IMG/VR virus record: IMGVR_UViG_3300010998_000001
Coordinates: 91,477-155,476 of that record
Direction: 5' to 3' (one strand)
Length of the DNA stretch: 64,000 nucleotides
From: a virus
Taxonomy: Duplodnaviria; Heunggongvirae; Uroviricota; Caudoviricetes
In this document: piece by piece, positions 1-64,000 of the stretch
How the letters are laid out: each line of letters starts with the position of its first letter
Numbering within the stretch: the stretch's first letter is position 1
The notes under the pieces: model-generated
The model's database searches: none
Told to the model about the DNA's origin: nothing
The model's input: only the letters and a program-made list of their open reading frames with translations
Made by a program: the position numbers and the translations under genes

Positions 1-633
1 CAACAAGCGATCCTCTTCCGATCCACTACGGCCCTCAAGGAAGTAATCTACATTGAATGCAAGAACGGGGCTGCTATTCTGTTTACCAACAATACGCGTA
101 TAATCAGCAGGGAGAGAGAAGATTGCCGCATTGACACCCATCTCATTAATTTCTGTAATTGCATCAACATCTATATCGGTCAACATTTTGCGGCCATAGG
201 AAAGCTTTTCAGCCGTTTCAAAATAATAATAAGCCGCACCCTCCAGCATAGCTTTCATTAAAGCATCTCGTACAAACTCTTTATCGCGAACCACACGAAG
301 AGTAGATAACATCAAGTCTTTATTACGCGCCCGTTTCTTGTTATTCTTCCCATGAGGAACAACAACCTTGCTAAGTGTTGGCAATGAACACATATAATCA
401 ACTGTATTCGTGTAAGCACCATTTGTTCCATAGAGCATAATTGATAAATGTCTCAGAACATCGTTATAAGTCATCGGGTCTTTAATAATGTTCGCTAATT
501 GCTCTTGAGTAAAATATTCTAAAATATTTAAACCAAAATAATATACTGAGTTTATAGATGACGCTGAATATGAATTAAATTCATAAGAAGGTTGAACGTC
601 ATCTTGTTCAACAATCTTAACATTATTACTCAT
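1..633 (-). CDS. Hypothetical protein, partial: the N-terminal ~211 codons of a gene that runs off the window start
   Basis: The ATG is the reverse complement of cat at 631-633. A GGAGG RBS (reverse complement of cctcc at 647-652) lies 13 nt upstream. The frame stays open down to position 1. Confidence 0.4.
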   Translation of the reverse strand, partial: MSNNVKIVEQDDVQPSYEFNSYSASSINSVYYFGLNILEYFTQEQLANIIKDPMTYNDVLRHLSIMLYGTNGAYTNTVDYMCSLPTLSKVVVPHGKNNKKRARNKDLMLSTLRVVRDKEFVRDALMKAMLEGAAYYYFETAEKLSYGRKMLTDIDVDAITEINEMGVNAAIFSLPADYTRIVGKQNSSPVLAFNVDYFLEGRSGSEEDRLL

Positions 634-653
634 ATAATCTGTTCAACCTCCTT

Positions 654-1208
654 TCAATTCACAAATACGGCAAACTCATAATCTGCTTGTTGTGAATATA
701 AATCTTGTTCTAACAAGGACGCAAAATACGAGCCATAACTACAACTGGTATAACGGTCTTTTGTATTGTTACCTTGTTCCCGCACAATAATTGCGCCCGT
801 TTGCTCTTTCTTTTCATATACCAATTCAACACATTCGCTAATCAATGCTTGGGTTTCAAGGAATGGTGATTCATAAAATAACTGAATATCCGCATCTGGC
901 GCAGCATTATATTCTTTATTCAATGATAAAATCTCTTCCTGCGCCGTATCAAATGATACCAACAGATCAATTTGTTTTTGTTCAAGTATTCTACGAAAAT
1001 CCAAAGCTATATCGCCATTTAGCTTCTGCGTTGCATTTATTGCATAAATACAAGGTATTGCGCCTTCGCTTCTTATGCGAGCTGCTATTGTATCATCATT
1101 CATACAAAGTAGCGGTGGATATTCCATACGGCGCTCTTCATCAAACATGACTTTTGCCAATTTATCATATATAGCAATCAATTTGTTATCGTGGAAGTTT
1201 TTTATCAT
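654..1208 (-). CDS. Hypothetical protein (184 aa)
   Basis: ORF track; placed in the dense minus-strand block. Confidence 0.45.
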   Translation of the reverse strand: MIKNFHDNKLIAIYDKLAKVMFDEERRMEYPPLLCMNDDTIAARIRSEGAIPCIYAINATQKLNGDIALDFRRILEQKQIDLLVSFDTAQEEILSLNKEYNAAPDADIQLFYESPFLETQALISECVELVYEKKEQTGAIIVREQGNNTKDRYTSCSYGSYFASLLEQDLYSQQADYEFAVFVN

Positions 1209-1237
1209 CCACTTCTAACAGTTCATTTCCTGTTAGT

Positions 1238-2104
1238 TCAGCATACCTTTTCACCTTTATTTAAAAGGAACTCGTTTAATTGAATATCATTATTAAATGA
1301 TTTTCCATATAATGAATGAAATTTATAATGACATTGATTACATAAAGTGATTCCATTAGAAATTTCATATCTTAATTCAGGATAATCTTTCCAATTATAA
1401 ACATGATGTGAATTTAAAATCACTGAATTGTTATTGCTACTCCGATTACCACAACATCTACAAGTATAATTATCACGATGAAACACTTTGTTTCTCCAAT
1501 TTTGATAATCATGTGTTGCACGTTCATTTCTTTCTACGGCAACTCCGCCCTTCCAAACTGGGCTTTCCTCACCGCTAAAATGCTGCGTACAAATATAATA
1601 ATCCACTCCGTAACGTTCCTTGCAAGTATCGCTAACCTTTTGCAGAATATCTTTGTTTTGTAAAGGCTTGGCAACACCATATCTTTCAATATTCGTCTTA
1701 CGAATACGATCCTGAATAGGTTGTGATCCGAATGGATTTGTAGCGCCATATTTTTCCAAATTAGTTTCAGCAATTCTTTCTTTCACTTCATCTAATTGAA
1801 AAACAGAATTAACACCATATTTATCTTGGGCTGTTTCAACAATCTTATATTTTTTGCATCCACGGCAACAATCTTTATGAATAGTTGATTTTTTGTTTTC
1901 AAGCAAATAGTTATACCATGGCTTTTCATATTCCAAGCCACAATAATCACATTTCACTTTCACTGGCATCATACTACCATCAGATAAATCAGAAACATTA
2001 ATCTTAAATTCACCATTCATTTTTGTAAATTCATATCCTAAATCTACAAAACGTTTTTTATTTTTTGAGTTCCATTTCATTATTACTGTTTTGCTAATAA
2101 GCAT
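1238..2104 (-). CDS. HNH homing-endonuclease-like protein with tandem [EK][RK]YG(V/A)xxP repeats
   Basis: The C-terminus carries an HNH motif (NSHHVYNWKDYPELRYEISNGITLCNQCHYKFH). The middle has four repeats built on KYGVNSVF, EKYGATNPF, ERYGVAKPL and ERYGVDYY. Confidence 0.6.
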   Translation of the reverse strand: MLISKTVIMKWNSKNKKRFVDLGYEFTKMNGEFKINVSDLSDGSMMPVKVKCDYCGLEYEKPWYNYLLENKKSTIHKDCCRGCKKYKIVETAQDKYGVNSVFQLDEVKERIAETNLEKYGATNPFGSQPIQDRIRKTNIERYGVAKPLQNKDILQKVSDTCKERYGVDYYICTQHFSGEESPVWKGGVAVERNERATHDYQNWRNKVFHRDNYTCRCCGNRSSNNNSVILNSHHVYNWKDYPELRYEISNGITLCNQCHYKFHSLYGKSFNNDIQLNEFLLNKGEKVC

Positions 2105-2314
2105 TTATATCAACCTCCCATATTATATAGACAGATACATCTATCTGTCTCTAAAAATGAGAAAGTGATATATCTAATTAGTAAAGGTGGCGCGGCCTCG
2201 TGGGAAAGTTATTTCATTTCCTATGCGTTGCCTGTGACTATCTCTAGCCTTCCAGTCGGGTTGGCATCTCAGCGTTCCCGTATTTTCCGCGCTTTTTCAA
2301 AATGTATTTCTACA

Positions 2315-3682
2315 TTAAGCGGCATCACTACCGGCATTTCTTGTATCAAGCACAATATAATCGGCTTCAAAATCATTAAATAATTGTCTAATTCGTATTG
2401 CCTGTCTATCAACATCACCGCCTTGTACGCTTTCAATATATGGCACAATACGACGATAGCCATTGTTTAATTGCACTTCTTCTGAATCATCTTTAACATA
2501 AGTTGTAGATTCTGGTAACAATCTCATACAAGAAAATACGGAATTATCATTCCCTTTTCTTGTAACAAAAGCCATATCACAAGACACAACACGAATTTCA
2601 CCTTTTTGTTTAGCTATCGCATATGGATTCTTTTTATTATTCAACACATCTAATGTGCGCCTTGGGTAAAAAGGTTGTTTACACAATTGGTTTTGTTGTA
2701 ACATTGTATATGTAAAAAAAGCCGCCTGATTCTCTTTCAGGCGGGAATTAAGAAACTCTAATTGCCAGGTAATTGGGTCTTGCTTCCGTTTTTCGGCAAT
2801 AAGCTGTTTCATAGATTTAATATTATGTTTTAATACAACAGATTCATCAAACGCAAGCAAACAAGATGATTTGCCCTCCAACATTGAATTATAAGCATTG
2901 TCAACAATCGACCACATCCAATGCCCGTTGTCATACCAAGAAGAGCTAATATATATATCAACTGGTTCTTCCTTCAGCTCCGGCATATCCTTGTAAGGAG
3001 CTTGAAGCATATACGGAGCCTGTCTTAATATCTGACAAGGAGAAAGAACACTATCGTCAATATACTTATCTATCTGTCTAAACTCTTCGCGCACAATGCA
3101 ATTACTGCGATTACCACGGGCGTTGTCATTGGCAACTACCACAGTAATCTTACTTTGATTGCGAAAAGTCACGACCGTCTTGTTTTGGCTCTCTTTAATA
3201 TGCAATACCTCACGAACCAGCATTGGCGACCACACCATCAACTCACCTTTAATCTTGTCAGATACAATTAACTCCGATTGGCCTTTGGTGGCCGAACTGA
3301 GCAAAATCTTAGTATTAGGGTATAAGATACATCTACTACAAGCATATAAAGCAATAAGAAATGACTTCGACGCTGCACGACTAGCAACAATAACAATCAT
3401 GTTATTAACGCCCATCTCATACAAAGTCAAAGCCTGATACTCATATAAAGGAATATTTAAAAAATCTGTGGCGAATCTGTTTAAGTTACGCCGAAAAAAA
3501 GTATTCCAACGATAAAAGTGATCTAAATTATTTTTGTTACTTAGAAAATGTGTAGTAGGGAACTTCTTATATAATTGCTTTTGTAAATCATCGGCAATCA
3601 CATTGACATCGTAATTAGTCATCGTCATCACCGCTCTCATGAACAAAGAACTCATAATCTCTGTCATTTGTACCCATTTCAA
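2315..3682 (-). CDS. terL: Terminase large subunit (TerL)
   Basis: Walker-A-like IVIVASRAASKS, Walker-B-like LLAFDESVV, and C-terminal nuclease-like acidic motifs (VVSCDMAF, IVLDTRNAG). The 455-aa size fits TerL. Confidence 0.65.
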   Translation of the reverse strand: MKWVQMTEIMSSLFMRAVMTMTNYDVNVIADDLQKQLYKKFPTTHFLSNKNNLDHFYRWNTFFRRNLNRFATDFLNIPLYEYQALTLYEMGVNNMIVIVASRAASKSFLIALYACSRCILYPNTKILLSSATKGQSELIVSDKIKGELMVWSPMLVREVLHIKESQNKTVVTFRNQSKITVVVANDNARGNRSNCIVREEFRQIDKYIDDSVLSPCQILRQAPYMLQAPYKDMPELKEEPVDIYISSSWYDNGHWMWSIVDNAYNSMLEGKSSCLLAFDESVVLKHNIKSMKQLIAEKRKQDPITWQLEFLNSRLKENQAAFFTYTMLQQNQLCKQPFYPRRTLDVLNNKKNPYAIAKQKGEIRVVSCDMAFVTRKGNDNSVFSCMRLLPESTTYVKDDSEEVQLNNGYRRIVPYIESVQGGDVDRQAIRIRQLFNDFEADYIVLDTRNAGSDAA

Positions 3683-4559
3683 GATTAGACAATGGTCTTA
3701 TTGCATGGCGATCATAGTATTCGCCTATGCCATCCATATCTTTATACAAAGTCTTATCTCTGTAATATTCTTCGGGTGTATATTGAGAAACCAAAGAAGT
3801 CCATGCACTCCAACAATCATCGGCGCTTGTCGATGCTTCTTGCACTGTCTTTAATCCGGCCTGTTGGAATGATTTTATATATGACTCAGTAAGTTTCTTA
3901 TAATCATCAACACGATTTTCGCGGACAGCTTTCATCTGTTGCATTTTTGTATAACAAAGGTCTAAAACAAAAATCTCCTGGTTGCTATCGCAATTTGGAT
4001 TTGCTTCCTTTAAATACTTATAATGTTGATTGAGTAAATCATAATCTTCTGGTTCATAACCATATCCCCATCGTTGAATGTTTGCCTTACTGATCTTTGG
4101 CTCATCTGAATCGTTAGGTTTGTTTTCTTCGCTTGGCTGTTCTTCCTGTTTTGACTTTTTGGGAGCCTTCTTTTCCTTGGCGGGAACATCACCAAAAACA
4201 AATCCCTCGGCCAAAGTATTATCAAATGTTTTATTTTGAAATTGAACCATATTCAATTTCTTTAGATAACTCCCCAATATAGCTTCCGTTCCATTATCAC
4301 TTTTCAAAAATAATGAATCACTATAATATAAATCAAACATCATACATATTTTTTGAATTGCTTTTTTGGCATCGCGGTATTGCATTTCGTAGTGCTTATA
4401 TATCTCTTCCAAACAATCTTTGCACACAGGAAGTCTACCAGTGCTGCTGTATATATAACTATTTGACTTTGAAAAATTTTCTAGCGATATGAAAGATTTG
4501 CGACACATATTGCACACATATCTTTCACTAGTTGTATATCCTTCTGGCAATACTGCCAC
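3615..4559 (-). CDS. Hypothetical Zn-finger protein lying upstream of terL (possible small terminase or DNA-binding subunit)
   Basis: N-terminal CNMC...CKDC pair, acidic C-terminus, and position immediately 5' of terL. The assignment rests mainly on position. Confidence 0.3.
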   Translation of the reverse strand: MAVLPEGYTTSERYVCNMCRKSFISLENFSKSNSYIYSSTGRLPVCKDCLEEIYKHYEMQYRDAKKAIQKICMMFDLYYSDSLFLKSDNGTEAILGSYLKKLNMVQFQNKTFDNTLAEGFVFGDVPAKEKKAPKKSKQEEQPSEENKPNDSDEPKISKANIQRWGYGYEPEDYDLLNQHYKYLKEANPNCDSNQEIFVLDLCYTKMQQMKAVRENRVDDYKKLTESYIKSFQQAGLKTVQEASTSADDCWSAWTSLVSQYTPEEYYRDKTLYKDMDGIGEYYDRHAIRPLSNLEMGTNDRDYEFFVHESGDDDD

Positions 4560-4600
4560 CCTCTTTCTCGACTAATATAAAAATTACAACTAACATTAAA

Positions 4601-4677
4601 TGGTTGCGGGAACGGGACTCGAACCCGTGACCTTCAGCTTATGAGGCTGACGAGCTACCAACTGCTACCACCCCGCA
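4601..4677 (-). tRNA. tRNA-Met (anticodon CAT), with an acceptor/T-arm very similar to bacterial initiator tRNA
   Basis: Minus-sense TGCGGGGTGG...TCAGC-CTCATAA-GCTGA...GGTTCGAGTCC...CCCGCAACCA. CCA is encoded. The 1:72 pair is U:A. Confidence 0.8.
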
Positions 4678-4736
4678 TTATACAAATACCCCCTCTTCAC
4701 AAAGAAGAGGGGGATTAATATTTATTATCAAAGACT

Positions 4737-5210
4737 TCAACTATCAATTAAAGTTTCCAGTAATTCTCCTAATGTAACTGTAAACTCATAAATAGAATCA
4801 GATTGGCAATCAGCGCATTCACATTCGCAATCTTCATCAACTAAAATTTCATAACAATTTTCTACGGAAGTATCAGCCATTGCATTAGCATGAACATCTC
4901 CACCTAGCAACAGCACGTCCGCATCAGTATTCAAATAATTATCATTAACGTATGCTGGCTCTACAGATAATGTTTTATATTCGTCAAGCGAAACATAGTA
5001 TTCTCGATCATAGCCATTGTAAAAGGATGGCTCAATATCGAGTGCTGAAATTTCAACATCATCGAAAGATAATAACTCTCTTAATAATTGAATTGCATCT
5101 TCATAATATAATACGGCAACAATATATATATCATCTGTAGCTTCATCATACATATACTCAGCCATATCTATATAATCATCAAAATATAGTCTGTCCATTT
5201 TGTTCCTCAT
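4737..5210 (-). CDS. Acidic hypothetical protein (157 aa)
   Basis: ORF track; D/E-rich. Confidence 0.45.
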   Translation of the reverse strand: MRNKMDRLYFDDYIDMAEYMYDEATDDIYIVAVLYYEDAIQLLRELLSFDDVEISALDIEPSFYNGYDREYYVSLDEYKTLSVEPAYVNDNYLNTDADVLLLGGDVHANAMADTSVENCYEILVDEDCECECADCQSDSIYEFTVTLGELLETLIDS

Positions 5211-5485
5211 TTCATATTTATCTCATCTTTGATTGTTTTACTCATCTTGCATTTAATTGTCTTGCTCGCCGGATACTCTTCAACCATGCCAGTAAGCGGA
5301 TTTCTACGCTTGCCGCCAGCGCGTTCGGTTGTTTCAAAACTCATAAAGCCACTTATCAATACTTTATCTCCGGCCACCAAACAATCTTTAATTTCTTCTG
5401 CCAATGCAGTTATAACTTTATCACAAGATTGTCGTGAGATGCTTGTTTTTGCACTAATATTCTTGATTAACTCACGTCTTGTCAT
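5207..5485 (-). CDS. hup: HU/IHF-family histone-like DNA-binding protein
   Basis: Family signature GFMSFETTERAGGKRRNPLTGM (GF.F...R.GRNP.TG arm), ~90 aa. Confidence 0.85.
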   Translation of the reverse strand: MTRRELIKNISAKTSISRQSCDKVITALAEEIKDCLVAGDKVLISGFMSFETTERAGGKRRNPLTGMVEEYPASKTIKCKMSKTIKDEINMK

Positions 5486-5506
5486 CTTTATTCCTCTTTC
5501 AACTAA

Positions 5507-6712
5507 TTATTCTAAATCTATTGGATAACAAGTTTTGACACCAGAATGATCTAATACGCATATCATCTGTGATGCTTTGCCACTTAAACGCTTAGAGATC
5601 GTATAATCATCTACTGTTCCGCAGAAACTACCACTCCGAATAATCTTAACCCCCGATATATCATCATAGGAGCATCTATGTAAATGTCCATAGAAAATTG
5701 CTGTTGGTTTATATCCAAGCATCATCACAAGTTTAGAAACTCCTTGCTCGCTATAGACATCCATATCGCCATGGACTAAAAGATACTCGTGACCTCTGAT
5801 CGACCAATTGGAAATAGTAGAATCAATATTATCCTCACAAAAGATAATATTATCAATATGTGATAGCTTTGCTTTCATATACCAAGGAATAAGTGTATCT
5901 AAACGTTCTCCGCGTAATACCTCATCCTTTTTCATAGAAGTTCGTGAATGATTACCTGAAACGCTGTTCACATACACATTGGTAAAAATTTTGCTTAACT
6001 CATATACAAAAGCAGAAATCAGCTCCGCAGACTTTTGTACTTGTTCCACTGTATGCTCACGCTCTTGTAAACGAACAGTTGGATGAATACCACCAGAAAT
6101 CACATCACCAAGAATACCTACATACGCATTCTCTGATCCATGTCTTTCTTGTATAATAGCTATCTCTTGTAGATACTGAGATAGACGCTCTGCCGCTATA
6201 TCAGAGTTGTATGAGCCAAAATAGCTATCGCTAGTGAGTCCAAGGTGAAAATCAGACAATGAAATAAATAAATCGTTATCCGAATGAATGACTGGCTTAT
6301 ACACGCTTGGTAGTGTTATTGTGCCATTTGATTCGATTAATGACGCAAGATAAGCTAAATCTTCTTCTAGTCTGGCGCTATCACGCAGTTTCTTATTTAG
6401 AGCCACACGCTCATCAAATAGCTTTTGTTTCTCTTTGCGTATCTCCTGTTTTGTCTCTTGTAGCTCACTAATATAGTCTTGAGAATTTATATCCGTAGTA
6501 AATACACCAGCCGTATAATATTTCGCCGCCTGTTGATAAGGCTTTCTATATGCGGCCTCCGTTCTATACTCAGATTCATCAGAACGAAATTCTTTATTAA
6601 TAATCGAAGCTAGTTCATCCCATGACAAATCAAGTGTGCCATTATCTTTGGCTTGACCCAAACGCCATATAAACTGCTCTTCATTCTCATCTTTATTTCT
6701 TCTTATGTCCAA
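5507..6712 (-). CDS. Calcineurin-like metallophosphoesterase (Mre11/SbcD-like nuclease or phosphatase) with an N-terminal coiled-coil
   Basis: Metallophosphatase motifs GDVISGGIH, GNHS, LLVHGDMD and FYGHLH. Confidence 0.65.
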   Translation of the reverse strand: MDIRRNKDENEEQFIWRLGQAKDNGTLDLSWDELASIINKEFRSDESEYRTEAAYRKPYQQAAKYYTAGVFTTDINSQDYISELQETKQEIRKEKQKLFDERVALNKKLRDSARLEEDLAYLASLIESNGTITLPSVYKPVIHSDNDLFISLSDFHLGLTSDSYFGSYNSDIAAERLSQYLQEIAIIQERHGSENAYVGILGDVISGGIHPTVRLQEREHTVEQVQKSAELISAFVYELSKIFTNVYVNSVSGNHSRTSMKKDEVLRGERLDTLIPWYMKAKLSHIDNIIFCEDNIDSTISNWSIRGHEYLLVHGDMDVYSEQGVSKLVMMLGYKPTAIFYGHLHRCSYDDISGVKIIRSGSFCGTVDDYTISKRLSGKASQMICVLDHSGVKTCYPIDLE

Positions 6713-6730
6713 ACCTTTTCCTCCATATGA

Positions 6731-7342
6731 TTAAAGGATCGAGTTAATATCACAATCCTCACCAATTATGTAATCAACATATCCAAATTCTTGGGCCTCT
6801 TTAGGAAGCATATACCATTCAACTCTCTCATGTTCTTTATATGTACTGGCAAGAATATTGCTGTGATTTAGCACAAATTCCTTTATCATTTCGCTAATAT
6901 CATTGTTTAAAAACATCATTCTGTCTTTCATCTTTGACAGATGATCCAAGTCACCAACAATGGCCTCATGGATAAGGAACTCACTTCTTGGCATAGCAAA
7001 ACGTTTATCCCCCGCCATGAAAATATAACACGCTGCGGACGCGGCCAATCCCAAATTGACCGTATATACAGGAGTTATACTGGTAGTAATCGCATCAACC
7101 AGGGCAAACCCATCACTCAAATTGCCGCCAGGAGAATTAATATAAAGAATAATAGGTGTTCTTTTATCCACTGGTTTTCCTTGATCCACTCTGTTATATC
7201 GCAAAATGTGATAAATCACATTATTTACAACGTTTTCATTTACTTCATCGTTAAGATACAGATGACGCACTGCTACATCTTCCATAACAAAAGCATCTTC
7301 ATAACTATAATTAAATGCTTCTGCAAATCCGTTCTTTTTCAT
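6731..7342 (-). CDS. ClpP-family serine protease (likely prohead/maturation protease)
   Basis: INSPGGNLSDGFALVDAI (ClpP signature), catalytic Ser in GLAASAAC, and His in FLIHEA. Confidence 0.75.
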   Translation of the reverse strand: MKKNGFAEAFNYSYEDAFVMEDVAVRHLYLNDEVNENVVNNVIYHILRYNRVDQGKPVDKRTPIILYINSPGGNLSDGFALVDAITTSITPVYTVNLGLAASAACYIFMAGDKRFAMPRSEFLIHEAIVGDLDHLSKMKDRMMFLNNDISEMIKEFVLNHSNILASTYKEHERVEWYMLPKEAQEFGYVDYIIGEDCDINSIL

Positions 7343-7350
7343 ATATCCTC

Positions 7351-8793
7351 CTATAGATGAACAACCATCCCGCGAAATGCCATAACTACACGATAAGTCT
7401 TGTTATTATTAGATATGGCTTCTTTCAATCTCTTAGCAAGGGCAGACTTACTCTCGGCTGTTCCGTGAACAAGAACAAGTTTATTAGTATTCAACGAGCT
7501 TCCGAACTTAATCAAATCTGTGCTATTTGCATGACTACTAAATGTAGTCAAAGAAATACAGTCTGCTTTGTTGGGGATTTTCAGTTTGTTAATACTAATA
7601 AATTTGTGATCTCGATAATTCTTTACTCGATATGACAAATATGATGGGTTATCCCCCGTATAACCAGAAAAGACAATAATGCTATTCGGATCGGCAATAT
7701 ACTTCTTGAGATACTTTACAATCCTGCCGTTAGTGCAAAAACCAGATGAGGATATAATAATCTTTGGTGAATTATCCGCCAGCCACAAATCAGATTCATC
7801 TTTTTCTGAAACAAACTTCACATTCTTCCAGTTATATACCTTTTGCCAATCGTCTAAATCGGCATCATCAAGCAATGAATTATATGCCTTACTTACATCA
7901 CAACTTAGTTTTGAATCCACTAATACAGTCTTATTAAAAAATGAATCTGTTCCAAACAAATCATATAATGATGTAAGAACTTCTTGTGTGCGGCTAAAAC
8001 TGAAACATGGAAACACTACCGATCCACCACGATCTATTGCTGTTTCCACCGTTGACTTTAAATGATCTAAGTCAGCTTTCCGCGTTTTGCGAGAATCGCG
8101 TTTTTCATCTCCGTATGTTGACTCCATTAATACACAATCAACAAACTGAGTCGGTATCTGTGTATCAGGTAAAAAGTGATTATCAGTGTGCAATGCACCT
8201 AAATCTGACGTGTAAAGAATTTTTTTAGTTTTCTCTTTTGTGGATAGGATTAGGTAAAGTTGCGCAGCTCCAAGACAATGAGAGTTTGACAACCATTGAA
8301 AACTAACCGTATCGTTCAATTTAATAGTTTGGTTATAATCATCATATTCATATATTAAATCAAATGTATTATATACATCTGTGATTTCATATATTGGTTT
8401 ATAATTCCTGCCAAACTGCTTTGAGAGAATCTTGCTTTCATCATTTAGTATATGACAAGAATTGATTAAAAGTAATTTCATAATCTCTGCGGTCTTATGA
8501 GTTGCAATAATCCGTCCATGGAATCCCTCATGAACCAATCTTGGAAGAAGGCCGCAATGATCTATGTGTGGGTGTGCCACAAATACAAAATCAATTTCCG
8601 ATGGCTTGAACTTGAATTTTTCAGAATTAATCTTATAAGAATCTAAATAACTATTGCTGGAAGATTGATGCAATCCACATTCTAATAAACACTGGCATGG
8701 GCCAAATCGAATGTAATACTGTGAACCAGTGACATCATCAGATGCTTTTCCAGTAAAGAAAATGCCATCCGTTTTTAGTTTCTTTTTACTCAT
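7351..8793 (-). CDS. Metallo-beta-lactamase-fold / beta-CASP-type nuclease (RNase J / CPSF-like)
   Basis: HxHxDH motif FVAHPHIDHCG near the N-terminus; 480 aa. Confidence 0.6.
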   Translation of the reverse strand: MSKKKLKTDGIFFTGKASDDVTGSQYYIRFGPCQCLLECGLHQSSSNSYLDSYKINSEKFKFKPSEIDFVFVAHPHIDHCGLLPRLVHEGFHGRIIATHKTAEIMKLLLINSCHILNDESKILSKQFGRNYKPIYEITDVYNTFDLIYEYDDYNQTIKLNDTVSFQWLSNSHCLGAAQLYLILSTKEKTKKILYTSDLGALHTDNHFLPDTQIPTQFVDCVLMESTYGDEKRDSRKTRKADLDHLKSTVETAIDRGGSVVFPCFSFSRTQEVLTSLYDLFGTDSFFNKTVLVDSKLSCDVSKAYNSLLDDADLDDWQKVYNWKNVKFVSEKDESDLWLADNSPKIIISSSGFCTNGRIVKYLKKYIADPNSIIVFSGYTGDNPSYLSYRVKNYRDHKFISINKLKIPNKADCISLTTFSSHANSTDLIKFGSSLNTNKLVLVHGTAESKSALAKRLKEAISNNNKTYRVVMAFRGMVVHL

Positions 8794-8805
8794 GGCAAAG
8801 CCTCC

Positions 8806-8988
8806 TTACAGAAGTTTCTTCGCCATATCAACATACTTATCTTCGATATACCGTTTTGTTCTAGTCCGATAGTATCCGATTACAAAGCCGCTTTTATTAA
8901 TAAAGCCTTTTCTAGTATTTCGTATAATCCCATTCTTTACTAGAACATTCATTTCATTTTTGGTAATCGTTTTTATGGTAAACACCAT
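8806..8988 (-). CDS. Small hypothetical protein (60 aa)
   Basis: ORF track only. Confidence 0.3.
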   Translation of the reverse strand: MVFTIKTITKNEMNVLVKNGIIRNTRKGFINKSGFVIGYYRTRTKRYIEDKYVDMAKKLL

Positions 8989-9035
8989 CCTTTATTTAAT
9001 AATAAAACCAGTAGCCTTAATAGACTACTGGTGCT

Positions 9036-9112
9036 ATGGCTCTCCGTGTAGGTCACGATCCTACGACATCCAGATTAACAGTCTGGCGCTCTACCAACTG
9101 AGCTAACGGAGA
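9036..9112 (-). tRNA. tRNA-Asn (GTT)
   Basis: Clean cloverleaf on the minus strand. The anticodon loop is CTGTTAA between CCAGA/TCTGG. CCA is encoded. Confidence 0.85.
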
Positions 9113-9118
9113 TTATAT

Positions 9119-9195
9119 TGGTGGAAGTAAGCGGAATCGAACCGCTGCTCTTCTGCTTGCAAGGCAGCTGCTTTCCCAACTAAGTTATACCCCCA
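9119..9195 (-). tRNA. tRNA-Ala (TGC) with the G3:U70 identity pair
   Basis: Minus-sense GGGGGTATAAC...CTTGCAA...GGTTCGATTCC...TACTTCCACCA. G3 pairs with U70. Confidence 0.8.
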
Positions 9196-9289
9196 TATAA
9201 AGCGGCAACTCGGCAGGATTTAACATTCTCCCTACAGTTTTAGATACAAAGACTTCGCCTCGCTTACCAGGCATTAACGCCACCGCTTA

Positions 9290-9366
9290 TGGTAGTCAGA
9301 GAGGGGATCGAACCCACGATCTCACGATTATCAGTCGTGCGCTTTAGCCTACTAAGCTATCCAACT
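9290..9366 (-). tRNA. tRNA-Ile (GAT)
   Basis: Acceptor AGTTGGA/TCTGACT; anticodon stem-loop CACGA-CTGATAA-TCGTG; T-loop TTCGATC; CCA encoded. Confidence 0.75.
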
Positions 9367-9564
9367 ACATATAAACATCTTCATGTTGTACCTCTGGCAC
9401 AGTCGAAACCATGCCAGAGTACCACATCACGAAGAAAAGAGAAAGATAAAGAAATGAGAATGGTATAGTTTACTATATATACCATATAATAAAATTTTTA
9501 ACCACATGCGAAAACGCCCATAAAATGAGAGAAAAATAAAGGTCTTATCTTTTAATTGTGCTGA

Positions 9565-10449
9565 TTACATACTTATACTTTTTGATCTATAGTTTTGAAC
9601 GTTTTCTCTTATTTTATTTCTTCTATATTTATCATAACAATTATTGCATCTATTCGTTTGATTGTTTTTTGCGTCTACATCAAACGTCTTTCCGCAATCC
9701 ACACAAATAATGGTTTTCGTATCCCATGTTTGATACCCGGCACATTCAGAACAATACTTCTTTGTTTTAGCTTTATTGTTCTTTATCAATCTGCCGCAAC
9801 TTGCGCAACGAACATAACCGCCATGAGCATAATTCAAATACTCATAGCCAAGCTCTCTGAAATCACTGATTGAAATTACATATGGGCTATCGTCATTAAC
9901 AAACGTTACTCTATTACTTAGATTGTCATTCTTCTTAGGGAACTCTAACAAACCAAGTAGACCAAGATCGCCAAGCATTTGATACTGCTTTAGCTTGCTT
10001 GCGGAGATATGGGCCATTTTGAAAATGTCCTTTGCATCCTCATTGACCCATCCATTATTCTTTACATTCCTTTTATTGGCTAGCTTTGCAAGACATAGTA
10101 TTGTAAATGCTAATCTTTTTAATTCTGTTCTCCCATTTGACTCTTCTATACTATTGATCGTATCAATCTCTGCCTGAGTGATTAGAATTTCACTAATATC
10201 ATATAATGGGTATTTCCCGGCGCGGCGGGAGATACGTTCAACAGTTTCTTGCCATTTAAGGATATTAGCATGATAACGCTTATAGTTTTCTTTCAAAAAC
10301 TCTAACAAGGCTTTTTCAATTCTTTTAGTACGCATTCCTTGTTCATAATAGTATTTTGCAAGTATCTGTAAAGTGATATATACGTTCTCACCCACATCAC
10401 CCGTGTTTATACAAGTCTCGGCGTATTCTCGTTCATTAAGTATAATCAT
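9565..10449 (-). CDS. Hypothetical protein with a C-terminal multi-Cys zinc ribbon
   Basis: CASCG...CSECAG...CVDCG...CNNC cluster in the C-terminus. Confidence 0.45.
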   Translation of the reverse strand: MIILNEREYAETCINTGDVGENVYITLQILAKYYYEQGMRTKRIEKALLEFLKENYKRYHANILKWQETVERISRRAGKYPLYDISEILITQAEIDTINSIEESNGRTELKRLAFTILCLAKLANKRNVKNNGWVNEDAKDIFKMAHISASKLKQYQMLGDLGLLGLLEFPKKNDNLSNRVTFVNDDSPYVISISDFRELGYEYLNYAHGGYVRCASCGRLIKNNKAKTKKYCSECAGYQTWDTKTIICVDCGKTFDVDAKNNQTNRCNNCYDKYRRNKIRENVQNYRSKSISM

Positions 10450-13180
10450 CTATCTTATCACCAACATACATTGTCCGCATATCAAAGACATGTCCACAAT
10501 ATTCAAATTCATCTCCACCATTGACAGGGAAGGAAATTGAATAGTCATTTCTCTTTAATAGATTATGTATAATAGTTTCACCAGCAACTTTCCAGGCAAA
10601 TTGTTTTGATTTTTCTGTCTGATAACAAATATCTAAAACAATATCGCAAAGCTCTAATTCGTTGCTACAAATCTTTTCTGCGGCGGACTTAAAACGATTA
10701 ATAAACTCTTCTTCTGAATTCTCATCTTCATCTGAAACGCCAGAATGAGCCACACGCTGAAAATATGCTTCTCTCTCGTGTGTATAATTTATATATAACT
10801 CTTTGATTGCGTTAAAATCTTTTTTACTGTATTCTGTTCCACTTTTTAAAATAGTATAATCAAATTCTTGATCTATGCGCGATCTAATTGCAGAAGAATC
10901 AAATTCATTTTCTATGATATGGCACAAACGGTTGATAACACAATCATTAAAACCTACGCTCATTCCATATTCATAGTGTTGTATGAAATCAACCATCTCT
11001 TTTGTTTTAGGCGTATATTCTAGTAGTTCTTTGAAACTCTGAATATTGTACTTACGAAATTTGCAAATAACTTTATAATCCGTGTTTTGCAAATACTTTC
11101 TCAGTTTTGTTTTTAGTGCCGGATATACATATATCATAAAGTATGGCTTGTGTGCTGCAACGATCTTCTTGTGAAATGCTTCCGCATCATCTCGCGGAAT
11201 GTCGCGCATTGAATACCAGTATGGAGGCATAGGTTTTGCAATAATGCCTTTAGCTCGATCTATTGTGTTCTGCTGAAAATTCTGTCCGCACATGATACGG
11301 TAATTAAGAATTTTGTATTCTTCACTATCAGGTTGAAAACCAGCTCTCCGCTCGATCATTGAAGTAACATGGTTAGTAACAACACCAATATCATCATTGA
11401 ACGCCAGTTTATTAGCTGCGATAATCTCATCCTCAGTAACTATCTTTTTCTCTGCTTTTCGCTGCACACATACAATTGTAGGCTTTTGTTGTAGGCTCTG
11501 AAGGATAATTGGATTATCCGTACACATATTGGTATCGCCATCAAAATCCGATCCATTCATTGCCTCACAGGTGCTATCAAAGGCATTGTGTATAAGCGCC
11601 GTATCTATATATTGAAACCAATGTAACGCCTCTGCCGAACGATTCAGACGAACCTTTCGGATGTTATTGCTGACTGTCATAGGGGCACGAAAACAAGCAA
11701 TCTCATCTGATCCTCTGTCAATCCAATACTTGTGATAACACTCACCAGCTCGCAATAGACCAGTTACAGGCAACCCAAACATACTTTGACACAGCGCATA
11801 CAAATCGCCGCTTATCATGGCATAATTGCCATTAACACGGATAGAACCCTTCTTAGCACAATCAATGCGTTTTTTTATCATAGTCTGAATGTTGCGCCGT
11901 ACATATGGGTCATTGATTGCCGCTGGCTCGATCATCAGCGCCTTTATATAATCGTCCTCGATCTTTAAAACATTCGACTCATTGAGGCTAAAACCAGCCA
12001 GGAACACTATAGCCTTGCGATAATCCATTCCGAGAACACCATTGATCTCATCAATCGTAGGTTGGCACAGCTCACGCAGCGCATCATCGTCCATATCAAT
12101 GTCCTGAAGGAACTGATAGTTAGTATCTCTTACATTCTCTAATTCATCAGGAGTCAGTTTTGCGGCAGAGAACTCATACCCGTTTTTAATACAGTTGCCA
12201 TAGTAATCTTCCCAACTATCGTAGCAATTCCACAACTTCAACATAGATTCTGTTAAGATGACTTCTGCATCTCTAACATCTCTATCGTCGCCCCATACAT
12301 CCTTTATCACATAAGACCCAGCGACTTTCTCTGCAAACTCCACAAAATCAAATGTATATACCATACCCTTAGTCCAGGCCCATCGTGAATTAAAACCAGA
12401 TACGGTTTTCTCTGGATCGCCGCCGAAGCTTGCATTGACTCTCTTAGAATACGACGGAAGCATCAAACCGTAGCCATCAGAATTGTTATGCTCGATCTCG
12501 TAATCCTTGACATATGACAAATCTGGTTCATCACCCTCTGAGTCCTGGATCAAAATGACATCTTCTTTAAAATGAGTAATACAGTCATTCACAACAATGA
12601 TTCCATGTGGCTGTGGTAGGGGAGTGGAGCCAGAACAAATGAGGGCTTGATATGCCTCAAGCTTGGCAGGAACCAGAGGGACATCATGATTGCGCCCGTT
12701 ATCTAACTTGGCTTTTAATGCCGGGTACAGCTTATCATTCACATAAACAATCGTGCTGTTCTTAATACCACCATTTGTCCCAAGAAATCTTCTGTACTTG
12801 ATGCCATTAACATAGAAACCTTTATTAGCGCGGTCATAATCAGAATTGCTCGCCATAACTACACAAATGTAATCTTGTTGAAACTGCAACTCATAAAGAA
12901 CACGATAGTATTCATTAATCATCTTCTTAGTTTCAACTGTCCTTGGCTTTTTCTTTTCTATCTTAATCTTTTTCTGTACTGCGCGGATTTCGTTATCAAT
13001 GTTTCGCACATTATTCAGTTTATCAATAAACCTTAGAACTTGACTCGTACCGATAGAAACCACTATCTCAGGGTAATCACGCAAGGCCTCGTCTAAAGGC
13101 AATTTTAAATTCCAATTAGCTTTCTTTAATTGTTTGCTGCTGATCTTGTATATCAAACGTAAGCAGCTCTGTTGTTTCAT
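10436..13180 (-). CDS. Large protein (914 aa) with a DFDGD metal-binding motif; candidate single-subunit two-barrel RNA polymerase (YonO/QDE-1-like). Function unproven.
   Basis: NGSDFDGDTNMCTDNP resembles the NADFDGD catalytic loop of multisubunit-type RNAPs and the DxDGD loop of cellular RdRPs. No Walker motifs and no PolA/PolB motifs are present. Confidence 0.35.
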   Translation of the reverse strand: MKQQSCLRLIYKISSKQLKKANWNLKLPLDEALRDYPEIVVSIGTSQVLRFIDKLNNVRNIDNEIRAVQKKIKIEKKKPRTVETKKMINEYYRVLYELQFQQDYICVVMASNSDYDRANKGFYVNGIKYRRFLGTNGGIKNSTIVYVNDKLYPALKAKLDNGRNHDVPLVPAKLEAYQALICSGSTPLPQPHGIIVVNDCITHFKEDVILIQDSEGDEPDLSYVKDYEIEHNNSDGYGLMLPSYSKRVNASFGGDPEKTVSGFNSRWAWTKGMVYTFDFVEFAEKVAGSYVIKDVWGDDRDVRDAEVILTESMLKLWNCYDSWEDYYGNCIKNGYEFSAAKLTPDELENVRDTNYQFLQDIDMDDDALRELCQPTIDEINGVLGMDYRKAIVFLAGFSLNESNVLKIEDDYIKALMIEPAAINDPYVRRNIQTMIKKRIDCAKKGSIRVNGNYAMISGDLYALCQSMFGLPVTGLLRAGECYHKYWIDRGSDEIACFRAPMTVSNNIRKVRLNRSAEALHWFQYIDTALIHNAFDSTCEAMNGSDFDGDTNMCTDNPIILQSLQQKPTIVCVQRKAEKKIVTEDEIIAANKLAFNDDIGVVTNHVTSMIERRAGFQPDSEEYKILNYRIMCGQNFQQNTIDRAKGIIAKPMPPYWYSMRDIPRDDAEAFHKKIVAAHKPYFMIYVYPALKTKLRKYLQNTDYKVICKFRKYNIQSFKELLEYTPKTKEMVDFIQHYEYGMSVGFNDCVINRLCHIIENEFDSSAIRSRIDQEFDYTILKSGTEYSKKDFNAIKELYINYTHEREAYFQRVAHSGVSDEDENSEEEFINRFKSAAEKICSNELELCDIVLDICYQTEKSKQFAWKVAGETIIHNLLKRNDYSISFPVNGGDEFEYCGHVFDMRTMYVGDKIDDYT

Positions 13181-13283
13181 CCAATCACCTACCGGGTCAT
13201 TTTTGTATTACAATACAATAGTTATAAACCATCAATGACATTGCGTAATATGGAAGCTCATATAAACTCTGGATATAAAAAAC

Positions 13284-13724
13284 TTATTGCACATCAATAG
13301 TTTTTCGACTTGCTTTGAGACGTTCCGCAATCTGCGCTCTTTGTTCATCTGAGAGGATGACCTTGCGCGGCGGGGATACCTTAATCCACTTCTTCGGCAC
13401 TATGTAATCTGCAAAATCACCACCACGAGATTCATGCTCCAATCTACATTCATCTGGATACTGTTCTGCCAATGAGCGCAACCTATTTAATAATGCGCGA
13501 TTTCCAGTATAAACACCAGCCTCATCTTCGGCATCGTTGTAAGTGATAACCGTTTCTGTTTCTAGTTTTGAATATCTTTCAGCCATCTCCACCAACCTTT
13601 CTAATAATCCAACACATAAACTCAAGCAACTCGATAAAAATAAAGATAGGAAGTGAGAACGGCCAAACAAAGCCAACCACTGTACTTTCCATATAATCAA
13701 TCTTATCGTCTGATTTCTTAACAC
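13284..13724 (-). CDS. Hypothetical protein (146 aa)
   Basis: ORF track. Confidence 0.4.
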   Translation of the reverse strand: MLRNQTIRLIIWKVQWLALFGRSHFLSLFLSSCLSLCVGLLERLVEMAERYSKLETETVITYNDAEDEAGVYTGNRALLNRLRSLAEQYPDECRLEHESRGGDFADYIVPKKWIKVSPPRKVILSDEQRAQIAERLKASRKTIDVQ

Positions 13725-13793
13725 TATGCAAGCTTATCATAGACATGATAAACCACATAACAAAATAACCGACAATTCCAATAATCAACCACA

Positions 13794-14207
13794 TTATGAT
13801 TCACCGCCGATCTTTTCTCTTACTTGTTTCACACTGAGCGAACAAGGAAGATGCTGCCATGCCACCACCTCGTCATCACACAGTTCGTTATCAACAACCC
13901 AATTTCGCCCAAGTCGCCAGCCGCATACCGTATATGTATCTGGATGATCGTATCTATCACACAGACACATTAGAATGACCATTTCATTCTCTGGCGGTTT
14001 GGAAATGCAACACCAATTCCACGGGTCTTTTATTGGCGGCGAGGTCAGAACCTTTGAGGGAAGTTTATCTACACTCCTTGGGATAATTTTGCCGCTAGGC
14101 GTAGGAGGCGGAATCAACGTCCATCCACGCAGACTTTCCTTTTCTATGTATTCAGTCATCCTGATCTGCTTCCTCCAGAGCTGTTGGATTATCAAATATA
14201 TTTCCAA
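13794..14207 (-). CDS. Hypothetical protein (137 aa)
   Basis: ORF track. Confidence 0.4.
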   Translation of the reverse strand: MEIYLIIQQLWRKQIRMTEYIEKESLRGWTLIPPPTPSGKIIPRSVDKLPSKVLTSPPIKDPWNWCCISKPPENEMVILMCLCDRYDHPDTYTVCGWRLGRNWVVDNELCDDEVVAWQHLPCSLSVKQVREKIGGES

Positions 14208-14604
14208 TCATCTCGCCCTCAAACTTCCCGTCAAACAGCCACGCTTGCAGAAAGTAATTTCCTGCGCAGAAACCGCCCTCATCAAATTCAACAACATAGC
14301 GCACAAGACTATCATCATTGAAACTCTTAACTCGGATAACATCACCCTCGAAAATAGGTTTCTTATTCCTATCGTCTATTCCAGAATACCTACCAACAGT
14401 CTTAGGATCAACCTCAATTGCCACCAGCTCTCTTGGCATATTCCAATCTGCGAAACTGTCAAAGAAAATATAATGTTCTATCTCATTATCTTTTAATCCG
14501 TCGCCAATCACACATGGCTGTCTTTTCTCATGTCTCACATAATAGCCAAAGCGCCAATACCCGTTCAAATCCTTTGCGCGACTAATTTGATTTTCCAATT
14601 TCAT
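14152..14604 (-). CDS. Hypothetical protein (150 aa)
   Basis: ORF track. Confidence 0.4.
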   Translation of the reverse strand: MKLENQISRAKDLNGYWRFGYYVRHEKRQPCVIGDGLKDNEIEHYIFFDSFADWNMPRELVAIEVDPKTVGRYSGIDDRNKKPIFEGDVIRVKSFNDDSLVRYVVEFDEGGFCAGNYFLQAWLFDGKFEGEMIGNIFDNPTALEEADQDD

Positions 14605-14866
14605 CTAACAATTCCTTTCCAGCACGATACGCCTCTAATGCGCCGCGTAAATACAACTCTTCATCTTCTGTAACATCTGCCATAAACAAGTAATCATTAT
14701 GGCGAATAAACCCGATCTGTTTCAAAAACGTATTGAATTGTTCTCCCATATCAAATAGCATTTCAGTTGATGGGGAATCCATTTCAGTATGAGCCGTATT
14801 AATTCTTCCATAACGATCTTTATGTCCAAAATCCAATTCCCAATGAATCATACAAGGACTAATCAT
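14582..14866 (-). CDS. Hypothetical protein (94 aa)
   Basis: ORF track. Confidence 0.4.
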   Translation of the reverse strand: MISPCMIHWELDFGHKDRYGRINTAHTEMDSPSTEMLFDMGEQFNTFLKQIGFIRHNDYLFMADVTEDEELYLRGALEAYRAGKELLDEIGKSN

Positions 14867-15024
14867 GTTGAACCTCCCGCCATAAATCCTGCCAGCATAA
14901 TTGCTACGCCTATAAATTGCGCGTCATTTGACAAATCTGTATATCCACCATTTGCTATACCATAAAGCAAGGCGAGTGATAAAATGAAACCTAAAACCTT
15001 ATTGCGTGGCATCTATATTATCCT

Positions 15025-15471
15025 CTAACGATTTCTAAACCTTGAATTGCTCCTGGCATCCAATACGCGACGAATGCCAGCTACAGAAAGATCAGCCGTG
15101 AATACACAGTCGCAATTGTCACACTCACACTCGGCGCTCATCATATCGTCCGCATAGTCGATCTCTCGCATATTAGGACTCCCACAGCTCAGACAAAGAA
15201 TAATGTCGTTATCTGAAATATCGCAAACGAAATCGCCAAGCATATCATCCCATCCATCATTCAGGTCTGACCATACATGTCTGCAACGTTCACACAAACA
15301 ATAATCATTGAACTCTCCGCTAACTACGCCAGTTTCGCGGGAGTAATGATCTCCAATATGGATAGGGGCGCGACAGTATTCACACCGATAATTTTTCCGA
15401 GCTGTCCTATATTGACTATTCCAAAAACTCATTAGTAGGCACCATGACAATGCCAGCAGAACTCTTATCAC
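15025..15471 (-). CDS. Cys-rich hypothetical protein (148 aa, several CxxC pairs)
   Basis: ORF track; CEYCRAP...CERCRH...CLSCG...CECDNC. Confidence 0.4.
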   Translation of the reverse strand: MIRVLLALSWCLLMSFWNSQYRTARKNYRCEYCRAPIHIGDHYSRETGVVSGEFNDYCLCERCRHVWSDLNDGWDDMLGDFVCDISDNDIILCLSCGSPNMREIDYADDMMSAECECDNCDCVFTADLSVAGIRRVLDARSNSRFRNR

Positions 15472-15631
15472 AACAAGGGCAATTGCAAACAGGATAAGGT
15501 TTTAGTTGCCCTTGCTGTAGTATATATTCATCGTTATTTGCTTCCCACTTGCAACCGCAATTCCAGCAAGTAAATATAGCTGGCCTTTTTGTATTCTCCA
15601 AATTTCCTTCTTTAAGAATTCTCATAATCAC
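15416..15631 (-). CDS. Small Cys-rich protein (71 aa)
   Basis: CWNCGC...CNCPCC. Confidence 0.35.
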   Translation of the reverse strand: MIMRILKEGNLENTKRPAIFTCWNCGCKWEANNDEYILQQGQLKPYPVCNCPCCDKSSAGIVMVPTNEFLE

Positions 15632-16119
15632 CAGTCCACATATACATCAAGCGTATTCGCTGTGGCACAATAATCGTAAACACAACCTTGTTTACCAAGC
15701 GGAGTATCTACAACCGTTCCTTTCTCAAGTGTATTAGAAGCCAAACATATGTAATCGTTCTCGTCGCACACATATCCATCATCGTCAACGTGGCGACCTG
15801 GGATCGACAGCCCGCCGCCAGGGAGGACTCTCTGACTATACCAAGTCCAGCGCCAGCCATTCCAATTCAAAACGCCCATCCATTGAAAATCAGAAGGTTC
15901 ATATAATCGCGGCGAAGTAGTTTCCTCTTCTGATTCATCTGTTGGTTTCTCCAAAATCAATTCTCTTGATGCGCGGCCAATCATCACAATTGGCTGTGTG
16001 ATCTCCGGCGCTGGTGTTTCTTCTACAATTGTTTCTGTATTATCTGTTCGGCTCGTACACGCCGCCGCTGTAAAGATCACGAATGCGGCAAGCACCAGCC
16101 AAAATATTCGTTTACTCAT
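15628..16119 (-). CDS. Lipoprotein with a C-terminal 3D-like (MltA-type, Asp-rich) domain; candidate peptidoglycan-binding or lytic protein
   Basis: Signal peptide plus lipobox MSKRIFWLVLAAFVIFTAAAC. The C-terminus reads DTPLGKQGCVYDYCATANTLDVYVDW. Confidence 0.45.
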   Translation of the reverse strand: MSKRIFWLVLAAFVIFTAAACTSRTDNTETIVEETPAPEITQPIVMIGRASRELILEKPTDESEEETTSPRLYEPSDFQWMGVLNWNGWRWTWYSQRVLPGGGLSIPGRHVDDDGYVCDENDYICLASNTLEKGTVVDTPLGKQGCVYDYCATANTLDVYVDW

Positions 16120-16486
16120 TATGTATCCCTAGCATCTCCTGTATGTAAAAAAGAATATGTTTTGATGAAATTCTTAGAAATCTTGCCTGAGATTGACAGT
16201 CATCAAATGGCACGATTCCTGAATCCTCTGGCGGAAGTTCGCATTGTCCTATAATGAAATCAAATAATCTCAAACAGGATTCTAATGCGAAAACGTGTTC
16301 CACATAGGATTTAAATTCATCTGGCTCTAATCCAGTATCTTCATAATCCGCGAGCTTGCGTAATGCAATTTGTTCGCACTCACGCTCCGTAAAAAAATTC
16401 TGCCAATCAAAAGATTCTGAATTATACATTACATTCTCTGTTGGCTTATCATTTTGATCTTTCTGTCTATATGTAAGTCTCTTCAA
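16112..16486 (-). CDS. Hypothetical protein (124 aa)
   Basis: ORF track. Confidence 0.4.
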   Translation of the reverse strand: MKRLTYRQKDQNDKPTENVMYNSESFDWQNFFTERECEQIALRKLADYEDTGLEPDEFKSYVEHVFALESCLRLFDFIIGQCELPPEDSGIVPFDDCQSQARFLRISSKHILFYIQEMLGIHNE

Positions 16487-16797
16487 ATTTCGCGCCTCTG
16501 TGTTTCATATCTCCATGGCCCATCCATACCATCATTAATACAAAAATTGCGTAGGCATTTAGGACACACTAAATAATCAATTGCATTTCTAACGCGGCCA
16601 GTGTAATAACGCACACCGTATTCAACCGTCGTTTCTTCTTCTGTGAACCATACGGCCTCTAGCTCACAGCCGCAATATGCACATTCACCGTACTTGCTCA
16701 TAGCGCTCCCAGCGTTTGCAATAATCGTCCCACATAACAGCGCCAATGCTCCAAAATTTACATGGTGCGTGGCCGCAAGCGTTATGGACTCCATCAT
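16483..16797 (-). CDS. Hypothetical Cys-containing protein (104 aa)
   Basis: ORF track. Confidence 0.4.
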   Translation of the reverse strand: MMESITLAATHHVNFGALALLCGTIIANAGSAMSKYGECAYCGCELEAVWFTEEETTVEYGVRYYTGRVRNAIDYLVCPKCLRNFCINDGMDGPWRYETQRREI

Positions 16798-16910
16798 AAT
16801 GAATACAGGTATTGCAGTGCCGCTCTAAAATGCTGATCGCCACTTCTAGCGCCTCGGCCCATTTACCGAATACACATGGCCGGAACTTCTCTTTTAAAAA
16901 ATTGGCGGCT

Positions 16911-17117
16911 TCATAATTCGTCATCCCACATATCTCCGTCCCTGATTATATTAATAACTTCCACTTTCGTAATCTTTCGACCACACCATGGACAAAAACG
17001 ATATGAAACACTTCCACCACCGCCACACTTTGCGCAATATGTTCGGCCAGGTTTGCCCCAAGACTGATTAACACCTTCTATGTATTCATGTTTCCAATAA
17101 CTTGTATCAGTCATCAC
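16911..17117 (-). CDS. Small zinc-ribbon protein (68 aa)
   Basis: CAKCGG...CPWCG. Confidence 0.4.
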   Translation of the reverse strand: MMTDTSYWKHEYIEGVNQSWGKPGRTYCAKCGGGGSVSYRFCPWCGRKITKVEVINIIRDGDMWDDEL

Positions 17118-17412
17118 TACACCTTGATTTCAGCCAATCGAGCCACATGCTTTTACACACGGCCATCTTAGTTTCATTTTCTCCATACTCATCTCTCAGT
17201 TGCAACTTGGTATGATAATCTGCCAGTTCATCATCAGACATGGCGCGAATCTTATCAGCCTTTGTCTGAGGCTGTCTATTACGAACCTTTTCAATGCCTC
17301 TCTTAAATCCTCTAATATAAGCCTCTTTGATCGTGCCGCCCATGTCTCTACGAAGGTCTTGACATTCAGAAGTCCAGCAGTTTTCAGCCGCAAGTATAAC
17401 TTTATCAATCAT
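17107..17412 (-). CDS. Hypothetical protein (101 aa)
   Basis: ORF track. Confidence 0.4.
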   Translation of the reverse strand: MIDKVILAAENCWTSECQDLRRDMGGTIKEAYIRGFKRGIEKVRNRQPQTKADKIRAMSDDELADYHTKLQLRDEYGENETKMAVCKSMWLDWLKSRCSDD

Positions 17413-17842
17413 TGATTTTCATTCCCTCATCCATACGAGCGCCGCAAAACCAGCAGTAGTGTCCGCGAATCGCTGTACTTGCATTATCATGATTTCCGCA
17501 ATTAGAACACTGATATTTTGTTCCAAATCCCGGCCCCGTCTTTTTAATCCAATGTGCATGGACTACTTTCACAACATCATCCATCTGTTCGCCTAAACCC
17601 TTGCCAATGGACTCAAGCTGTTGGATAGCAATGTCGCGTTCCCATACTGCTTGATCGTAAGCACCATTTGATACTGCATCGGCAGATGGAATATCAGCAA
17701 TATGTTTCTTCACGCCAGCAACATCAATCACGGCAGATAAAGCACTCTTGCGCTGAAATGCCTCATGCTGAGACAGCTCCGCGATCCTCTTGTCAACTGC
17801 TGCCATAGCATCGTCGCTGTAGATTAATTTGCGCTCACTCAT
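17405..17842 (-). CDS. Hypothetical protein with a C-terminal zinc ribbon (145 aa)
   Basis: CSNCG...CWFCG. Confidence 0.4.
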   Translation of the reverse strand: MSERKLIYSDDAMAAVDKRIAELSQHEAFQRKSALSAVIDVAGVKKHIADIPSADAVSNGAYDQAVWERDIAIQQLESIGKGLGEQMDDVVKVVHAHWIKKTGPGFGTKYQCSNCGNHDNASTAIRGHYCWFCGARMDEGMKIND

Positions 17843-18181
17843 TTTTTATATCCATCCTTGAACCGCATATAGGGCAATAAGGCAATCTCTTCGCAACCAT
17901 AGCATCACATTCTGAGCAATCAAAAGCATCTTCCAGGTCATCGACTGGTATCCATTCTCCATGCCGCATAACATGCACATTACCAATAGCGATAGCATTT
18001 AAAAGACCTACCAAATTGCCTAGACTATTTTATTCGCACCATAATAGTAAGCTGCCGATCTCTTCTGGTTCTACATCCAAATCCTCATAGATCATCAGCT
18101 TGTTATAAATCTCTCGCCAAATTCTCTCATTGGCATAAACCACATAAGGTTTTAAGCCACTGTCATGAGACGTTAATCTGT

Positions 18182-18793
18182 TCATACCTTTATGTACCTC
18201 TCAAGCTCAAGCTCTTTTTCATGTTCCAGTTGATCCCGCCACTCGCGCACAATCCTAATCACTTCATCCATATCATCTAAGTAAAATGTCTCGATATATG
18301 CTTCACTATTTCCCGATTCATCAGCGGCAAACTTATACAATGTGATTGTCCTGAATACATGATCTTCATTGTGCCAAACATCTACATTGAATTTCTCCTT
18401 GAGTTCATTGCACAGATCATTGAGCTGCGCAAACTTAACCTTCTCAAAGTAAAATTCAACGTGCCGGGGCCAGGAAGAGAAGAAACCGTAATTGCATCCG
18501 ACTTTGTATATGTAATTGTCCCGCGCCAGCTTAGAAGGGATTTCAGAAATCATCTTCCTAAAGTATTCAACTGAATGGGCGCGTTTGTAGTGATTACATG
18601 AGCGGCAAGAGGGGAATAGGTTGTCCATATCATCCGTGCCGCACTCTTGTTCATTCCATGCGTGAATAGGCACTACATGATCTACTTGCATATCTTTATA
18701 ATCAATCATCCGGCCACAATAAGCGCAATGGCCGTCAAACTTTTTGTATATCTCTTCTCGTTGCGCTTTCGTCAGTTTCTTTCGCTCCGCCAT
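18182..18793 (-). CDS. HNH endonuclease
   Basis: DGHCAYCGRMIDYKDMQVDHVVPIHAW...NLFPSCRSCNHYK. Confidence 0.75.
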   Translation of the reverse strand: MAERKKLTKAQREEIYKKFDGHCAYCGRMIDYKDMQVDHVVPIHAWNEQECGTDDMDNLFPSCRSCNHYKRAHSVEYFRKMISEIPSKLARDNYIYKVGCNYGFFSSWPRHVEFYFEKVKFAQLNDLCNELKEKFNVDVWHNEDHVFRTITLYKFAADESGNSEAYIETFYLDDMDEVIRIVREWRDQLEHEKELELERYIKV

Positions 18794-18819
18794 AACTTAC
18801 CATCCTAATATATTATATG

Positions 18820-19170
18820 TCACACCTTAGTTGGTTGTTCCGTATTAACCATAAAACAAGCGAACATCTTTTCTTCCGGCATCCAGCTAATGTCCATCTC
18901 TGGTTCATACGATAACAGGTCAATGACCTGATAGAGATGAAAGCAGTAGTCAATATTGCCGCGTCTGACGTTCCGCAAAATGTCATTAATAAACTCTGAG
19001 TAAAAGTAATCTATAGAAAAGCCAGAAGGAGAGAAGAGGCCAACAGAGGAATCATAAGGCATCCATCTCTCTTGCACAGGAACGATACAGCTGCGAAGAG
19101 CTGATAAGACAGACTCCCATTCTGCTCGCCCGATCTGCTCAAGGGCCTTCTCTTGTTCTTGAAAAATCAA
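18820..19170 (-). CDS. Hypothetical protein (116 aa)
   Basis: ORF track. Confidence 0.4.
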   Translation of the reverse strand: MIFQEQEKALEQIGRAEWESVLSALRSCIVPVQERWMPYDSSVGLFSPSGFSIDYFYSEFINDILRNVRRGNIDYCFHLYQVIDLLSYEPEMDISWMPEEKMFACFMVNTEQPTKV

Positions 19171-19319
19171 ATTGCATTGTAACCTCCTATGAAGCTCCGC
19201 TGGCCGCGATCAATCTACGTTCAATTAATTGAAGCCAGACCCGGTAATTTCCTGGCTCTTATTATACACGCCTAAATCTGGTTTGTCAACCCTTAGTTTG
19301 TTTTGCGCTTTAGAGCTGC

Positions 19320-19500
19320 CGCCCTCCCGCCATTCAGAAACACCCTATAAAGAAGAAAAGAACTAAAAGAAGAAATTTAATATAAGAATTATAGTATATT
19401 AAATAAAGTATATTATAATACTCTTTAATATAATATACTCCTATTATTATATATATTAACTTCTTATATAATGTATAATATATAATATAATAATAGTAGT
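19320..19500. repeat. Extremely AT-rich stretch with nested palindromes (AGTATATTATAATACT-like); candidate DNA-unwinding element in the divergent control region
   Basis: Direct reading. Sits between the leftward and rightward gene blocks. Confidence 0.4.
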
Positions 19501-19599
19501 AACGAGGAACATCAAAAATTTCTATTCATTTTTAAAAGAATTTGAGCAAATTTCAAATGAATTTCACAAGATTTTGAAAATCATCTTTCTTGCGCCAGA

Positions 19600-19960
19600 G
19601 AGAAACATCATTAAACTGTTTTGCGCCAAAGGATGGGAAGTTTGGAATTAGTTATTCTCGCGCAACAGATATACCTTGAAGAATGTTTTCGATAATCCAA
19701 GTATGAAAATCAACTTTGTACCATGTCATGGGAACTTTTGAATTTGTTCGGGAGATATTCGAGAAAAGTTAAGTTTGTGCCATAAGCTGGGAGATTTTGA
19801 AATTTCTTCGGTGAGCTGGAAATTGGGTGGAGTGTGGGGTGTATCACATTCTTCCCAATTTATGGGAACTTTTATTCGTTAAAATGTAAAAGTACCCCCT
19901 TATATTTTGCGTCGGAATTTGTGTAAATATTCCCCAATTTATGGGCAATTCCATAAAAGG
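19600..19960. repeat. Iteron-like imperfect direct repeats (TGGGAAsTTTTGAAtTT), 5-6 copies with 57-95 bp spacing
   Basis: Copies sit near 19634, 19729, 19786, 19862 and 19941. The region is non-coding. Confidence 0.45.
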
Positions 19961-20759
19961 TCATTTTTTGGAATTAAAGAATAAACCATGTAATAAAATA
20001 CTGTTTTCATAATTCCCGAAAAAAGTTAGTGTTATCAATGGTTTGTGTTAATGAATGATTTTTTTATTGATGTTTTCGGGAAGGGTATCGGTAAAGGATA
20101 TTAACCGATAATCGTTTAATTTTCGTTTCAAATTCGTCTAGTAATATTTCTCCCATATTATGGACATTTTTGCACTATTAAAAGAAAATTCGTCTATTTT
20201 ACGTTCTCAAATAGTATAATTTCATCCTAGTTTATTATCTGCTTTTCTAACTTGCGGCGATAGCTGCAACATAAATACACATAATAATTTCAACACGTCA
20301 AATATGATTATCAACACACTAATATCAATTATCCGCTTTCTGCTATTTGCATAAATACATAATATATTTATCTCATTTGCGCCGCAATCACAATACACCG
20401 CTATATTATATTTACACCACGCTATTTATATTACATCTAATCTATTTCATACTCAAGTATCACAAATTGAAACATAAATATAAACATATAATGAACACAA
20501 GATAGATCGCCAGAAAATTTATAGGATAATTGCGTAAGAAAAATCAAAAGGAATTAACAGAAAAACATATCAAGAAAATCAGCATAAAAAATAGATCATA
20601 AATAGAATGAATGAAGTTATATCACTCGCGGCGACATAGTAAAAACAATTCATAATCCCATCAAGAATTAACAATAGAATAAACCAAAGAGAAAACGCAA
20701 GAGTAAACAATATAAAAACTACATAATAAACGGCATAGAAAACGCGCCGCAAATCATAT

Positions 20760-20990
20760 TAAATATCGTCCTGGCATCCGGCGCTGTTAATATCTGGTAA
20801 TTCATTTACTGGGGTAAATCCCTATGGTATTTACTGGTAAATTCATCATATCGAATATGGTAAATCATGGGAATTATCGCACGGCCTTAATTGGCAAGAA
20901 ATGGGAATTATGATCGCGGCATAATTACCATAAACTGTAAAACAGAATTACCAAAAAATGGTCAAGTTGATTTAATATCATCATGGCAAG
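20760..20990. repeat. Second family of short direct repeats (TGGTAAaT / GGGAATTAT), 7 or more copies
   Basis: Direct reading. Confidence 0.35.
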
Positions 20991-21310
20991 AATTACAAAA
21001 TATTATAACAGTCATTCTAAAAAATCCCTATATTTTATTGTATATGCTTTTCCTCTGGTATCCGTCTATTTGACACGAGCGATTTGCTATATATAATGTA
21101 TAGGCTTTTCATACGTTCAAATTTTAGGCATGATTTACGCCTATTCAGAACATGCAGCAACGCGCCGGAAATGGCAAAACATGGTAAATCCAGGACTGAA
21201 AATCAAACTTTTTTCAAAAAATTTAGTTTCAAAAAATCCAGCATTATCAAGGCTTTGCGGGCTTTTCAAGAGAATTTTTTCAAAAAATCGAAAAAAGTTG
21301 TTGACATTGG

Positions 21311-21339
21311 ATTACGGCGAAGGTATTATAGTACCAGAA
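21311..21339 (+). promoter_or_regulatory. Sigma70-type promoter (TTGACA-N17-TATTAT), the first rightward promoter
   Basis: ttgacattggattacggcgaaggtattat; preceded by three TTTTTTCAAAAAAT A/T tracts. Confidence 0.5.
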
Positions 21340-21387
21340 AGAGAAAACAAACTAAAACACGACGGAACACAAACGGAGGTCAATCAA

Positions 21388-21693
21388 ATGAAAAACATCA
21401 AGTCAACGATCCGCGATCTGAATACCATTTTCCGCGCCGTCGAAGGTTGGGTTGATGATTACGCAACCAAAGAAATCAATATCATTCTGAAGGCTTGCTA
21501 TGATAGGGGAATCGATGTTGAATGCATCGACGATAGATATTTCTGGATAGGCGGCGAGCCCACTACAAAGCAGAGAACATACAGATTGACCGATAGCAAT
21601 AGCGGCAACATTATCCCGTCGATCCTTATTATCAATCGTTACTATGGTAACTACGATAACGGCCATTGTGAATTGACTGGTTATTTTTCCTAA
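21388..21693 (+). CDS. Hypothetical protein (101 aa)
   Basis: In-frame internal ATG of track ORF 21130. RBS aacggaggtcaatcaaATG. Confidence 0.45.
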   Translation: MKNIKSTIRDLNTIFRAVEGWVDDYATKEINIILKACYDRGIDVECIDDRYFWIGGEPTTKQRTYRLTDSNSGNIIPSILIINRYYGNYDNGHCELTGYFS

Positions 21694-21735
21694 AAACAAG
21701 AAAACAAACTAAAGCAAAAACGGAGGTATAAAACA

Positions 21736-22062
21736 ATGATTAAAACCATGCTTACAATCGGAACTTTTGACAAGGATACTTGCAAGGCTGAAATTACCAT
21801 GGAGGAGGCCGTCAATCGTATTTCAAATATCATTCTTTCCAATGACATTGAAGGCGCAACTATTATCCCTAATTGCACGGGGATTTATAAGATGTGCAGC
21901 ACGGGCGAAATTATCCGCGAGCCTTCGATCCGTGTTGAATATGTGGAGGCAATTGTTCACGGTGATATATCTTTTCAGAAAATGATTGATGAAATCAAAA
22001 CAGAATTAAATCAAGAATCTGTTATGGTTGAAATCGCGGAGGTGAATGTGTCCTTTATGTAA
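21736..22062 (+). CDS. Hypothetical protein (108 aa)
   Basis: RBS aacggagg. Confidence 0.45.
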   Translation: MIKTMLTIGTFDKDTCKAEITMEEAVNRISNIILSNDIEGATIIPNCTGIYKMCSTGEIIREPSIRVEYVEAIVHGDISFQKMIDEIKTELNQESVMVEIAEVNVSFM

Positions 22063-22136
22063 TTTGACTTATCTTTGCAAAATATCCGCAAGTATAGATA
22101 CCGCCGTTTATATGGCTGAAATTATAGGAGGATGAA

Positions 22137-22337
22137 ATGTTTACAATTAAAAAAGATGATTTTGACCGCCTCCGCCGTGAACATCCTGATTATATCAGCA
22201 AAGCCATAAAACGCCACGAATGGAACGGGCGCATATGTGAGGCTGGTGATTATATGGGATTCGCCTCCGTCATTGAAGGCGATCCAAAAAAGGGAACGAC
22301 GCTAATATTTGAACATATCCATTTTGAAATAATTTAA
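22137..22337 (+). CDS. Hypothetical protein (66 aa)
   Basis: RBS aggagg. Confidence 0.4.
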   Translation: MFTIKKDDFDRLRREHPDYISKAIKRHEWNGRICEAGDYMGFASVIEGDPKKGTTLIFEHIHFEII

Positions 22338-22352
22338 CGGAGGTTTTCTGTT

Positions 22353-22817
22353 ATGGCAACGCCTAATTTCCGCTCAATGCTTTATAACATGCCGCTGGTT
22401 TGTGGCATTCCCTTTAGCGAATATTGGGAGGAATACGATCATGACGAATTCATGGCCGAAGTTGAAGCAAATGCGGATTGCGCGGAAGCGCAGCATATCG
22501 CGGAGGACTTTAACGACGATTTAACATTCCATACAGTCACCATTATCGCGGGACATTATGATTCATTTCAGTTTTTCGTGGAGGAAAAGTATTCCGGCTA
22601 TTTCGATCTTGATAAATCGTCCCGCTGGTGTATCGACAATGATAACGCGCATTATTATTTCGACATGTGTCGATCCCTGGCAATCCGAAAAGCGGATAGC
22701 GAAAAGCGCCGGATTATGAAATGGCTTTATCAAATCGCGGAGAAATACGGTTATAACATTTGCGGAATATCGGAACGTTTCTCCAATGGGGAAACATGGT
22801 ATTGCAAGCTGAATTAA
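22353..22817 (+). CDS. Hypothetical protein (154 aa)
   Basis: RBS acggagg. Confidence 0.45.
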   Translation: MATPNFRSMLYNMPLVCGIPFSEYWEEYDHDEFMAEVEANADCAEAQHIAEDFNDDLTFHTVTIIAGHYDSFQFFVEEKYSGYFDLDKSSRWCIDNDNAHYYFDMCRSLAIRKADSEKRRIMKWLYQIAEKYGYNICGISERFSNGETWYCKLN

Positions 22818-22831
22818 TGGAGGGCAGCGCA

Positions 22832-23164
22832 ATGAGAACAGAATTACAAATGTACTATTCCGGCAATAACTTTTTTGGTCATCGTGAAATGCTGACAAGC
22901 GAAATGATTTATCCTAGAATGTCGGATATAAAAAAATGCTTTATGTACTTGCGGAAAAACAGCGACGGCGCAATCCACTACCTCCATACCGATGGCGTAT
23001 GGTATTCAGCTTATTACAATTCTGAAAAGGATTTTAACGCTGGTATCCTAACAATGGCGATTAGTCCGCACCCGAATGTACGGGAATTGGAAACAATCGC
23101 ATTCGACAAATGCAAAGGAAAATTCTATAAATTCTTTACGGAGGATGAAAAAAATGATTATTGA
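22832..23164 (+). CDS. Hypothetical protein (internal start of track ORF 22760)
   Basis: RBS ggaggg 8 nt upstream. Confidence 0.4.
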   Translation: MRTELQMYYSGNNFFGHREMLTSEMIYPRMSDIKKCFMYLRKNSDGAIHYLHTDGVWYSAYYNSEKDFNAGILTMAISPHPNVRELETIAFDKCKGKFYKFFTEDEKNDY

Positions 23165-23492
23165 CCTTATTCTTGATAGGCGAGCAGCCGACAAACAAGA
23201 GGATGAAACGGGCAAGCGCCCAATCTGGTTTACCGGAGAAATTGACGAATACGATCCGGCAAAGTTTTACAGGGATGTCATGTCCTATGGAGAAATCGGC
23301 CACGACATCACGCGAGCGCTTGACGGCGGGACGGAGGACGATGTAAAGCGCGAATTGTGCAAGTATATCATCAATGGAGAATATAATCCCAACATTTGCG
23401 GATACATCTATTCCGTCAACTGGTTAACCAATTCAAGAGTGAAGGATAGTTTTGGCGAAAACATCAAGATAGTACCCATCACATTCGATTGA
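23154..23492 (+). CDS. Hypothetical protein
   Basis: RBS acggagg. Overlaps the upstream stop. Confidence 0.4.
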   Translation: MIIDLILDRRAADKQEDETGKRPIWFTGEIDEYDPAKFYRDVMSYGEIGHDITRALDGGTEDDVKRELCKYIINGEYNPNICGYIYSVNWLTNSRVKDSFGENIKIVPITFD

Positions 23493-23563
23493 TGGAAAAA
23501 TTGATTCAGAAGGGAGGTGATACGGAAAATTTCAAAAATTTTCGGAAAATTTGAAAAAAGCAC

Positions 23564-23592
23564 TTGACACAATGCAAGCATTGTGATATAGT
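23564..23592 (+). promoter_or_regulatory. Sigma70 promoter whose spacer contains the palindrome CAATGCAAGCATTG
   Basis: ttgaca-caatgcaagcattgtga-tatagt. Confidence 0.55.
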
Positions 23593-23635
23593 CTAAGCAA
23601 GCTAAACAAACTAAAGATTGAAGGGAGATAAACTA

Positions 23636-23821
23636 ATGAGTGCGATCATTTCTGAAATCATGGAAAGCTTGGATGTAACCTTGTCGGAGGCGCGGGACAT
23701 CATCGACGATCTGAAAAGCGACGTAAACCACTACATAAGCCAGGGCGATCTTGGCAGCGCGGAGGAGGCGCTTTACGAATACGGGATCGAAATGGAGGAT
23801 TTTATCGACGCTGTTATGTGA
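23636..23821 (+). CDS. Small acidic protein (61 aa)
   Basis: RBS gaagggag. Confidence 0.4.
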   Translation: MSAIISEIMESLDVTLSEARDIIDDLKSDVNHYISQGDLGSAEEALYEYGIEMEDFIDAVM

Positions 23822-23906
23822 TTTGGTTTATCGGGCGCATATACGGAAAATATACGCGCCCCATTAAATCAAATCAAAACGGAAAAAATGAATGGAGGAA
23901 AATATC

Positions 23907-24239
23907 ATGACAAACAATCAGATCATTTTTAATGCGGCGTATGAGCTTATGATGGAAGGCAAAATCGGAACGACTGGACGGAAAATTACACTAGAAGATG
24001 GAGAAGAATTTTTTGAACCGGAGCCGATTCACACGTTCCAAACTTGGAAAAAGAAGGGATATATCGTCAAGCGTGGAGAAAAAGCAATTGCAGCCATTGA
24101 CATCTGGAAATACGCGCCGCGCAAGAAAGACAATGATGATGGAGAAAACGACGGCGAGAAAAAGAAAATCCGCAATAGCGAAATGATTATTAAAACGTCA
24201 TACTTTTTTAGCATGGCGCAAGTGGAAAAAATCGGCTGA
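23907..24239 (+). CDS. Hypothetical protein
   Basis: RBS aatggagg. Confidence 0.4.
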   Translation: MTNNQIIFNAAYELMMEGKIGTTGRKITLEDGEEFFEPEPIHTFQTWKKKGYIVKRGEKAIAAIDIWKYAPRKKDNDDGENDGEKKKIRNSEMIIKTSYFFSMAQVEKIG

Positions 24240-24312
24240 TGGATTAGATTTATACAGCCCTATACGGAAAATATAGGGCTGAATTAAATCAAATCAAACG
24301 GAGGAAAAAACA

Positions 24313-24801
24313 ATGAAAATCAAGATGACGGAAAATTCTAAATGTGCTATCCATGTTTCTGAAATGCCGAAGGTACGGGAGATCATGGCAATGCTGAAGG
24401 AAGATGACAGTCTGAACGATTATGCGCAGATGGCCGCAAGAGTGGCGAGCGGAAAGAACGATGAATTTGAAATCCTGAAGGCCACGGCAGAGATGGCGCA
24501 GAATTGCAGAGTGTGGGATGCCTACGGCGACGGTACGGAAAAACTGGATGTATGGTTGGAGGTTTACGCCTATAATCCCTACTATGGTTTTTATGACCTT
24601 GGCATTTACCTGACAGATGTATGGGCGATCACGGGCGACAATGCGGAAGAAATCAAATCCCATATGTATATCAAGCCTTTTATTGCGGACTGTGAGGAAA
24701 AAATGAACAATCACGGCCTGACACAAGCGGAGATAATCGACATTATCATCAAACACTATGAACAGAAAAACAACCTTGTGGGAGGAAAAAACGATGACTA
24801 A
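24313..24801 (+). CDS. Hypothetical protein (162 aa)
   Basis: RBS acggagg. Confidence 0.45.
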   Translation: MKIKMTENSKCAIHVSEMPKVREIMAMLKEDDSLNDYAQMAARVASGKNDEFEILKATAEMAQNCRVWDAYGDGTEKLDVWLEVYAYNPYYGFYDLGIYLTDVWAITGDNAEEIKSHMYIKPFIADCEEKMNNHGLTQAEIIDIIIKHYEQKNNLVGGKNDD

Positions 24802-25180
24802 TCTTTACAATATCAAATCTCTTTTCAAGGATCACGACGGCGGTTATATCGCCATTCTGGAATACGGCAATGGAAGATTCTACAATCATTACGATTGCGC
24901 CGAAGATGGCAGCGGAAGCACGTCCAGCGCCGGAGGCTTTATTGACCTAGATGCAGCTCGCGCCGCCGTAAAGAAGCATCGTCCCATGGCGCGGGAATGG
25001 AAAAGATGGTATGAACATTCCGACATTCACACCTATGAGGTTGAAAAGCTCGGTTTTGCGGAGAAATTCACCGTCAAGCTTTTCGAGAACATGGGCGGGC
25101 GTTGGGTGCAGCTTGGAAAAGCTGAAATCTGTGACCGTGAAACAATGGAAGAAACAATCGGGATCGCATGGAGGGAATGA
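24794..25180 (+). CDS. Hypothetical protein
   Basis: RBS gggagg. Confidence 0.4.
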   Translation: MTNLYNIKSLFKDHDGGYIAILEYGNGRFYNHYDCAEDGSGSTSSAGGFIDLDAARAAVKKHRPMAREWKRWYEHSDIHTYEVEKLGFAEKFTVKLFENMGGRWVQLGKAEICDRETMEETIGIAWRE

Positions 25181-25255
25181 AAATGCTGAACATCGGAAAA
25201 TTTCAAGAGCGCAATCGCCTCCATTGAGGCGCTGGAAAACGGGGAGGAGATCTGA

Positions 25256-25534
25256 ATGAAAGTCAAGTATGTTCATTGTGATCGAGTGACAACTTTCAAT
25301 CTGGAAAAAGTGACGGGCGTTAAAGACAAATGGGGAATTACATTCGATGTGTCCAGTTTTCGGATTGATAGCTGGGCCGGAACAAAATCCGTATATATTA
25401 AATACTACGGAAAAAACGGTCTTCCTTATATGACCGCCCTGAAACGTGTAAACTTCTGTGAAGACGGGAATATGCTCATCAATGTATGCGGAAAAAGCTA
25501 CATCATCGGAACGTGGGAAATTAAAGAGCAATAA
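25256..25534 (+). CDS. Hypothetical protein (92 aa)
   Basis: RBS gggaggag. Confidence 0.4.
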   Translation: MKVKYVHCDRVTTFNLEKVTGVKDKWGITFDVSSFRIDSWAGTKSVYIKYYGKNGLPYMTALKRVNFCEDGNMLINVCGKSYIIGTWEIKEQ

Positions 25535-25541
25535 GGGAGAT

Positions 25542-25793
25542 ATGGAAAATATGAAAAAGTATGTTCTTTGTGAGACAATCGAGCGCGAGATTTCTACGCC
25601 GGAATTTTTTGATACACACGATGCGGTTTTTCGCGCCATGCTGGAAAGATTCTCGCAAGTCATGGATATTCCGTATTTGGAGCTTGTAATCCATCAAGAC
25701 GAATATGAGGACGAAATAACCGAGTATTCGGCCTATTGCGAACGCCACGGAAATAACTACGATTGGAAAATCTTTGAGGTTGAAATCAACTAA
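25542..25793 (+). CDS. Hypothetical protein
   Basis: RBS aagggag. Confidence 0.4.
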   Translation: MENMKKYVLCETIEREISTPEFFDTHDAVFRAMLERFSQVMDIPYLELVIHQDEYEDEITEYSAYCERHGNNYDWKIFEVEIN

Positions 25794-25820
25794 TAAAACG
25801 TAGATTTGATGGAGGAAAAC

Positions 25821-26102
25821 ATGAAGAATACAGCCTATCATATCGACCTTTGGGAAGAGCGGCAGATGGAATACGGGATCGGTATTGTGCGCCTTTGCGA
25901 TATTTACTGGTGGCCGGAAAGAATCAAAAAATCCGTTTCTAATTGGCGCATGATGGAAAAACTCAAAGGTATCAATGGTCTTCACGTTATCAAGCGGATG
26001 GATGGCAGTTATTATCTTAACTCAATTTCTGGATATACCTATGATAAAGGTATGTATCTCTACATGGTTCATCCTGACGGAACACTAACGCGAGAAATCT
26101 AA
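25821..26102 (+). CDS. Hypothetical protein
   Basis: RBS gatggagg. Confidence 0.4.
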   Translation: MKNTAYHIDLWEERQMEYGIGIVRLCDIYWWPERIKKSVSNWRMMEKLKGINGLHVIKRMDGSYYLNSISGYTYDKGMYLYMVHPDGTLTREI

Positions 26103-26121
26103 TCAATCGGAAAATTTGTAC

Positions 26122-26150
26122 TTGACACAATGCAAGCATTGTGGTATAAT
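26122..26150 (+). promoter_or_regulatory. Sigma70 promoter with the spacer palindrome CAATGCAAGCATTG and the downstream box GGTAGATCAGAAAGG
   Basis: ttgaca-caatgcaagcattgtgg-tataat. Confidence 0.55.
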
Positions 26151-26180
26151 CCGGGTAGATCAGAAAGGGAGGGCGATCCA

Positions 26181-26651
26181 ATGAAATTCGCAGAGTTTAA
26201 GCAGCATATCGAAAACACCTATAACGCCTTGTTTCATGCGAGCAAATGCAGATGTATGATTTACAACTGCTTTGGCAAGAGCATCACGATTGATTGCTGG
26301 CTTGCGGAAAAGACGGAGGAATGTCCTAATAATATTCCCGCAAATGATATGTTTCATATCAGCTTTATCATTGATCTTCCGAAGGACTGGCAGGACGATG
26401 ATGATATGCCGGATAACATGACGATGAAGGCATATGCGAAGGACATCAAAATCAAGCCGGAAAATCCGATGTTTTATTGTGATCGTAAAACAATCTCTTT
26501 CCGCAAAACTAGCGGCAATGCGGAAAAGTTGATGCAAACCTTCAGCAATTTCGTTATTCGTCTTTTTAAGGCCGTCATGGAGGAATACAAAAACGACAAT
26601 CTCCTGGCGTATGATATGCAGCTCATCCAGAAGAAAAATTATTTCATATAA
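26181..26651 (+). CDS. Hypothetical protein (157 aa)
   Basis: RBS aaagggaggg. Confidence 0.45.
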   Translation: MKFAEFKQHIENTYNALFHASKCRCMIYNCFGKSITIDCWLAEKTEECPNNIPANDMFHISFIIDLPKDWQDDDDMPDNMTMKAYAKDIKIKPENPMFYCDRKTISFRKTSGNAEKLMQTFSNFVIRLFKAVMEEYKNDNLLAYDMQLIQKKNYFI

Positions 26652-26679
26652 CAAAACAACAAACTAAGGAGATAACAAA

Positions 26680-26952
26680 ATGGAAACTATCATTTCTTTC
26701 ATCATGGCTTTTATCGCGGCCTTCGGGCTTTATCCGAGAACTGGTTACATCGTCGAGCTTGAGCCGCAGCCGGAAGATATGTATAAGATCACGATTGAGG
26801 ATGCCACTGGTAATCTGTGGGTATATGATACTGATGCAGATGATTATACCGTGGGCGACGGCGTAGCAATGATTATGTATAACAATGATACGCCGGAAAG
26901 TATCTATGATGATGTTATCATTTCAGCGCGTTATAGCGGTTTTTGGAGGTAA
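26680..26952 (+). CDS. Hypothetical protein (90 aa, N-terminal hydrophobic segment)
   Basis: RBS aaggag. Confidence 0.4.
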   Translation: METIISFIMAFIAAFGLYPRTGYIVELEPQPEDMYKITIEDATGNLWVYDTDADDYTVGDGVAMIMYNNDTPESIYDDVIISARYSGFWR

Positions 26953-26957
26953 TGACA

Positions 26958-27317
26958 ATGCGGATCATCAACACTTTGACAATTTATGTATATGATTTTC
27001 CTCTTGGCGATTGCACGAATGACGGAATATCAAAGTATTATAAAACCTTGCGACTATATTGCCCTGATGGGCCTGATAGCTTTGATGCTGATGTGGAAAT
27101 TCCCATTAACTTTTGCATGGTTGAGCAGCGCCAAGTGTATGCCGGAGAAATCTATTGTGATATTGTTCCGGCTACGATCATGGAGGGTTTTGGACTGCCT
27201 ACGCCGCGCCCTGGTTGGTGGATGTCTGGCGGAAATATTGGGTATAGTTGTGATTCAAGATTTGATGAGATGGCGGGCGTTAGCTATCCACTGAAAATTC
27301 ACGATAGGAGAGAATAA
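26958..27317 (+). CDS. Hypothetical protein
   Basis: RBS ttggagg. Confidence 0.4.
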   Translation: MRIINTLTIYVYDFPLGDCTNDGISKYYKTLRLYCPDGPDSFDADVEIPINFCMVEQRQVYAGEIYCDIVPATIMEGFGLPTPRPGWWMSGGNIGYSCDSRFDEMAGVSYPLKIHDRRE

Positions 27318-27319
27318 CA

Positions 27320-27535
27320 ATGGAAAAGATCATTGATGATATGATTTGCGCAGCTTATCGCCACAACGATTCCGAGATGGCTACAATGGCCTATAAGCTC
27401 ATGTGTGAGTTTGCACGTACAATCAACTGTCCTTCCAACTGGCGCGATATAGGCGAACGTATGGCCGGAAAATACAATGGAGATAACACTTTCCATGAGT
27501 GGGTAAGAGAGAATTGCAACCTGGAAGATTTCTAA
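27320..27535 (+). CDS. Hypothetical protein (71 aa)
   Basis: RBS aggag. Confidence 0.4.
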   Translation: MEKIIDDMICAAYRHNDSEMATMAYKLMCEFARTINCPSNWRDIGERMAGKYNGDNTFHEWVRENCNLEDF

Positions 27536-27563
27536 AAATATTAAACATGAAAACAAACTAATG

Positions 27564-27616
27564 CTTGACAAATGCAGTGTAGTATGATATAATACAGTTA
27601 CAGTAAATGAGTTACT
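27564..27616 (+). promoter_or_regulatory. Sigma70 promoter with the downstream operator-like palindrome AGTAAATGAGTTACT
   Basis: ttgaca-N17-tataat at 27564-27592; the palindrome is at 27602-27616. Confidence 0.55.
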
Positions 27617-27639
27617 AATCTGATTGGAGGATTTCAAAA

Positions 27640-27804
27640 ATGACATTCAGAGAGTTAATGGACAAACACGGCTATGAAATGATGTTGCTTGATCTGTACG
27701 ACAAGGATGGTAATGAAATAAATCCAGATGAAACGCCAGGAGAAGCAGAGGTTATCGGATATACGGAAGAATCCGGGTTTTGGGATGTTCAGTTAGATTG
27801 GTAA
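27640..27804 (+). CDS. Small protein (54 aa), the first gene after the operator promoter
   Basis: RBS ggagg. Not in the track because it is under 60 aa. Confidence 0.35.
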   Translation: MTFRELMDKHGYEMMLLDLYDKDGNEINPDETPGEAEVIGYTEESGFWDVQLDW

Positions 27805-27819
27805 AGGAGATCGGAAAAC

Positions 27820-28053
27820 ATGATGTATAAGGAACTGAAACAGGCCATTATCAATTGGCTCATGGAACATGAACACACATGGCAGCGAGAGAGCACTTGC
27901 CGCGAGAAATTTCACCCTTACATATACGACGCTGACGGAAACTATCTGATTGGTGGAGTGATCGTTAGTAACTTCATCTCCGCAGCGGACAAGCTCATTT
28001 ACGGCGACGATAAGATGATTAAACAGATCGGAGATTTGAGGCCGATTTTCTGA
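27820..28053 (+). CDS. Hypothetical protein (77 aa)
   Basis: RBS aaggag. Confidence 0.4.
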   Translation: MMYKELKQAIINWLMEHEHTWQRESTCREKFHPYIYDADGNYLIGGVIVSNFISAADKLIYGDDKMIKQIGDLRPIF

Positions 28054-28086
28054 TAAGACAATCTTTTAATTAGGAGGATAAAGAAT

Positions 28087-28290
28087 ATGAACAACAACAA
28101 ATGGTTTGGCATGGTACGCTGGTGCAATGATGATATTGCCGGAAAACTGGAAGATATGGGGATCGAAGCAAGCGAGGAAAATATCGCTGCCGTTCGCAAA
28201 AACTGCGAGAATAACAAATATTTCCGCGACACGATGATCGAAGCCGGATGGGATATGATCGAGGAAGCGATTAATGAAACGCTTGGATAA
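28087..28290 (+). CDS. Hypothetical protein (67 aa)
   Basis: RBS taggagg. Confidence 0.4.
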   Translation: MNNNKWFGMVRWCNDDIAGKLEDMGIEASEENIAAVRKNCENNKYFRDTMIEAGWDMIEEAINETLG

Positions 28291-28342
28291 AACGAAAGTT
28301 TAATCATCTGGAATAGCGCAAAACAAGATAAAGGTGGAAGAT

Positions 28343-28600
28343 ATGAAATACTTCGTTGTTTGGAGATCGAGAAACAATAAGCAATCGAATTACGAGATTT
28401 CAAATTCCAGAAATGCCATGAAACATCTGGAGGAAAAAGATGCTCAAACGGTATGGGTCTACGATAAAGATGGATGGTGGCTTTCATTCGCGGACAGAGA
28501 TCAGAATGGAAAACCTTATCGTCCGCAGATGTGTCCCGATGGCGAGCCGAGAAAATACTATGCGGAGAAATTCAAAGAACTCAACTGTGGAGGCCAATAA
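28343..28600 (+). CDS. Hypothetical protein
   Basis: RBS aaggtggaag. Confidence 0.4.
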   Translation: MKYFVVWRSRNNKQSNYEISNSRNAMKHLEEKDAQTVWVYDKDGWWLSFADRDQNGKPYRPQMCPDGEPRKYYAEKFKELNCGGQ

Positions 28601-28860
28601 TGAAACTAACCAATGAAGATAAAGATTATTTGAAATCCATCGGATATCGTGAAGAGGATTTCGCGCAAATCCAAAGAGCAGCCGGAAAAACTGATTATGA
28701 ATATCAGATGCAGAAGATCGGACAGAAGAAAGCTATGGAGCTTTTGGGACGTAAAAACTATCTAAGTGGGCTTGCAAGAAGCGCTTTTCATTGGACGTGT
28801 GTAAGAGAAAGATTTAATGGAGAAATCGTCTATTTCGATTCTGCTAGACTGTTTAGGTAG
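28600..28860 (+). CDS. Hypothetical protein
   Basis: RBS gtggagg; ATGA overlap with the upstream gene. Confidence 0.4.
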   Translation: MKLTNEDKDYLKSIGYREEDFAQIQRAAGKTDYEYQMQKIGQKKAMELLGRKNYLSGLARSAFHWTCVRERFNGEIVYFDSARLFR

Positions 28861-29070
28861 GTGGAGAATTTGAAAACCAATGACAGGGTAATGATCGTAT
28901 GTTGCGAAGCATCTCCATATAACAATCAAAAAGGTGTTATTGTGCGAACGCAGCTTAATATAGATAAGCATAAACAGGAATCAACAACCTATATTGTTCG
29001 TCTTGATAAACCTCATTGTGCATGGGCCAAAGAGGTTGGTTTTCCAATAGAAGCATTAAGGAGAATTTGA
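28861..29070 (+). CDS. Hypothetical protein (69 aa; possible GTG start)
   Basis: ORF track. Confidence 0.3.
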   Translation: MENLKTNDRVMIVCCEASPYNNQKGVIVRTQLNIDKHKQESTTYIVRLDKPHCAWAKEVGFPIEALRRI

Positions 29071-29071
29071 C

Positions 29072-29335
29072 ATGAAATACACTCTTGAATATCTCGCGGA
29101 CGTGGCGAAATTCTGGTTGGAAAATCAGGTCTATACCAGAACCACATGGAAAGACTTTCAATGCGGAGAATCGACCAGAGCAGATGAGATGGATAATTCC
29201 ATTATCTTCTGGTTTTCTTGCACATATACATGGAAACTTAATTCTTGGGATAAGAATATGTCTAAAGAAATTGGTGTAATCTACATCAAAGAAAAAGATT
29301 CTTGGACTTGCACGGAAGCGGCACTTGCTGAGTAA
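29072..29335 (+). CDS. Hypothetical protein (87 aa)
   Basis: RBS aaggag. Confidence 0.4.
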   Translation: MKYTLEYLADVAKFWLENQVYTRTTWKDFQCGESTRADEMDNSIIFWFSCTYTWKLNSWDKNMSKEIGVIYIKEKDSWTCTEAALAE

Positions 29336-29347
29336 AGGAGCGGAAAA

Positions 29348-30190
29348 ATGAAGCTGATTGATGTCAATAATGAGCGCAGCATGAAACGGGTTATCATGTA
29401 TAACCACGATCAGACGAAAGCGCTGTATCACAATAAGAATCTCATGCACGTCGAAGGAAATCTCTATGTCGGAGAATTTGAATACGATTGCAATGGCCCT
29501 TATTACGACGAGTTTGTTATTTGGCCGGAACTTGATGTCGGTATCTGGTTTGGAGTAGGCAGCGGCAAATGGGAAGAGATTAGTGATACTATGTTCGCCA
29601 TTGAGCGTATGGGTTATGACACGTTGGAAAACTTCAAACAGACAATTCATGCCAGATTGGAAAAGAATGACCATTTCCGTTATACCGAGATCGAAATGAT
29701 GAAGCTCGTGGATGCGTCTATGGTGGATGCTATGCGGGAGTCTCGCGAGCGGTTTGCGGAAAACCGTAGAATCAAAGAAGAAGCCAGACGGAAAGAACAG
29801 GCAGAGCAAGAAGCGGCATTTCTGGCCGAGCGCAAAGAGGAAGCCGAAGAGATTATCAATTCGGCGCTGGAAGTCTTGCGCAATGGTGGAGAGCTTAAAA
29901 ACAATTCTGTGAGCATTTATCGCAGCGAGTACGATCATTCTACTTATAGCATCATCAACTATCTCATGCGCGAGTATGGCGTTAAAGTGCCTATCAAGAC
30001 GCAGGGATGGATCAATAACAGTCTGGTATCTGTTACTATCCAGGATGGAAAATGCGAGCATTGCCGTTATTACAAACACAAAAATGGCAGAGGATCGACA
30101 ACTATTTTCGGCTACATGAATGAACTTATCAAGGCGGTGAGCAAAGATGGAAACATTGGACAAAAGGATTTTGAAGAAGTCGCCGGATGA
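29348..30190 (+). CDS. Hypothetical protein (280 aa) with a central coiled-coil
   Basis: RBS aaggag. Confidence 0.45.
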   Translation: MKLIDVNNERSMKRVIMYNHDQTKALYHNKNLMHVEGNLYVGEFEYDCNGPYYDEFVIWPELDVGIWFGVGSGKWEEISDTMFAIERMGYDTLENFKQTIHARLEKNDHFRYTEIEMMKLVDASMVDAMRESRERFAENRRIKEEARRKEQAEQEAAFLAERKEEAEEIINSALEVLRNGGELKNNSVSIYRSEYDHSTYSIINYLMREYGVKVPIKTQGWINNSLVSVTIQDGKCEHCRYYKHKNGRGSTTIFGYMNELIKAVSKDGNIGQKDFEEVAG

Positions 30191-30299
30191 ACTGGAGGAA
30201 TATTTAGCTTTTAAGCGGCGAGGCTTTAAGATCAATAACAAGAAAGGCAAAGGAAGTTACAAACGTAAGAACAAGCATCCTAAGAGGGAGGAAATTCAA

Positions 30300-30458
30300 T
30301 GAGCATCTATCGGAAAATTTCTTATATCATTATCGCGATCATGGCCTTGATTCTGATGTGGTTTGTAATTAGCTGGGTGGATGTTATCGCACATAATACT
30401 ATGCCCTATGTAATTTATCATAATTGGAATCTCTTTTATATGCTATTTAGTGCATAAC
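30300..30458 (+). CDS. Small membrane protein (52 aa)
   Basis: RBS agggagg; hydrophobic core IIIAIMALILMWFVISW. Confidence 0.3.
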
Positions 30459-30572
30459 AAACTAAAGCAATACATATTCTATTGCGGATCAAATGAGAGG
30501 ATGATATAATAAATCATCATAGCAGCCGCCAGGAAGCGTCTTGACGCGCCGCAATCGCAGGAGATGGAGATT

Positions 30573-30815
30573 ATGGCCTTTACAGAGGAAGAGCGTAGAC
30601 AGCGCAAGAATGAGCGCCAGAGACGGTATTATAGAGAGAATGCAGATAAAGCGCAGCAATACGCAAATGAGTATAATAAGACTAAAATGAAGTCATACGC
30701 ATTTCGGTTTTCATATAAAGAGGATCAGGATATTATTGACTTTCTGGAATCCATAGATAATAAGACAGATTACATTCGGCGGCTTATACGCGCCGATATA
30801 GAAAATAGCACTTGA
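30573..30815 (+). CDS. Ribbon-helix-helix-like small regulator
   Basis: C-terminal KSYAFRFSYKEDQDIIDFLESIDNKTDYIRRLIRADIE resembles a CopG/Arc RHH fold. Confidence 0.4.
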   Translation: MAFTEEERRQRKNERQRRYYRENADKAQQYANEYNKTKMKSYAFRFSYKEDQDIIDFLESIDNKTDYIRRLIRADIENST

Positions 30816-30840
30816 CATTATGCTAGCATTGTGTTATAAT
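30812..30840 (+). promoter_or_regulatory. Sigma70 promoter with the spacer palindrome ATGCTAGCAT and the downstream box GGTAGATCAGGAAAGG
   Basis: ttgaca-ttatgctagcattgtgt-tataat. Confidence 0.55.
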
Positions 30841-30869
30841 ATAGGTAGATCAGGAAAGGAAATTATCAC

Positions 30870-31142
30870 ATGAATAACGTCGATAAGAAGTCTTTGGAAC
30901 ATCTGATGCCGATTGGAGAGTTTGCTGATACCTACCTGTGTTTCATCTCTAAGCATAATAAAGAGGAATATATGTATAGCGTCTTTGATAAGGTGGCCGC
31001 TTGGGTGGAACGAAACGGCGGGAAAATCAAGCGCACAAGCGATAAGAAGATCGTCGGAGATCGCAAGGGTTTTGAATGTAAGATCGTGTTTCCTACCTAT
31101 GGCAAGCGGAACATGAAAGAAATTATGGCTACGCTTTATTAA
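30870..31142 (+). CDS. Hypothetical protein (90 aa)
   Basis: RBS ggaaagga. Confidence 0.4.
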   Translation: MNNVDKKSLEHLMPIGEFADTYLCFISKHNKEEYMYSVFDKVAAWVERNGGKIKRTSDKKIVGDRKGFECKIVFPTYGKRNMKEIMATLY

Positions 31143-31157
31143 TTTGAGCCAAACTGA

Positions 31158-31349
31158 TTGGAGTTTTTGATGGATACAAGAACAGTAGCATGGAATATGA
31201 TGCAAGCTGATAGCATGGAGCGCCGCGAGGCAGAGAAAGCTATCGGAAAGAAGCTTGAGGATATGACAAAAGAAGAAAAAGCCATTGTTGTTGTTTGCAT
31301 AGCAGCCTTTTATGATGAACTCAAAGCTAAATATGAAGTGGAGGATTAA
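31158..31349 (+). CDS. Hypothetical protein (63 aa)
   Basis: ORF track. Confidence 0.35.
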   Translation: MEFLMDTRTVAWNMMQADSMERREAEKAIGKKLEDMTKEEKAIVVVCIAAFYDELKAKYEVED

Positions 31350-31351
31350 AT

Positions 31352-31621
31352 ATGAAAACAATGTCGATTAAATTAGAGCCTTATAATTACGATGTATCTG
31401 ATAATGTATTCAGCATCCTCTTTAATGGTTCTGATAAGGAAACGGAAAATGGATTACAGGAAATTCCGGCAGCAAGTTATCAGCTTATTGTGTCTGCCCT
31501 TCAACTTTGTGCGTATGACAATCTGGATGGCGGAGAGCGAGACATAATTCATACTGCCACGGCGATCATTGAAAGATTGCGCGATCAGCAGAAACTCCGT
31601 GAATGGAGGAGAGAAAATTAA
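31352..31621 (+). CDS. Hypothetical protein (89 aa)
   Basis: RBS gtggagg. Confidence 0.4.
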   Translation: MKTMSIKLEPYNYDVSDNVFSILFNGSDKETENGLQEIPAASYQLIVSALQLCAYDNLDGGERDIIHTATAIIERLRDQQKLREWRREN

Positions 31622-31623
31622 TC

Positions 31624-31818
31624 ATGGATATTTATAGCTTTTGCGAACTGGCAACAGATGATAGCTATGATTGTGCGATCTACGACATGAATGAATCTGT
31701 CGAGCAGGAGGTTTTTCGCGGAACCTTGCGCGAGGCCAGAGACAGCGATTTCAGCGAGTATGATGTTATGAGCTTTGATCTGGATGATGGTGTTATCGTT
31801 CTCAATATTGAGACGTGA
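31624..31818 (+). CDS. Small acidic protein
   Basis: RBS aatggagg. Confidence 0.4.
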   Translation: MDIYSFCELATDDSYDCAIYDMNESVEQEVFRGTLREARDSDFSEYDVMSFDLDDGVIVLNIET

Positions 31819-32229
31819 TGATTTAAGTTTGACTAATTCTGCCTATTTTCTAATTTTGGTATTGACAAATAGAAAATACGATGTTACAATGTAGGCAGTT
31901 GAAAATCAAATCGCCTCATGTAAAAGAGGACGGCATAAACCGTCCTCTCAAGCGGGATTATTTGACGAGTTGCCAAACATATCCGCCAGCAAAAATGATC
32001 CCATAGGAAATCAAGTTTGCCAATATACCAACCAGAAGATTGTGTATAATGTCTATTGCAGACACCTCCTAAAAGTATTTCACAATTAGATTGTGATTCC
32101 TAGTGTGAGTCTTTTAGAAGAATCCCGCACGGTAATTATAGCATTATGATTTTGACTTTTCAACCAAAATAATCCTCCCTCAAATAAGAGGGAGTGATTA
32201 AAGGATTAAACAGAATAACAAACTAAGTA

Positions 32230-32281
32230 TTGACAAAATGAGATTAGTCTGCTATAATACAAGTATAGTAAATGAGTTACT
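32230..32281 (+). promoter_or_regulatory. Sigma70 promoter (extended -10, ctgcTATAAT) with the AGTAAATGAGTTACT operator
   Basis: ttgaca 32230-35, tataat 32254-59, palindrome 32267-81. Confidence 0.55.
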
Positions 32282-32298
32282 TGAAAGGAATGATTGAT

Positions 32299-32607
32299 AT
32301 GCGTCTGACATATTACAGATTTCCAGATGACACCAAAGAGGAAATTCTGCTTGCCAATGGCTGCGCCGTCGTTTTGAAGGATGGAAATGAGATTTATCCA
32401 GAGATCATACCAGATGACAAAAGGTATTTAGTAGATCATATAGATCATTCCATTAATTGTTCCATCTCTTTTGCGAAGAAAATGATGAAACAATATGGCG
32501 GTTGTGGATGGACAGAACATTGTGATCGAGATGGCGGATGTTTTGAAGTAACGGAAATCACTTTGTCAGGTAATAACAGTCATTTCAAATATAACCACCA
32601 TCTTTGA
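32299..32607 (+). CDS. Hypothetical Cys/His-rich protein
   Basis: RBS gaaagga. Track ORF 32272 starts at the ATG embedded in the operator. Confidence 0.4.
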   Translation: MRLTYYRFPDDTKEEILLANGCAVVLKDGNEIYPEIIPDDKRYLVDHIDHSINCSISFAKKMMKQYGGCGWTEHCDRDGGCFEVTEITLSGNNSHFKYNHHL

Positions 32608-32620
32608 GGAGGAAAGGCCA

Positions 32621-32827
32621 ATGCGCGATTACTATTCCGAGATCAGCAAGAAGATTGATTATCTTTCTTCTCATTATTGCGCACATGAGTTTAATCCGCG
32701 AAGCATGGAGCTTTCTTCCTGGATCACAAATCGGATTGACTGGTGTTGGAAATTCAGAAAGATAACAGCGCAGCAGAAAGATGAGCTTTGTAATCGGATG
32801 ATTGTTTACTTTGAAGGCGACTATTAA
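32621..32827 (+). CDS. Hypothetical protein (68 aa)
   Basis: RBS gaggagg. Confidence 0.4.
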   Translation: MRDYYSEISKKIDYLSSHYCAHEFNPRSMELSSWITNRIDWCWKFRKITAQQKDELCNRMIVYFEGDY

Positions 32828-32837
32828 GGAGGATCAA

Positions 32838-33029
32838 ATGACTAGCTATATGATTTACGGACGCAAGCCGGGATTTGGCGAAAAGGAATTTGAGCTTTGT
32901 ATTATGCGCGGCGAAAACATCTTGGGCGCGGTTACTGTGGCCGAGGCTATATATGGAGCAGAGAATGTAACAGCAGCTCGCAGTATGCCTCTAGCCTATA
33001 ATGCGGAATCCTGGGAGAAACCAGAATGA
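32838..33029 (+). CDS. Hypothetical protein
   Basis: RBS aggagg. Confidence 0.4.
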   Translation: MTSYMIYGRKPGFGEKEFELCIMRGENILGAVTVAEAIYGAENVTAARSMPLAYNAESWEKPE

Positions 33030-33280
33030 TTACACGGAACAACATTGATCGTCTGGACAAGATTGTGGCGCATTACGCCATGCAGGATTTCAAGAGGGCA
33101 AATCCGCAGCCAAAACGATATGCCAATGGCAAGACTAATTATAAACCATATAGTCTTTCTCCCTTGACGAATGAGGCCAGAAAGATGTTACATCTTGCGC
33201 GGAAAGAAATGATTACGCCAGAGGAAGAAAGAGAGGTAAAAGCATATCTTTTGAAACACAAGATGTTGTTTGATATGTAA
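33026..33280 (+). CDS. Hypothetical basic protein (84 aa)
   Basis: RBS gggag. Confidence 0.4.
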   Translation: MITRNNIDRLDKIVAHYAMQDFKRANPQPKRYANGKTNYKPYSLSPLTNEARKMLHLARKEMITPEEEREVKAYLLKHKMLFDM

Positions 33281-33610
33281 TGGATTGGATAACATTTGCG
33301 AGCAGATCAGGAATGACGTTGCAGGAAATGCGCGATCTATTTGAAGCTGAAACAGGAATTTCCTTTAGGCATCCATCATGTAATGTGGATGATGATTGCT
33401 GGAAGATGGCACAATTCAAGGAGTGGATTATCCTGAACATTTGACAGCTTCCGCATATTGTTATGATTATATTATATACTATACTTATCAATAATAATAA
33501 CTTTATATAATTATAACAATATAATATATATTAAACTAAGTATAATATAATCCTGTTTAATATACTATACATAAAGTATATCATTTAATATACTATACAT
33601 GGAGGTTTGA

Positions 33611-33934
33611 ATGAAGAGCGGAACATATAGGTGTGTTGACAGAGATCATTATTCGCTTGTCTGGAATGGCCGTGATGATGTAGTCGTAGATCATCCAGAA
33701 TATGATTTGACGATTTCTGTGCGTGATACTGGCAAATCATATATTTTTAATATGCTGGAAAACAATAGCCGTTATATGCCTGGTTATCTGGAAATGCTTT
33801 TTAAGAAACCAAAGGTAACGATCAATAAGGAGAAAAATCCTCATGCGATTTTAGAGGACACACATAATAATAGCTACTTTGTGATTTATCCTTATCGCGG
33901 TGGTGTTCCGTTTACGTTCGATCTGGTTAGCTAG
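33611..33934 (+). CDS. Hypothetical protein (107 aa)
   Basis: RBS ggagg. Preceded by a very AT-rich stretch at 33460-33600. Confidence 0.4.
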   Translation: MKSGTYRCVDRDHYSLVWNGRDDVVVDHPEYDLTISVRDTGKSYIFNMLENNSRYMPGYLEMLFKKPKVTINKEKNPHAILEDTHNNSYFVIYPYRGGVPFTFDLVS

Positions 33935-33943
33935 GAGGATGCT

Positions 33944-34183
33944 ATGAAAAGATTTCTTTCAGATGTTCGCATGTTTTGGAAAGATAATAAGTGGTATGAA
34001 AATATAGTGGCCGCAATTTATTTCATTGGTTGCGTTGGCGCTATTCCGTTTATGATCTTTGTAAATCTTACAGAACAGGATATTGCATGGCGTATTGTTT
34101 CAATCGTTATGATTATTCTGTTTTCCGTCTTATGGGGAGTTTCTATTTTTGCATTGATCGCCGATTATTGTGATTGGTGGTAA
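33944..34183 (+). CDS. Small two-TM membrane protein (79 aa)
   Basis: RBS aggagg; two hydrophobic helices. Confidence 0.4.
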   Translation: MKRFLSDVRMFWKDNKWYENIVAAIYFIGCVGAIPFMIFVNLTEQDIAWRIVSIVMIILFSVLWGVSIFALIADYCDWW

Positions 34184-34310
34184 TGATATGAGATATGTTT
34201 ATCTGTTAGAGAGGATCAGAGATAGCCGCGATTGGCCGAAAGGCACAAGAATATGGGCGCAGCATCCATGTACTGGCTGGCGCATTGTCAGAAAAGAAAA
34301 GGTGAGCTAT

Positions 34311-34343
34311 TGACAATCCGCGCAGCTTTGCATACAATATAAG
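34311..34343 (+). promoter_or_regulatory. Sigma70 promoter (TTGACA-N17-TACAAT) followed by a ~160-nt structured leader
   Basis: ttgaca-atccgcgcagctttgca-tacaat. A 10-bp hairpin at 34427-34460 (CCGATAGGAC / GTCTTATCGG) is followed by GGGCTTTTTTG. Confidence 0.45.
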
Positions 34344-34508
34344 TGAACCTATAAAGAGTACGCGAGGGACAAGCCCAATGACCGTACAGCAACCTACCAT
34401 CTGGCAAGGTGCTAAAGCTTGACCGATAGGACTGAATGTGGTCTTATCGGAAACGATAGGGCTTTTTTGTTACTCTTTTTTGGTAATAAATTTTTAGGAG
34501 TTGACAGT

Positions 34509-34829
34509 ATGAAGAAGAAACTAATGGAACTGGTGAACACATGGCCGAAGGAGAATTACCGTGTTTACGTCAAATTCGACGATGCAGAAACCAAACAGAA
34601 ATTTATCGCTAATGCGACGGATGAAGGTTTTACCTATGGCGACGGTACGCCCATTAATAAACGGGAGCCGGATGACATTATGGCGATCAATGAGGACAAG
34701 ACAATCAACTTTGTCGGGACGAATGGACATATGGCCTTCGCCGCCGATGCAAAGGTGAATGGTTTGTGCCTGGTGCGCATTGATTATAAGCGTTTCATTT
34801 CTGGTGCAGAAAACTATCTGATTGAATAA
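34509..34829 (+). CDS. Hypothetical protein (106 aa)
   Basis: RBS taggag. Confidence 0.4.
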   Translation: MKKKLMELVNTWPKENYRVYVKFDDAETKQKFIANATDEGFTYGDGTPINKREPDDIMAINEDKTINFVGTNGHMAFAADAKVNGLCLVRIDYKRFISGAENYLIE

Positions 34830-34901
34830 AGTGCTTGCAATCTGTTTAACATTGTGGTATGTTGGCAATAGTTACTAATACCACGATGGAGGTTTGAAAT
34901 A

Positions 34902-35234
34902 ATGGCACGTCCGAAGGGCAGTAAGAACAAAAAGACTTTGGCGGTGGACTTTTCCGCAGCGCTGGATGAAAAGCTGGCGAAGAAAGCGGAGCTTGAAACC
35001 GAGCAGAAGAAAATAGCAGAGGATATGGAGGCTTTGAAGGCCAAAGCTAAGACTGTTAAAAAGTCTCTTTCATCTCTTGAGCGCGAGATCGTGAAGCTGG
35101 AGGCGCGTAAAGCCGAGGCTGACGCAGCGCAGGAGATGAAGGCTAAGAAGGATAGCCTAGATACCGCCGTGGATGATCTGGTGGCTCGCGGCGTGTCTGT
35201 GGATGATATTCTGGCCGCATTGTCTAAGATGTGA
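34902..35234 (+). CDS. Coiled-coil protein with an AT-hook-like N-terminus (RPKGSKNKK)
   Basis: RBS gatggagg; K/E-rich. Confidence 0.4.
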   Translation: MARPKGSKNKKTLAVDFSAALDEKLAKKAELETEQKKIAEDMEALKAKAKTVKKSLSSLEREIVKLEARKAEADAAQEMKAKKDSLDTAVDDLVARGVSVDDILAALSKM

Positions 35235-35297
35235 TTTCATTCGGTCTGGCGCTTGTCAGACCGTTTGAAAAATCTTTTGAGAAAAACAAAATAACGC

Positions 35298-35349
35298 TTG
35301 ACAATTTCGATTTGGTATGCTATAATGCAAGTACAGTAAATGAGTTACC
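35298..35349 (+). promoter_or_regulatory. Sigma70 promoter with the AGTAAATGAGTTACC operator
   Basis: ttgaca 35298-303, tataat 35321-26, palindrome 35335-49. Confidence 0.55.
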
Positions 35350-35369
35350 AATCGAAAGGAGATCAAGAA

Positions 35370-35576
35370 ATGCACGTCTATGTTATTCAGTACGATGATA
35401 TTTACTTTGGATCGAAGATTTCCCAGGAAGGGTATAGCAGCCTGAAGGCGGCGCAGAAGTTTGTGGCGAGCCGCCCAGGAAATCATGTGATGGTGAATAA
35501 TTACCGCTATGAGGCTTCCACTTATTCCTACACCATCATTGACGTACAGATTAAGGAGGACATGGACAATGCGTAA
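35370..35576 (+). CDS. Hypothetical protein (68 aa)
   Basis: RBS gaaaggag. Confidence 0.4.
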   Translation: MHVYVIQYDDIYFGSKISQEGYSSLKAAQKFVASRPGNHVMVNNYRYEASTYSYTIIDVQIKEDMDNA

Positions 35577-36072
35577 TCTCCAACAGATCACAGGCAAGTG
35601 CATGGATGAGCTGGAAGCTATCGGGATCGAGCTTGGCCGTGTCGAAAATGTCATTGTCAATACCCGTGCTGTCAAGCGCTGGGGCCAGTGTAAGAAGCTA
35701 GCATCCGGGGGATTTGAGATTAATATTTCCTCCAGGCTGTTAGATGAGAGTGCGCCGGAAATCAGTCTGAAAAACACTATCATCCATGAGCTTTTACATA
35801 CTTGCCGCAATTGTATGAACCACGGAGCGGAATGGAAGTATCTGGCGCAGAAAGTCAATCGCGCTTATCCTCAGTACAACATCAAAAGAACAGCATCCGC
35901 GAGTGAATATCAGATGTCGGAGGCAGAAGTCGAGCGGAAAGCAAAGTATATCTTGGAGTGTAAGAAGTGCGGAAACAAGCTTTTCCGCTATCGTGAAAGC
36001 GATCTTATTCGCAATCCTGGTAACTATCGCTGTGCGAAATGCAAGGGCGATTTTCAAAGAGTTATCGCGTAA
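35569..36072 (+). CDS. SprT-like zinc metalloprotease with a C-terminal zinc ribbon
   Basis: HELLH (HExxH) plus CKKCG...CAKCKG. Confidence 0.55.
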   Translation: MRNLQQITGKCMDELEAIGIELGRVENVIVNTRAVKRWGQCKKLASGGFEINISSRLLDESAPEISLKNTIIHELLHTCRNCMNHGAEWKYLAQKVNRAYPQYNIKRTASASEYQMSEAEVERKAKYILECKKCGNKLFRYRESDLIRNPGNYRCAKCKGDFQRVIA

Positions 36073-36098
36073 AACAAACTAAAGAAGGAGATATAACA

Positions 36099-36728
36099 AT
36101 GGGTCAGAGATCGCAGATTTATGTACGTTATAACGGTAAGCTTATTCTTGCGCGGTATTATCAGTGGAATTACAGCGAGCGCATGATTAGCCGCGCTAGG
36201 TATGGGATTGAATACATGAAAGATTATCTTGATAGTGGATATGATTTCGTATTTCGCGATCCCAGCTATATTGAAAAGATGGCTCGTGTTTTTGATGTCA
36301 ACTTTGATATGAAGGACGTTCAGATCAGCCAAAACATTTTCAAGGAATGGGAAGAGTATGGCGAAGGAATCTCTTTCTTTGATTATGTTTTTGCTGGACA
36401 GGATAACAACGACGGCCAGTTGTTCATTGACATCTACGGCGGCGACGCAAACAATCAGCCGGAAATCAAGTATGCTTTCTTCGATTCTGGTACGGATTAT
36501 GAAAAGATCATGACGGCAGATGAATACATGGATTGGGATTGCGAACATTGGGATAATGCGCCAGAACATAATCCGGCCTATGATAATTGCTACTTGGGAG
36601 AAGAGGAAGTAAAGACTTGCAAAGAAAATATCCTTGCGATCTATCGTATGGCGCGGCTGATGACGCGGGCGGAGGTTACTTCCTTCCTTGATACGGAGGA
36701 CTATTTCGGGATGCCTGTTCCGTTTTGA
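36099..36728 (+). CDS. Hypothetical protein (209 aa)
   Basis: RBS aagaaggag. Confidence 0.45.
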   Translation: MGQRSQIYVRYNGKLILARYYQWNYSERMISRARYGIEYMKDYLDSGYDFVFRDPSYIEKMARVFDVNFDMKDVQISQNIFKEWEEYGEGISFFDYVFAGQDNNDGQLFIDIYGGDANNQPEIKYAFFDSGTDYEKIMTADEYMDWDCEHWDNAPEHNPAYDNCYLGEEEVKTCKENILAIYRMARLMTRAEVTSFLDTEDYFGMPVPF

Positions 36729-36744
36729 TGGGTGACATGGGATA

Positions 36745-36981
36745 ATGAAAATTGTAAAAGAGCTTTCAACAGAACACACAGACAGTAATAGAAAAATCCG
36801 AAATGAGTATGTAATCGTGGAAGTGTTTTCGATATATGTGTTCCTACATTTCCAGCTTATAACAAGTGTGTATGGCACTTGGAAATATCCTATGGCTGTG
36901 CGCGAATTACATACTGCTACCAGCGAAGAAGAAATCATTAACTATTTTAATAAGGCCATGACATGGCTGGAAAGAGAATGA
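36745..36981 (+). CDS. Hypothetical protein (78 aa)
   Basis: ORF track. Confidence 0.3.
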   Translation: MKIVKELSTEHTDSNRKIRNEYVIVEVFSIYVFLHFQLITSVYGTWKYPMAVRELHTATSEEEIINYFNKAMTWLERE

Positions 36982-36993
36982 CGGAGGAAGAAA

Positions 36994-38214
36994 ATGAAAT
37001 TTATCGCGGATGGTTATGATATTCAGGATGCTATCAACAAGGCGCTTGTTGTTTGTCCGAAGAAATCTACATTCGATAATATGACTACGCTGTATATCAA
37101 GGCCGTAGAGGGCCAGGACGTGGCTGTGTGCGCCGTTAGTATGACAGACTATATCCGAGCATACATAAGGGCTGACGTGCTGGAAGAGGGCGCTGTAATG
37201 ATCTCTCGCGGCGAGATCGAAAAGGTATATAAGATTGATAATCTTGTTACGGTAGAAGCTCATAATGATATGTTTACTATGAGCAATGGCAAGAAGCGCC
37301 GCACGGTACACACATATGAGATGAGCAGCGGCACAAATGAAACGGAGTCGAATTTCCTTCATTGGAGCATCGGCAAGAATGATTTTTCGGAGATTTTTCT
37401 TTCCTGTAATTGCGGCGATTTTTTGGCCGCGCTTGAAAAGCTGAAGGATTTTACAGGAAATGATGCAAAGAAGCTTATCTATACTGGCTTTCATCTGAAT
37501 AGCGCGCGGCACATGATTGAAGCTTGCAATGGCTATGCCGCAGCTTGGAAACGCCTGGATGCCGGATGGTATAGCAATCAGGATTTGATTCTGACACATA
37601 CGATTCTGCCTATGATGAAGAAGATTGCCAGCACAAAGCGAGACAAGCGAGAGGATATTTCTTTCTATATTGGCGAGTATGGAAACATGAAGCTCGTTAA
37701 GATAACGGGTGAGAATTATGAGTATTATACCAGCCGATATGAGGGAGAATATATCAACCTTGAAAAATCCATTGGAGGTCTGGAAACGAATTATCTTGTG
37801 ACGGTCGATGCGGATGATGTATCTGATGTGGCGCAGGATTTCATTAACAGCTCGCAGGAGGCGCTTACGAAAGGCGTATTTGTCGCGGCAGATAAACAGT
37901 ATGGATTTGCTGTGGCGATCAATGCAAGCGATTTTAGAGGCATTGAGATAGTCGATGGAAGTAATACGTCTCGCGCAATAGATGATCGTGTTATTGTGAG
38001 GATCAATCCTATCTATCTCAAGACCGCCATGGATTTCTTTAAGAAGGAACGAGTTTATATTTCTATCAAGAGCAATACAGCGCCCATCATCATCACAAAT
38101 GAGGAAGATATTTATGATGTTGATGATCTGGCATTTATTCTTCCGGCGCGTTATCACGCGGTAGAGATTGACACAATTAGCGGTATGTTTGACGATCTGA
38201 TTTCTGGACGCTAA
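36994..38214 (+). CDS. DnaN-like DNA polymerase sliding clamp (beta-clamp family)
   Basis: The ~400-aa size, the MKF...KAL N-terminus and the C-terminal ...INPIYLKTAMDFF...APIIIT...LAFILPAR pattern are typical of DnaN. Confidence 0.5.
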   Translation: MKFIADGYDIQDAINKALVVCPKKSTFDNMTTLYIKAVEGQDVAVCAVSMTDYIRAYIRADVLEEGAVMISRGEIEKVYKIDNLVTVEAHNDMFTMSNGKKRRTVHTYEMSSGTNETESNFLHWSIGKNDFSEIFLSCNCGDFLAALEKLKDFTGNDAKKLIYTGFHLNSARHMIEACNGYAAAWKRLDAGWYSNQDLILTHTILPMMKKIASTKRDKREDISFYIGEYGNMKLVKITGENYEYYTSRYEGEYINLEKSIGGLETNYLVTVDADDVSDVAQDFINSSQEALTKGVFVAADKQYGFAVAINASDFRGIEIVDGSNTSRAIDDRVIVRINPIYLKTAMDFFKKERVYISIKSNTAPIIITNEEDIYDVDDLAFILPARYHAVEIDTISGMFDDLISGR

Positions 38215-38220
38215 AAGACA

Positions 38221-38264
38221 TTGACGATATGCGGAGGGAGTGTTATTATAGTAAATGAATTACT
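38221..38264 (+). promoter_or_regulatory. Sigma70 promoter (TTGACG-N17-TATTAT) whose operator AGTAAATGAATTACT contains the start codon of the HTH gene (near-leaderless)
   Basis: The ATG at 38255 lies inside the palindrome at 38250-64, only ~6 nt after the -10. Confidence 0.5.
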
Positions 38265-38578
38265 TGAATAATGCGATCTCCGCAAAGAAAAGAGCGAGAC
38301 AGATGAAGATTGAAAAAGAGATATTAGAGCTATACGCCCTGTGGGATGCTACACAAAGCCATGTGATAGCCGAAAATGTAGAAAAGAAAATCTTTGAAGT
38401 ACATAACATCAAAAATTGGGAAGAGAAACTAAAGACACTTGCTAATTTGACTGGTTCGAGTAATCATGCTGTATATGCCTGGATGAACAGAGGAAGAGAG
38501 CGAGTCAAGATTCCATTTATCAAGCTATGTGTAATAGCGAATGAATACAATTTGAGCATGAAAGACTTACTTACATAA
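38255..38578 (+). CDS. XRE/Cro-type helix-turn-helix regulator (candidate repressor for the AGTAA-N5-TTACT operators)
   Basis: HTH-like LANLTGSSNHAVYAWMNRGRERVKIPFIKLCVIANEYNLSMKDLL. Confidence 0.5.
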   Translation: MNYLNNAISAKKRARQMKIEKEILELYALWDATQSHVIAENVEKKIFEVHNIKNWEEKLKTLANLTGSSNHAVYAWMNRGRERVKIPFIKLCVIANEYNLSMKDLLT

Positions 38579-38611
38579 ATATTTTTAAGTAATTTGAAAT
38601 GAGGATAGACA

Positions 38612-38812
38612 ATGTATTATTTTTACGGTATGAGATTACGCGGCTTTTCGCCTGGATGCCAGCCGATGGATGGGCTGATTAGCCGCATTGATTCGACAAG
38701 TAAACGGTATTGGGATATTCTGATTTACAATCGTAAGCTGACAGAGAAAGAAGAATTTGGATATGATTTGGATTGGCTCTATCAGAAGGAAGAAATAGAG
38801 GATATTCTATGA
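38612..38812 (+). CDS. Hypothetical protein (66 aa)
   Basis: RBS aatgagga. Confidence 0.4.
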   Translation: MYYFYGMRLRGFSPGCQPMDGLISRIDSTSKRYWDILIYNRKLTEKEEFGYDLDWLYQKEEIEDIL

Positions 38813-39009
38813 CACCAGAAACAGCAGCCATGATCCAAGAAGGGATGTGGCAATTAAATTTGTTAAAGGAAATACCTAAAGTAATTGGTTTTTGTGACAA
38901 ATGTGGAGGGCCAATTTTCGCAAATCAGTTTTATGTGGCCGAACCAAATGGTGATGGACGCGCCGATTTTTGGTGTGTTGTGTGTGCCAATACTGCGATA
39001 GGAGAATGA
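38809..39009 (+). CDS. Small zinc-ribbon protein
   Basis: CDKCGG...CVVC. Confidence 0.4.
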   Translation: MTPETAAMIQEGMWQLNLLKEIPKVIGFCDKCGGPIFANQFYVAEPNGDGRADFWCVVCANTAIGE

Positions 39010-39010
39010 C

Positions 39011-39174
39011 ATGGAAACAAAATTCTATAAGCGTGGCAAACTGAACGATAAGAAAATCATTGAGGCATTGAAGGACGCTATCAAGGATTATGAGGATGGT
39101 GCAATCATTGAATGCCGCGATATCCTTCAGGATGTTATTGATTCGATCAACGAATTTGAAGATAATCAGGAATA
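39011..39174 (+). CDS. Small protein (54 aa)
   Basis: RBS taggaga. Confidence 0.3.
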
Positions 39175-39405
39175 ATGTATAACAAAATTAGGATTGATAC
39201 CTATTATGATCTGACTTGCGACAACTGCGCCAGAAGTTGGAGTACAGATTTTGATTATGTCAGCAAGAAGATGAATCAACTTAATGTGGGAGGCATGGGT
39301 ATGGCGATGGATCGTAATTCTCTTTATCATATGGCCTATAAAGCGGGTTGGAAGTGCAGAAAAGGAAAGACGCTATGCCCTGAGTGTTTGCAGAATGTGG
39401 AGTAA
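39175..39405 (+). CDS. Small zinc-finger protein (76 aa)
   Basis: CDNC...CPEC. Confidence 0.4.
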   Translation: MYNKIRIDTYYDLTCDNCARSWSTDFDYVSKKMNQLNVGGMGMAMDRNSLYHMAYKAGWKCRKGKTLCPECLQNVE

Positions 39406-39409
39406 AACA

Positions 39410-39646
39410 ATGAGAACTAAGTTTTGTAAAGATGGTGAGCTGCTATATACAGAGATCAGCGCAGAATTGAAGTATGCCGAAGATGATCTAATGTCCGGCG
39501 ACCTGACGGGCTGTGCCGCAAGTCTGCAAGATATTCTTGATTCTCTGACAGAGAAGAAGAGATACGATGCTGGGCTGATTGCTACGGCGACACCTGTATG
39601 GACGTGGCGCGACAAGCTGAAAAGGTTTGTACTTGAAAAATTTTAA
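39410..39646 (+). CDS. Hypothetical protein
   Basis: RBS gtggag. Confidence 0.4.
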   Translation: MRTKFCKDGELLYTEISAELKYAEDDLMSGDLTGCAASLQDILDSLTEKKRYDAGLIATATPVWTWRDKLKRFVLEKF

Positions 39647-39664
39647 GAAATACCAAACTAATGC

Positions 39665-39716
39665 TTGACATATTGGTGATGATATGTTATAATGCAATTA
39701 CAGTAAATAAGTTACC
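39665..39716 (+). promoter_or_regulatory. Sigma70 promoter with the AGTAAATAAGTTACC operator
   Basis: ttgaca 39665-70, tataat 39688-93, palindrome 39702-16. Confidence 0.55.
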
Positions 39717-39740
39717 AATATGTAAAGGAGATACATAACG

Positions 39741-41654
39741 ATGATGAACGTAACGATCAATGAGAAGATGAACGGGATCGAGCTTCGCTTTGATGGCAAG
39801 CCGGAGCGGGATGTTCTTACCGCGCTGAAGGCTAATGGTTTCTGTTGGAGCAATCGCCAGAAGATGTGGTACGCGAAGAATACCGACGAGCGCATGGAGT
39901 TTGTGACCGCGCTTGGCGAGGGTGATATTTCTTATGAGAAAAACGAGAAAACAAACTCAAGCTTGACTTATGACCTTTGGGCAATGACCCGCGTTGATGA
40001 TCTGATTCCCGGTAAGTCTTATACGGATCGTCTTGGAAGCGGTATGAGTTGCAAGGAAATCGCCGCGATTATTCGCAAGCATATCCGCGCCCGTTTCCCG
40101 ATGTGTAAGTTCTCCGTTACCAGCGATTACAATAGCATCAACATTGATCTCCTGGCTGGCCCTTGGGCGAAGGATAGTGGCGAGATCGCCGCGATTGCAG
40201 AGTATGTCTATCGCTTCACCCGGCAGTATAACTATGACAATAGCGACAGCATGAGTGATTATTTCGATGTCGGCTTTTATGGTGTGTATGGCGCTTCCAG
40301 CATCCTCTCTTACCATTACGAGCAGCGGGAGCAGACTGTGGCCGAGATGAACATTGCCGCCGAGTTCCAGCAGCAGCGCGAGGCGTATGAGGTTCGGAAA
40401 GCCAAAGAGGAAAGGGAAAAGCTTGAGCGCCGCATGAAGGAGCTTGAGATTGAGCGAGAGAAGGCCGCGATCCGTGCCGAAGAAGAGAAACGCGAGATTG
40501 CCGCCATTGAGAACGGCTCTCAGGTTTCCGATTGCGATTTCTGGTGCGACAACCTTTGGACTACCAATATCAACAAGCTTGATTCTGCGGCGGCTTATGA
40601 GCGTTACCGTGATAGCGAAGAGGAATGCATTGAGATTAACCGCGAGACTTGCCATGTTGTGCGTGGTGTGAATATGAGTGCCGAGATTTATGCTATGTTC
40701 TCCCGCCATCTTCTTTCTGATTTCTCCTTCCTTGAGCATATGGGCGGGACTAGCACGGATGATCTTCGCATCACTTCCGACCTGGATTATGTGCGCATGA
40801 GCAAGGAAGAGCGCGAGAGTGTCAAGTTTTATTGCGATAAGTGCGTGGCTATTTATTGCGCCAAAGAAAATTCGTCGGATTGTGAACTGAAAATGGTGGT
40901 TGATCCCCAGGGCTTTAGCTATGCGCGTTATGTGTATTTCGTGGATGAGGAATCCGACGTGGATTGTAGCCACGATGCCGAGGCCAATCGCGGCATTACC
41001 TATGAAGAGCTTGAGGATAACAAAGTTGCCGCCGATGGTCTTGAGGATGCCAGCACGGAAGTTATCATGGACAATGATATGGTTGGCACTTGGAACAAGG
41101 AACGGCGCGAGGAATACAAAATCAAGTTTGTGGAGTATCTGAAAGATCATCCTATGCGTTTTGATGCTGCCGCGATCCGCGCCATGGAGAATAGGGAGCT
41201 GAAGGAAATGCTCTATGATATTCTCAATAGTCCGCTGAATGCCGTGTATCAGTTTTCGGTTTCTGGCCTGAATCCTGGTGATAAGTTCTCTCTGTTCCGC
41301 ATTGGCGATTTCGGAATGTTTGAGAAAATCTATGGCGTATTTGTCGGATACGAGGTTAAGAAGTATGCGCAGTATGATAACGCTGTTTGCCTGATGTTCA
41401 AGCGCGAGCATGGCCGCACGGTGTATCAGATGTATATTTACCGTGACTGTCTGATTTATAAGGACTGGCTTGAGCTGCCGGAGGGGCTGTTTTGGGAAGA
41501 GCTTGAAAGCTCTTCGGGGCTTTGCACGATCAAGCATGGTAAGTTTATGTCATGCGACAATCAGCAGTATGATGTGACTATGGATTATCTCGCGGAGCAT
41601 GAGCATTATCCTGTTGTGAACACCTATAAGCCGATCTTTAAGCGCTGCGTATGA
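39741..41654 (+). CDS. Large hypothetical protein (637 aa) with a central charged coiled-coil; visibly more GC-rich than its neighbours
   Basis: RBS aaaggag. The N-terminus reads NGIELRFDGKPERDVLTALKANGFCWSNRQKMWYA. A long shadow ORF on the opposite strand is consistent with the higher G+C. Confidence 0.5.
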   Translation: MMNVTINEKMNGIELRFDGKPERDVLTALKANGFCWSNRQKMWYAKNTDERMEFVTALGEGDISYEKNEKTNSSLTYDLWAMTRVDDLIPGKSYTDRLGSGMSCKEIAAIIRKHIRARFPMCKFSVTSDYNSINIDLLAGPWAKDSGEIAAIAEYVYRFTRQYNYDNSDSMSDYFDVGFYGVYGASSILSYHYEQREQTVAEMNIAAEFQQQREAYEVRKAKEEREKLERRMKELEIEREKAAIRAEEEKREIAAIENGSQVSDCDFWCDNLWTTNINKLDSAAAYERYRDSEEECIEINRETCHVVRGVNMSAEIYAMFSRHLLSDFSFLEHMGGTSTDDLRITSDLDYVRMSKEERESVKFYCDKCVAIYCAKENSSDCELKMVVDPQGFSYARYVYFVDEESDVDCSHDAEANRGITYEELEDNKVAADGLEDASTEVIMDNDMVGTWNKERREEYKIKFVEYLKDHPMRFDAAAIRAMENRELKEMLYDILNSPLNAVYQFSVSGLNPGDKFSLFRIGDFGMFEKIYGVFVGYEVKKYAQYDNAVCLMFKREHGRTVYQMYIYRDCLIYKDWLELPEGLFWEELESSSGLCTIKHGKFMSCDNQQYDVTMDYLAEHEHYPVVNTYKPIFKRCV

Positions 41655-41770
41655 AAACCTTACTCATCATTTGTGTGTGTCTGTTCTGTGTATCATCCAC
41701 CTTTGTTTGGTACGCAGAACAGAAGATAAACGAGTTAAAACCAAATCGAAAAAGGAGAAAGAGACAACGC

Positions 41771-42169
41771 ATGAAAAAGAAAGACGTTCCCACCTTGCAG
41801 GAATTGGCCGTGTTTCTGCGAAATGCGGCGTATGCCAATAATCATAATCTCTATATTGACTGGAATCTAAGTATCATCCATCCAAAGCTCCCGAATGGTG
41901 ACATTGGTTATACTGGCGGTATTTGGTTCCGATCAATCAGCAAGGAATATCAAGAGGAAGTCTATGCAAATAGGGGAACGGATAAACATGTTTCCATTTC
42001 CTTCTCCTATGCGGAGAGCCAGGGCATTACCAATTTCCAATACTTTACGGATGATGACAAGGTATCATATGAGAGCATTGAATTTGAGGCTTTCAAGAAG
42101 ATTGTGATTGATGCTTTCCATATTAAAAAGCTTTATTGTCCTCCTAGCGAGAGGAAGGAAAACAAATAA
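41771..42169 (+). CDS. Hypothetical protein (alternative start for track ORF 41651)
   Basis: RBS aaaaggag. Confidence 0.35.
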   Translation: MKKKDVPTLQELAVFLRNAAYANNHNLYIDWNLSIIHPKLPNGDIGYTGGIWFRSISKEYQEEVYANRGTDKHVSISFSYAESQGITNFQYFTDDDKVSYESIEFEAFKKIVIDAFHIKKLYCPPSERKENK

Positions 42170-42513
42170 TGGAAGATAGAACAATCAAGTTTATACGCGC
42201 CATTAAAGGTGGAATAGAATTTCGCCCGACGATTGAAGAGACGGCAGTAGCGTTTATGTCTGATTATTCTGGCGTTCCTGAAAGCCGTTATACCAATGAT
42301 TTGCTTTTCAAAATTGTCAAAGATTTCTTTCTTGACTTTCTGAAAACTGCGGATAACCCGTCTTTTGAAATGTGGCGTTTCTTTGATGTGAAGTATAAGG
42401 CATTTGAAACAAGAGATGATACTTATGCTATGCTGGTGACTATGCAGCTCGCGCAAGTGCGTAATGACGATGGATATGTCAATGGTTTTCGTGATTTGGA
42501 AACCGTCAAATGA
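42169..42513 (+). CDS. Hypothetical protein (114 aa)
   Basis: RBS gaggaagga. Confidence 0.4.
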   Translation: MEDRTIKFIRAIKGGIEFRPTIEETAVAFMSDYSGVPESRYTNDLLFKIVKDFFLDFLKTADNPSFEMWRFFDVKYKAFETRDDTYAMLVTMQLAQVRNDDGYVNGFRDLETVK

Positions 42514-42596
42514 AATGTGAGTTTTATCGGCAAAAAATATCAATATATAGTGGAGTGGTAATGTTATAACCACAATATATAGTGGAGGCGAAGAAG

Positions 42597-42782
42597 ATGC
42601 GAGTACGAAGGATGACAATGGCCGAGGGAATGCGGTGGAATCTGTCTCAATACCCGAATTTTTCAGCTACGGGAAGCATTCGCGGCATGAAAGAGAAGTA
42701 TTACGGCAAAGATGCTTTGCTTGTTCGCTGCGGTGGTTTCATCTATAAGGTTCCGGCGAATGTTTATTATGCTGCCTCTTAA
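42597..42782 (+). CDS. Small basic protein
   Basis: RBS ggaggcg. Confidence 0.35.
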   Translation: MRVRRMTMAEGMRWNLSQYPNFSATGSIRGMKEKYYGKDALLVRCGGFIYKVPANVYYAAS

Positions 42783-42800
42783 AGAAAAACAAAATAATGC

Positions 42801-42852
42801 TTGACAACTGCTAATTAGTATGCTATAATACAACCATAGTAAATGAGTTACT
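42801..42852 (+). promoter_or_regulatory. Sigma70 promoter with the AGTAAATGAGTTACT operator, driving the integrase
   Basis: ttgaca 42801-06, tataat 42824-29, palindrome 42838-52. Confidence 0.55.
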
Positions 42853-42870
42853 AATTAGGAGGTAACGATC

Positions 42871-43830
42871 ATGGCACAGACGGCAAGAAAGATGGACGAG
42901 AGCGGAATCATTAACTTCTTTGATTTCTGTGAGCCGCGCCAGGAAGCAGAACAGGACAAAGCTCCGAAACTCAAGAAGGATGGCACTCCTAAAACCATCG
43001 TTTGCAACAAGAAGAGGGGCCGTAAGTCTGAGGTTTACACTCTTGAAATTGCGGACATGAAGAAAATCATTCGTTATTTTGAGGACACCGGGCGCTGGAT
43101 TCATTACCTTCTTTTCGTGATGAGCTGCAACATGGCTCGCCGCGTTGGTGATACTCTCAATCTCCGCTGGTGCAACTTCTATAATGAAGATGGTTCTTTC
43201 CGCAGAGATATTTTTGAGATCGTCGAGGATAAGACCGATAAGCTGGCGAATCCTCATATCAATTCCGCAGTAAGAGCCGCTATTCAGAAGTACATTGAAA
43301 TGACTGGCTGCGATCCTGCCGCGAATGAGTATCAAAACTATGTGTTCCTTCAGTTATCCGGCACACACAAGGGGGCGGTTCTTAGCTACAGCGCGTATAT
43401 GAAGGCTCTGAAAAAGGCGGGAGAGGAAGTCGGTATTGAGTACAATATCGGTACGCACAGCCCTCGCAAAACCTTTGGTATGATGTCCCGTATGCTTCAT
43501 CCCAATGACTATGACAGCATGGAGCTGTTGCAGACTGTTTTCAATCACTCCGATACCAAGACCACGAAACATTACATTGGCTTGACGAAGAAGAAGATTG
43601 ACCAGTATTATGATGATATGGGCGCGTTCTTTGATGCATATGTTACTGGCGACCAGGAATATATCGCGGTCAGCGATAAGCCGATTATCAGCATTGACAT
43701 AAATGATATGCGTGATCTTCTGATGGCTGCTATCAAGGCTGGCTTTGAATCCGGCAAAAACGGCGATCCAGCTTCCATGATGGACAAGTTTAATGAAATG
43801 ATGGAAATGCTGGATACCATGAGAAAGTGA
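42871..43830 (+). CDS. int: Tyrosine recombinase / phage integrase
   Basis: ARRVGDTLNLRW (Arg I), GTHSPRKTFG (His-x-x-Arg) and HSDTKTTKHYIGL (catalytic Tyr). Confidence 0.75.
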   Translation: MAQTARKMDESGIINFFDFCEPRQEAEQDKAPKLKKDGTPKTIVCNKKRGRKSEVYTLEIADMKKIIRYFEDTGRWIHYLLFVMSCNMARRVGDTLNLRWCNFYNEDGSFRRDIFEIVEDKTDKLANPHINSAVRAAIQKYIEMTGCDPAANEYQNYVFLQLSGTHKGAVLSYSAYMKALKKAGEEVGIEYNIGTHSPRKTFGMMSRMLHPNDYDSMELLQTVFNHSDTKTTKHYIGLTKKKIDQYYDDMGAFFDAYVTGDQEYIAVSDKPIISIDINDMRDLLMAAIKAGFESGKNGDPASMMDKFNEMMEMLDTMRK

Positions 43831-43839
43831 GGAAACACA

Positions 43840-44115
43840 ATGAATCCGAAGCGTTACGCGGAGCTGCTTGAGTTCATCCAAAAGAATAATGGATGGGGGC
43901 CGAGCATGGCAAAGAGTCTTTACCAGAAAAAGCGACGGTGTTTCAAATATGTAACCGCTGATTTTGATACAAGAACTGGCCGAGTATGGAGGATTGTCCT
44001 CAGAAGTGGATTGCCGGAGCGTGAAAAAGAATTTCTTGTTAATACGCAGGATGATGTGTATGCTCTATATGAGTATCTGAATACGCCCTATGAGGCTTCT
44101 GACGAGGCGACATGA
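43840..44115 (+). CDS. Hypothetical protein (91 aa)
   Basis: RBS gaggaaac. Confidence 0.4.
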   Translation: MNPKRYAELLEFIQKNNGWGPSMAKSLYQKKRRCFKYVTADFDTRTGRVWRIVLRSGLPEREKEFLVNTQDDVYALYEYLNTPYEASDEAT

Positions 44116-44309
44116 AAGAATATAAGGGAATACCAAAGAACGATATAGGCTGGGTGGAAATCCGCACAGACAGTGGCGATCTGTATTACATCACATCTAA
44201 GAAAGATCGGGAGGTATATTATCTTTATAAGATCGAAGATGATACGGCAAAGCTCATGGGTCAGTCTCAAAATCCATTGAAGCTAGAGGAAAAGTTTATA
44301 AGAAGATAA
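44112..44309 (+). CDS. Hypothetical protein (65 aa)
   Basis: ORF track. Confidence 0.35.
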   Translation: MKEYKGIPKNDIGWVEIRTDSGDLYYITSKKDREVYYLYKIEDDTAKLMGQSQNPLKLEEKFIRR

Positions 44310-44320
44310 CAAACTAAAAC

Positions 44321-44370
44321 TTGACAAAAACATAACTTTGTGATATTCTACATATAGTAACTGAGTTACT
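44321..44370 (+). promoter_or_regulatory. Sigma70-like promoter with the near-perfect palindrome AGTAACTGAGTTACT, driving the MazF-like gene
   Basis: ttgaca 44321-26; palindrome 44356-70. Confidence 0.5.
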
Positions 44371-44470
44371 AAATATAACTGAAAGGAAGGCGATGTGTAG
44401 GCGTAATGCTGGCATATCCTCCACAGAGGCGTAGGCTTTGCCTACATAGCGCCGATGTGGGTATTCCAGA

Positions 44471-44854
44471 ATGTACGAACAGAGTTATGTTAAGCGTCCC
44501 AAGTGCGGCGAGATTTGGATGTGTAACCTTACATCCAAAGAGGGAAGTATTCAGAGCGGGTATCGCCCAGTTTTCATTCTCTCCAACAATAAGAATAACA
44601 CATATAGTCCTACGCTGAATGTGATTCCTCTGACTACGAAGATGAACAAGAGAAGTCTGCCTGTTCATGTGGAGCTTTGGGAATACCGGGCGTATGGATT
44701 GAAAGCACCTAGCACTATGCTTATCGAGCAGATTACGACGGTTCCCGCAGAGAACATGCAGCACTATGTCGGCAAGATTGCGGATCAGAATACACTTGCC
44801 AACATTCGCACGGCCATGAGTGTACAGTTCCCTATCATTTCTCTTGCGGTATAG
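44471..44854 (+). CDS. MazF/PemK-family endoribonuclease toxin homolog with no adjacent antitoxin ORF
   Basis: KRPKCGEIWMCNLTSKEGSIQSGYRPVFILS...VIPLTTK... matches the MazF/Kid N-terminal pattern. The start-codon context is weak. Confidence 0.6.
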   Translation: MYEQSYVKRPKCGEIWMCNLTSKEGSIQSGYRPVFILSNNKNNTYSPTLNVIPLTTKMNKRSLPVHVELWEYRAYGLKAPSTMLIEQITTVPAENMQHYVGKIADQNTLANIRTAMSVQFPIISLAV

Positions 44855-44924
44855 AAAATAACATAATAATGCTTGACATTATCCTTTAGGTGTGATACAT
44901 TTACTTTAAATGGAGGATGATGTT

Positions 44925-45947
44925 ATGCAGACAATTCCTACAAAACAGTTGATCGACGAATACATTGATTCGGAGTTCGGCCAGGATGAAATAACTTTGT
45001 ATAAGGTTCGCGGAGGCATAGATCGAAAAGAGATATATGAGTATGAAGCCAAGATTGGGAAACAGCTCATGGATTTCACCGAAGATGAGATCATCGATAT
45101 GGTATGCACTTTGCAAAATGGCAGAGTTACCAGTCGCGGTGAAGGTGTGTCTTTACTGACGTACAAGAACTTTTTGTCTCGGCTGAGAGGAATTTTTAAT
45201 TACTACATCGAGCATTATGAAGTAATCCGAAATCCGATGAATAGTAAATCCATGCGCGGCGCGGCTGCGCTGGACAAGATTTCAGAGCGAGTTATTAAAC
45301 CATATTCATATGAGGATGTTGAACAACTGATCGCTTATGCACACATGGATGATACGCCAGAGATGGGCGATTGGTTGGAATGTGTGATACTTCTCTTTTA
45401 TAGTGGCTGTCCTTCTCCGCAAGAGCTTACGCGCATTAAAGAGGACATGATCGATTTCAATGCTAATGAAATCCATATGGCGAATGGAGTGACTATCCAT
45501 CCCTCTGCAAGATGCTTGTATCTCTTCAAAAAAGTTCATGAGATGGAAATTGTCATGGGCGGCAAGGGGCGCGGAGTAGGTCAATACCTTATGTATCAGT
45601 ATAAGGATTACTATATGCGCTATCTGATAGTTCCAGGAATGGAATATGAATATAACCAAAGGGAAGAGGAAGTTCTATCAGAGCTAGCAAACAAGATCAA
45701 TCAACAGTTCGCAAAAAGACTTTCCTCGAAGTACAATGTCAAAGCAAGCCCGCGCCAGATATACTTGTTAGGTTTTTATGATTATATGGTAAATAATCTT
45801 GGGCTTGATGAAACGAACGACATTATTTTATCTCAAAGAGATAAGTCAAAGTCTGATATTTTTGTTAGTATGGCGGATCAGTATGGAGTGAACCGCTGCA
45901 ACATTACAGAAATGCGGAATAAGATGCGGCCATTTGTAAGACATTAA
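44925..45947 (+). CDS. Hypothetical protein with distant, probably inactive integrase-like features
   Basis: Own sigma70 promoter at 44867-44895. LLFYSGCPSPQELTRIK sits where a recombinase Arg box would be. No clear catalytic Tyr. Confidence 0.3.
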   Translation: MQTIPTKQLIDEYIDSEFGQDEITLYKVRGGIDRKEIYEYEAKIGKQLMDFTEDEIIDMVCTLQNGRVTSRGEGVSLLTYKNFLSRLRGIFNYYIEHYEVIRNPMNSKSMRGAAALDKISERVIKPYSYEDVEQLIAYAHMDDTPEMGDWLECVILLFYSGCPSPQELTRIKEDMIDFNANEIHMANGVTIHPSARCLYLFKKVHEMEIVMGGKGRGVGQYLMYQYKDYYMRYLIVPGMEYEYNQREEEVLSELANKINQQFAKRLSSKYNVKASPRQIYLLGFYDYMVNNLGLDETNDIILSQRDKSKSDIFVSMADQYGVNRCNITEMRNKMRPFVRH

Positions 45948-46100
45948 AGGCATTGCCGCCAATAGGCGGCTTTGCTAAAACTTAAAAGAGAAAAACAAAC
46001 TAAGTATTGACAAACGATGTGCGATATGGTATAATACTTGACAGATGGAGATTGACTTTCTCCAATATGAAAAAACAAACTAAAGGAAGAAGGGGAACAA

Positions 46101-46715
46101 ATGTCTGAGTTTGTAATTGTTGGCAACGATGGCAGCTATATGAAACAGGAGGGACAGGCATATCGTCCCGTTGGCTTGCTGTCACAGGCTACGCGCTGGC
46201 AGAACAAACAGAAAGCCGAAAATGTCCTGCGAAGCTGTATCAACAAGAATCTTAGGCCACGTTATCACGTTGATCTCGTTCCTGGTACTGCCAACAATTT
46301 TGCTATGAGCGCGGCCAAAGAGCAAGAGATGATTAATATTGGTGCGACGGTGATCGAGGATGGACAGATTGATAAGTGGGCGGCAGATATTGATTCCTTT
46401 GCCACGTTCATCGATGAAACGGAGACACGTCGGGGGCAACTTGATGAGAAGCTGTCCAGCATAGATAAACAGATTACAGACATCTGTCATTACATAGAGT
46501 TCGGTAAATACAATGCGTATCAAGGCTGGCTCATCACCAATATGCTGAGAAACAGATTGCAGCAGCGGCGCAAGGTCAAGAATGAGTTACTTTTTCTTCA
46601 CGATCTTATGCGGTGCAATGTCGATGGCTCTATGATTGACACAATGAAGAATACAATGCGAAAGATTAAGGAACTTGAATATAAGCCAAGGGTGCTTTCT
46701 CAGCTATTCAAGTGA
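46101..46715 (+). CDS. Hypothetical protein (204 aa)
   Basis: RBS ggaagaagggg. A sigma70 promoter lies at 46006-46036. Confidence 0.45.
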   Translation: MSEFVIVGNDGSYMKQEGQAYRPVGLLSQATRWQNKQKAENVLRSCINKNLRPRYHVDLVPGTANNFAMSAAKEQEMINIGATVIEDGQIDKWAADIDSFATFIDETETRRGQLDEKLSSIDKQITDICHYIEFGKYNAYQGWLITNMLRNRLQQRRKVKNELLFLHDLMRCNVDGSMIDTMKNTMRKIKELEYKPRVLSQLFK

Positions 46716-46725
46716 GGGAGAAAAA

Positions 46726-47214
46726 ATGAAACTATCGAATATCAGAATTTTGCCGTACTTTCAGCGAACACCGCCTTCTGAAATAAAGATGGATATGTGC
46801 CGTACTTATTTCAAAAACCACGGAGTTCTTGACAGAGAGATCATCCTGGATCATCGTTTGACTCTCACAGATGGTTATGTCGGCTATCTCGTTTTGAAGG
46901 AGAATGGGATCGAAGATGTAGATTCCTATGTAAGAGTAGAGGCAAGAGCGGCAGATTCGCGTCCGGTGAATCCACCGTATTGGACACAGGAAACGACTTA
47001 TGTATTCGGTAAACATCCGAATTGCGACAAAGAATATGTTTGGCGTATCAAAAAGTCAAATAAATCTGTCGATGAGTTTATGCGCGTCGGGGGCAAGGCC
47101 ATTGTAAGTACCCGTAATGGCAACAAGGTAATTACGATCACGCGAATTGAAACGATGAATCATTCTCCGACAAATAGAATTGTAAAGAAGGTGATCCGAT
47201 GCTTGCCAGAGTGA
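46726..47214 (+). CDS. ParB/Srx-like N-terminal domain protein
   Basis: NIRILPYFQRTPPSEIK...LTDGYVGYLVL resembles the ParB nuclease/NTPase fold. Confidence 0.4.
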   Translation: MKLSNIRILPYFQRTPPSEIKMDMCRTYFKNHGVLDREIILDHRLTLTDGYVGYLVLKENGIEDVDSYVRVEARAADSRPVNPPYWTQETTYVFGKHPNCDKEYVWRIKKSNKSVDEFMRVGGKAIVSTRNGNKVITITRIETMNHSPTNRIVKKVIRCLPE

Positions 47215-47226
47215 AGAAATTTTTGT

Positions 47227-47445
47227 TTGACATCACGCCACGGATTTATCGCTTGCCGACTGTTACATATATACGCTGGATGGATAAAGAGTTCATCATT
47301 AATCGGAGCTTTTGATATGGGCGACGAAATGCGAAAAGATGATTGGCAAGAGCCAATTTATAATGACAGATATATAGTGCATCACGAGGACGGCACAAGC
47401 GAAGTATATGATATGAGTGGCAACCAAATTATTTATCATACATAA
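47227..47445 (+). CDS. Small hypothetical protein (the real start may be at 47317)
   Basis: ORF track. Confidence 0.3.
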   Translation: MTSRHGFIACRLLHIYAGWIKSSSLIGAFDMGDEMRKDDWQEPIYNDRYIVHHEDGTSEVYDMSGNQIIYHT

Positions 47446-47453
47446 TAGGTAGG

Positions 47454-47750
47454 TTGGAAAAAATGAAACATAGAGAAAAGAAGTATAAGAAACTGCGGCG
47501 GTTTATGAAGAAGCAGGGAACCAATTTTGGAGAGAACTATGTTGTTTATAACCAGGTGACACGCATGAACAACATTATGATGCCAGCCGTCGTTGGTGGT
47601 CAGAAGATTGTCACGAACGGATATGACGAGCTGGATGCCGTGAGGAAATATTACAAGCTGTGGCGCGATAGTATTCGGATGCAAAAGAAGATGGCAGAGA
47701 TAGTAAAGAGAGAAGATCGCCATATGCGATACTTAGAGAAGAACAAGTAA
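47454..47750 (+). CDS. Hypothetical basic protein (98 aa)
   Basis: RBS taggtagg. Confidence 0.4.
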   Translation: MEKMKHREKKYKKLRRFMKKQGTNFGENYVVYNQVTRMNNIMMPAVVGGQKIVTNGYDELDAVRKYYKLWRDSIRMQKKMAEIVKREDRHMRYLEKNK

Positions 47751-47812
47751 TTAAAACGGGATTTTATCTGCATGGTTTTAGGGCGTTTTTACAAAATATC
47801 TAATAAAAAGAC

Positions 47813-47850
47813 CTAAACCCCTTGCGCCCCAAGGGTTTGCGGACTTGAAA
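47813..47850. terminator. GC-rich hairpin (AAACCCCTTG-CGCC-CCAAGGGTTT) with a downstream T-run; candidate intrinsic terminator between operons
   Basis: Direct reading. The T-run is ~10 nt removed from the stem. Confidence 0.4.
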
Positions 47851-47919
47851 ATATTTTTATTGTAAAAATGCTATTTTCAATAAAATGCAAATTTGATTTT
47901 AGCCATTCGGAGGAATATA

Positions 47920-48117
47920 ATGTGTAGCTGTTATTATGATTTTGACACAAGAAAAAGAAACACGAAGGATAGGCTTGAGGATTATCTTGTAGGCCATGGT
48001 TTTATATATGAATTGTTTGACCGCGGCGGCGCAGGAAATCCAAATTGGCACTTTGAAATCCTTCTAAGTGACAATGATGTGCCAGTTGTCAACCACTACT
48101 TAAATCAAATTGCCTAA
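47920..48117 (+). CDS. Small protein (65 aa) immediately upstream of the nucleotidyltransferase
   Basis: RBS cggaggaa. Confidence 0.35.
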   Translation: MCSCYYDFDTRKRNTKDRLEDYLVGHGFIYELFDRGGAGNPNWHFEILLSDNDVPVVNHYLNQIA

Positions 48118-48130
48118 TAGGAGATAATAA

Positions 48131-49156
48131 ATGAAGATCGAAGAAATAAAAGAAGCAATCCAGACAGAAAGCTATAATTTTCTTCGTACCCATCCGGCGC
48201 TAGGGAACAACATTATTCTTCTTGGCCTTGGCGGGAGCCATGCTTATGGTACAGAAAATGCGAATAGTGATTTGGATGTTCGGGGGATCGCCACAAATAC
48301 AAAGAGATTTCTTCTGACTGGCCGCGATTTCGAGCAGTATGTGGAGCGTGAAACAGACACAACGGTTTATTCCTTCGACAAAATGATTAAGTTGCTTTGC
48401 AACTGCAATCCTAATACGATTGAAATTCTTGGTCTAAAGCCGGAGCATTATCTGAGGATGACAAGAGCTGGAAAGATGCTGCTTGATAACAAAGAGATTT
48501 TTCTTTCCAAGATTGCAGTTCATTCCTTTGGCGGTTATGCAAATTCTCAACTTCGCAGACTGGAAAACAAATCGGCGCGGCTCGCAAGCCAGGAACAGCA
48601 GGAAAAGAATATTCTGAAAAGCATTGAGAATGCCAGCGTAGATTATAAGCAGCACTATTTCCATTTCCCTGATGATGCTATCCGTCTTTTCATTGATGAG
48701 ACTGACCGCGAGGGATATAACACAGAGATTTTCATGGATGTGAATTTGTCTCATTATCCTCTGCGTGATTATACTGGCCTGTGGAGCGAGATGCAGAACG
48801 TGGCGAAAGCGTATGCAAGCATTGGAAAGAGAAATGAGAAGGCAATCGCGCACGACAAGCTGGGGAAGCATATGTGCCATTTGGTAAGGCTCTACCTCAT
48901 GTGTTTCGATATTCTTGAAAAGGGAGAGATCAACACCTTCCGCGACAAAGACCACGATCTTCTTATGTCCATCCGTAATGGACGGTATCTTGACGAAAAC
49001 CGTCAGCCTATTCCAGAGTTCTATGAAATGGTCGATGGATTAGAAAAGCGCCTCGATTATGACAAGACGCATACTGAGCTGCCGGACAGACCAGACATGG
49101 AAGCTGTATATGATCTGGCAATGACAATTAATGAAGAAGTGTGTAGGAGCGTGTAA
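48131..49156 (+). CDS. Pol-beta-superfamily nucleotidyltransferase (RlaP-like GS-x-AYG...SD-x-D class)
   Basis: GLGGSHAYGTENANSDLDVRG; 341 aa. Confidence 0.6.
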   Translation: MKIEEIKEAIQTESYNFLRTHPALGNNIILLGLGGSHAYGTENANSDLDVRGIATNTKRFLLTGRDFEQYVERETDTTVYSFDKMIKLLCNCNPNTIEILGLKPEHYLRMTRAGKMLLDNKEIFLSKIAVHSFGGYANSQLRRLENKSARLASQEQQEKNILKSIENASVDYKQHYFHFPDDAIRLFIDETDREGYNTEIFMDVNLSHYPLRDYTGLWSEMQNVAKAYASIGKRNEKAIAHDKLGKHMCHLVRLYLMCFDILEKGEINTFRDKDHDLLMSIRNGRYLDENRQPIPEFYEMVDGLEKRLDYDKTHTELPDRPDMEAVYDLAMTINEEVCRSV

Positions 49157-50428
49157 ATGTACCTTCCATCTGATGTAGAGTATATTCTTGAAGTCTTATA
49201 TCTCAATGGGTATCAAGCGTATTGCGTTGGTGGATGTGTTCGTGACAGTTTGATGGGTATTAAGCCGCACGACTATGACATTTGCACGTCGGCAACACCA
49301 GATCAAATCTTGGGCATATTCAACGAATGTGGCTTGCGCTGTCTTACCGTGGGCCTGAAACATGGCACGGTCACGGTCATTCTTGGCAGCGAGCAATATG
49401 AGATCACGACATTTCGTATTGATGGTGATTATTCAGATGGTAGACACCCGGACGAGGTAATATTTACAGACAAGCTTTATGAGGATTTGGCGCGACGGGA
49501 TTTCACTATGAACGCCATTGCCTATAATTTCAGAGATGGGATCGTAGACCCATTCCACGGTCAGGATGATATTAAGCGGCGCATTATCCGCTGTGTTGGT
49601 GATGCCAATGAACGATTCCAGGAGGACGCTCTGCGTATGCTGCGCTGTCTGCGCTTTGCCTCGCGGTTCAATGATCTATATATAGACGGCGATACCAGAC
49701 AAGCGCTTATAACTAATGCGCATCTTCTCAAGAATGCGTCTGTCGAGCGCATTCAGTCTGAGCTTGTGCAGATTTTGGAGTGCGACAATCATTCTAACCA
49801 AATCCTGTATGAGAATTTGATCTATCTTCTTTCCGTCGTTGTGCCGGAGCTTGAGATGGATGATAAATATGATATAGCTCGCCACCTGATCGGACAACAT
49901 TCAACTGGCCGCAATGTCTATACAATGGCGGCTCTTCTTTTCGATTTCTGTGAAGAGACGCTAGATGATGTTTTGCGCCGCTTGAGATTCCCGAATGATG
50001 ATATTTACCACATCAAGCATATCAGCGCCAATGGCTATGATATTGTTGAAAATCTTGACATTCTTATGTCTGGTAATGTCGATCTCGATATTTTTGCGCG
50101 AGATATTATCAGCCGCATAGGATATGGGGACGCTTTTGAATCTGTGAATTATGCGATCTCCTATCAGAGCGTTGATATGGACAAGGTGAGTTTTCTTTTT
50201 GGTCTGAAGGAGATCGTCGGCGCACACTATGTAGACGAGGGCCGCATTACTATTTCGTCTCTTGAGATTAACGGAAATGATTTGCTGGCTCTTGGGTATC
50301 AGGATCGCAAGATTGGAGAGATGCTAAACATCCTTCTTGATAAAGTCATTCATTATGAGCTTGGGAATAAGCGCGATCAACTCATGTGGTTTGTGAAAAA
50401 TTATAAAGCAAAACAAACTAAGTCTTGA
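49157..50428 (+). CDS. cca: tRNA nucleotidyltransferase (CCA-adding enzyme)
   Basis: GYQAYCVGGCVRDSLMGIKPHDYDICTSATPDQI matches the class-II CCA-enzyme head motif. Confidence 0.8.
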   Translation: MYLPSDVEYILEVLYLNGYQAYCVGGCVRDSLMGIKPHDYDICTSATPDQILGIFNECGLRCLTVGLKHGTVTVILGSEQYEITTFRIDGDYSDGRHPDEVIFTDKLYEDLARRDFTMNAIAYNFRDGIVDPFHGQDDIKRRIIRCVGDANERFQEDALRMLRCLRFASRFNDLYIDGDTRQALITNAHLLKNASVERIQSELVQILECDNHSNQILYENLIYLLSVVVPELEMDDKYDIARHLIGQHSTGRNVYTMAALLFDFCEETLDDVLRRLRFPNDDIYHIKHISANGYDIVENLDILMSGNVDLDIFARDIISRIGYGDAFESVNYAISYQSVDMDKVSFLFGLKEIVGAHYVDEGRITISSLEINGNDLLALGYQDRKIGEMLNILLDKVIHYELGNKRDQLMWFVKNYKAKQTKS

Positions 50429-50453
50429 CAAATCAAGAATAATCTGCTATAAT
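50425..50453 (+). promoter_or_regulatory. Sigma70 promoter with an extended -10 (ctgcTATAAT), upstream of the Thg1-like gene
   Basis: ttgaca-aatcaagaataatctgc-tataat. Confidence 0.5.
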
Positions 50454-50483
50454 ACAGTATAGAAAAACGAAAGGACAGAAACA

Positions 50484-51284
50484 ATGACAAAGGATTCTCT
50501 TGGAGATCGGATGAAAGCCTACGAGAACATCAATCGAAATTATCTCATGCGGCGAGTGCCAGTTGTGATTCGCCTGGATGGGAAAGCGTTCCATACCTTC
50601 ACCCGTGGATTCAATAAGCCGTTTGATGATGTTTTCTCTGCCGCCATGGGCGACACAATGAAATATCTTTGTGAGAATATCCAGGGATGCGTTCTTGGTT
50701 ATACTCAGTCAGACGAGATTTCTTTGTGCCTGGTTGATTACCAGAAACTAGATAGTGATGCCTGGTTTAGCTACAACATTCAGAAGATGGCGAGCGTGGC
50801 CGCGAGTATGGCAACACTCAAATTCAATAATGCGTTTCTTCGCCATGTAGAAGAAACAAAGAGTATTCTATCGTATCCCGATCCAGTTAAAGATATGTTG
50901 GACGATGATCCTACGCCGTTTTCGGCTTATTACACAGCAAAGTTTCGTGGCGCAATGTTCGATGCTCGTTGTTTCAGTCTGAGTAAGGAAGAGGTTTGCA
51001 ATTACTTTCTCTGGCGGCAGAACGATGCTGTAAGAAATTCTATCTCAAGCGCGGCGCAATCCCTATTCTCTCATAACGAGCTGCTGGGAATTGACTCTAA
51101 TGGCCTTCAGGATAAGATGTTCACAGAACGCGGTGTAAACTGGAATGACTATCCTACGAAGTATCGACGCGGTTTCTGCTGTGTCAAAGGCGAAGATGGA
51201 AAATGGTTTCTTGATACAGAGATTCCTATTTTCAAGGGCGAGGATCGCGCCTATATCGACAAATTTATTTATGTTGGCGAATAA
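50484..51284 (+). CDS. Thg1-like protein (tRNA-His guanylyltransferase family, 3'-5' nucleotide addition)
   Basis: KAYENINRNY...VVIRLDGKAFHTF...GYTQSDEISLCL parallels Thg1 (EYV...RIDGKHFHRF...YGESDEYSF). Confidence 0.75.
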   Translation: MTKDSLGDRMKAYENINRNYLMRRVPVVIRLDGKAFHTFTRGFNKPFDDVFSAAMGDTMKYLCENIQGCVLGYTQSDEISLCLVDYQKLDSDAWFSYNIQKMASVAASMATLKFNNAFLRHVEETKSILSYPDPVKDMLDDDPTPFSAYYTAKFRGAMFDARCFSLSKEEVCNYFLWRQNDAVRNSISSAAQSLFSHNELLGIDSNGLQDKMFTERGVNWNDYPTKYRRGFCCVKGEDGKWFLDTEIPIFKGEDRAYIDKFIYVGE

Positions 51285-51319
51285 AGTAAATCAAACTAAA
51301 GACAATTAAGGAGATTTTA

Positions 51320-52180
51320 ATGAACAAAAATTATTCTAAGATTATTGGCGCGGTTGTTGCTGTCGTAATTGTACTGATTCTGATTATGTCGTGTACGGTT
51401 GTGATTGGAGCCGGACATACTGGCGTTGTATCTACGTTTGGCAAAATCAGTGAAGATGTCCTCCAGGAAGGATTTTCTTTTAAGGCCCCGTGGCAAAAGG
51501 TAACTAAGGTTGATAACCGTATTTCGATGCTGACTGTATCAACAGAGGCATTTAGTTCTGACCTTCAGACGGTTAGTGTTGTTGTTGCTGTGAATTATCG
51601 TATTGATACGAGCAAGAGTTATTACATCATCAAAAATATTGGAAAGGATTACGAGGATGTTCTGGTTAATCCTTCTGTGAACGAGGTTCTGAAACAGATC
51701 ATTGCGCAGTACACGGCAGAGCAGAGCATTACTAATCGCGGCGTAATTTCTCTTGCACTTCTTGATGGGCTGAATGAAAAGCTAAATGCAAGTGGTATCT
51801 ATGTGAGTGATATTAACATTATCGACTTTGATTTTAGCGATACATATATTGATGCCGTGGAAGCGAAACAGGTCGCGGAACAGGCCATGCTCAAGGCTCA
51901 GATCGAACAGGAGCAGATGACTATGGAGCGGGAAGCCCAGGCAGAGCGCGATATTATTGCCGCCGAAGCCGCTCTTGAAGTGAGCAAGATCGAGGCCGAA
52001 GCCGTAGAGTTTGCCGGACAGAAAGAGGCCGCAGCGAATAAGGCTATTAGTGAGAGTATTACGTCGGAGCTTGTAGAGTATTATAAGGTTCAGGCTTGGG
52101 ATGGCGCACTTCCAACTATTACTGGAAGTGAATCTATAATCACTCTTACTGGTGTTACTGATGACTCTGACGCGCAGTAA
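51320..52180 (+). CDS. SPFH/band-7 (prohibitin/HflC-like) membrane protein
   Basis: N-terminal TM helix, SPFH-like core, and a C-terminal EAQ/A-rich coiled-coil. Confidence 0.55.
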   Translation: MNKNYSKIIGAVVAVVIVLILIMSCTVVIGAGHTGVVSTFGKISEDVLQEGFSFKAPWQKVTKVDNRISMLTVSTEAFSSDLQTVSVVVAVNYRIDTSKSYYIIKNIGKDYEDVLVNPSVNEVLKQIIAQYTAEQSITNRGVISLALLDGLNEKLNASGIYVSDINIIDFDFSDTYIDAVEAKQVAEQAMLKAQIEQEQMTMEREAQAERDIIAAEAALEVSKIEAEAVEFAGQKEAAANKAISESITSELVEYYKVQAWDGALPTITGSESIITLTGVTDDSDAQ

Positions 52181-52207
52181 TTGAATCAAAAAAAGGAGAA
52201 TAATGAG

Positions 52208-52840
52208 ATGAAGATTAAGATTGAGAATAATGTTCCAAATGTAAGGGTTACTGTCAACAAGGCAGATGATGGCACGTTTTCTATTCTTCTTGTAGAGGAT
52301 GATAAAAAGAAGCTGGGAGATATCTCTTGCGGAGCAGTTGTTAAGATTGGCGACATTGAGTATATCGTTCTTGACCATCTTGATAATGGTGGTACAGCGG
52401 TTATCACTAAAGAGTTTGCGTATAACGATATGAAGTTTGGCGATAGTGCAGATTGGCGCAGTTCCATCATCCGTGCGAAACTGAATAACGAATTTTATAA
52501 TGCGCTTGCAGAGATTGTTGGTGTAAATAATATTATTCCGATGACAAGAGATTTGACCAGCCTTGATGGTCTTAGAGATTATGGTGAATGCGAGGATATG
52601 GTTTCTCTTCTTACCATGGATGAGTATAGAAAGTACCACGAAATCCTTGGCCTCATGTCCAATTATCTTGATTGGTGGTGGACTATTACCCCGTTCTCTA
52701 CTCCTAGCAATAACTATTCTCGTGGCGTGTGCTACGTCATTTCCGATGGCACTCTGAATTGGTGCGATTGTGGCTATGGTAGCGCGGTTCGCCCGTTTTG
52801 TATTCTTGATTCTTCCGTCTTGGTGTCTTGCGAGGAATGA
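52208..52840 (+). CDS. DGR target protein (210 aa) with a C-terminal variable region, probably a C-type-lectin-fold ligand-binding module
   Basis: The 3' end holds the VR (52717-52797), which matches the TR except at TR adenines. RBS aaaaggag. Confidence 0.8.
   Translation: MKIKIENNVPNVRVTVNKADDGTFSILLVEDDKKKLGDISCGAVVKIGDIEYIVLDHLDNGGTAVITKEFAYNDMKFGDSADWRSSIIRAKLNNEFYNALAEIVGVNNIIPMTRDLTSLDGLRDYGECEDMVSLLTMDEYRKYHEILGLMSNYLDWWWTITPFSTPSNNYSRGVCYVISDGTLNWCDCGYGSAVRPFCILDSSVLVSCEE
52717..52797 (+). repeat. DGR variable repeat (VR) plus the GC-rich initiation-of-mutagenic-homing element GCGGTTCGCCCG
   Basis: 81-bp match to the TR with 11 substitutions, all at TR adenines. Confidence 0.85.
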
Positions 52841-53208
52841 ATGAGAAAAACACCAAGTTTGAGATTGGTGATAAAGCAGAAACATTATATTTTGATGTAT
52901 TTGACAGAACAACAAATAGAAAGAATTATCCGGTGAAATTTCGCCGTATGGCAGATAAATTACAAGAGTTTTCTCTTGATATATATAGTTATTTGTTGGA
53001 TGCTAATTCCTTTTCGGGCGTAAGCGAGGAAAATAGACGAAGGCGATATACTTTAAAAACAAGGGCAATTACTTGCTGTAACAAGTTCCTAAGTCTAACT
53101 AAATATAGTTTACACGCCCATCTTATTAGCGCGGCGACAAGTGAAACATGGACGAATTTAGCACATGATATTAAATTTATGACTCTCGCTTGGAGAAAGA
53201 ACGATTGA
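52837..53208 (+). CDS. avd: Accessory variability determinant (Avd-like small basic helical protein)
   Basis: Sits between the target gene and the TR. ~123 aa and basic, which is the canonical DGR arrangement. Confidence 0.6.
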   Translation: MNEKNTKFEIGDKAETLYFDVFDRTTNRKNYPVKFRRMADKLQEFSLDIYSYLLDANSFSGVSEENRRRRYTLKTRAITCCNKFLSLTKYSLHAHLISAATSETWTNLAHDIKFMTLAWRKND

Positions 53209-53232
53209 TACATTCTTTAGGCTATACGCTGT

Positions 53233-53313
53233 ATCTCGTAACGTGTGCTACGTCAATTCCAATGGCACTCTGAATTGGAACGATTGTGACTATAGTAACG
53301 CGGTTCGCCCGTT
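53233..53313 (+). repeat. DGR template repeat (TR), with AAC codons at the positions that vary in the VR
   Basis: In the target frame the TR encodes SRNVCYVNSNGTLNWNDCDYSNAVRPF. The Asn-AAC codons correspond to the variable VR codons. Confidence 0.85.
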
Positions 53314-53418
53314 CTGGTGGATTAGTGAGGTCTATAAACTGTTTCGGCAGCTACAAGGAGTACACCACATCATCAAAAGAGCGTATAACCTTTCTCGCCT
53401 CGTGCGGGATAAATACAA

Positions 53419-54465
53419 ATGAATATGGGAGATTTTCAAAAACTAATTGATTTTGAAAACCTTTATAACTCTTATAAAGTATCTCTCAAAGGCAAGGGAC
53501 AGAAATCAGGTGCGATCAAATTTAAAGTTATGGCGCTTGAAAATCTGTGTGTTATGAAACGCCAGTTGGTAGAACATACATACAAGATTTCTCCGTATTC
53601 TGAGTTTATAGTGACCGAGCCAAAACGAAGGGTGGTCAAATCAGGTTCTTTCCGAGATAAGGTTCTTCAACATTGCCTATGCGATTATGTCTTATTACCG
53701 AAGATGAAAGATATTTTCATCCAAGATAATTATGCGGGTCAAATAGGCAAGGGAACTTTATACGGGTTGGATCGTTTGTCAGAAAATCTAACTCATTTTT
53801 ATGGCGAATATGGTTGTGAAGGATATATATTGAAGTGCGATATTGCCAAGTTCTTCTATAATATCAATCATGACTTGATGAAAAAATGTATCAAGAAATA
53901 CTTTGAAGATAAAGACATTCGTTGGGTATGTAATCTATTCATAGATAGCGTTGATGGAGATGGCTTACCGTTAGGTAATCAATGCAGTCAAGTTTTTGCG
54001 CTGATGTATCTTAATGGTTTAGATCATTTCATCGTAGAAAAGTTAGGGTGTAAGTATTATGGTAGATATATGGATGATTTTTATTTATTATCGAATGATA
54101 AAGAATATCTCAAAGATTGTCTGAAACAAATCGAGTCTTTTCTGGCTAAATTAAAGTTGACATTAAATAACAAAACAGAGATTGTGCCGATGCGCAAGGG
54201 TATAAGGTTTTTGGGTTTTCACACATATATTACTGAGCAAGGTAAAATCATTCGTAAACTGACGGGTGACAATAAAAGACAGATAAAGAAGAAGCTTCGC
54301 AAGAAAGCGGCCCTTGTCAATAAGGGAAAAATGACAAGAAAGCAATTTAATGAATCGTATTATTCGTGGCGTAATCATGCCTCGCATGGGAATTGTTATA
54401 AGCTGATATGCGAAATGGATAAATATGTAGAATCATTATTTAGAACGGAGAGTAAGATAATATGA
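53419..54465 (+). CDS. DGR reverse transcriptase
   Basis: RT motifs: FRDKVLQ, GLPLGNQCSQ (the DGR-type [LIV]GxxxSQ instead of QGxxxSP), and YGRYMDDFYLL (YMDD). Confidence 0.85.
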   Translation: MNMGDFQKLIDFENLYNSYKVSLKGKGQKSGAIKFKVMALENLCVMKRQLVEHTYKISPYSEFIVTEPKRRVVKSGSFRDKVLQHCLCDYVLLPKMKDIFIQDNYAGQIGKGTLYGLDRLSENLTHFYGEYGCEGYILKCDIAKFFYNINHDLMKKCIKKYFEDKDIRWVCNLFIDSVDGDGLPLGNQCSQVFALMYLNGLDHFIVEKLGCKYYGRYMDDFYLLSNDKEYLKDCLKQIESFLAKLKLTLNNKTEIVPMRKGIRFLGFHTYITEQGKIIRKLTGDNKRQIKKKLRKKAALVNKGKMTRKQFNESYYSWRNHASHGNCYKLICEMDKYVESLFRTESKII

Positions 54466-55526
54466 TTAAATATTTTGATAAACAGAATTGCTTTGTAGAA
54501 TTGTTTGATCCTACGAATGGTTATTATGCTCGCACGGGAGTATTGAATGACAAGGGTGAAGATACTGGTGTTGATCCTTTCATGCGCGATTTTCCGGCGC
54601 TCATCGACATTGGTATTATGCAGAGCTGCGTTTGTGCGAAGCGTTGCAAAGTGGACTGTTACCAGAAAGCGATTGATCGGTTTGGTGCGAATATGAGCCT
54701 TGATGATTACAAGGAAATCATGCGCCAGTCAAAGGGTAAAGTATTTCAGGTTGCGCTTGGCGGCGCTGGTGATCCTGATACACATGAGAACTTCGGCGCT
54801 ATTCTGAAAATCACCAGAGAACATAACATCGTTCCTAACTTTACAACCTCTGGTATTGCGTTCTATTCAGATAAGGCAAGGCTGTGTAAAGACTATTGCG
54901 GAGCCGTGGCCGTAAGCGAACATTGGGCTGATTATACGGGAAACGCTATCAAGAATCTTTTGGATGCTGGCGTAAAGACAAACCTTCATTATGTGCTGTC
55001 GAATAAGAGTATCGACGATGCTATTGCGCGGTTGCGCGAAGGCTGTTTCTATGATGGTATCAATGCCGTCGTATTCCTTCTTTATAAACCGATTGGCCTT
55101 GGCAAGCGAGAGAATGTTCTGCGGCCAGATGATCCGAAGTTGAATGAATTTTTCGAGCTGGTGGATAAGGGCGGCTATGATTTCAAGATTGGATTTGATA
55201 GCTGTTCATGTCCTGGTATCGTCAACAAAACATCGAATGTTGATTTGCAGAGCATCGACTTCTGTGAAGGTGCGCGGTACTCCATGTATATCGACGCTCA
55301 TATGAACGCCATGCCTTGTTCCTTTGGCAACCAGGATGAAAAGTATTTTGTAAGTCTGCGCGACTTTACGATTGAAGAGGCATGGCATAGCTATGTGTTC
55401 GAGGATTTCCGTAGGCATCTGCGCGATTCCTGCCCTGGATGTGCAAATCGTTATGGTTGCGCTGGCGGTTGTCCAATTTGCCGCGATATTGTTCTATGTA
55501 ATGCGAAAGAGAAGGTTCTTGTATGA
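54462..55526 (+). CDS. Radical-SAM-like enzyme with a C-terminal SPASM-type Cys cluster
   Basis: N-terminal Cys cluster SCVCAKRCKVDC (non-canonical spacing). GGxGDP at ALGGAGDP. C-terminal CPGCANRYGCAGGCPIC, which fits CX2CX5CX3C. Confidence 0.45.
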   Translation: MIKYFDKQNCFVELFDPTNGYYARTGVLNDKGEDTGVDPFMRDFPALIDIGIMQSCVCAKRCKVDCYQKAIDRFGANMSLDDYKEIMRQSKGKVFQVALGGAGDPDTHENFGAILKITREHNIVPNFTTSGIAFYSDKARLCKDYCGAVAVSEHWADYTGNAIKNLLDAGVKTNLHYVLSNKSIDDAIARLREGCFYDGINAVVFLLYKPIGLGKRENVLRPDDPKLNEFFELVDKGGYDFKIGFDSCSCPGIVNKTSNVDLQSIDFCEGARYSMYIDAHMNAMPCSFGNQDEKYFVSLRDFTIEEAWHSYVFEDFRRHLRDSCPGCANRYGCAGGCPICRDIVLCNAKEKVLV

Positions 55527-56164
55527 ATCCATTTCTATTTGTTTTCGGTCTGGCGTTACCTTGGATTATCAGTTTTGTTATTAATGTAATTCAAGAAGCA
55601 ACAAATAATGATGAGGTTGATGAAGATAAGGAAACAAAGTCAACCAATAAAGAACTGTGCCATGATTATGAAAAATATAAGGATGATGCCGATATGATTC
55701 CTTTGACGTTCTCACAGTTTCATTCTTATTATTCACTGAATCCGGCTATGTGGAAGTTGGGGAAGTATTATGCCAAACGTGTTCAAGATGGCGTTACCAA
55801 CAATGACATATGGCGTTATGACGAGCTGTGTTCTCAGTATGGCGAAGATGGTGTTGATGCTGTTTTCAAAAGTAAACGATCTCTGTTTTACTGTATTCAT
55901 TTTGCGACGTTTGAGGATTTTAAAAAGTACAGAAAGTTTATCGCAACAGAAGAACAGCGGATTGCAGATGAAAAGGAACGCGAGCGGCTAAAAAGAGAAA
56001 TGGAGCGTAAGAAGAAACTTACGGTTGCTTTCTTGGAGTCCATTCAGAAAGACATTGATAATATGCGGCAGCTCAGTCAAGACGAATATAACCAGGCGCT
56101 TGATACTGTTTCCAAGATTAAGCAACACGCAGATGAAGTGTATGCCACGCGCACAGCGCATTAA
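55523..56164 (+). CDS. Membrane-anchored coiled-coil protein (213 aa)
   Basis: N-terminal TM helix, then a charged coiled-coil. Confidence 0.4.
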   Translation: MNPFLFVFGLALPWIISFVINVIQEATNNDEVDEDKETKSTNKELCHDYEKYKDDADMIPLTFSQFHSYYSLNPAMWKLGKYYAKRVQDGVTNNDIWRYDELCSQYGEDGVDAVFKSKRSLFYCIHFATFEDFKKYRKFIATEEQRIADEKERERLKREMERKKKLTVAFLESIQKDIDNMRQLSQDEYNQALDTVSKIKQHADEVYATRTAH

Positions 56165-56199
56165 ATAAAATAAAAAATTAATTTGATGGAGAAATAATT

Positions 56200-56484
56200 A
56201 TGCGAGTAGTAATTGTTAAGCACGAAAGTTGTGGCACAAAGTATTTGTTCCAGGTGCCGGAGCCGTATAGTTTTTTGACTGGTGATCTCGTCAGTGTTAA
56301 GACGCGCAAGGGAACAACTACAATGGCGACGTGTCTGAGTCCGTCTTTTGACATTGACGAAAACAGCGAGCGATTTAAGGAGCTGTGTGTGAATATGGGC
56401 GCGACTGTTCCGCTGTCGCCTGTTGTCGGCTATTATAACTATGTTGATATTGCGCAGGAAACGCAAAGGGTAGTTGATTTCTAA
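56200..56484 (+). CDS. Hypothetical protein (94 aa)
   Basis: RBS gatggag. Confidence 0.4.
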   Translation: MRVVIVKHESCGTKYLFQVPEPYSFLTGDLVSVKTRKGTTTMATCLSPSFDIDENSERFKELCVNMGATVPLSPVVGYYNYVDIAQETQRVVDF

Positions 56485-56486
56485 TT

Positions 56487-56900
56487 ATGAAAATTCGCAC
56501 AGACTTTGTAACAAATAGTTCTAGCAGCAGTTTTCTTGTGGCATACCGCGAGCCAAATGAAGATAGTAAGTATGCCGCGCTCTATAAGCATCTTCTTGAA
56601 GCTATTATCAAAGCTGAAGGATATGATACAGATGTAGCGATGGTTTTTTATTCCCAAGATGAATTTGATAATTGGATTATTGAAAGTGAATCTTGGTGTG
56701 GCGCAAAAACCATCGAGGATGTTTTTAAGAATTACGGTTATAGTAAAGAACTATATGATAAGGCCCGTCCTTATTTTGAACAAGGGTTTGTTTTATTTAG
56801 AAAAAATATTTCTTATGATGATGTCGCCCTTGTTGACCTCATCGGAAATATTTCCGAGAGTACAGATGATTTTGTAATTTTGGAGGATAGTGAAGCATGA
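56487..56900 (+). CDS. Paralog 1 of the MKIRTDFVTNSSSSSF family (137 aa)
   Basis: Shares its N-terminal 16 residues with the next two ORFs. Confidence 0.55.
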   Translation: MKIRTDFVTNSSSSSFLVAYREPNEDSKYAALYKHLLEAIIKAEGYDTDVAMVFYSQDEFDNWIIESESWCGAKTIEDVFKNYGYSKELYDKARPYFEQGFVLFRKNISYDDVALVDLIGNISESTDDFVILEDSEA

Positions 56901-57442
56901 AAATTAGAACTGATTTTGTAACCAATTCTAGTAGCTCTAGCTTTATCCTGTCGTTTTCTGACGAAGATAGGATTGATGCAGAAGTAAATGATATGCTTAT
57001 GCTGTATGGTGATCCTATCAAGAAGATCGTTTCTCGTGATGCAAGCATAGGACGGAAATTTACCAAGAAAGAAATACTTGACGCGGCAGAAAAGGCCGTG
57101 CCTGTGTTTGGTGAATATGGTATGGTTCGTTTCGATGGCGTAAACGATGAAGGTGTTGTCCATCTGTTGGAAGAATTTTGGTATAAGGCAAAGTGGGAAG
57201 TAGATTGCCATAAAAGATACGGCGGTCATATGTCGTGGTCTGAAACGATGGATTATTTGCGTACTGACGCTGGCCGAGCAGAGATCATGCAGGAGTATAA
57301 AAGCTATTTTAGTAAATTTGAAAAGTATAGTGATGACTGTATCTTTGTCGAGGTAGAGTACGAGGATCATGATGAGATCGGCGCAATGCTGGAACATGAA
57401 ATCCTTCCGTCAAAATGCGTTATCAGTTTTAATCATCATTAA
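56897..57442 (+). CDS. Paralog 2 of the MKIRTDFVTNSSSSSF family (181 aa)
   Basis: N-terminus MKIRTDFVTNSSSSSFIL. Confidence 0.55.
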   Translation: MKIRTDFVTNSSSSSFILSFSDEDRIDAEVNDMLMLYGDPIKKIVSRDASIGRKFTKKEILDAAEKAVPVFGEYGMVRFDGVNDEGVVHLLEEFWYKAKWEVDCHKRYGGHMSWSETMDYLRTDAGRAEIMQEYKSYFSKFEKYSDDCIFVEVEYEDHDEIGAMLEHEILPSKCVISFNHH

Positions 57443-57451
57443 GGAGAGAGT

Positions 57452-64000: not shown

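Follow-up and report, generated by a model that had tools for sequence, protein, structure and literature searches.

The largest gene in the leftward block of this phage DNA raises the question of which enzyme it encodes and which genes that enzyme would serve. The window, i.e., the whole stretch of 64,000 nucleotides that was analysed, probably belongs to an SPbeta-like phage with a genome of about 155 kb. Of the living relatives of the universal multisubunit RNA polymerase (RNAP), the YonO-type enzymes count as the simplest; to our knowledge, YonO itself is the only one of them studied so far. The two-barrel RNAP superfamily has been treated by Iyer (2003) and by Ruprich-Robert and Thuriaux (2010). 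The original prediction, made from the letters alone, likened a DFDGD loop in the 914-residue product to the Mg-binding motif of these polymerases, noted its closeness to the beta-prime NADFDGD motif, to YonO-like RNAPs and to QDE-1-type RdRPs, and suggested a phage-encoded non-canonical RNAP. In the ORF listing, exactly one ORF was found at this location (Table 1), with an ATG start, a Shine-Dalgarno-like AGGTGA 4-5 nt 5' of the ATG and a product containing AMNGSDFDGDTNMC; it was confirmed as the largest ORF of the leftward block, as had been claimed. Translation of nucleotides 11528-11560 (-) gave MNGSDFDGDTN.

Table 1. Features of the RNAP locus and the block downstream of it (window coordinates)
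Feature	Position	Strand	Basis or remark
YonO-family single-chain two-barrel RNAP gene (probable)	10436..13180	-	914 aa
First (beta-subunit-like) double-psi beta-barrel region, predicted	12236..12613	-	about aa 190-315; strand pattern of the model
Second (beta-prime-like) double-psi beta-barrel region, predicted	11456..11848	-	about aa 445-575; model strands E448-571
DFDGD catalytic aspartate triad	11534..11548	-	aa 545-549; translation, family conservation, alignment to YonO DNDGD
Partner gene	9565..10449	-	294 aa; start overlaps RNAP stop by 14 nt
Single-copy conserved non-coding element	9378..9515	-	between RNAP/partner pair and late operon
Invariant 24-nt core of the element, TCTCATTTCTTTATCTTTCTCTTT	9436..9459	-	sequence search
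tRNA-Ile(GAU), tRNA-Ala(UGC), tRNA-Asn(GUU)	9037..9366	-	directly downstream of the conserved element
Presumed RNAP-dependent late operon	654..8793	-	PHROG and Pfam scans
Beta-CASP/MBL RNase	7351-8793	-	
ClpP-like protease	6731-7342	-	
YonJ-like exonuclease	5507-6712	-	Pfam YonJ_N
HU	5207-5485	-	Pfam Bac_DNA_binding
YonG-like	3615-4550	-	Pfam YonG_N
Terminase large subunit, two pieces	2315-3640 and 654-1208	-	
HNH endonuclease ORF between terminase pieces	1238-2104	-	
Perfect sigma70-type promoter, TTGACA-17-TATAAT	19261..19289	-	12/12 match; head of leftward block

The aspartates D545, D547 and D549 were invariant across 36 sequences of 22-100% identity and were kept in all 115 diverse full-length relatives; G548 was the commonest residue at its position (81/115), and F546 was variable. 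Since the triad is invariant in both sets, the loop is no chance pentapeptide; judged by its conservation, it is a real catalytic motif. In the BLASTP alignment with SPbeta YonO (E 4e-34, 28% identity over 556 aa), DFDGD fell on the DNDGD of YonO, in which mutagenesis has established a catalytic role for the three aspartates (PMC5467207). The protein also matched PF05183 (RdRP) over aa 118-610 with E 5.5e-12 and 45.6 bits, against a gathering threshold of 23.8, and tblastn gave matches in 24 SPbeta-type Bacillus phages. Eight residues that are invariant in all two-barrel RNAPs have been defined (PMC2919709), namely the DxDxD triad, a fourth Asp, an Arg/Lys and a Lys in the other barrel, and an R-x-P upstream of the triad. 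These were placed by order, spacing and the family alignment as D235, R266, K271, R498, P500, D545, D547 and D549, the structural superposition on QDE-1 not being inspected residue by residue, and they match in order and spacing the Qde1 residues D709, R738, K743, R962/P964 and D1007/1009/1011 (PMC2919709). All eight were conserved in 112-115 of the 115 relatives, at 28-72% identity, a sign that catalysis is under purifying selection. A degenerate or repurposed two-barrel protein devoid of polymerase activity, or a primase-like replication enzyme, is therefore scarcely credible: nothing specific speaks for it apart from a fast-evolving family in which aa 1-115 and 655-914 are without a characterised homologue, and the gene lies outside the replication module. 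The clamp and primase-like genes were found at 36994-41654, on the strand opposite to the RNAP gene.

The AlphaFold2 (AF2) model of the RNAP (pLDDT 86.4) predicts a double-psi beta-barrel (DPBB) fold around the catalytic loop and both barrels in one polypeptide of ~100 kDa. The first barrel carries the invariant D235, R266 and K271, plus G272 and K315, with D235 to G272 corresponding to nt 12365-12478 (-) as checked by translation; the second carries R498-x-P500 and the DFDGD loop, and here R498, P500 and the three aspartates were invariant (115/115). The second barrel with conserved Lys/Arg for which the original prediction had advised a search would be the beta-like barrel, with R266 and K271. 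When the model was searched with Foldseek, QDE-1 and RDR2 were matched at E 1e-17, together with the two-barrel RNAPs of Thermus phage and crAss-phage and isolated DPBB domains, so that the two-barrel assignment held up in predicted structure as well as in remote homology. PDB sequence searches with the protein and the family profile gave no relevant match: the PDB copy searched contained no structure of YonO or of any other relative recognisable by sequence, and the link between the RNAP and QDE-1 is one of fold comparison only.

YonO, the sole characterised bacterial or phage member of the family, strongly prefers DNA and transcribes late genes (PMC5467207). This bears against a true RNA-dependent RNA polymerase that would copy or amplify phage or host RNA instead of transcribing DNA, a very improbable alternative to which the name of the best Pfam family ('RdRP'), the RNA dependence of the top structural neighbours and the GenBank labels of homologues in phages PMBT24 and Perkons would point. 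QDE-1 itself also accepts DNA templates (titles of PDB 7y7r/7y7t), the gene order around it, with the late operon shortly downstream of the RNAP gene, resembles that of SPbeta, and no RNA-silencing-type partner genes were seen. QDE-1 and RDR2 (PF05183), at 12-15% identity to the window RNAP, are RNA-dependent silencing enzymes, QDE-1 being dimeric, whereas the phage enzyme occurs in a transcription context in which a preference for DNA templates would be expected by analogy. With an identity to YonO of only 26-28% and with nearest structural neighbours that are RNA-dependent, we infer template specificity from one characterised relative.

Previous work has shown that RNA synthesis by YonO is processive, specific for NTPs, strictly dependent on DNA and reliant on the Asp triad, and that the enzyme transcribes the SPbeta late genes from a single start site; that study did not settle its promoter or whether a factor is required (Forrest et al. 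2017; PMC5467207). Among YonO-like RNAPs, these properties are known for YonO only. Like the window RNAP, YonO is a single-chain two-barrel enzyme, with ~550 aa alignable, the DxDGD triad and the eight invariant residues; the two share a C-terminal helical domain, to about aa 875, and an equal genome position upstream of HU, YonJ, YonG and terminase. They differ in size (914 vs 839 aa) and at the C-terminus, where YonO has a CxxC...KYCxxC zinc ribbon and a basic tail that the window RNAP lacks; a similar ribbon module lies on the separate 294-aa protein encoded immediately downstream, a gene without counterpart in SPbeta. For this reason, the window RNAP is assigned to the YonO family but to a distinct sub-clade or architecture. 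Overall, the 914-aa gene most probably encodes a YonO-family single-chain two-barrel RNAP of a large SPbeta-like Clostridia phage that would transcribe the late genes (probability roughly 0.8); by analogy with YonO, the enzyme would be DNA-dependent. A polymerase of this kind is already known, and the locus leaves the identity of the enzyme unchanged. The family is large in phages of gut and rumen Clostridia, with 1767 representatives at 50% identity. The closest isolates, at 37-38% and 29% identity, are Clostridium phage c-st, the Enterocloster phages CB457P1/PMBT24 and Bacillus phage BUCT082; the c-st enzyme has already been counted as YonO-like (PMC7824862). The RNAP genes of c-st and CB457P1 are split by group I intron-like sequences, that of c-st at the catalytic motif, whereas the window gene is intact.

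The multisubunit RNAPs (beta/beta-prime, NADFDGD) have a core of about 400 kDa, in contrast to one chain of about 105 kDa here, and show no detectable sequence homology to the window RNAP beyond a few catalytic residues. Likewise, no sequence similarity to it was detectable in Thermus phage P23-45 gp64 / P74-26 gp62, in gp96 or in crAss-like phi14:2 gp66; the promoters of these enzymes differ, and two of them, gp96 and gp66, belong to the virion and are joined to further modules (PMC10770324). A virion-packaged RNAP, injected with the DNA for the early genes in the manner of N4 vRNAP, phi14:2 gp66 and P23-45 gp96, is very unlikely for this locus: the 914-aa ORF is free-standing, with neither a tail/ejection module fusion nor a very large polyprotein, and both a perfect host-type promoter and many small ORFs of early type precede it. 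Moreover, the orthologue-like YonO is induced after prophage induction and needed only for late genes, and canonical sigma70 promoters are available to the phage for its early genes. Within 4500-21200, the sole perfect sigma70 consensus sites that stood out were the one at the head of the leftward block, which is probably the host-RNAP promoter expressing the RNAP gene, and one at 21070-21097 (+). The abundance of sigma70 promoters assumed in the original prediction was not borne out, with 62 sigma70-like matches in this interval vs 63.1 +/- 8.2 in shuffles.

The partner gene was located directly after the RNAP gene in 80 of 80 IMG/VR loci, as well as in loci L009-L012, c-st, BUCT082 and CB457P1; RNAP and partner are a conserved gene pair in most members of this branch, and the two-gene arrangement of the window recurs in the closest isolates, namely c-st (CST179/CST178 + CST177), the Enterocloster phages CB457P1 and PMBT24, and BUCT082. 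The 294-aa product comprises a helical N-domain, a probable winged helix, two CxxC...CxxC zinc ribbons and a basic C-terminal helix (AF2 model, pLDDT 89), and Foldseek with this model gave weak winged-helix matches only, none of them significant (best E 0.18). By hhalign, its C-terminal ribbon and tail were aligned with the C-terminus of YonO (probability 89.7%, E 1.9e-6) over 47 residues only. The RNAPs of the window clade lack the C-terminal zinc ribbon and end in FEYCGxxFxM, with a single Cys, in the alignment. The Spbetavirus BUCT082 has an RNAP of window type (25% identical to YonO) and the partner instead of YonO, and this pair precedes an SPbeta-like late-promoter region. The 294-aa protein is thus a candidate RNAP-associated or initiation factor, and it may carry the ribbon module that in YonO forms part of the polymerase chain itself.

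A conserved non-coding element lies between these two genes and the late operon. Its parts are a box (TATATGGTATATATA), hairpin 1, a CT-rich tract that is invariant, and hairpin 2, and no other 60 nt of the 3.85-kb region are as conserved as those within it. The element was recovered by nhmmer in L009-L011 (E 1e-30 to 4e-37) and in Ruminococcus sp. YE282 (8e-10), whose prophage is located at about 145-155 kb of NZ_FMUV01000001. Its core occurred once in the window even with 3 mismatches (0 expected) and as exact single copies in 27 contigs of IMG/VR, in all of which RNAP, partner, core, (beta-CASP) and YonJ follow one another in this order on a single strand. The CT core was confined to the clade with at least 53% RNAP identity, and the CT-core element was not detected by nhmmer in c-st, the Enterocloster phages (CB457P1, PMBT24) or BUCT082. 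Hairpin 2 showed covariation at 10 of 12 pairs, which none of 500 shuffles reached, and its many G-U pairs (about 25% of cells) show that it works as sense-strand RNA, which suits a leader as well as a promoter. Hairpin 1, left unaligned by MAFFT/RNAalifold and hence judged sequence by sequence, had at least 6 bp in 20 of 20 sequences; its stems were singly just marginally better than shuffles, and the support for it comes from the consistent position and the 15 different arm sequences. Rfam in E-value mode returned chance-level snoRNA/miRNA matches to the element, far below gathering scores, and no family. A second copy at about 19340-19440 was dropped, as it had no nhmmer support, and a search of the leftward block for repeats that might represent a recurring promoter motif yielded weak two-copy families only. 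By inspection, an intrinsic terminator was also rejected: no U-run follows hairpin 1, and the perfectly conserved, interrupted CT tract would be left unexplained.

The position and single copy of the element make it a candidate late promoter and 5' leader. A ATGAAGGGAATATA-like box was found at the same place across 43-68% RNAP identity, at 1.22 per kb vs 0.028 per kb elsewhere, the short box being defined post hoc and its regex finding it in 29 of 70 loci only. In SPbeta, a TTATGA[AG]GG box falls between the primers published for the primer extension of P_YonO; the yonN-yonK gap contains more than one CATTTATGAGGGT box, and the published YonO start (B. subtilis 168 position 2225998) could be placed on SPBc2 only as a bracket between primers, of 194 nt. 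In the window, a sigma70-like site, TTAAAA-18-TATAGT (9/12), overlaps the box. This site, the G-U-rich hairpin 2 that works as sense-strand RNA, the restriction of the CT core to one clade and the partner's lack of a significant fold match speak for a reading in which the RNAP is assigned correctly and the element is instead a leader or regulatory RNA (antitermination or processing, under host RNAP or read-through) or a packaging/replication DNA site, with the 294-aa protein an unrelated DNA-binding regulator. We consider this a real possibility, at rather less than even odds. Against it, the box is conserved and the -35-like part is not, and each genome segment has exactly one co-oriented copy, which invariably sits after the partner gene and before the late operon and mirrors the single YonO start site in SPbeta; the C-terminal module of the partner, too, equals the YonO C-terminus. 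Leader and promoter functions are, moreover, mutually compatible.

The RNAP would be made early from host-RNAP promoters, and the late genes that share its orientation (tRNAs, RNase, protease, YonJ, HU, YonG, terminase and others) would then be transcribed by it; under the promoter-and-leader reading, it would start at the single conserved element. In the predicted active site, the beta-prime-like barrel would contribute R498, P500 and the aspartates D545/D547/D549, which would bind the catalytic Mg2+, and the beta-like barrel of the same chain would contribute D235, R266 and K271. The zinc-ribbon/winged-helix protein, apparently translationally coupled to the RNAP, may work with the polymerase. 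It is tentatively proposed that YonO-type RNAPs outside SPbeta are two-component enzymes (catalytic chain plus winged-helix/zinc-ribbon partner) with one ATGAAGGGAATATA-like-box promoter per genome; in this clade, the box would lie within a hairpin, with a CU-rich leader of 24-28 invariant nt and a second RNA hairpin after it. If true, this would close a gap that has stood since 2017, as the promoter and the specificity factor of this ancient RNAP lineage would then be identified. What the locus adds is the partner gene and the conserved element, as candidates for an initiation factor and a late promoter/leader. Comparative genomics thereby points to one short element as the most likely initiation site, and the promoter and factor questions become simple in-vitro experiments on a 140-bp template.

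As for the genes downstream, their order parallels SPbeta yonO-yonN-yonK-yonJ-yonG-yonF, and the flanking families (YonJ_N, HU, YonG_N, terminase, YopX) follow the SPbeta order; this synteny with the SPbeta late region and the single conserved element at the equivalent position would be consistent with transcription of the late operon from a dedicated start site. Compared with SPbeta, the window block has inserted beta-CASP RNase, ClpP and tRNA genes. The three tRNAs, equally placed in L009 and L010, presumably stand at the head of the late transcript, and a terminator-like hairpin was seen at 9007-9032. Because the late genes are on the same strand as the RNAP gene and no convincing terminator lies between them, host-RNAP read-through may also express them. 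Rfam gave no match, even at E <= 1, that would mark the interruption of the terminase gene as a group I intron.

The host also differs, the window phage being assigned to Clostridia and SPbeta to Bacillus. A Prevotella/Bacteroidales host, suggested by the labels of homologues in metagenome-assembled genomes (MAGs), was set aside in favour of an isolate Ruminococcus genome and a Clostridia MAG; owing to these two genomes, the strong Shine-Dalgarno sites and the sigma70-consensus promoters, the host is probably a Ruminococcus-type member of the Clostridia.

The largest ORF of the leftward block, with an AGGTGA ribosome-binding site immediately 5′ of its ATG, encodes the 914-aa protein carrying the NGSDFDGDTNM sequence, as confirmed by ORF listing and translation. 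Residues 118–610 matched PF05183 (the Pfam eukaryotic-type RdRP, QDE-1 family; E = 5.5e-12; 45.6 bits vs. a gathering score of 23.8), and the PHROGs families matched were of unknown function. The label "RNA-dependent RNA polymerase" used by Pfam and some GenBank records is family naming, not functional evidence. When SPbeta YonO was used in BLASTP, 556 residues were aligned (E = 4e-34), with the DNDGD of YonO placed on DFDGD. Among isolated phages, tblastn matched Clostridium phage c-st and Enterocloster phages (37–38% identity), Bacillus phage BUCT082 (29%) and yonO of 24 SPbeta-type Bacillus phages (26–28%; E about 1e-28). The exact protein was found on a 155-kb metagenomic contig, and a search of solved structures by sequence found no relative.

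The three aspartates D545, D547 and D549 were invariant in an alignment of 36 homologs (22–100% identity) and in 115/115 full-length relatives retrieved when 1.84 billion representative proteins were searched; DFDGD is therefore no chance pentapeptide. The residues D235, R266, K271, R498, P500, D545, D547 and D549 occur in the same order as in Qde1, with almost identical spacings (31/5 vs. 29/5 and 47 vs. 45), and all eight were conserved in 112–115 of the 115 relatives. The AlphaFold2 model, for which the alignment of 36 sequences served as input, was confident (mean pLDDT 86.4, pTM 0.81). When it was compared with the PDB by Foldseek, 21 matches to QDE-1 and RDR2 were obtained (E = 1e-17 to 5e-13), followed by a Thermus-phage RNAP. 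Neither the lack of a double-psi beta-barrel nor a placement of the motif in an unrelated fold was seen, and the original prediction that DFDGD is the catalytic motif of a two-barrel RNAP was borne out by the YonO homology, the invariant residues and the predicted fold.

YonO, the founding characterized member of a single-chain RNAP family with a distant relationship to multisubunit RNAPs, is a processive and strictly DNA-dependent enzyme with a catalytic aspartate triad, and is required for phage production; the late genes of SPbeta form a single operon that it transcribes from a start upstream of yonK (PMC5467207). The c-st homolog was earlier listed as YonO-like (PMC7824862). In every sequence and fold feature that could be tested, the window protein resembled the YonO-like two-barrel family, whereas YonO proper has a fused C-terminal zinc ribbon that the window protein lacks, and the latter therefore falls in a separate sub-clade whose architecture is split. 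The SPbeta gene order (yonO, yonN encoding HU, a gap with the YonO start site, yonK, yonJ, yonG, yonF encoding the terminase, and yonE) parallels that of the window, which is therefore the late region of a phage distantly similar to SPbeta, with the RNAP at the yonO position. The protein is almost certainly a YonO-family polymerase (probability about 0.95). From the YonO homology, together with the complete set of catalytic residues, a predicted fold with two barrels and synteny with the late region, we infer that it is probably a DNA-dependent late-gene RNAP. It would be made early by the host RNAP and would then transcribe the late block. The original interpretation is right and the enzyme is of a known type; neither the partner gene, which is universal among the loci, nor the single conserved element is described in the literature searched.

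Features of the RNAP locus and of the tRNA module in the window
Feature	Position (nt)	Strand	Remarks
RNAP gene	10436-13180	-	One ORF, ATG start, 914 aa
DFDGD motif	11534-11548	-	aa 545-549, within NGSDFDGDTNM
Partner gene	9565-10449	-	3′ of RNAP, same strand; 294 aa; 14-nt overlap with RNAP stop
Non-coding element	9378-9515	-	About 50-190 nt beyond partner stop
tRNA-Ile, tRNA-Ala, tRNA-Asn		-	In a 770-bp gap 3′ of partner, same strand
beta-CASP/MBL RNase, ClpP-like protease, YonJ-type exonuclease, HU, YonG-type protein, terminase large subunit		-	In this order 3′ of the tRNA gap, same strand
Terminase, N-terminal half	2315-3682	-	Matches phrog_26582 N-terminal half and terminase PHROGs
HNH homing-endonuclease ORF	1238-2104	-	Between terminase pieces
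Terminase, C-terminal half	654-1208	-	C-terminal half match
tRNA with 4-base anticodon	58036-58111	+	ARAGORN
tRNA-SeC/UCA	58685-58756	+	ARAGORN
RNA-binding protein phrog_850	60610-62121	+	tRNA module

Many database homologs (P0298–P0327) are called as halves that end at query residues 545–548 or begin at 548–552, so the interruption in these relatives falls exactly at the catalytic DxDGD motif. PHROGs divides the family at the same point (25339 and 35857), and the c-st annotation had already recorded N-terminal and C-terminal YonO-like pieces. Group I intron-like sequences interrupt the RNAP genes of c-st (L007, 8656–8952) and Enterocloster phage CB457P1 (L006, 2755–3053); neither reaches the Rfam gathering score of 50 (25.4 and 46.8 bits).

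The partner gene immediately follows the RNAP gene in 80/80 IMG/VR loci retrieved by family-profile search (RNAP identity 43–69%), in four further metagenomic or genomic loci, and in c-st, BUCT082 and CB457P1 (27–30% identity). Its predicted structure (pLDDT 89) comprises a helical N-domain, a helix-helix-helix-strand-strand unit, two CxxC...CxxC ribbons and a long basic helix; a fold search with this model gave no significant match, and the top of the list was mostly winged-helix DNA-binding proteins. By profile-profile comparison, residues 246–294 (the last ribbon and basic tail) resembled the C-terminal ribbon and tail of the YonO clade (probability 89.7%, E = 1.9e-6). This ribbon is absent from the window-clade polymerases, and the partner gene is absent from SPbeta. 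In BUCT082, a Spbetavirus (L008, 3260–8962), yonO is replaced by a window-type 924-aa RNAP, only 25% identical to YonO and with the motif DFDYD, together with a 278-aa partner; the two precede a yonN–yonK gap nearly identical to that of SPbeta. Polymerase and partner together appear able to substitute functionally for YonO, and YonO for them. The ribbon match, the adjacency, the split/fused distribution and the BUCT082 replacement constitute Rosetta-stone-type evidence that polymerase and partner may act together. The near-identical HU–yonK non-coding gap of BUCT082 and SPbeta is 1.7 kb long, and its conservation suggests a large structured non-coding RNA. In the Ruminococcus sp. YE282 prophage (L012, 5789–8111), the RNAP gene is separated from the partner gene by an inserted 82-aa Cys-rich ORF, and a 402-aa ORF lies between partner and conserved element; the latter ORF has a GIY-YIG-like N-terminus by eye and repeats the partner-like CxDCGKEY...C..C ribbon at its C-terminus.

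Each related locus contained the non-coding element once (nhmmer E = 1e-30 to 4e-37; Ruminococcus, 8e-10). Its 24-nt core, TCTCATTTCTTTATCTTTCTCTTT, is identical among phages whose RNAPs are only 53–72% identical, is single-copy in the window with up to 3 mismatches permitted, and is present as one exact copy per contig in 27 IMG/VR contigs, invariably in the order RNAP, partner, core, (beta-CASP), YonJ on a single strand. Two hairpins flank the core. Hairpin 1, on the 5′ side, keeps its pairing while its stem sequence varies (at least 6 bp in 20/20, with 15 different arms). Hairpin 2, on the 3′ side, covaries strongly (double changes in 10/12 pairs, 95% of cells paired), which was reached by 0/500 shuffles, and slid controls gave at most 52%. 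About a quarter of its cells are G-U, and hairpin 2 therefore works as sense-strand RNA. An Rfam search with the element matched no family.

That the element is purely a leader or regulatory RNA, rather than a promoter, is a serious rival. The CT core is missing in more distant relatives (43–49% RNAP identity), in which a shorter box of the type ATGAAGGGAATATA persists 90–170 nt past the aligned partner sequence. Within the window clade, the box shares sequence with hairpin 1, overlapping its 5′ arm and loop. With a regex defined post hoc, the box was found in 29/70 distinct loci, at 1.22 per kb in the post-partner zone vs. 0.028 per kb elsewhere. The SPbeta yonN–yonK gap contains two copies of CATTTATGA[AG]GGT, the second of which falls in the 194-nt stretch between the published primers for P_YonO primer extension, 80–110 nt upstream of the reverse primer. 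In our working model, YonO-type RNAPs would use the box as their late promoter, and a clade-specific 5′ leader would be made up of hairpin 1, the CU tract and hairpin 2. Partner and element are tentatively proposed, at somewhat less than even odds, as candidates for the factor and the promoter/leader of the RNAP, and they make the questions of the YonO promoter and cofactor directly testable.

The abundance of sigma70 promoters assumed by the original prediction was not upheld, as sigma70-like matches overall were not in excess of the shuffled expectation. Two perfect TTGACA-N16/17-TATAAT consensus promoters, one of them heading the RNAP gene's block, flank a 1.9-kb non-coding region between the divergent blocks (19170–21084), upstream of the RNAP block. 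Small inverted repeats of the type TTCCCAnnnnnTGGGAA recur there (e.g., 19709–19873) and may be operators or an origin; a corresponding gap of about 2 kb is present in the related loci L009 and L010. RNAP homologs were found in the genome of an isolate, Ruminococcus sp. YE282 (55% identity), and in a Clostridia MAG (61%). A Firmicutes host fits the strong Shine-Dalgarno sites and the sigma70 promoters; Prevotella labels on some MAG matches were discounted as host evidence in favor of the isolate Ruminococcus genome and the Clostridia MAG.

At the head of the late operon, the beta-CASP/metallo-beta-lactamase RNase (RNase J/CPSF-like) and ClpP-like protease genes (6731–8793, -) directly follow the three tRNA genes. 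Both are missing from this place in SPbeta, and a possible role of the RNase is to process the late transcript with its tRNAs. The YonF-like terminase large subunit looks split (654–3682, -), and is a single ORF of 609–614 aa in L009 and L010; no group I intron was detected in it by Rfam even at E ≤ 1.

In the rightward block, a SAM-I riboswitch (RF00162; 34346–34462, +) scored 60.4 bits (gathering score, 44.4). The same block has two neighboring genes for tyrosine-recombinase/integrase-like proteins of 319 and 345 aa (42871–45947, +). A reverse transcriptase gene (phrog_1423, E = 8e-110) and the ORF after it, which encodes 354 aa of unknown function (53419–55526, +), may belong to a diversity-generating or other retroelement. 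A dense tRNA-biology module (48131–51284 and 58036–63848, +) includes genes for a nucleotidyltransferase, a CCA-adding enzyme and a Thg1-like tRNA-His guanylyltransferase, and at least 12 tRNA genes.

Follow-up and report, generated by a model that had tools for sequence, protein, structure and literature searches.

What recognizes a short palindrome that is repeated directly behind the -10 elements of seven strong promoters in a large phage, and to what end? The window (the whole 64,000-nt stretch of DNA analyzed here) belongs to a distant SPbeta-like phage whose hosts are gut or rumen Ruminococcus-type bacteria of the Ruminococcaceae. It contains five exact copies of AGTAA-N5-TTACT (AGTAANNNNNTTACT), relative to 0.03 expected from shuffled sequence. 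These begin at 27602, 32267, 38250, 42838, and 44356, and a window scan placed one-mismatch copies, both with TTACC, at two further promoters (35335 and 39702), bearing out an earlier, sequence-only reading in which one palindrome was common to all seven. The remaining one-mismatch palindromes, at 5291, 11363, 20796, and 45598, have no promoter in front of them. All seven promoter-associated copies are on the + strand, directly 3' of a sigma-A-type -10, with an intervening gap of 0-8 nt. The placement first proposed, 7-9 nt downstream of the -10, is true of only six of the seven, because the palindrome at 38250 starts directly after its -10 (TATTAT-AGTAA). Likewise, if transcription starts 7 nt 3' of the -10, as is assumed throughout, the proposed +3 to +17 applies to the 15-mer at five sites; the copy at 44356 covers +1 to +15 and the one at 38250 covers -6 to +9.

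Six of the sites share a module of ~80 bp, AACAAACTAATGC-TTGACA-N17-TATAAT-N6/8-AGTAAATGAGTTACT; in the copy at 38250 the upstream part of this module is absent and the -10 is weaker. In a promoter scan, TTGACA-17-TATAAT with a TG extension matched at 12/12 positions at 27565, 32230, 35298, 39665, and 42801, and the promoters at 38221 and 44321 scored 10/12. Palindrome-free copies of the module are found at 44852, 45986, 50402, 57868, and 59007, and on the minus strand at 19314. The first class A promoter with a putative operator (27565-27616; -35 at 27565-27570, -10 at 27588-27593, operator AGTAAATGAGTTACT at 27602-27616) precedes a small-gene operon from 27640, the second (32230-32281; operator AGTAAATGAGTTACT at 32267-32281) an operon from ATG 32299, and the third (35298-35349; operator AGTAAATGAGTTACC at 35335-35349) an operon from 35370 that encodes a SprT-like protein (35509-36072) and a sliding-clamp-like protein (36994-38214). 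Next comes the promoter of a helix-turn-helix (HTH) gene, TTGACG-17-TATTAT (38221-38264; operator AGTAAATGAATTACT at 38250-38264). [quoted passage not shown] Finally, TTGACA-17-TATTCT (44321-44370), with a perfect-dyad operator variant (AGTAACTGAGTTACT, 44356-44370), precedes a gene for a PemK/MazF-like toxin (44471-44854; E = 9e-21). All seven promoters and the HTH and integrase-family genes are on the + strand, and Pfam, profile, and fold evidence upholds the earlier naming of the integrase, the MazF-like toxin, the 637-aa gene, and the HTH gene as lying downstream of these promoters.

In related phages, 65 distinct promoter-associated sites yield a 17-bp dyad, YAGTAAAT-G-ANTTACTR, at about -1 to +16 with its center near +8. 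Seven of the eight position pairs are symmetric, the GTAA/TTAC arms are invariant over the 65 sites, GTAA most often follows the -10 by 7 nt, and most dyads sit 0-9 nt 3' of the -10. The idea of a promoter-proximal putative operator over the start site is thereby sustained, and the size of the element is typical for dimeric HTH repressors. The ATGA spacer is also conserved, one pair is asymmetric, and the orientation relative to the promoter is constant. None of this would be expected of a purely symmetric dimer; if the promoter modules all descend from one ancestral copy, that could account for it.

The candidate operator-binding protein is the 91-aa product of the HTH gene (38303-38578, + strand; mechanical ORF start at 38255). 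Its AF2 model (pLDDT 96.1, pTM 0.85) has a five-helix XRE-type HTH fold, and its best Foldseek neighbors are XRE domains, namely the HppE N-terminal domain, 3op9, C.AhdI, SinR, DdrO, P22 c2, and the lambda repressor, with probability ~1 and an rmsd of 2.1-2.9 Å across about 70 of the 91 residues, at E-values of only 0.02-0.3. The assignment of ORF 38255-38578 to the Cro/XRE type thus holds at the level of structure. No Pfam match was found for the window protein at E ≤ 0.01, matches to curated HTH families were not significant (2 of 10 members matched HTH_26, at E = 0.015; PHROG 8 at E = 0.0048), and PDB profiles matched at E > 0.2 only. The family comprises 115 unnamed, metagenomic clusters, four of which carry a precomputed Pfam HTH_26 assignment. 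Across 42 homologues, recognition-helix residues V57, Y58, A59, W60, and N62 show little or no variation, matching the invariance of the operator arms.

The start codon of this gene required correction. The sequence-only reading had it begin at ATG 38255, inside its own operator, on a leaderless or nearly leaderless mRNA of the lambda cI PRM type, and there is indeed a likeness to cI in that this ATG follows a -10-like hexamer by about 6 nt. Here, however, the ATG belongs to the operator consensus and is found within every copy of the palindrome (AGTAAATGA), whereas the homologues all align from residue 17, at ATG 38303 (MKIEKEILEL...), 16 codons downstream. The homologue starts thus lend no support to a leaderless mRNA, and a 5' leader some 48 nt long is the likelier arrangement.

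In a comparison with about 30 related phages, the dyad follows the HTH gene. Every phage with the main-type HTH has 1-7 promoter dyads, including one (L088) whose single dyad is found elsewhere than its integrase promoter. No dyads were found in the HTH-less phages that carry MrpR-like, integrase-like, and PemK genes (L006, L033, L035, L039, L041, L049-52, L089, and L090); the HTH search in relatives covered about 10 kb around an anchor gene, so some HTH genes scored as absent could simply be out of range. In L033 and L039, the usual slot after the clamp gene holds no HTH gene. HTH-less and HTH-bearing phages are interspersed in both protein trees. At the integrase promoter, the dyad is present in 14 of 15 phages with the HTH gene versus none of 12 without it (Fisher p = 7.5e-7, uncorrected for shared ancestry), and in the latter only an AGTAAA half-site is left. 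The HTH gene's own promoter bears a dyad in the window and in L009, L013, L014, L019, L021, and L026, and the geometry of the window's copy, in which a single A separates the -10 from GTAA, recurs in L021 and L026. Outside phages, a chromosomal island (L079) in a Candidatus Pseudoruminococcus-type genome encodes an HTH homologue (E = 4e-34), its operon promoter followed by ATAGTAAATGAATTAC, and has neither an MrpR-like gene nor a CB-less integrase gene.

Divergence of the protein may be accompanied by divergence of the site. HTH subtypes in which Y58 is replaced pair with altered sites, AGTAAA-N4-ATAC in the L015 type, and the diverged HTH gene of L080 has CTGTGTC-N3-GACACAG at its own promoter, making co-variation of protein and site possible. 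Among the exceptions, L044 has one dyad and no detected HTH gene, the promoter of the HTH gene lacks a dyad in L004 and L008, only variant sites accompany the HTH gene of L015-type phages, and L080 has a canonical-like dyad at its PemK promoter despite its diverged-type HTH. Operator and regulator gene thus co-occur across genomes apart from L044 and the L015 type, and this comparative pattern favors the HTH protein, rather than the MrpR-like or integrase-like protein, as the partner of the dyad. Together with the L079 island, it singles out the HTH protein as the candidate binder that had been suggested from the window. The dyads are therefore best read as putative operators of the XRE-family HTH protein, forming an autoregulated repressor regulon, a reading to which we assign a probability of roughly 60%.

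The alternative that survives best has the dyad as the equivalent of SPBRE, bound by a MrpR/YopR/SroF-fold master lysogeny repressor as in SPbeta and phi3T. The window encodes a YonO-type RNA polymerase, which marks it as SPbeta-like, and this context, together with a MrpR/SroF-fold protein 6 kb downstream, makes a recombinase-fold repressor the obvious rival binder; both context and protein were missed by the sequence-only reading. The AF2 model (pLDDT 85) of this 340-aa protein (44925-45947, + strand) has as its best Foldseek matches MrpR (8a0a), YopR (8bj6), and DNA-bound SroF (9rd5), with E ~1e-8; true recombinases scored four orders of magnitude worse. A weak Pfam match to MrpR_N_CB was also obtained, and the catalytic domain has no invariant His or Arg among 10 homologues, leaving a recombinase fold closest to MrpR/SroF without the catalytic residues. 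The gene has an operator-free promoter of its own immediately 5' (TTGACA-17-TACATT, 44873-44901, + strand), with an equivalent at the equal position in relatives. In L012 and L018, a LexA-box promoter lies directly 3' of the MrpR-like gene, resembling the Sar antirepressor gene known in SPbeta and phi3T (bioRxiv 10.1101/2025.11.27.690993). SPBRE is also a palindrome of ~15 bp, found at about 10 promoters, in many cases between the -10 and the RBS (PMC10516654). The two systems are further alike in being large phages with a YonO-type RNA polymerase, in having such a repeat at about 7-10 early promoters, in having a catalytically degenerate, recombinase-fold protein at the end of a module with an integrase-like gene, and in their links to MazF-type toxins.

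Nevertheless, the dyad tracks the HTH gene rather than the MrpR-like gene. Ten or more related phages and prophages keep the MrpR-like gene yet have no dyads, and the L079 island has dyad and HTH gene without it. MrpR-like proteins of dyad-bearing phages are 32-55% identical to each other while the dyad is invariant; SroF proteins at 30% identity recognize different motifs (bioRxiv 10.1101/2025.11.27.690993). Moreover, SroF acts as a monomer on an asymmetric box of 24-26 bp, versus the 17-bp dyad here, and the window's dyad (AGTAAATGAGTTACT) resembles neither SPBRE in SPbeta (AAATACAAAnAATATGTATAT) nor the phi3T SroF box (CAGTAATTTTATTTTTATTCTTAATG). BLAST revealed no similarity to YopR or YopP, no arbitrium genes were seen in the window, no GAAC-N4-GTTC LexA box occurs anywhere in it, and the hosts are Ruminococcaceae, as opposed to Bacillus. 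Binding of the dyad by the MrpR-like protein is thus unlikely, and this protein is probably a separate master repressor. As a separate observation, AAACAAACTAA is an example of a repeated box different from the dyad.

An action of the dyad in RNA, either as a 5'-terminal hairpin affecting stability or processing or as a protein-binding motif, is far less probable. The predicted start 1-2 nt upstream of the palindrome would put the dyad at the very 5' end of transcripts, and its constant orientation and conserved ATGA spacer fit such a role. However, the isolated hairpin amounts to just -0.6 kcal/mol, it is outside the minimum-energy fold in four of seven leaders (z-scores near 0), and the invariant arms show no compensatory changes over 65 sites, with the TTACC and ATAC variants breaking pairs. 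At HTH-gene promoters, furthermore, only 0-1 nt separates the -10 from the dyad; the 5' arm of the dyad would therefore lie upstream of the expected start and could not be transcribed whole. The hairpin alternative offered by the sequence-only reading is accordingly not supported, as neither a stable stem nor compensatory variation was found.

About equally improbable is the notion that the dyads are regulatory or recombination sites of the CB-less tyrosine recombinase. No candidate in the module is better conserved than this protein (46-89% identity), its promoter has a dyad in nearly all dyad-bearing phages, and tyrosine recombinases bind inverted repeats. Yet recombinases with intact catalytic residues are present in HTH-less, dyad-less phages, the L079 island has the dyad without the recombinase, the dyad arms fall well short of the usual length of recombinase half-sites, and recombination among seven sites in direct orientation, all within 17 kb, would remove the region. 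The recombinase, whose family shows no variation in the catalytic R..HxxR..H..Y residues, appears to be regulated through the dyad and is a weak contender for binding it. Least probable of all is a host-encoded Ruminococcaceae regulator whose operators the phage merely adopted: the dyad stays constant among phages with diverged regulators of their own, but it is lost in relatives without the phage HTH, including the prophage of the isolate Ruminococcus sp. YE282 (L089), the window has no LexA box, and the dyad is not known to match any Firmicute operator.

Under the favored assignment to the HTH protein, the consensus sigma-A promoters would fire strongly while HTH protein is low. As it accumulates, a dimer would settle across the transcription start and block RNA polymerase binding, open-complex formation, or promoter escape. 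Seven units would be turned down: three operons of small early genes, the HTH operon, the LPD29 gene, the CB-less recombinase, and the MazF-like toxin. The dyad closest to a -10 is that of the HTH promoter itself, which would provide for negative autoregulation. The MrpR/SroF-like gene, with its operator-free promoter, would escape HTH control, and its product would most likely be a separate repressor with another site. We infer that the HTH protein dimerizes, binds the dyad at the start positions given above, and represses, which may serve either lysogeny or early-gene shut-off.

The closest parallels are the Cro/CI-type XRE phage repressors and the controller C-proteins of R-M systems (the lambda, 434, and P22 repressors; C.AhdI; SinR). 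The window's system shares with them a small five-helix HTH domain, a dyad in the 14-18-bp range that overlaps the start site or core promoter, a putative operator in front of the regulator gene itself, consistent with autoregulation, and multiple operators per genome. In contrast to these, the window's HTH protein has no significant sequence match to a curated family and no LexA-like cleavage domain, and it coexists with a recombinase-fold repressor candidate; unlike in a tripartite OR/OL switch, single operators are dispersed over seven promoters. Taken together, these features would represent an ordinary kind of phage gene switch, here in an unstudied group of phages.

The palindrome AGTAA-N5-TTACT occurs five times as an exact match in the 64-kb window (27602, 32267, 38250, 42838 and 44356), against 0.03 matches in shuffled sequence, and two further sites (35335 and 39702) are found when one mismatch is allowed. 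All seven lie on the + strand directly behind a sigma-A-type promoter, confirming the repeated palindrome described in the sequence-only reading, and five of the seven promoters are perfect TTGACA-17-TATAAT sequences with a TG extension. Alignment and an nhmmer profile reveal six of the sites to be copies of one module of about 80 bp, AACAAACTAATGC-TTGACA-N17-TATAAT-N6/8-AGTAAATGAGTTACT. The copy at 38250 stands apart, with a weaker promoter (TTGACG-17-TATTAT), no upstream module and a palindrome that begins immediately after the -10. Another one-mismatch match, at 20796, was rejected as a promoter site; it is part of the TGGTAAAT repeats, present four times (20796-20870) in an AT-rich, non-coding stretch of about 2 kb (19330-21300) that separates the divergently transcribed arms. 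This stretch also contains iteron-like, CCCAATTTATGGGAAC-like copies (near 19855, 19932 and 20150) and may be a replication origin.

The module also exists without the palindrome, and these class B promoters are located at 44852, 45986, 50402, 57868, 59007 and 19314 (- strand). In the copy at 59007, GTAgATGAGggAC looks like a decayed operator. Those at 57868 and 59007 precede clusters of tRNA genes, of which the window has 16-17 (58036-63848, + strand, and 4601-9366, - strand), including one whose anticodon is called with four bases (58036-58111) and one called 'SeC' with the anticodon TCA, which could be a UGA suppressor (58685-58756). Near the tRNA genes are those for a CCA-adding enzyme (49157-50428) and an RlaP-like protein (48131-49156). 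A third class of promoter possesses a different palindrome (CACAATGCAAGCATTGTG, or its variant ATGCTAGCAT) between the -35 and -10, at 23565-23600, 26124-26160 and 30812-30840, which suggests a second operator/regulator pair. The phage further encodes a SAM-I riboswitch (34346-34462, + strand; Rfam RF00162, 60.4 bits, E 1.7e-11), with a TTGACA-17-TACAAT promoter ahead of it at 34310 and what looks like a terminator hairpin at 34440-34463; five related phages (L033, L035, L041, L044 and L078) share this leader.

A megablast search of 27-45 kb found no counterpart among 50,697 phage records, and the window's phage is absent from INPHARED. Its many small genes on the + strand are accompanied by a YonO-type RNA polymerase with an RdRP fold (10436-12520, - strand), whose best relatives belong to Enterocloster phages, Clostridium phage c-st and SPbeta-like Bacillus phages. 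Searching the literature for YonO together with Ruminococcus phages turned up nothing relevant. Relatives of the window are IMG/VR contigs of 100-165 kb as well as MAG and isolate contigs of Ruminococcus, Acutalibacteraceae and other Clostridia. The gene order is kept among them: clamp, helix-turn-helix (HTH) protein, LPD29 protein, integrase-family protein, PemK toxin and a protein of 330-340 aa.

About 60 related loci were retrieved via the MrpR-like, HTH and integrase-like proteins, many of which again have the core GTAA-N5-TTAC behind promoters. Together, 65 distinct promoter-associated sites define a 17-bp dyad, YAGTAAAT-G-ANTTACTR, in which seven of eight position pairs are symmetric and GTAA most often starts 7 nt from the -10. 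Every phage with the main type of HTH protein has one to seven promoter sites, which usually belong to the HTH gene's own promoter and to the orthologues of the LPD29, integrase and PemK promoters. No site was found in HTH-less phages that keep the MrpR-like, integrase-like and PemK genes (L006, L033, L035, L039, L041, L049-52, L089 and L090); in two of them (L033 and L039), the HTH gene is missing from the position behind the clamp gene that it normally occupies. These phages are scattered across both the integrase-like and the MrpR-like trees, and several independent losses of the HTH gene are therefore indicated. Their integrase promoters retain only an AGTAAA half-site, and a full site is present at the integrase promoter in 14 of 15 phages with the HTH gene versus 0 of 12 without it (p = 7.5e-7 by a simple Fisher test, uncorrected for phylogeny). 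Altered sites accompany diverged HTH subtypes in which residue Y58 of the recognition helix is replaced. Exceptions to the pairing are L044, which has one site and in which no HTH gene was found, and the L015-type phages; L004 and L008 are exceptions in that the HTH promoter has no site.

A further, independent locus, a chromosomal island in a Candidatus Pseudoruminococcus-type genome (L079), has neither the MrpR-like gene nor one for the integrase without a core-binding (CB) domain, and its HTH homologue follows an operon promoter and then ATAGTAAATGAATTAC. This 165-aa homologue is encoded in a two-gene operon behind the dyad-bearing promoter (9100-10500 of that locus), in a small island beside lepA and outside any SPbeta-like phage, and many Candidatus Pseudoruminococcus or Ruminococcus contigs carry it. 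In a pair of other loci (L016, 4159-4400, equivalent to L003, 6827-6600, - strand), a promoter with a dyad leads straight into a tRNA-like sequence (GCGGTGGCGGAATAGGTAGACGC...), for which ARAGORN makes no call; a GmrSD-like gene and then the HTH gene come next.

The co-occurrence of gene and sites in this comparative evidence backs the earlier proposal of an operator read by the HTH protein, and we put the probability that the 91-aa protein (38303-38578, + strand) is the dyad binder at roughly 60%. The model of this protein, built from 42 homologues (pLDDT 96), has as its nearest structures XRE domains such as those of C.AhdI, SinR, DdrO, P22 c2 and lambda repressor; sequence-profile support for the assignment is weak. 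The earlier suggestion that the HTH gene starts inside its own operator did not hold, and a leaderless mRNA is not supported, because the ATG at 38255 is the palindrome's own, found in every copy of AGTAAATGA, and because the homologues all align from residue 17, with their own N-termini matching the ATG at 38303 (MKIEKEILEL). The HTH promoter often has its operator flush with the -10 (TATAAT-A-GTAA in L021, L026 and the window), an arrangement that fits tight autoregulation.

The principal rival for the dyad is the MrpR-like protein (340 aa; 44925-45947, + strand). It has a sub-threshold Pfam match to the MrpR N-terminal domain, and its AF2 model (pLDDT 85) best matches MrpR, YopR and DNA-bound SroF (8a0a, 8bj6 and 9rd5; Foldseek E ~1e-8). 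The MrpR of SPbeta recognises a repeated 15-bp element, SPBRE, at about ten promoters (PMC10516654). Because of this fold match and the repeated SPBRE, the dyad was first taken for an SPBRE analogue bound by the MrpR-like protein, a hypothesis that was dropped on the phylogenetic profile. The SroF of phi3T acts as a monomer on a 26-bp box, with a LexA-controlled antirepressor encoded nearby, and Bacillus SroF proteins that share 30% identity differ in the motif they recognise (bioRxiv 10.1101/2025.11.27.690993). The MrpR-like proteins of site-bearing phages are only 32-55% identical among themselves, whereas the dyad is invariant. One locus without dyads (L084) encodes an MrpR-like protein 88% identical to that of a site-rich one (L054), yet it was rejected as a clean control, the two sharing only the MrpR-like gene and its promoter.

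The MrpR-like family comprises only about ten metagenomic clusters in a word-indexed search and has no Pfam domain, and its catalytic domain is without the conserved catalytic His or Arg. No match to the protein was obtained by tblastn against the 50,697 phage records. Compared by BLASTP with SPbeta YopR and YopP, neither of the two recombinase-like proteins had a significant match, and PDB sequence and profile searches were likewise empty, such that kinship with MrpR and SroF is visible by fold comparison only. The MrpR-like gene always has its own short-leader promoter, which in the window (44873-44901) is operator-free and has an equivalent in relatives. Three relatives have LexA (Cheo) boxes (GAACATTTGTTC; GAACAGGGGTTCGGAACGTATGTTC) in a consensus promoter immediately 3' of this gene (L012, 11084-11150; L018, 11068-11140; L011, 9894), an arrangement reminiscent of the Sar antirepressor that LexA controls in SPbeta and phi3T. 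No LexA box turned up when the window was searched.

A third candidate binder is the 319-aa integrase-family protein (42871-43830, + strand), a tyrosine recombinase kept in about 30 related phages. It is without a core-binding domain, has an invariant catalytic R..HxxR..H..Y set (R91, H196, R199, H226 and Y235) and ends in an acidic extension of about 70 aa. In almost all relatives the gene for the PemK/MazF-like toxin (44471-44854) comes immediately before the MrpR-like gene. No obvious antitoxin accompanies it, and at 51-70% identity the toxin ranks with the best-conserved proteins in the module. Lysis-lysogeny control in SPbeta and phi3T works via host MazEF.

The alternative in which the palindrome acts as an RNA hairpin on each transcript is not borne out, its fold being worth only -0.6 kcal/mol and lying outside the best fold in most leaders, with no compensatory changes across the 65 sites.

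Another repeated motif, AAACAAACTAA, is found 22 times in the window with up to one mismatch (2.25 expected), almost always on the transcribed strand; examples are at 19293 (- strand), 21345, 21702, 23604, 27551, 36072, 45993, 46073, 50411 and 59102. In promoters it occupies -37 to -47, and elsewhere it precedes an RBS by 10-25 nt; relatives have a different, phage-specific motif in these same two settings. Speculatively, AAACAAACTAA is a candidate box of the MrpR-like protein, or it could serve as a signal at the RNA or translation level. Box similarity and MrpR-like identity are correlated (Spearman 0.51), a value confounded by overall relatedness and not counted as evidence.

Taken together, the system is judged to belong with the classical XRE repressor/operator systems; its setting is an SPbeta-like phage lineage of Ruminococcaceae in which an MrpR/SroF-fold protein is also encoded. 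Start-site occlusion by an HTH dimer is a textbook mechanism. Here, a dimer of the 91-aa XRE protein would occupy the 17-bp dyad from about -1 to +16 (at its own promoter, from -6 to +9) and would block RNA polymerase at seven otherwise near-consensus promoters, generating negative feedback. The MrpR-like gene would be transcribed from its operator-free promoter, and its product is probably a separate repressor with another site.

It is tempting, if less likely than not, to suggest two-tier repression in these phages, with a detachable XRE/dyad layer beneath an MrpR/SroF-like master repressor. The master repressor may read a fast-evolving, phage-specific box (AAACAAACTAA in the window), which lies before the -35 or within the leader in almost all early transcription units, while the XRE protein and its conserved 17-bp dyad may have been lost several independent times, the operators decaying to half-sites. 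In a bolder variant, the MrpR-like protein itself may read the dyad. If the two-tier view is true, this would be the first MrpR/SroF-like master repressor outside Bacillus phages.

The analysis provides a testable regulatory map for uncultured phages of about 100-165 kb from gut and rumen Ruminococcaceae, consisting of a defined operator, a candidate repressor, seven target promoters and natural "knock-out" relatives. The consensus promoters and compact operator could also serve as genetic-tool parts for Ruminococcaceae. Finally, MrpR/SroF-fold proteins, hitherto studied in Bacillus SPbeta-like phages alone, have structural relatives in phages of Clostridia.

Follow-up and report, generated by a model that had tools for sequence, protein, structure and literature searches.

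A MazF-like gene with a conserved structured leader and no adjacent antitoxin in a putative SPbeta-like module of large gut phages

In mazEF and parD (kis-kid), the toxin cuts the transcript of its own operon and thereby tunes its own level; these operons encode the antitoxin as well, and cutting adjusts the ratio of antitoxin to toxin. In type III systems (ToxIN and AbiEi-like RNA antitoxins), a structured RNA immediately upstream of the endoribonuclease gene carries the recognition site. The phages SPbeta and phi3T offer a close parallel to the locus described here: their MazF is that of the Bacillus host, and the phage encodes proteins that bind MazE (SroA/phi3T_93 and SroB) or inhibit MazF (AimX and YosL). 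Lysogeny of phi3T is promoted by host MazF, which phage proteins free or block, SroA/phi3T_93 releasing it by binding MazE (PMC10769878), and the transcripts of SPbeta and phi3T are enriched in MazF sites (bioRxiv 10.1101/2023.04.27.537455).

The window studied here (64,000 nucleotides, positions 91,477 to 155,476 of IMG/VR record IMGVR_UViG_3300010998_000001) belongs to a large phage whose hosts are Ruminococcus-type bacteria of the gut; the features of the mazF module described below lie on the + strand, the palindrome being given without strand. A nucleotide search with the mazF region against 50,697 phage records gave zero matches; comparison of mazF neighbourhoods yielded about 70 related loci from 150–170 kb gut phages. 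Members of this clade are also seen within bacterial contigs and are therefore probably temperate. The module runs from an integrase-like gene through mazF and a gene for an MrpR/SroF-like putative repressor to a conserved gene, orf204, and mazF lies between lysogeny-type genes in 55/56 loci. This layout resembles the sro (yopM-R) operon of SPbeta and phi3T, in which an integrase-fold master repressor likewise has an integrase-like gene upstream; a YonO-type RNA polymerase, here encoded in the window, is a further point of likeness, and the multiple copies of the putative operator may be another. By contrast, mazF itself is phage-borne here, between the integrase-like and repressor-like genes, the hosts are Ruminococcus-type Clostridia rather than Bacillus, and the putative operator is palindromic and 17 bp long, unlike the asymmetric 26-bp box of phi3T. 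Arbitrium genes (aimR-aimP-aimX) were not recognised, and elsewhere in the window a 406-aa ORF (36994–38214) had no Pfam match.

The mazF-like gene (44471–44854) encodes a 127-aa predicted endoribonuclease of the PemK/MazF fold, a family assignment that the preliminary description had made from the N-terminal pattern and that profile searches bear out: PF02452 (Pfam) matches residues 11–116 (E 9e-21, 74.6 bits against a cut-off of 23.1 bits), PHROG 1936 ('MazF-like growth inhibitor') matches with E 4.6e-25, and the nearest solved relatives in a PDB profile search are S. aureus MazF (4mzm) and B. subtilis EndoA (4mdx), at E ~1e-21. The protein has 472 homologues, and an exact lookup of its sequence found no entry on record. 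A shorter 111-aa gene call (P0001) is a start-codon artefact, since relatives conserve the N terminus of the 127-aa form. The catalytic Arg32 and Thr55 are intact; together with P33 they are invariant among 39 family sequences, align with S. aureus MazF residues, and correspond to Arg25, Pro26 and Thr48 of MazF-Bs, residues of RNA binding and toxicity (PMC8634880). The HVE and EQ motifs of the B. subtilis and S. aureus enzymes are conserved as well, and about 50 further positions are invariant within the phage family, which together with the catalytic pair suggests an active enzyme. The phage proteins differ from these host enzymes in the beta1–beta2 loop, where Ile or Val replaces Glu in every family member (GS[IV]Q.GYRP; G25-S26-[IV]27-Q28). 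The literature describes a requirement for this Glu (E20 in MazF-Bs and MazF-Da, E24 in E. coli MazF) in activity or recognition, and its loss abolishes the activity of MazF-Da and MazF-Ec (PMC8634880); the activity or specificity of the phage MazF may differ on that account. The locus departs from those of B. subtilis and S. aureus also in being phage-borne, in lacking a mazE gene, in its dedicated structured leader and in the adjoining phage repressor-like gene.

The preliminary description had seen no antitoxin ORF in this transcription unit, and the same holds across the clade: in about 70 loci no small ORF is conserved beside mazF, the adjacent, co-transcribed protein antitoxin of type II (MazEF-type) systems is absent, and searches with Pfam, PHROG, NCBIfam and PADLOC detected no antitoxin family among the neighbours. 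ORFs upstream of mazF vary between relatives. Comparison across related phages left as constant neighbours only the ~100-nt leader upstream and a gene for a 330–345-aa protein downstream (55/56 loci). Among individual candidates, a 70-aa ORF overlapping in the mazF unit is not conserved, a 13-codon upstream ORF (44393–44434), considered as a leader peptide, lies too close to the Shine–Dalgarno (SD)-like box and is not conserved either, and orf91 has no family match. Nor does orf65 (44112–44309), whose homologues occur in about half of the loci at variable distance and track the integrase-like gene, not mazF. An inhibitor of MazF that went unrecognised may nevertheless be encoded elsewhere in the phage.

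Transcription of mazF is predicted to start from a sigma-70-type promoter identified by consensus scan (44321–44349; TTGACA, a 17-nt spacer with TG, TATTCT), which has 10/12 consensus matches plus the TG extension and belongs to a promoter family repeated over the window; relatives have TTGACA..TGnTATAAT at the corresponding place. At or near the transcription start lies the palindrome TAGTAACTGAGTTACTA (44355–44371, with extended arms spanning 44349–44377), which may act as an operator in the DNA or form a hairpin at the 5' end of the RNA. That mazF sits behind an operator-type palindrome, as had been proposed, is reinforced by the recurrence of the motif, which has 7 copies in the window versus 0.21 expected by chance; the copies directly follow a −10 element, except that at 38249, which has no recognisable promoter upstream. 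Many relatives also have the palindrome 5' of mazF, and it may be bound by the repressor. Conservation of the seven palindromes extends, however, over phages with repressor-like proteins only ~30% identical, an uneasy fit with an operator specific to that protein.

The genes flanking mazF are of lysogeny type. Upstream, a tyrosine-recombinase (SroD/YopP-like) gene (42871–43830; PF00589, E 9.5e-13; PHROG 216, integrase) has its own palindrome-bearing promoter and forms the upstream boundary of the module; it is found upstream of mazF in most loci, at 40–65% identity. Downstream, a promoter-like site without palindrome (44873–44901; TTGACA-17-TACATT with TG) precedes the MrpR/SroF-like protein gene (44925–45947; the start may be 44910). 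A structural model of this protein (pLDDT 85) has the tyrosine-recombinase fold, and its best PDB matches in a fold search are YopR/MrpR (8bj6, 8a0a) and phi3T SroF (9rd5, 9rgl), at E 4.5e-9 to 8e-8 and ahead of active recombinases. It is thus, as far as the model goes, a putative master repressor and a candidate for the tyrosine-recombinase-fold repressor expected of an SPbeta-like module. Sequence-only PDB searches gave no match for it, 7/34 family members match PF22822 weakly, and by eye there is no Arg at the usual recombinase box I position (LFYSGCPSPQEL). The next conserved gene, orf204 (46101–46715), has its own promoter (46007–46035) and contains UACAUA at 46491–46496; it had no family or structure match by sequence (Pfam, PDB).

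Relatives conserve the ~100-nt mazF leader, which is structured and has alternative helices that covary; one of these helices sequesters the ribosome-binding site. The preliminary description had called it structured, listing a 7-bp inverted repeat (TGTAGGC/GCCTACA) and two short direct repeats (AGGCGTA and CGATGTG, each present twice). All of these repeats are real, as are the other sequence features it listed, each found where it had been placed; the 7-bp repeat is by itself not beyond chance and forms the core of longer, 14-nt arms (44389–44402 and 44440–44453) that are 86% complementary, and AGGCGTA and GTAGGC read as alternative pairing partners. The window leader folds at −39.6 kcal/mol (z = −2.6 versus shuffles), and it is the comparative data that make its pairing significant, cognate strands outperforming non-cognate ones (3/20000 and 0/20000 permutations). 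RNAalifold found no consensus structure in MAFFT leader alignments, since indels disrupt their register; alignment-free duplex tests of cognate versus non-cognate strands were used in its place. A search of 43500–45500 against Rfam 15 found no leader family, only chance-level hits (E >0.6).

Two helices stand out. In the long-range helix, the 5' arm is GGCGAUGUGUAGGC, which follows the SD-like GAAAGGAAGG in the 5' box of the leader (44381–44402), an SD-like 5' box being present in both leader types; the duplex formed by the 14-nt arms (inverted repeat I2) has −23.5 kcal/mol in the window, and across relatives cognate pairs have −15.5 versus −11.9 kcal/mol for non-cognate pairs (3/20000 permutations). 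In the second, an anti-SD strand (44409–44432, including CCUCCACA at 44418–44425) pairs with the ribosome-binding region in a hairpin that encloses UACAUA. The 3' strand of this hairpin (44449–44470) covers the weak ribosome-binding site GAUGUGGGU (44454–44462) to 2 nt before the AUG; the duplex of the anti-SD strand with 44449–44469 has −25.1 kcal/mol, and the same hairpin appears in the minimum free energy fold. Family-wide, over 35 unique leaders, the cognate value is −14.0 and the non-cognate −10.4 kcal/mol (0/20000 permutations). Taken over the leader helices, the permutation results for covariation were 0/20000, 9/20000, 3/20000 and 0/20000.

The hairpin displays, in its apical part and 28 nt 5' of the AUG, the hexamer UACAUA (44443–44448), which is the reported cut site of Bacillota MazF (U^ACAUA; bioRxiv 10.64898/2026.08.06.743204), that of the B. 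subtilis and S. aureus enzymes included. The hexamer occurs at −25 to −36 in 40/51 unique leaders, and a distant clade, whose MazF is only 28–43% identical, has it in the leader in 25/29 cases, with a second copy overlapping the AUG. It is also more accessible than the SD region (unpaired probability 0.68 versus 0.25 for the SD window in the window leader, and 0.60 versus 0.37). Neither the conserved UACAUA of the leader, nor its pattern over the neighbouring genes, nor the SPbeta-like context had been remarked on in the preliminary description.

This pattern is gene-specific. Within mazF, the codons for N-T-Y read AAT ACA TAY in 37/47 genes versus ~0.25 expected, so that synonymous codon choice keeps UACAUA; the window's own mazF, with AAC ACA TAT, lacks a coding-sequence copy. 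In orf204, 23 copies occur in 22 genes versus 3.4 expected, and in 18/20 genes the codons for Tyr-Ile in the HYIEF motif are TAC ATA, again a synonymous choice, versus 0.045 expected per gene. Repressor-like genes, by contrast, have 1 copy in 37 genes versus 12 expected; an A comes after TACAT in 1/38 instances there against 51/146 in other genes (Fisher 1.4e-5), although under a codon-shuffle null the depletion ranks only 28th of 2171 hexamers. Integrase-like genes have 1 copy in 38 genes (35.4 kb) versus 6.6 expected, and the window copy has none. Such conservation and avoidance are indirect signs of sequence-specific RNA cleavage by the phage MazF, whose presumed target is UACAUA.

On the basis of the observed family assignment, gene order, conservation and covariation of the leader, and motif statistics, we propose that the phage-borne, antitoxin-less MazF works within an SPbeta-type lysis–lysogeny module and is limited by controls in its own mRNA, a reading to which we give somewhat less than an even chance of being right. 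Three checks would act on mazF: its promoter carries the repeated palindrome of the phage as a putative operator, the leader hairpin would mask the ribosome-binding site, and the presumed target UACAUA is shown in the leader, with most relatives having it within the coding sequence too. When active, MazF would then break down mazF mRNA and close a negative feedback loop, with cleavage lowering, not raising, mazF expression. Whereas in mazEF and parD the cut falls on a message that encodes both partners, feedback in the phage would act on a toxin-only message, through a dedicated site displayed on a hairpin. Because orf204 selectively retains UACAUA and the integrase-like and repressor-like mRNAs selectively avoid it, a burst of MazF would thin some phage transcripts, spare the lysogeny genes and push the infection towards lysogeny; in SPbeta and phi3T of Bacillus, host MazF is reported to act in this way. 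A fuller version, which we regard as a tentative proposal with roughly one chance in three, is that large temperate phages of this gut family have domesticated MazF as an antitoxin-free, self-limiting regulator and that UACAUA, in a bistable leader and in the coding sequence, defines a small switch-region regulon in which orf204 and mazF are sensitive and the integrase-like and repressor mRNAs immune, a phage-encoded counterpart to the dependence of arbitrium phages on host MazF. If true, a MazF toxin would run without an antitoxin, its place taken by transcriptional, translational and self-cleavage controls in the toxin's own mRNA, and the MazF-dependent lysis–lysogeny logic of SPbeta and phi3T would have an independent, phage-encoded version in the abundant phages of 150–170 kb that infect Clostridia of the human gut and the rumen; UACAUA, which some genes retain and others avoid, would further provide a signature for predicting MazF targets in uncultured phages.

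The UACAUA pattern could instead reflect host MazF, not phage MazF. Here a chromosomal MazF of the host would shape the pattern, and the phage MazF would be neutralised by, or titrate, host MazE; the missing antitoxin would thus come from the host, whose MazF would be set free when the phage protein is expressed. There is precedent in the phi3T proteins that act on host MazE and MazF (PMC10769878), and non-cognate MazEF pairs are reported to neutralise one another (PMC10893535). The loss of the loop Glu is compatible with weakened catalysis, and some orf204-like genes keep UACAUA in loci with no mazF within 5 kb, although mazF may lie elsewhere there. Against this, the invariance of the catalytic Arg and Thr and of so many further positions points to an active phage enzyme, and the leader motif travels with the phage mazF across clades of 28–100% identity. 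We consider the host-centred account unlikely, at perhaps one chance in five.

The position of UACAUA in the loop of an SD-masking hairpin means that cleavage could also free the ribosome site and raise translation. The leader would then be a cleavage-activated switch that otherwise keeps mazF untranslated: a cut in the loop by host or phage MazF would separate the anti-SD strand and turn translation on, as positive feedback or as a sensor of MazF activity. The apical place of UACAUA in a covarying hairpin that covers the SD/AUG region with its 3' strand fits such a switch, as do the similar stabilities of the alternative leader helices and the second, AUG-overlapping UACAUA of the distant clade. 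However, cutting at the site conserved in the mazF coding sequence can do nothing but inactivate the mRNA, the SD is lost when the cut falls 5 nt before the AUG, and positive feedback on a toxin without antitoxin would be lethal to a nascent lysogen; we judge activation by cleavage quite improbable.

The main idea of the preliminary description, an RNase that serves host shut-off or anti-defence in the lytic programme and is silenced in lysogens by the repressor, is disfavoured by the position of mazF in a lysogeny-control module between the integrase-like and MrpR/SroF-like genes, and by the lack of depletion of the presumed site in phage transcripts. Sense strands do not avoid UACAUA (27 observed versus 10.4 expected, and 15 versus 6.8); the window-wide enrichment is weak evidence only, since antisense copies in the window are raised too (22 versus 12.7). 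The mazF mRNA itself carries the site, and neither a PADLOC defence-system match nor an anti-defence signature was found. The repeated palindrome at the mazF promoter would suit such a silenced RNase, as would the lone MazF-like genes within replication operons of many other gut phages, but on balance a shut-off role is decidedly improbable, at around one chance in ten.

A toxin-first pair, in which the MrpR/SroF-like protein is the antitoxin, either solely by repressing mazF transcription or by direct binding, is more doubtful still. The repressor-like gene is the invariant partner immediately 3' of mazF, with no terminator-like site between the two on the + strand, and in a sister clade a small ORF is translationally coupled after mazF at that position in 25/29 cases, so that the ancestral state may have been a two-gene toxin–antitoxin pair. 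This coupled ORF has no homologue within the window and no similarity to the repressor-like protein, however, and the repressor-like gene has its own promoter and is separated from mazF by a 55–120-nt gap without translational coupling. The protein also evolves fast (25–36% identity versus 55–76% for MazF), whereas co-variation would be expected of proteins that bind each other directly.

That the leader is a type III RNA antitoxin, processed at UACAUA and remaining bound to inhibit MazF, is very improbable: a conserved structured RNA without Rfam relatives does lie directly 5' of a gene for an endoribonuclease of related fold and holds the presumed recognition site, but the defining features are absent, with no tandem repeats in 44200–44950, no terminator-like site on the + strand in 42500–47500 and hence none between RNA and toxin gene, and one RNA copy per mRNA makes for unfavourable stoichiometry; moreover, the toxin belongs to PemK/MazF proper and not to ToxN/AbiQ, and a cis-regulatory role is indicated by the part that the ribosome-binding site takes in the leader helices. 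A defence decoy, the last of the suggested roles, found no support among PADLOC matches, of which there were zero. Of the earlier interpretation, then, the MazF family, the missing adjacent antitoxin, the structured leader and the palindrome stand, the shut-off role is disfavoured, and the type III RNA and decoy roles are not supported.

Lone phage genes of PHROG 1936, such as Faecalibacterium phage Lagaffe gp50, are MazF homologues at 32–41% identity for which the literature searched reports no function. They resemble the present mazF in having no annotated antitoxin and in belonging to phages of gut Firmicutes, and differ from it in lying within tightly packed replication operons, without the leader and without a repressor neighbour.

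The protein encoded at 44471–44854 (127 aa) belongs to the PemK/MazF family (PF02452, 74.6 bits, E = 9e-21) and also matches PHROG 1936 'MazF-like growth inhibitor'; promoter, palindrome, leader and ORF all lie where the preliminary description had placed them. With a 39-member profile, the nearest solved proteins are S. aureus MazF (4mzm) and B. subtilis EndoA/MazF (4mdx, 4me7, 1ne8; E ~1e-21). There are 472 homologues at E ≤ 1e-5, and those listed are 64–76% identical, many of them on contigs of 140–170 kb. Arg32-Pro33 and Thr55 are invariant across the 39 members and align with Arg25-Pro26 and Thr48 of B. subtilis MazF (MazF-Bs), which are RNA-binding and toxicity residues (PMC8634880), whereas the glutamate of the beta1-beta2 loop reported as required for activity (E20 in MazF-Bs and MazF-Da, E24 in E. 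coli MazF; PMC8634880) is Ile or Val in every member. This missing glutamate is a real warning against the notion that the protein would act as a UACAUA-cutting RNase.

Scans of IMG/VR, metagenomes and genomes yielded approximately 70 mazF loci. The upstream ORFs vary between these loci, and the constant features, namely an integrase-like gene further upstream (42871–43830 in the window; 40–65% identity), a promoter plus a leader of 100–180 nt, and a gene of 330–345 aa located 55–120 nt downstream of mazF in 55 of the 56 loci with sufficient sequence, include no small ORF. The clade therefore has no adjacent protein antitoxin, and the solo status first proposed from the window holds across the ~70 loci. 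Homologues of the upstream orf65 (44112–44309) occur in only about half the loci, where they track the integrase-like gene rather than mazF; neither orf65 nor orf91 matches a family in Pfam, PHROGs, NCBIfam or PADLOC, and relatives do not preserve the 13-codon uORF of the leader. An inhibitor of the phage MazF may be encoded elsewhere in the phage. In a distant clade of ~150-kb phages (L118–L163), whose MazF is 28–43% identical, a translationally coupled ORF of 83–108 aa comes after mazF in 25 of 29 cases (for example L118:3577-4211, L127:3830-4473 and L150:3950-4626). This ORF falls into at least three unrelated sequence types of no known family, is without homologues in the window and in the window's clade, and is a candidate new antitoxin or inhibitor.

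The constant partner is the gene downstream of mazF (44925–45947). Sequence searches of the PDB with its product gave no match, and weak matches to MrpR_N_CB (E = 6.6e-4) were confined to 7 of 34 members. An AlphaFold model from ten homologues (pLDDT 85) has as its best PDB matches SPbeta YopR/MrpR (8bj6, 8a0a, 8bpz) and phi3T SroF (9rd5, 9rgl), with E of 4.5e-9 to 8e-8, which outrank active tyrosine recombinases; on the strength of this model, the partner is a putative MrpR/SroF-like repressor. In SPbeta-like phages the master repressor is MrpR/SroF, a protein of integrase fold whose binding box recurs in roughly ten promoter regions (PMC10516654; bioRxiv 10.1101/2025.11.27.690993). In the window, the sigma-70-type mazF promoter (44321–44349; TTGACA, a 17-nt spacer with TG, TATTCT) is directly followed by the palindrome TAGTAACTGAGTTACTA (44355–44371). 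This 17-bp element, of the form (T/C)AGTAAATGAGTTAC(T/C)N, occurs seven times (27601, 32266, 35334, 38249, 39701, 42837 and 44355) against 0.21 expected; six of them follow the -10 element of a strong promoter by a few bases, the mazF and integrase-like promoters included, and the copy at 38249 has no recognisable promoter upstream. The palindrome could be the operator of the repressor-like protein, as we infer, or a 5'-terminal RNA hairpin common to these transcripts; it is kept among phages whose repressor-like proteins are only ~30% identical. Palindrome-bearing promoters also have AACAAA(C/A)TAA in front. One of them serves a 637-aa LPD29-domain gene (39741–41654) with UACAUA between its Shine-Dalgarno sequence and AUG (39732–39737). 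A highly regular promoter family (TTGACA, 17-nt spacer ending in TG, TATAAT) occupies 15 sites on the plus strand between 23564 and 59056.

The mazF leader is a conserved structured RNA, for which Rfam holds no matching family. In the window it is about 100 nt long and folds at -39.6 kcal/mol (z = -2.6), and the 7-bp inverted repeat noticed earlier is real, forming the core of 14-nt arms at 44389–44402 and 44440–44453. Relatives fall into two leader types, the window belonging to type 2; both open with a Shine-Dalgarno-like box, GAAAGGAAGG or GGCUGGAGGAGG, and both can pair in alternative ways. The partner of box A (GGGCUGGA) in type 1 is a proximal AGCCC or a distal AAUCCAGCC, the latter being able to pair instead with the ribosome-binding region (AAGGUGG..UGGAUU-AUG), and minimum-free-energy folds of single relatives adopt one state or the other; in type 2, including the window, the 5' arm competes with a local hairpin. 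Because indels defeated MAFFT-based RNAalifold, an alignment-free co-evolution test was used, in which the duplex energy of each helix was compared between strand pairs from one leader and pairs mixed from different leaders. Cognate pairing was the stronger in all four helices tested: type-1 P1 (-16.5 versus -13.3 kcal/mol; 0 of 20000 permutations as good), type-1 P2 (-14.1 versus -12.0; 9 of 20000), the type-2 long-range helix (-15.5 versus -11.9; 3 of 20000) and, over 35 unique leaders of all types, the hairpin enclosing UACAUA (-14.0 versus -10.4; 0 of 20000). The window copy of this last hairpin (44409–44432 with 44449–44469, -25.1 kcal/mol) masks a weak ribosome-binding site. The 5' box resembles the 'STAB-SD' elements, which stabilise mRNAs of Bacillus; were it a stabiliser, a cut at UACAUA would detach it from the mazF message.

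The sequence (U)UACAUA lies 25–36 nt upstream of the AUG in 40 of 51 unique leaders, with all leader types represented (44443–44448 in the window). The distant clade also has it in 25 of 29 leaders, and in most of these another copy overlaps the AUG. The motif lies within the apical part of the hairpin that masks the Shine-Dalgarno sequence, with a predicted unpaired probability of 0.60 against 0.37 for the Shine-Dalgarno region (0.68 against 0.25 in the window). Strict cleavage at the 6-nt site U^ACAUA is reported for MazF of B. subtilis, L. monocytogenes and S. aureus, and conservation of this site in Bacillota has been proposed (bioRxiv 10.64898/2026.08.06.743204). Within mazF, Asn-Thr-Tyr is written AAT ACA TAY in 37 of 47 unique genes (~0.25 expected from codon use; binomial 1.7e-14), and in orf204, a conserved gene without assigned function that follows the repressor-like gene (46101–46715), Tyr-Ile of the HYIEF motif is TAC ATA in 18 of 20 genes (0.045 expected per gene; 9e-23), the binomial values overstating independence as the sequences share kinship. 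Whole coding sequences contain 40 sites against 5.0 expected for mazF and 23 against 3.4 for orf204, and orf204-like genes have one to three even in clades with just 25–30% protein identity. The window's own mazF has AAC ACA TAT, hence no internal UACAUA; its orf204 has a site at 46491–46496, and its repressor-like and integrase-like genes have none. Across relatives, 38 integrase-like genes contain one site (6.6 expected) and 37 repressor-like genes (36.9 kb) also one, against 12 expected and 17 on the antisense strand; in the latter, A follows TACAT in 1 of 38 cases versus 51 of 146 in other genes (Fisher 1.4e-5), although a codon-shuffle null places UACAUA no higher than 28th among 2171 hexamers ranked by depletion. 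Over the window, TACATA is raised on sense strands (27 versus 10.4 and 15 versus 6.8 expected from dinucleotide shuffles) and also on one antisense strand (22 versus 12.7); the 27 plus-strand sites are those beyond 20.5 kb, where genes lie on the plus strand, and 12 of them are intergenic. In one locus of the window's clade (L100:1267-3480), a 350-aa ORF replaces mazF between the integrase-like and repressor-like genes, yet orf204 has TAC ATA.

In phi3T and SPbeta, host MazF activity favours lysogeny (PMC10769878), phi3T_93 (SroA) releases MazF from MazE (PMC10769878; bioRxiv 10.64898/2026.08.06.743204), with SroB also named beside it in the latter, AimX and YosL block MazF (PMC10769878; bioRxiv 10.1101/2023.04.27.537455; bioRxiv 10.64898/2026.08.06.743204), and phage transcripts are enriched in MazF sites (bioRxiv 10.1101/2023.04.27.537455). 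The window's clade likewise has a repressor of this type and an integrase-like gene but, unlike these phages, carries its own mazF between the two. With family, synteny, partner fold, leader covariation and motif statistics as the observed ground, the simplest reading, to which we give nearly an even chance, is a self-limiting, antitoxin-free phage MazF within an SPbeta-type lysis–lysogeny module, for which we infer the cleavage specificity, the sign of the feedback and the role in lysogeny. Infection or induction would give a pulse of UACAUA-specific RNase, kept at low dose by the masked ribosome site, that would cut orf204 and other phage messages and spare those of the integrase-like and repressor genes; the pulse would end as the repressor closed the mazF promoter and as MazF cleaved the mRNA that encodes it, at the leader site and, for most relatives, at codons 43–45 too.

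It is unlikely that host MazF instead shapes the motif pattern, with host MazE neutralising or being titrated by the phage protein; at some loci that have no mazF close by, orf204-like genes do keep their sites, but mazF may lie elsewhere in those genomes. Activation of mazF by a cut in the hairpin loop that exposes the ribosome site is quite unlikely, given the UACAUA within the mazF coding sequence. Host shut-off, a role suggested in the preliminary description, is improbable in view of the gene's position and of phage genes that do not avoid UACAUA. The repressor-like protein, as constant partner of mazF, might double as antitoxin; its gene is not translationally coupled to mazF and the protein evolves much faster than MazF, making this very improbable. 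The RNA antitoxin also envisaged in the preliminary description, of type III-like form, is scarcely credible, the leader having neither tandem repeats nor a terminator.

Phage annotations often list MazF-like genes that stand alone (97 records), and the MazF toxin and SPbeta-type switch as such are already known; full-text searches of the literature yielded no paper about a MazF that a phage encodes without an antitoxin. New are the conserved bistable leader displaying the family's cut site, the retention of UACAUA in some switch-region genes and its avoidance in others, and, in large phages of Clostridia, an MrpR/SroF-like repressor as the constant companion of mazF. A design that targets itself and dispenses with an antitoxin, together with its tie to arbitrium–MazF work, should surprise specialists in toxin–antitoxin systems or phage lysogeny, and the design, whose central biochemical claim is advanced conditionally, is open to direct test.

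Hosts according to the records are Ruminococcus sp. YE282, a Hominimerdicola MAG, MAGs labelled Clostridia bacterium and Candidatus Gastranaerophilales; one mazF copy lies within a 517-kb contig, so the clade is probably temperate. On the minus strand, the window also encodes a YonO-like RNA polymerase of the RdRP fold (10436–13180; PF05183) and a beta-CASP/RMMBL metallo-beta-lactamase nuclease of the RNase J/CPSF type (7351–8793); an RNase of this kind might remove the fragments left by MazF. Downstream of the module are RlaP-like and CCA-adding/poly(A) polymerase-family genes (48131–50428), and in relatives nicotinamidase, PRPP synthetase-like and NAPRTase genes (NAD salvage) adjoin it (for example L002:6787-8390).

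Follow-up and report, generated by a model that had tools for sequence, protein, structure and literature searches.

Within a 64-kb stretch of DNA (the window) from a ~155-kb SPbeta-like temperate phage of gut Clostridia, three genes for enzymes acting on RNA ends lie contiguously on the + strand. These encode an RlaP-family Pol-beta nucleotidyltransferase (48131..49156; 341 aa; PF10127, PHROG 388), a class-II CCA-adding enzyme of the Bacillus type, without an HD domain (49157..50428; 423 aa), and a bacterial-type Thg1-like protein (TLP; 50484..51284; 266 aa; PF04446). The original prediction had placed three adjacent genes at these positions and named the same families, and the family assignments proved correct by matches to profiles and to relatives of solved structure. 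The start that it gave for the locus, 47920, coincides with the start codon (ATG) of an additional small ORF that it did not mention (orf65, 47920..48117, + strand; 65 aa; ribosome-binding site GGAGGA); the three enzyme genes themselves stood. Orf65 had no family match and was not found beside RlaP in relatives of the phage; it therefore probably lies outside the functional set and was discarded as a fourth component. A near-identity DNA search of the locus against 50,697 phage records gave zero matches. Prophage relatives of the clade were found in cultured Lachnospiraceae, among them [Clostridium] asparagiforme DSM 15981 and Mediterraneibacter hominis. Since RlaP, the CCA-adding enzyme, TLP, the SPFH protein encoded nearby and orf65 were all without a match to the PADLOC defence-system models, the locus was ruled out as a known anti-phage defence system.

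PF10127 was the sole profile match for RlaP (E 3.6e-18; 66.6 bits against a cutoff of 23) and spans residues 19-148 only; PHROG 388 covers residues 11-339 (8e-51). No other nucleotidyltransferase family was matched at E≤0.01, so that the grouping with antibiotic- or protein-nucleotidylating families, of which the original prediction had been wary, was not seen. The GS...DxD signature that it reported is present as G35-S36 and D47-L-D49, and G34-G35-S36, D47, D49 and D76 (hG[GS] and the three aspartates) are kept in at least 97% of 76 homologues ranging down to 23% identity. An AF2 model (pLDDT 80.8) consists of a nucleotidyltransferase domain and a helical domain. The closest homologue from a cultured phage, at 42% identity, is that of C. 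difficile phage AR1086-1, in which a gene for a KptA RNA 2′-phosphotransferase lies ~5 kb from RlaP. RlaP enzymes of Pseudomonas add one or two NMPs onto RNA 3′-OH ends and prefer damaged tRNA (PMC12776372), and the window RlaP, although its sequence is far from both characterised Pseudomonas enzymes, is likewise predicted to extend RNA 3′-OH ends by one or two nucleotides in a template-free reaction. It shares this predicted activity, the PF10127 domain and three conserved aspartates with PfRlaP and PaRlaP of the RtcB-RlaP-RtcA operons (PMC12776372), and differs from them in its distant sequence, its phage context, the absence of RtcR-type regulation, and its partner, which is a CCA-adding enzyme here and a 3′-phosphate ligase there. 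In the crystal structure of PfRlaP, an N-terminal nucleotidyltransferase domain and a helical domain at the C terminus enclose a cleft.

The ATG of the CCA-adding enzyme abuts the RlaP stop codon and is preceded by AGGAG 7 nt upstream. The protein matched PF01743 (7e-39), PF12627 and PF13735; PRK13299, the NCBIfam CCA model, gave 283.2 bits, slightly below its cutoff of 290, whereas PcnB models fell far short (166.7 bits against 305.65). Among solved relatives CCA enzymes were the best matches (1e-53), compared with 1e-28 for poly(A) polymerase, and alignment with the Bacillus stearothermophilus CCA enzyme (1miv; 1e-53) showed motifs A-D to be intact (GGCVRD, DYD, RRDFTMNA and EDALRMLR). The class-II CCA head domain is shared with the multifunctional CCA addition/repair protein of E. 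coli; unlike that HD-domain enzyme, however, the window enzyme has no match to the HD phosphohydrolase profile PF01966 and its HD motif positions are replaced, as in the HD-less Bacillus type. An HD motif is present in 57 of 68 RlaP-linked phage CCA relatives, and PF01966 was confirmed in the three relatives tested (L080, L125 and L164).

TLP matched the Thg1 profile PF04446 (1.4e-29; 103.1 bits against a cutoff of 29.2) and PHROG 4717 (1.6e-86), and was much closer to the Bacillus thuringiensis TLP (BtTLP, 4kgk; 1.4e-65) than to yeast, Candida and human Thg1 (1e-6 to 7e-9). Its three carboxylates D32, D77 and E78 correspond to BtTLP D30, D75 and E76, and E14, R30, H37, K45, S76, R162 and R178 correspond to E12, R28, H35, K43, S74, R131 and R147, so that all catalytic and nucleotide-binding residues are common to both proteins (PMC3701042, PMC3061083). 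Most of this set is invariant among 73 phage TLPs. Hence every catalytic residue mapped in BtTLP is retained in the Thg1-like gene, and the loss of catalytic residues that was to be looked for by alignment was found neither here nor in the RlaP triad. The Thg1 C-terminal domain profile PF14413 scored 17.3 bits, under its cutoff of 26.3; residues 157-264 align with BtTLP 126-239 at 96.5 bits. The segment between the two conserved blocks is 38 aa long (residues 119-156), against ~9 aa in BtTLP, and is hypervariable among phage TLPs (6-46 aa). TLP further differs from BtTLP in carrying S189 where the latter has M158, and in being phage-encoded with its own promoter. BtTLP prefers the repair of 5′-truncated tRNAs of any identity (PMC3061083), and TLP is predicted to be a 3′-5′ template-dependent polymerase that refills 5′-truncated tRNAs.

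Exact TTGACA-N16-18-TATAAT sites number 13 in the window, against 0.02 expected. The nearest strong promoter upstream of RlaP and the CCA-adding enzyme is a perfect σ70/σA-type site at 46007..46035 (+ strand; TTGACA-17-TGgTATAAT). Between the upstream small genes and orf65 lies a G+C-rich hairpin (47815..47838) which, having no proper + strand T-run, may be a weak terminator or an attenuator. It is followed by a weaker promoter-like site (47893..47921, + strand; TTGATT-17-TATAAT, 10/12) that overlaps the orf65 start, so that on any transcript begun there translation would start with RlaP. The extended -10 promoter ascribed to the Thg1-like gene was located at 50425..50453 (+ strand; TTGACA-17-TGcTATAAT), matches the consensus at 12/12 positions, and overlaps the CCA stop codon with its -35 box. 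Because this perfect promoter separates the CCA gene from TLP, the three genes do not form a single operon but belong to two transcription units; the second, as read from the arrangement of sites, would carry TLP together with the unrelated SPFH gene and DGR cassette, and further genes until the promoter at 57887. One early-type promoter family precedes both units as well as the tRNA arrays, where its sites are at 57887 and 59028.

The tRNA array served by these two promoters extends over 58263..63848 (+ strand), and all its members but one encode CCA. ARAGORN called 16 tRNAs in the window and Rfam one more (59991-60078, Ser-GCT), for a total of 17; CCA is encoded in 16 of the 17, and in 15 of the 16 that are supported by Rfam, the sole exception being the tca tRNA at 58685-58756. 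The call at 58036-58111, made by ARAGORN only, is doubtful, with the tRNA models of Rfam failing to match it even at E≤1, and editing by TLP of its mismatched 5′ end (A1.G72, with an 8-nt anticodon loop) was set aside for that reason. The claim that several phage tRNAs lack an encoded CCA was thus wrong and, with one such tRNA among 16, the argument that had been built on it fails. This bears on the possibility that the three enzymes give routine maturation support to a burst of phage tRNAs, by CCA addition, end turnover, and 5′ completion or G-1 addition. That there are at least 17 phage tRNAs behind the same strong promoter type, that one of them would need its CCA added, and that TLP genes occur within tRNA arrays in several phages (inside or beside arrays at 11 of 59 TLP loci) are all consistent with such a role. 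Yet CCA is encoded in all but one of the 16 Rfam-supported tRNAs, a host must already possess its own CCA enzyme, and to our knowledge RlaP has no role in maturation. Furthermore, neither the window nor the 8 kb beyond its right end yielded a tRNA-His, on which ground TLP was rejected as a tRNA-His G-1 enzyme, and the one tRNA-His seen adjoining a phage TLP (at locus L036) encodes G-1 opposite C73. Maturation support is for these reasons considered an unlikely explanation of the locus. The phage tRNA array is, together with host tRNAs, a likely substrate of the enzymes.

Whether the three genes belong together was judged from their linkage in relatives. A single-protein search of IMG/VR with the window CCA enzyme gave zero matches; the 79 IMG/VR CCA loci used here were found by an alignment-based search. 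RlaP lies within 6 kb of the CCA gene at 67 of these loci, directly upstream in 41, and near it in 24 of 28 CCA clusters formed at 70% identity. TLP is near the CCA gene at 17 of the 79, in at least five arrangements; the gene order of the window recurs in L164 and L215, and TLP-RlaP-CCA is found in L205. Two control genes were present at 2/79 (SPFH) and 0/79 (RT) of the loci. In some phages the SPFH gene is again a neighbour of TLP or RlaP, but with this count it was not supported as a component. Sampling from RlaP placed a CCA gene nearby at 30/79 phage loci and 20/80 bacterial-genome loci, and TLP at 4/79 and 2/80, respectively; sampling from TLP placed RlaP nearby at 4/59. The linkage of TLP to RlaP and CCA is facultative. 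Since RlaP and the CCA gene, sometimes with TLP, are linked repeatedly in diverged phages, a functional association is supported, even though much of the linkage could be synteny inherited within one phage clade. The three could also have no joint function, as independent accessory genes in a variable early region of that clade, whose cargo in relatives includes a DGR, an SPFH gene and genes for NAD salvage, among others; the split of the trio over two transcription units and the rarity of TLP near the other two, as seen from the RlaP or TLP side, would fit. This explanation seems rather improbable, given that the RlaP stop and CCA start touch, that the two genes stay adjacent in CCA clusters with less than 70% identity and whether or not the CCA enzyme has an HD domain, and that RNA or tRNA ends are the substrate of all three. 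The five or more gene orders in which TLP accompanies the pair also argue against it, as they point to proximity retained despite rearrangement, which is not expected from synteny alone.

The trio is a known type of phage tRNA-repair toolkit. The same three families were described in the repertoire of jumbo phages by Iyer, Anantharaman, Krishnan, Burroughs and Aravind (2021; PMC7824862), with the proposal that they restore RNA-end bases after attack by the host. In those phages RlaP accompanies RNA ligases, and Thg1 occurs sporadically in genomes >200 kb, whereas the phage studied here is ~155 kb, temperate and SPbeta-like, with the trio contiguous. The present locus differs from the known type in that RlaP is recurrently paired with a CCA-adding enzyme and that the larger ORFs of the window and its Pfam-annotated flanks (~81 kb) yielded neither an RNA ligase nor a polynucleotide kinase. 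The kinase/phosphatase and RNA ligase of heal-and-seal systems (T4 Pnkp-Rnl1, Pnkp-Hen1, RtcAB) are likewise not found in the ~81 kb. T4 Pnkp-Rnl1 is also a phage-encoded answer to tRNA damage, but it heals the ends and ligates a break in the anticodon loop, whereas the enzymes here would only add nucleotides to ends. With no ligase or kinase found nearby, the kit appears to rebuild ends rather than to seal breaks.

The family name of RlaP comes from its association with RNA ligases (PMC12776372; PMC7824862), and it might be argued that a ligase and an end-healing enzyme lie elsewhere in the genome, that RlaP restores anticodon-loop nucleotides before sealing, and that its CCA neighbourhood is secondary. 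The ~81 kb searched is part of a 155-kb genome, and the KptA gene of AR1086-1 could be taken in the same sense. In addition to the negative search, however, no ligase or kinase was found adjoining RlaP in AR1086-1 or L079, and the recurrent neighbour in the clade is the CCA gene and not a ligase, making this a poor candidate.

Taken together, these data favor, with a probability of roughly 0.6, three catalytically intact RNA-end enzymes that are expressed early and rebuild tRNA acceptor ends without a ligase. Host RNA polymerase would express the trio early from the consensus promoters, and the enzymes would ensure that tRNAs from host and phage alike keep acceptor ends that can be charged while the infection runs. 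The CCA-adding enzyme would rebuild CCA, and also complete the one CCA-less phage tRNA, and the Thg1-like enzyme would refill missing 5′ nucleotides with the 3′ strand as template. We infer a counter-defence role, which earlier work had already suggested for phage members of these families (PMC7824862, PMC2904730).

Some attacks on the acceptor end go beyond what a CCA enzyme alone can mend: a HEPN toxin takes off the four 3′-terminal nucleotides (N73-CCA), and CdiA-CT EC869 cuts tRNA between positions 71 and 72. A more specific and tentative proposal, which we consider possible at best, is that RlaP and the CCA enzyme together form a ligase-independent route for rebuilding 3′ acceptor ends cut upstream of CCA, and with a palm-domain polymerase a complete acceptor-stem kit. 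RlaP would restore one or two missing nucleotides, after which the CCA enzyme would complete the end. Nuclease damage usually leaves 3′-phosphate or cyclic phosphate ends, whereas RlaP and the CCA enzyme require a 3′-OH, which counts against acceptor-end repair by the window enzymes, whose CCA enzyme is HD-less; in most relatives, where the CCA enzyme carries a fused HD domain, this domain might first clear the 3′ phosphate. The opposite strand would be rebuilt or proofread by the palm-domain polymerase, here TLP and in relatives maybe c20, a protein of ~315 aa with a predicted fold similar to right-hand polymerases.

Prophage relatives in cultured Lachnospiraceae make experiments possible. 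Should the acceptor-end reading be wrong, the locus would still be a clean case of a temperate gut phage that encodes three intact enzymes acting on RNA ends. A 2025 biochemical study points out that the 3′-OH product of RlaP is ill-suited to ligation by RtcB. The RlaP-CCA pair, present in hundreds of phage and prophage sequences, suggests a repair route independent of ligase, and offers a testable substrate for RlaP, namely tRNA acceptor ends trimmed past CCA.

Four plus-strand ORFs fill positions 47920-51284. The first (47920-48117, 65 aa) is preceded by the ribosome-binding site GGAGGA and matched no family. It is followed by a 341-aa Pol-beta nucleotidyltransferase, RlaP (48131-49156; PF10127, E = 3.6e-18; PHROG 388, 8e-51), a 423-aa class-II CCA-adding enzyme (49157-50428; PF01743, 7e-39; also PF12627 and PF13735) and a 266-aa Thg1-like protein, TLP (50484-51284; PF04446 Thg1, 1.4e-29; PHROG 4717, 1.6e-86). 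Profile searches thus upheld the families to which the original prediction, made from the sequence without databases, had assigned these three adjacent genes; the CCA-adding enzyme also scored 283 bits against NCBIfam PRK13299, just short of the cutoff of 290. The ATG of the CCA gene, with AGGAG 7 nt upstream, abuts the RlaP stop codon, and a spacer of 55 nt separates the CCA and TLP genes. Three other contigs, a metagenomic one of 155,440 bp and two from JGI, hold the exact gene block, and an independent gene caller made identical calls there, the 65-aa ORF included.

Neither a loss of catalytic residues nor a grouping of the nucleotidyltransferase with antibiotic- or protein-nucleotidylating families was found, and the three identities stand. 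TLP matched the Bacillus thuringiensis TLP (BtTLP) structure 4kgk at 1.4e-65, as against only 1e-6 to 7e-9 for eukaryotic Thg1. Its three carboxylates are D32, D77 and E78, and E14, R30, H37, K45, S76, R162 and R178 are the equivalents of nucleotide-binding and activation residues (roles per PMC3701042); most of these residues are invariant among 73 phage TLPs, and an extra segment at residues 119-156 sits in a loop that ranges from 6 to 46 aa in the same proteins. RlaP residues G34-G35-S36, D47-x-D49 and D76 were invariant across 76 homologues, down to 23% identity. The CCA-adding enzyme, closest to that of B. stearothermophilus (1miv, 1e-53), keeps the motifs GGCVRD, DYD, RRDFTMNA and EDALRMLR. 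Structure decides nothing for RlaP, since searches with its AF2 model (pLDDT 80.8) returned only generic Pol-beta nucleotidyltransferases at low scores.

The extended -10 promoter proposed for the TLP gene was borne out as TTGACA-17-TGcTATAAT at 50425-50453, its -35 box overlapping the CCA stop codon. Exact TTGACA-N16-18-TATAAT sites number 13 in the window, against 0.02 expected (positions 19261, 21070, 26122, 27565, 30812, 32230, 35298, 39665, 42801, 46007, 50425, 57887 and 59028); 12 lie on the plus strand and 11 have a TGn extended -10. The site at 46007 is upstream of the RlaP-CCA unit, and those at 57887 and 59028 precede tRNA arrays. The 13 sites appear to mark early units read by the host polymerase, the tRNA arrays among them. 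With such sites upstream of each, RlaP, the CCA-adding enzyme and TLP likewise seem to be transcribed early by that polymerase, yet they are split over two units. The single module originally proposed is therefore not one transcription unit: a perfect promoter separates CCA from TLP, and the TLP gene heads a unit that runs on into an SPFH gene and then a diversity-generating retroelement (DGR).

The SPFH/Band-7 gene (51320-52180) lies directly after TLP. A prohibitin-family gene is found two genes after TLP in Fusobacterium phage Fnu1, and several relatives have SPFH genes within a few kb of RlaP. The DGR (52181-54465) is complete, with a DUF6273 target gene (52181-52840), a reverse transcriptase (53419-54465), and variable and template repeats (52718-52800 and 53234-53316) that are 88% identical and differ nearly always at template adenines. 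Just upstream of the repair genes, in 42871-45947, a PemK/MazF-type endoribonuclease toxin gene (44471-44854) lies between a tyrosine integrase gene (42871-43830) and a second, integrase-like one (44910-45947).

Linkage among relatives was counted from each gene in turn, in samples dominated by one phage clade and with relatedness ignored. Among 79 IMG/VR loci that were best matches to the CCA-adding enzyme, RlaP lay within 6 kb in 67 and directly upstream in 41, and TLP occurred in 17; the control genes SPFH and reverse transcriptase were present in 2/79 and 0/79. With the CCA-adding enzymes clustered at 70% identity, 24 of the 28 clusters showed the RlaP linkage. Starting from RlaP, CCA was downstream in 30 of 79 IMG/VR loci (TLP in 4) and present in 20 of 80 bacterial genome loci (TLP in 2), and starting from TLP, 59 IMG/VR loci gave RlaP in 4 and CCA in 2. 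At least five gene arrangements occur among the 17 CCA loci that include TLP; two (L164, L215) share the window's order and one (L205) reads TLP-RlaP-CCA. RlaP-CCA is thus a tight recurrent pair, with TLP as a facultative third member. A further family found in the relatives (c20, ~315 aa) directly follows RlaP, often before CCA, in 12/79 and 13/80 loci. None of its 1096 homologues has a Pfam domain, and its fold is predicted with confidence (pLDDT 91.5); among the 79 CCA loci it never occurs together with TLP. TLP was in or beside tRNA arrays in 11 of the 59 TLP loci. In seven loci (L021-L023, L030, L032, L036, L047) it lies inside large arrays and has amber-suppressor-like tRNA(cta) genes as neighbours, which suggests that these unrelated phages are stop-codon-recoded.

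In the window, ARAGORN called 16 tRNAs and Rfam added a Ser-GCT at 59991-60078. Contrary to the original statement that several lack CCA, 16 of the 17 calls encode it. The sole exception, a tca tRNA at 58685-58756 (labelled SeC by ARAGORN; 37 bits in Rfam), reads UGA and is a candidate opal suppressor, although UGA recoding was not apparent in the window's long ORFs. Another ARAGORN call (58036-58111), which closely follows a perfect promoter, matched no tRNA in Rfam at E<=1; it has an 8-nt anticodon loop, an A1.G72 mismatch and a CCA end. HNH endonuclease genes (59237-59764, 63100-63612) are interspersed in the array, which also holds a 503-aa DUF2828 + DUF7788 protein (60610-62121) for which sequence searches gave no solved relatives. 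A second small cluster (Asn, Ala, Ile; 9037-9366) lies in a minus-strand neighbourhood (5507-9366) with a beta-CASP/RMMBL ribonuclease (7351-8793), a ClpP protease (6731-7342) and a YonJ-like metallophosphoesterase (5507-6712). Neither the window nor the 8 kb beyond it, where Leu-CAA is the only further tRNA, yielded a tRNA-His, so a role for TLP as a tRNA-His G-1 enzyme is unsupported.

Relatives of RlaP add one or two NMPs to RNA 3'-OH ends and prefer damaged tRNA (PMC12776372), and BtTLP refills 5'-truncated tRNAs of any identity (PMC3061083). A HEPN toxin takes off the last four tRNA nucleotides, and CdiA-CT EC869 cleaves tRNA between nucleotides 71 and 72. Since such ends, trimmed past CCA, are beyond repair by the CCA-adding enzyme alone, we infer that RlaP would act first in rebuilding the acceptor end, followed by the CCA-adding enzyme, and that TLP would work on the 5' strand.

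The HD phosphohydrolase domain, present in relatives (L080, L125, L164), has been lost from the window's CCA-adding enzyme. An HD motif is present in 57 of 68 RlaP-linked phage CCA-adding enzymes, and Pfam confirmed PF01966 in 3/3 HD-motif relatives tested. In the E. coli CCA enzyme the HD domain clears 3' phosphates, and its counterpart in the phage relatives could do the same; its absence here is a gap in the rebuild model for this phage. The window's larger ORFs and the annotated flanks yielded neither an RNA ligase nor a polynucleotide kinase.

Flanking genes, in the window and in L148, carry YonJ, YonG, YonD, YonB, YomX, YomV and YomU domains, and a 914-aa protein (10436-13180, minus strand) matches PF05183 (RdRP family), which YonO-type single-subunit RNA polymerases match as well; judged by these genes, the phage is SPbeta-like. 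RlaP homologues at 55-67% identity come mostly from genomes of Lachnospiraceae and other Clostridia, one of them within the [Clostridium] asparagiforme DSM 15981 chromosome. An SAM (S-box) riboswitch lies at 34346-34462 (60.4 bits, gathering score 44.4). The large terminase is encoded in two separate parts (654-3682, minus strand): residues 288-452 of one part (2315-3682) match PHROG 26582 positions 34-183 and the other part (654-1208) matches positions 184-353. The HNH/DUF7487 gene between them (1238-2104) probably marks a mobile intervening element.

A repair role was suggested for phage Thg1 by Anantharaman et al. (2010), and Iyer et al. (2021; PMC7824862) listed RlaP, the CCA-adding enzyme and Thg1 among phage RNA-end-restoring enzymes. 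No published description of the RlaP-CCA gene pair was found in a search whose coverage stopped short of the founding RlaP paper. The toolkit itself is therefore known; what differs here is that the same three enzymes are encoded contiguously, with no ligase found, in a temperate gut phage.
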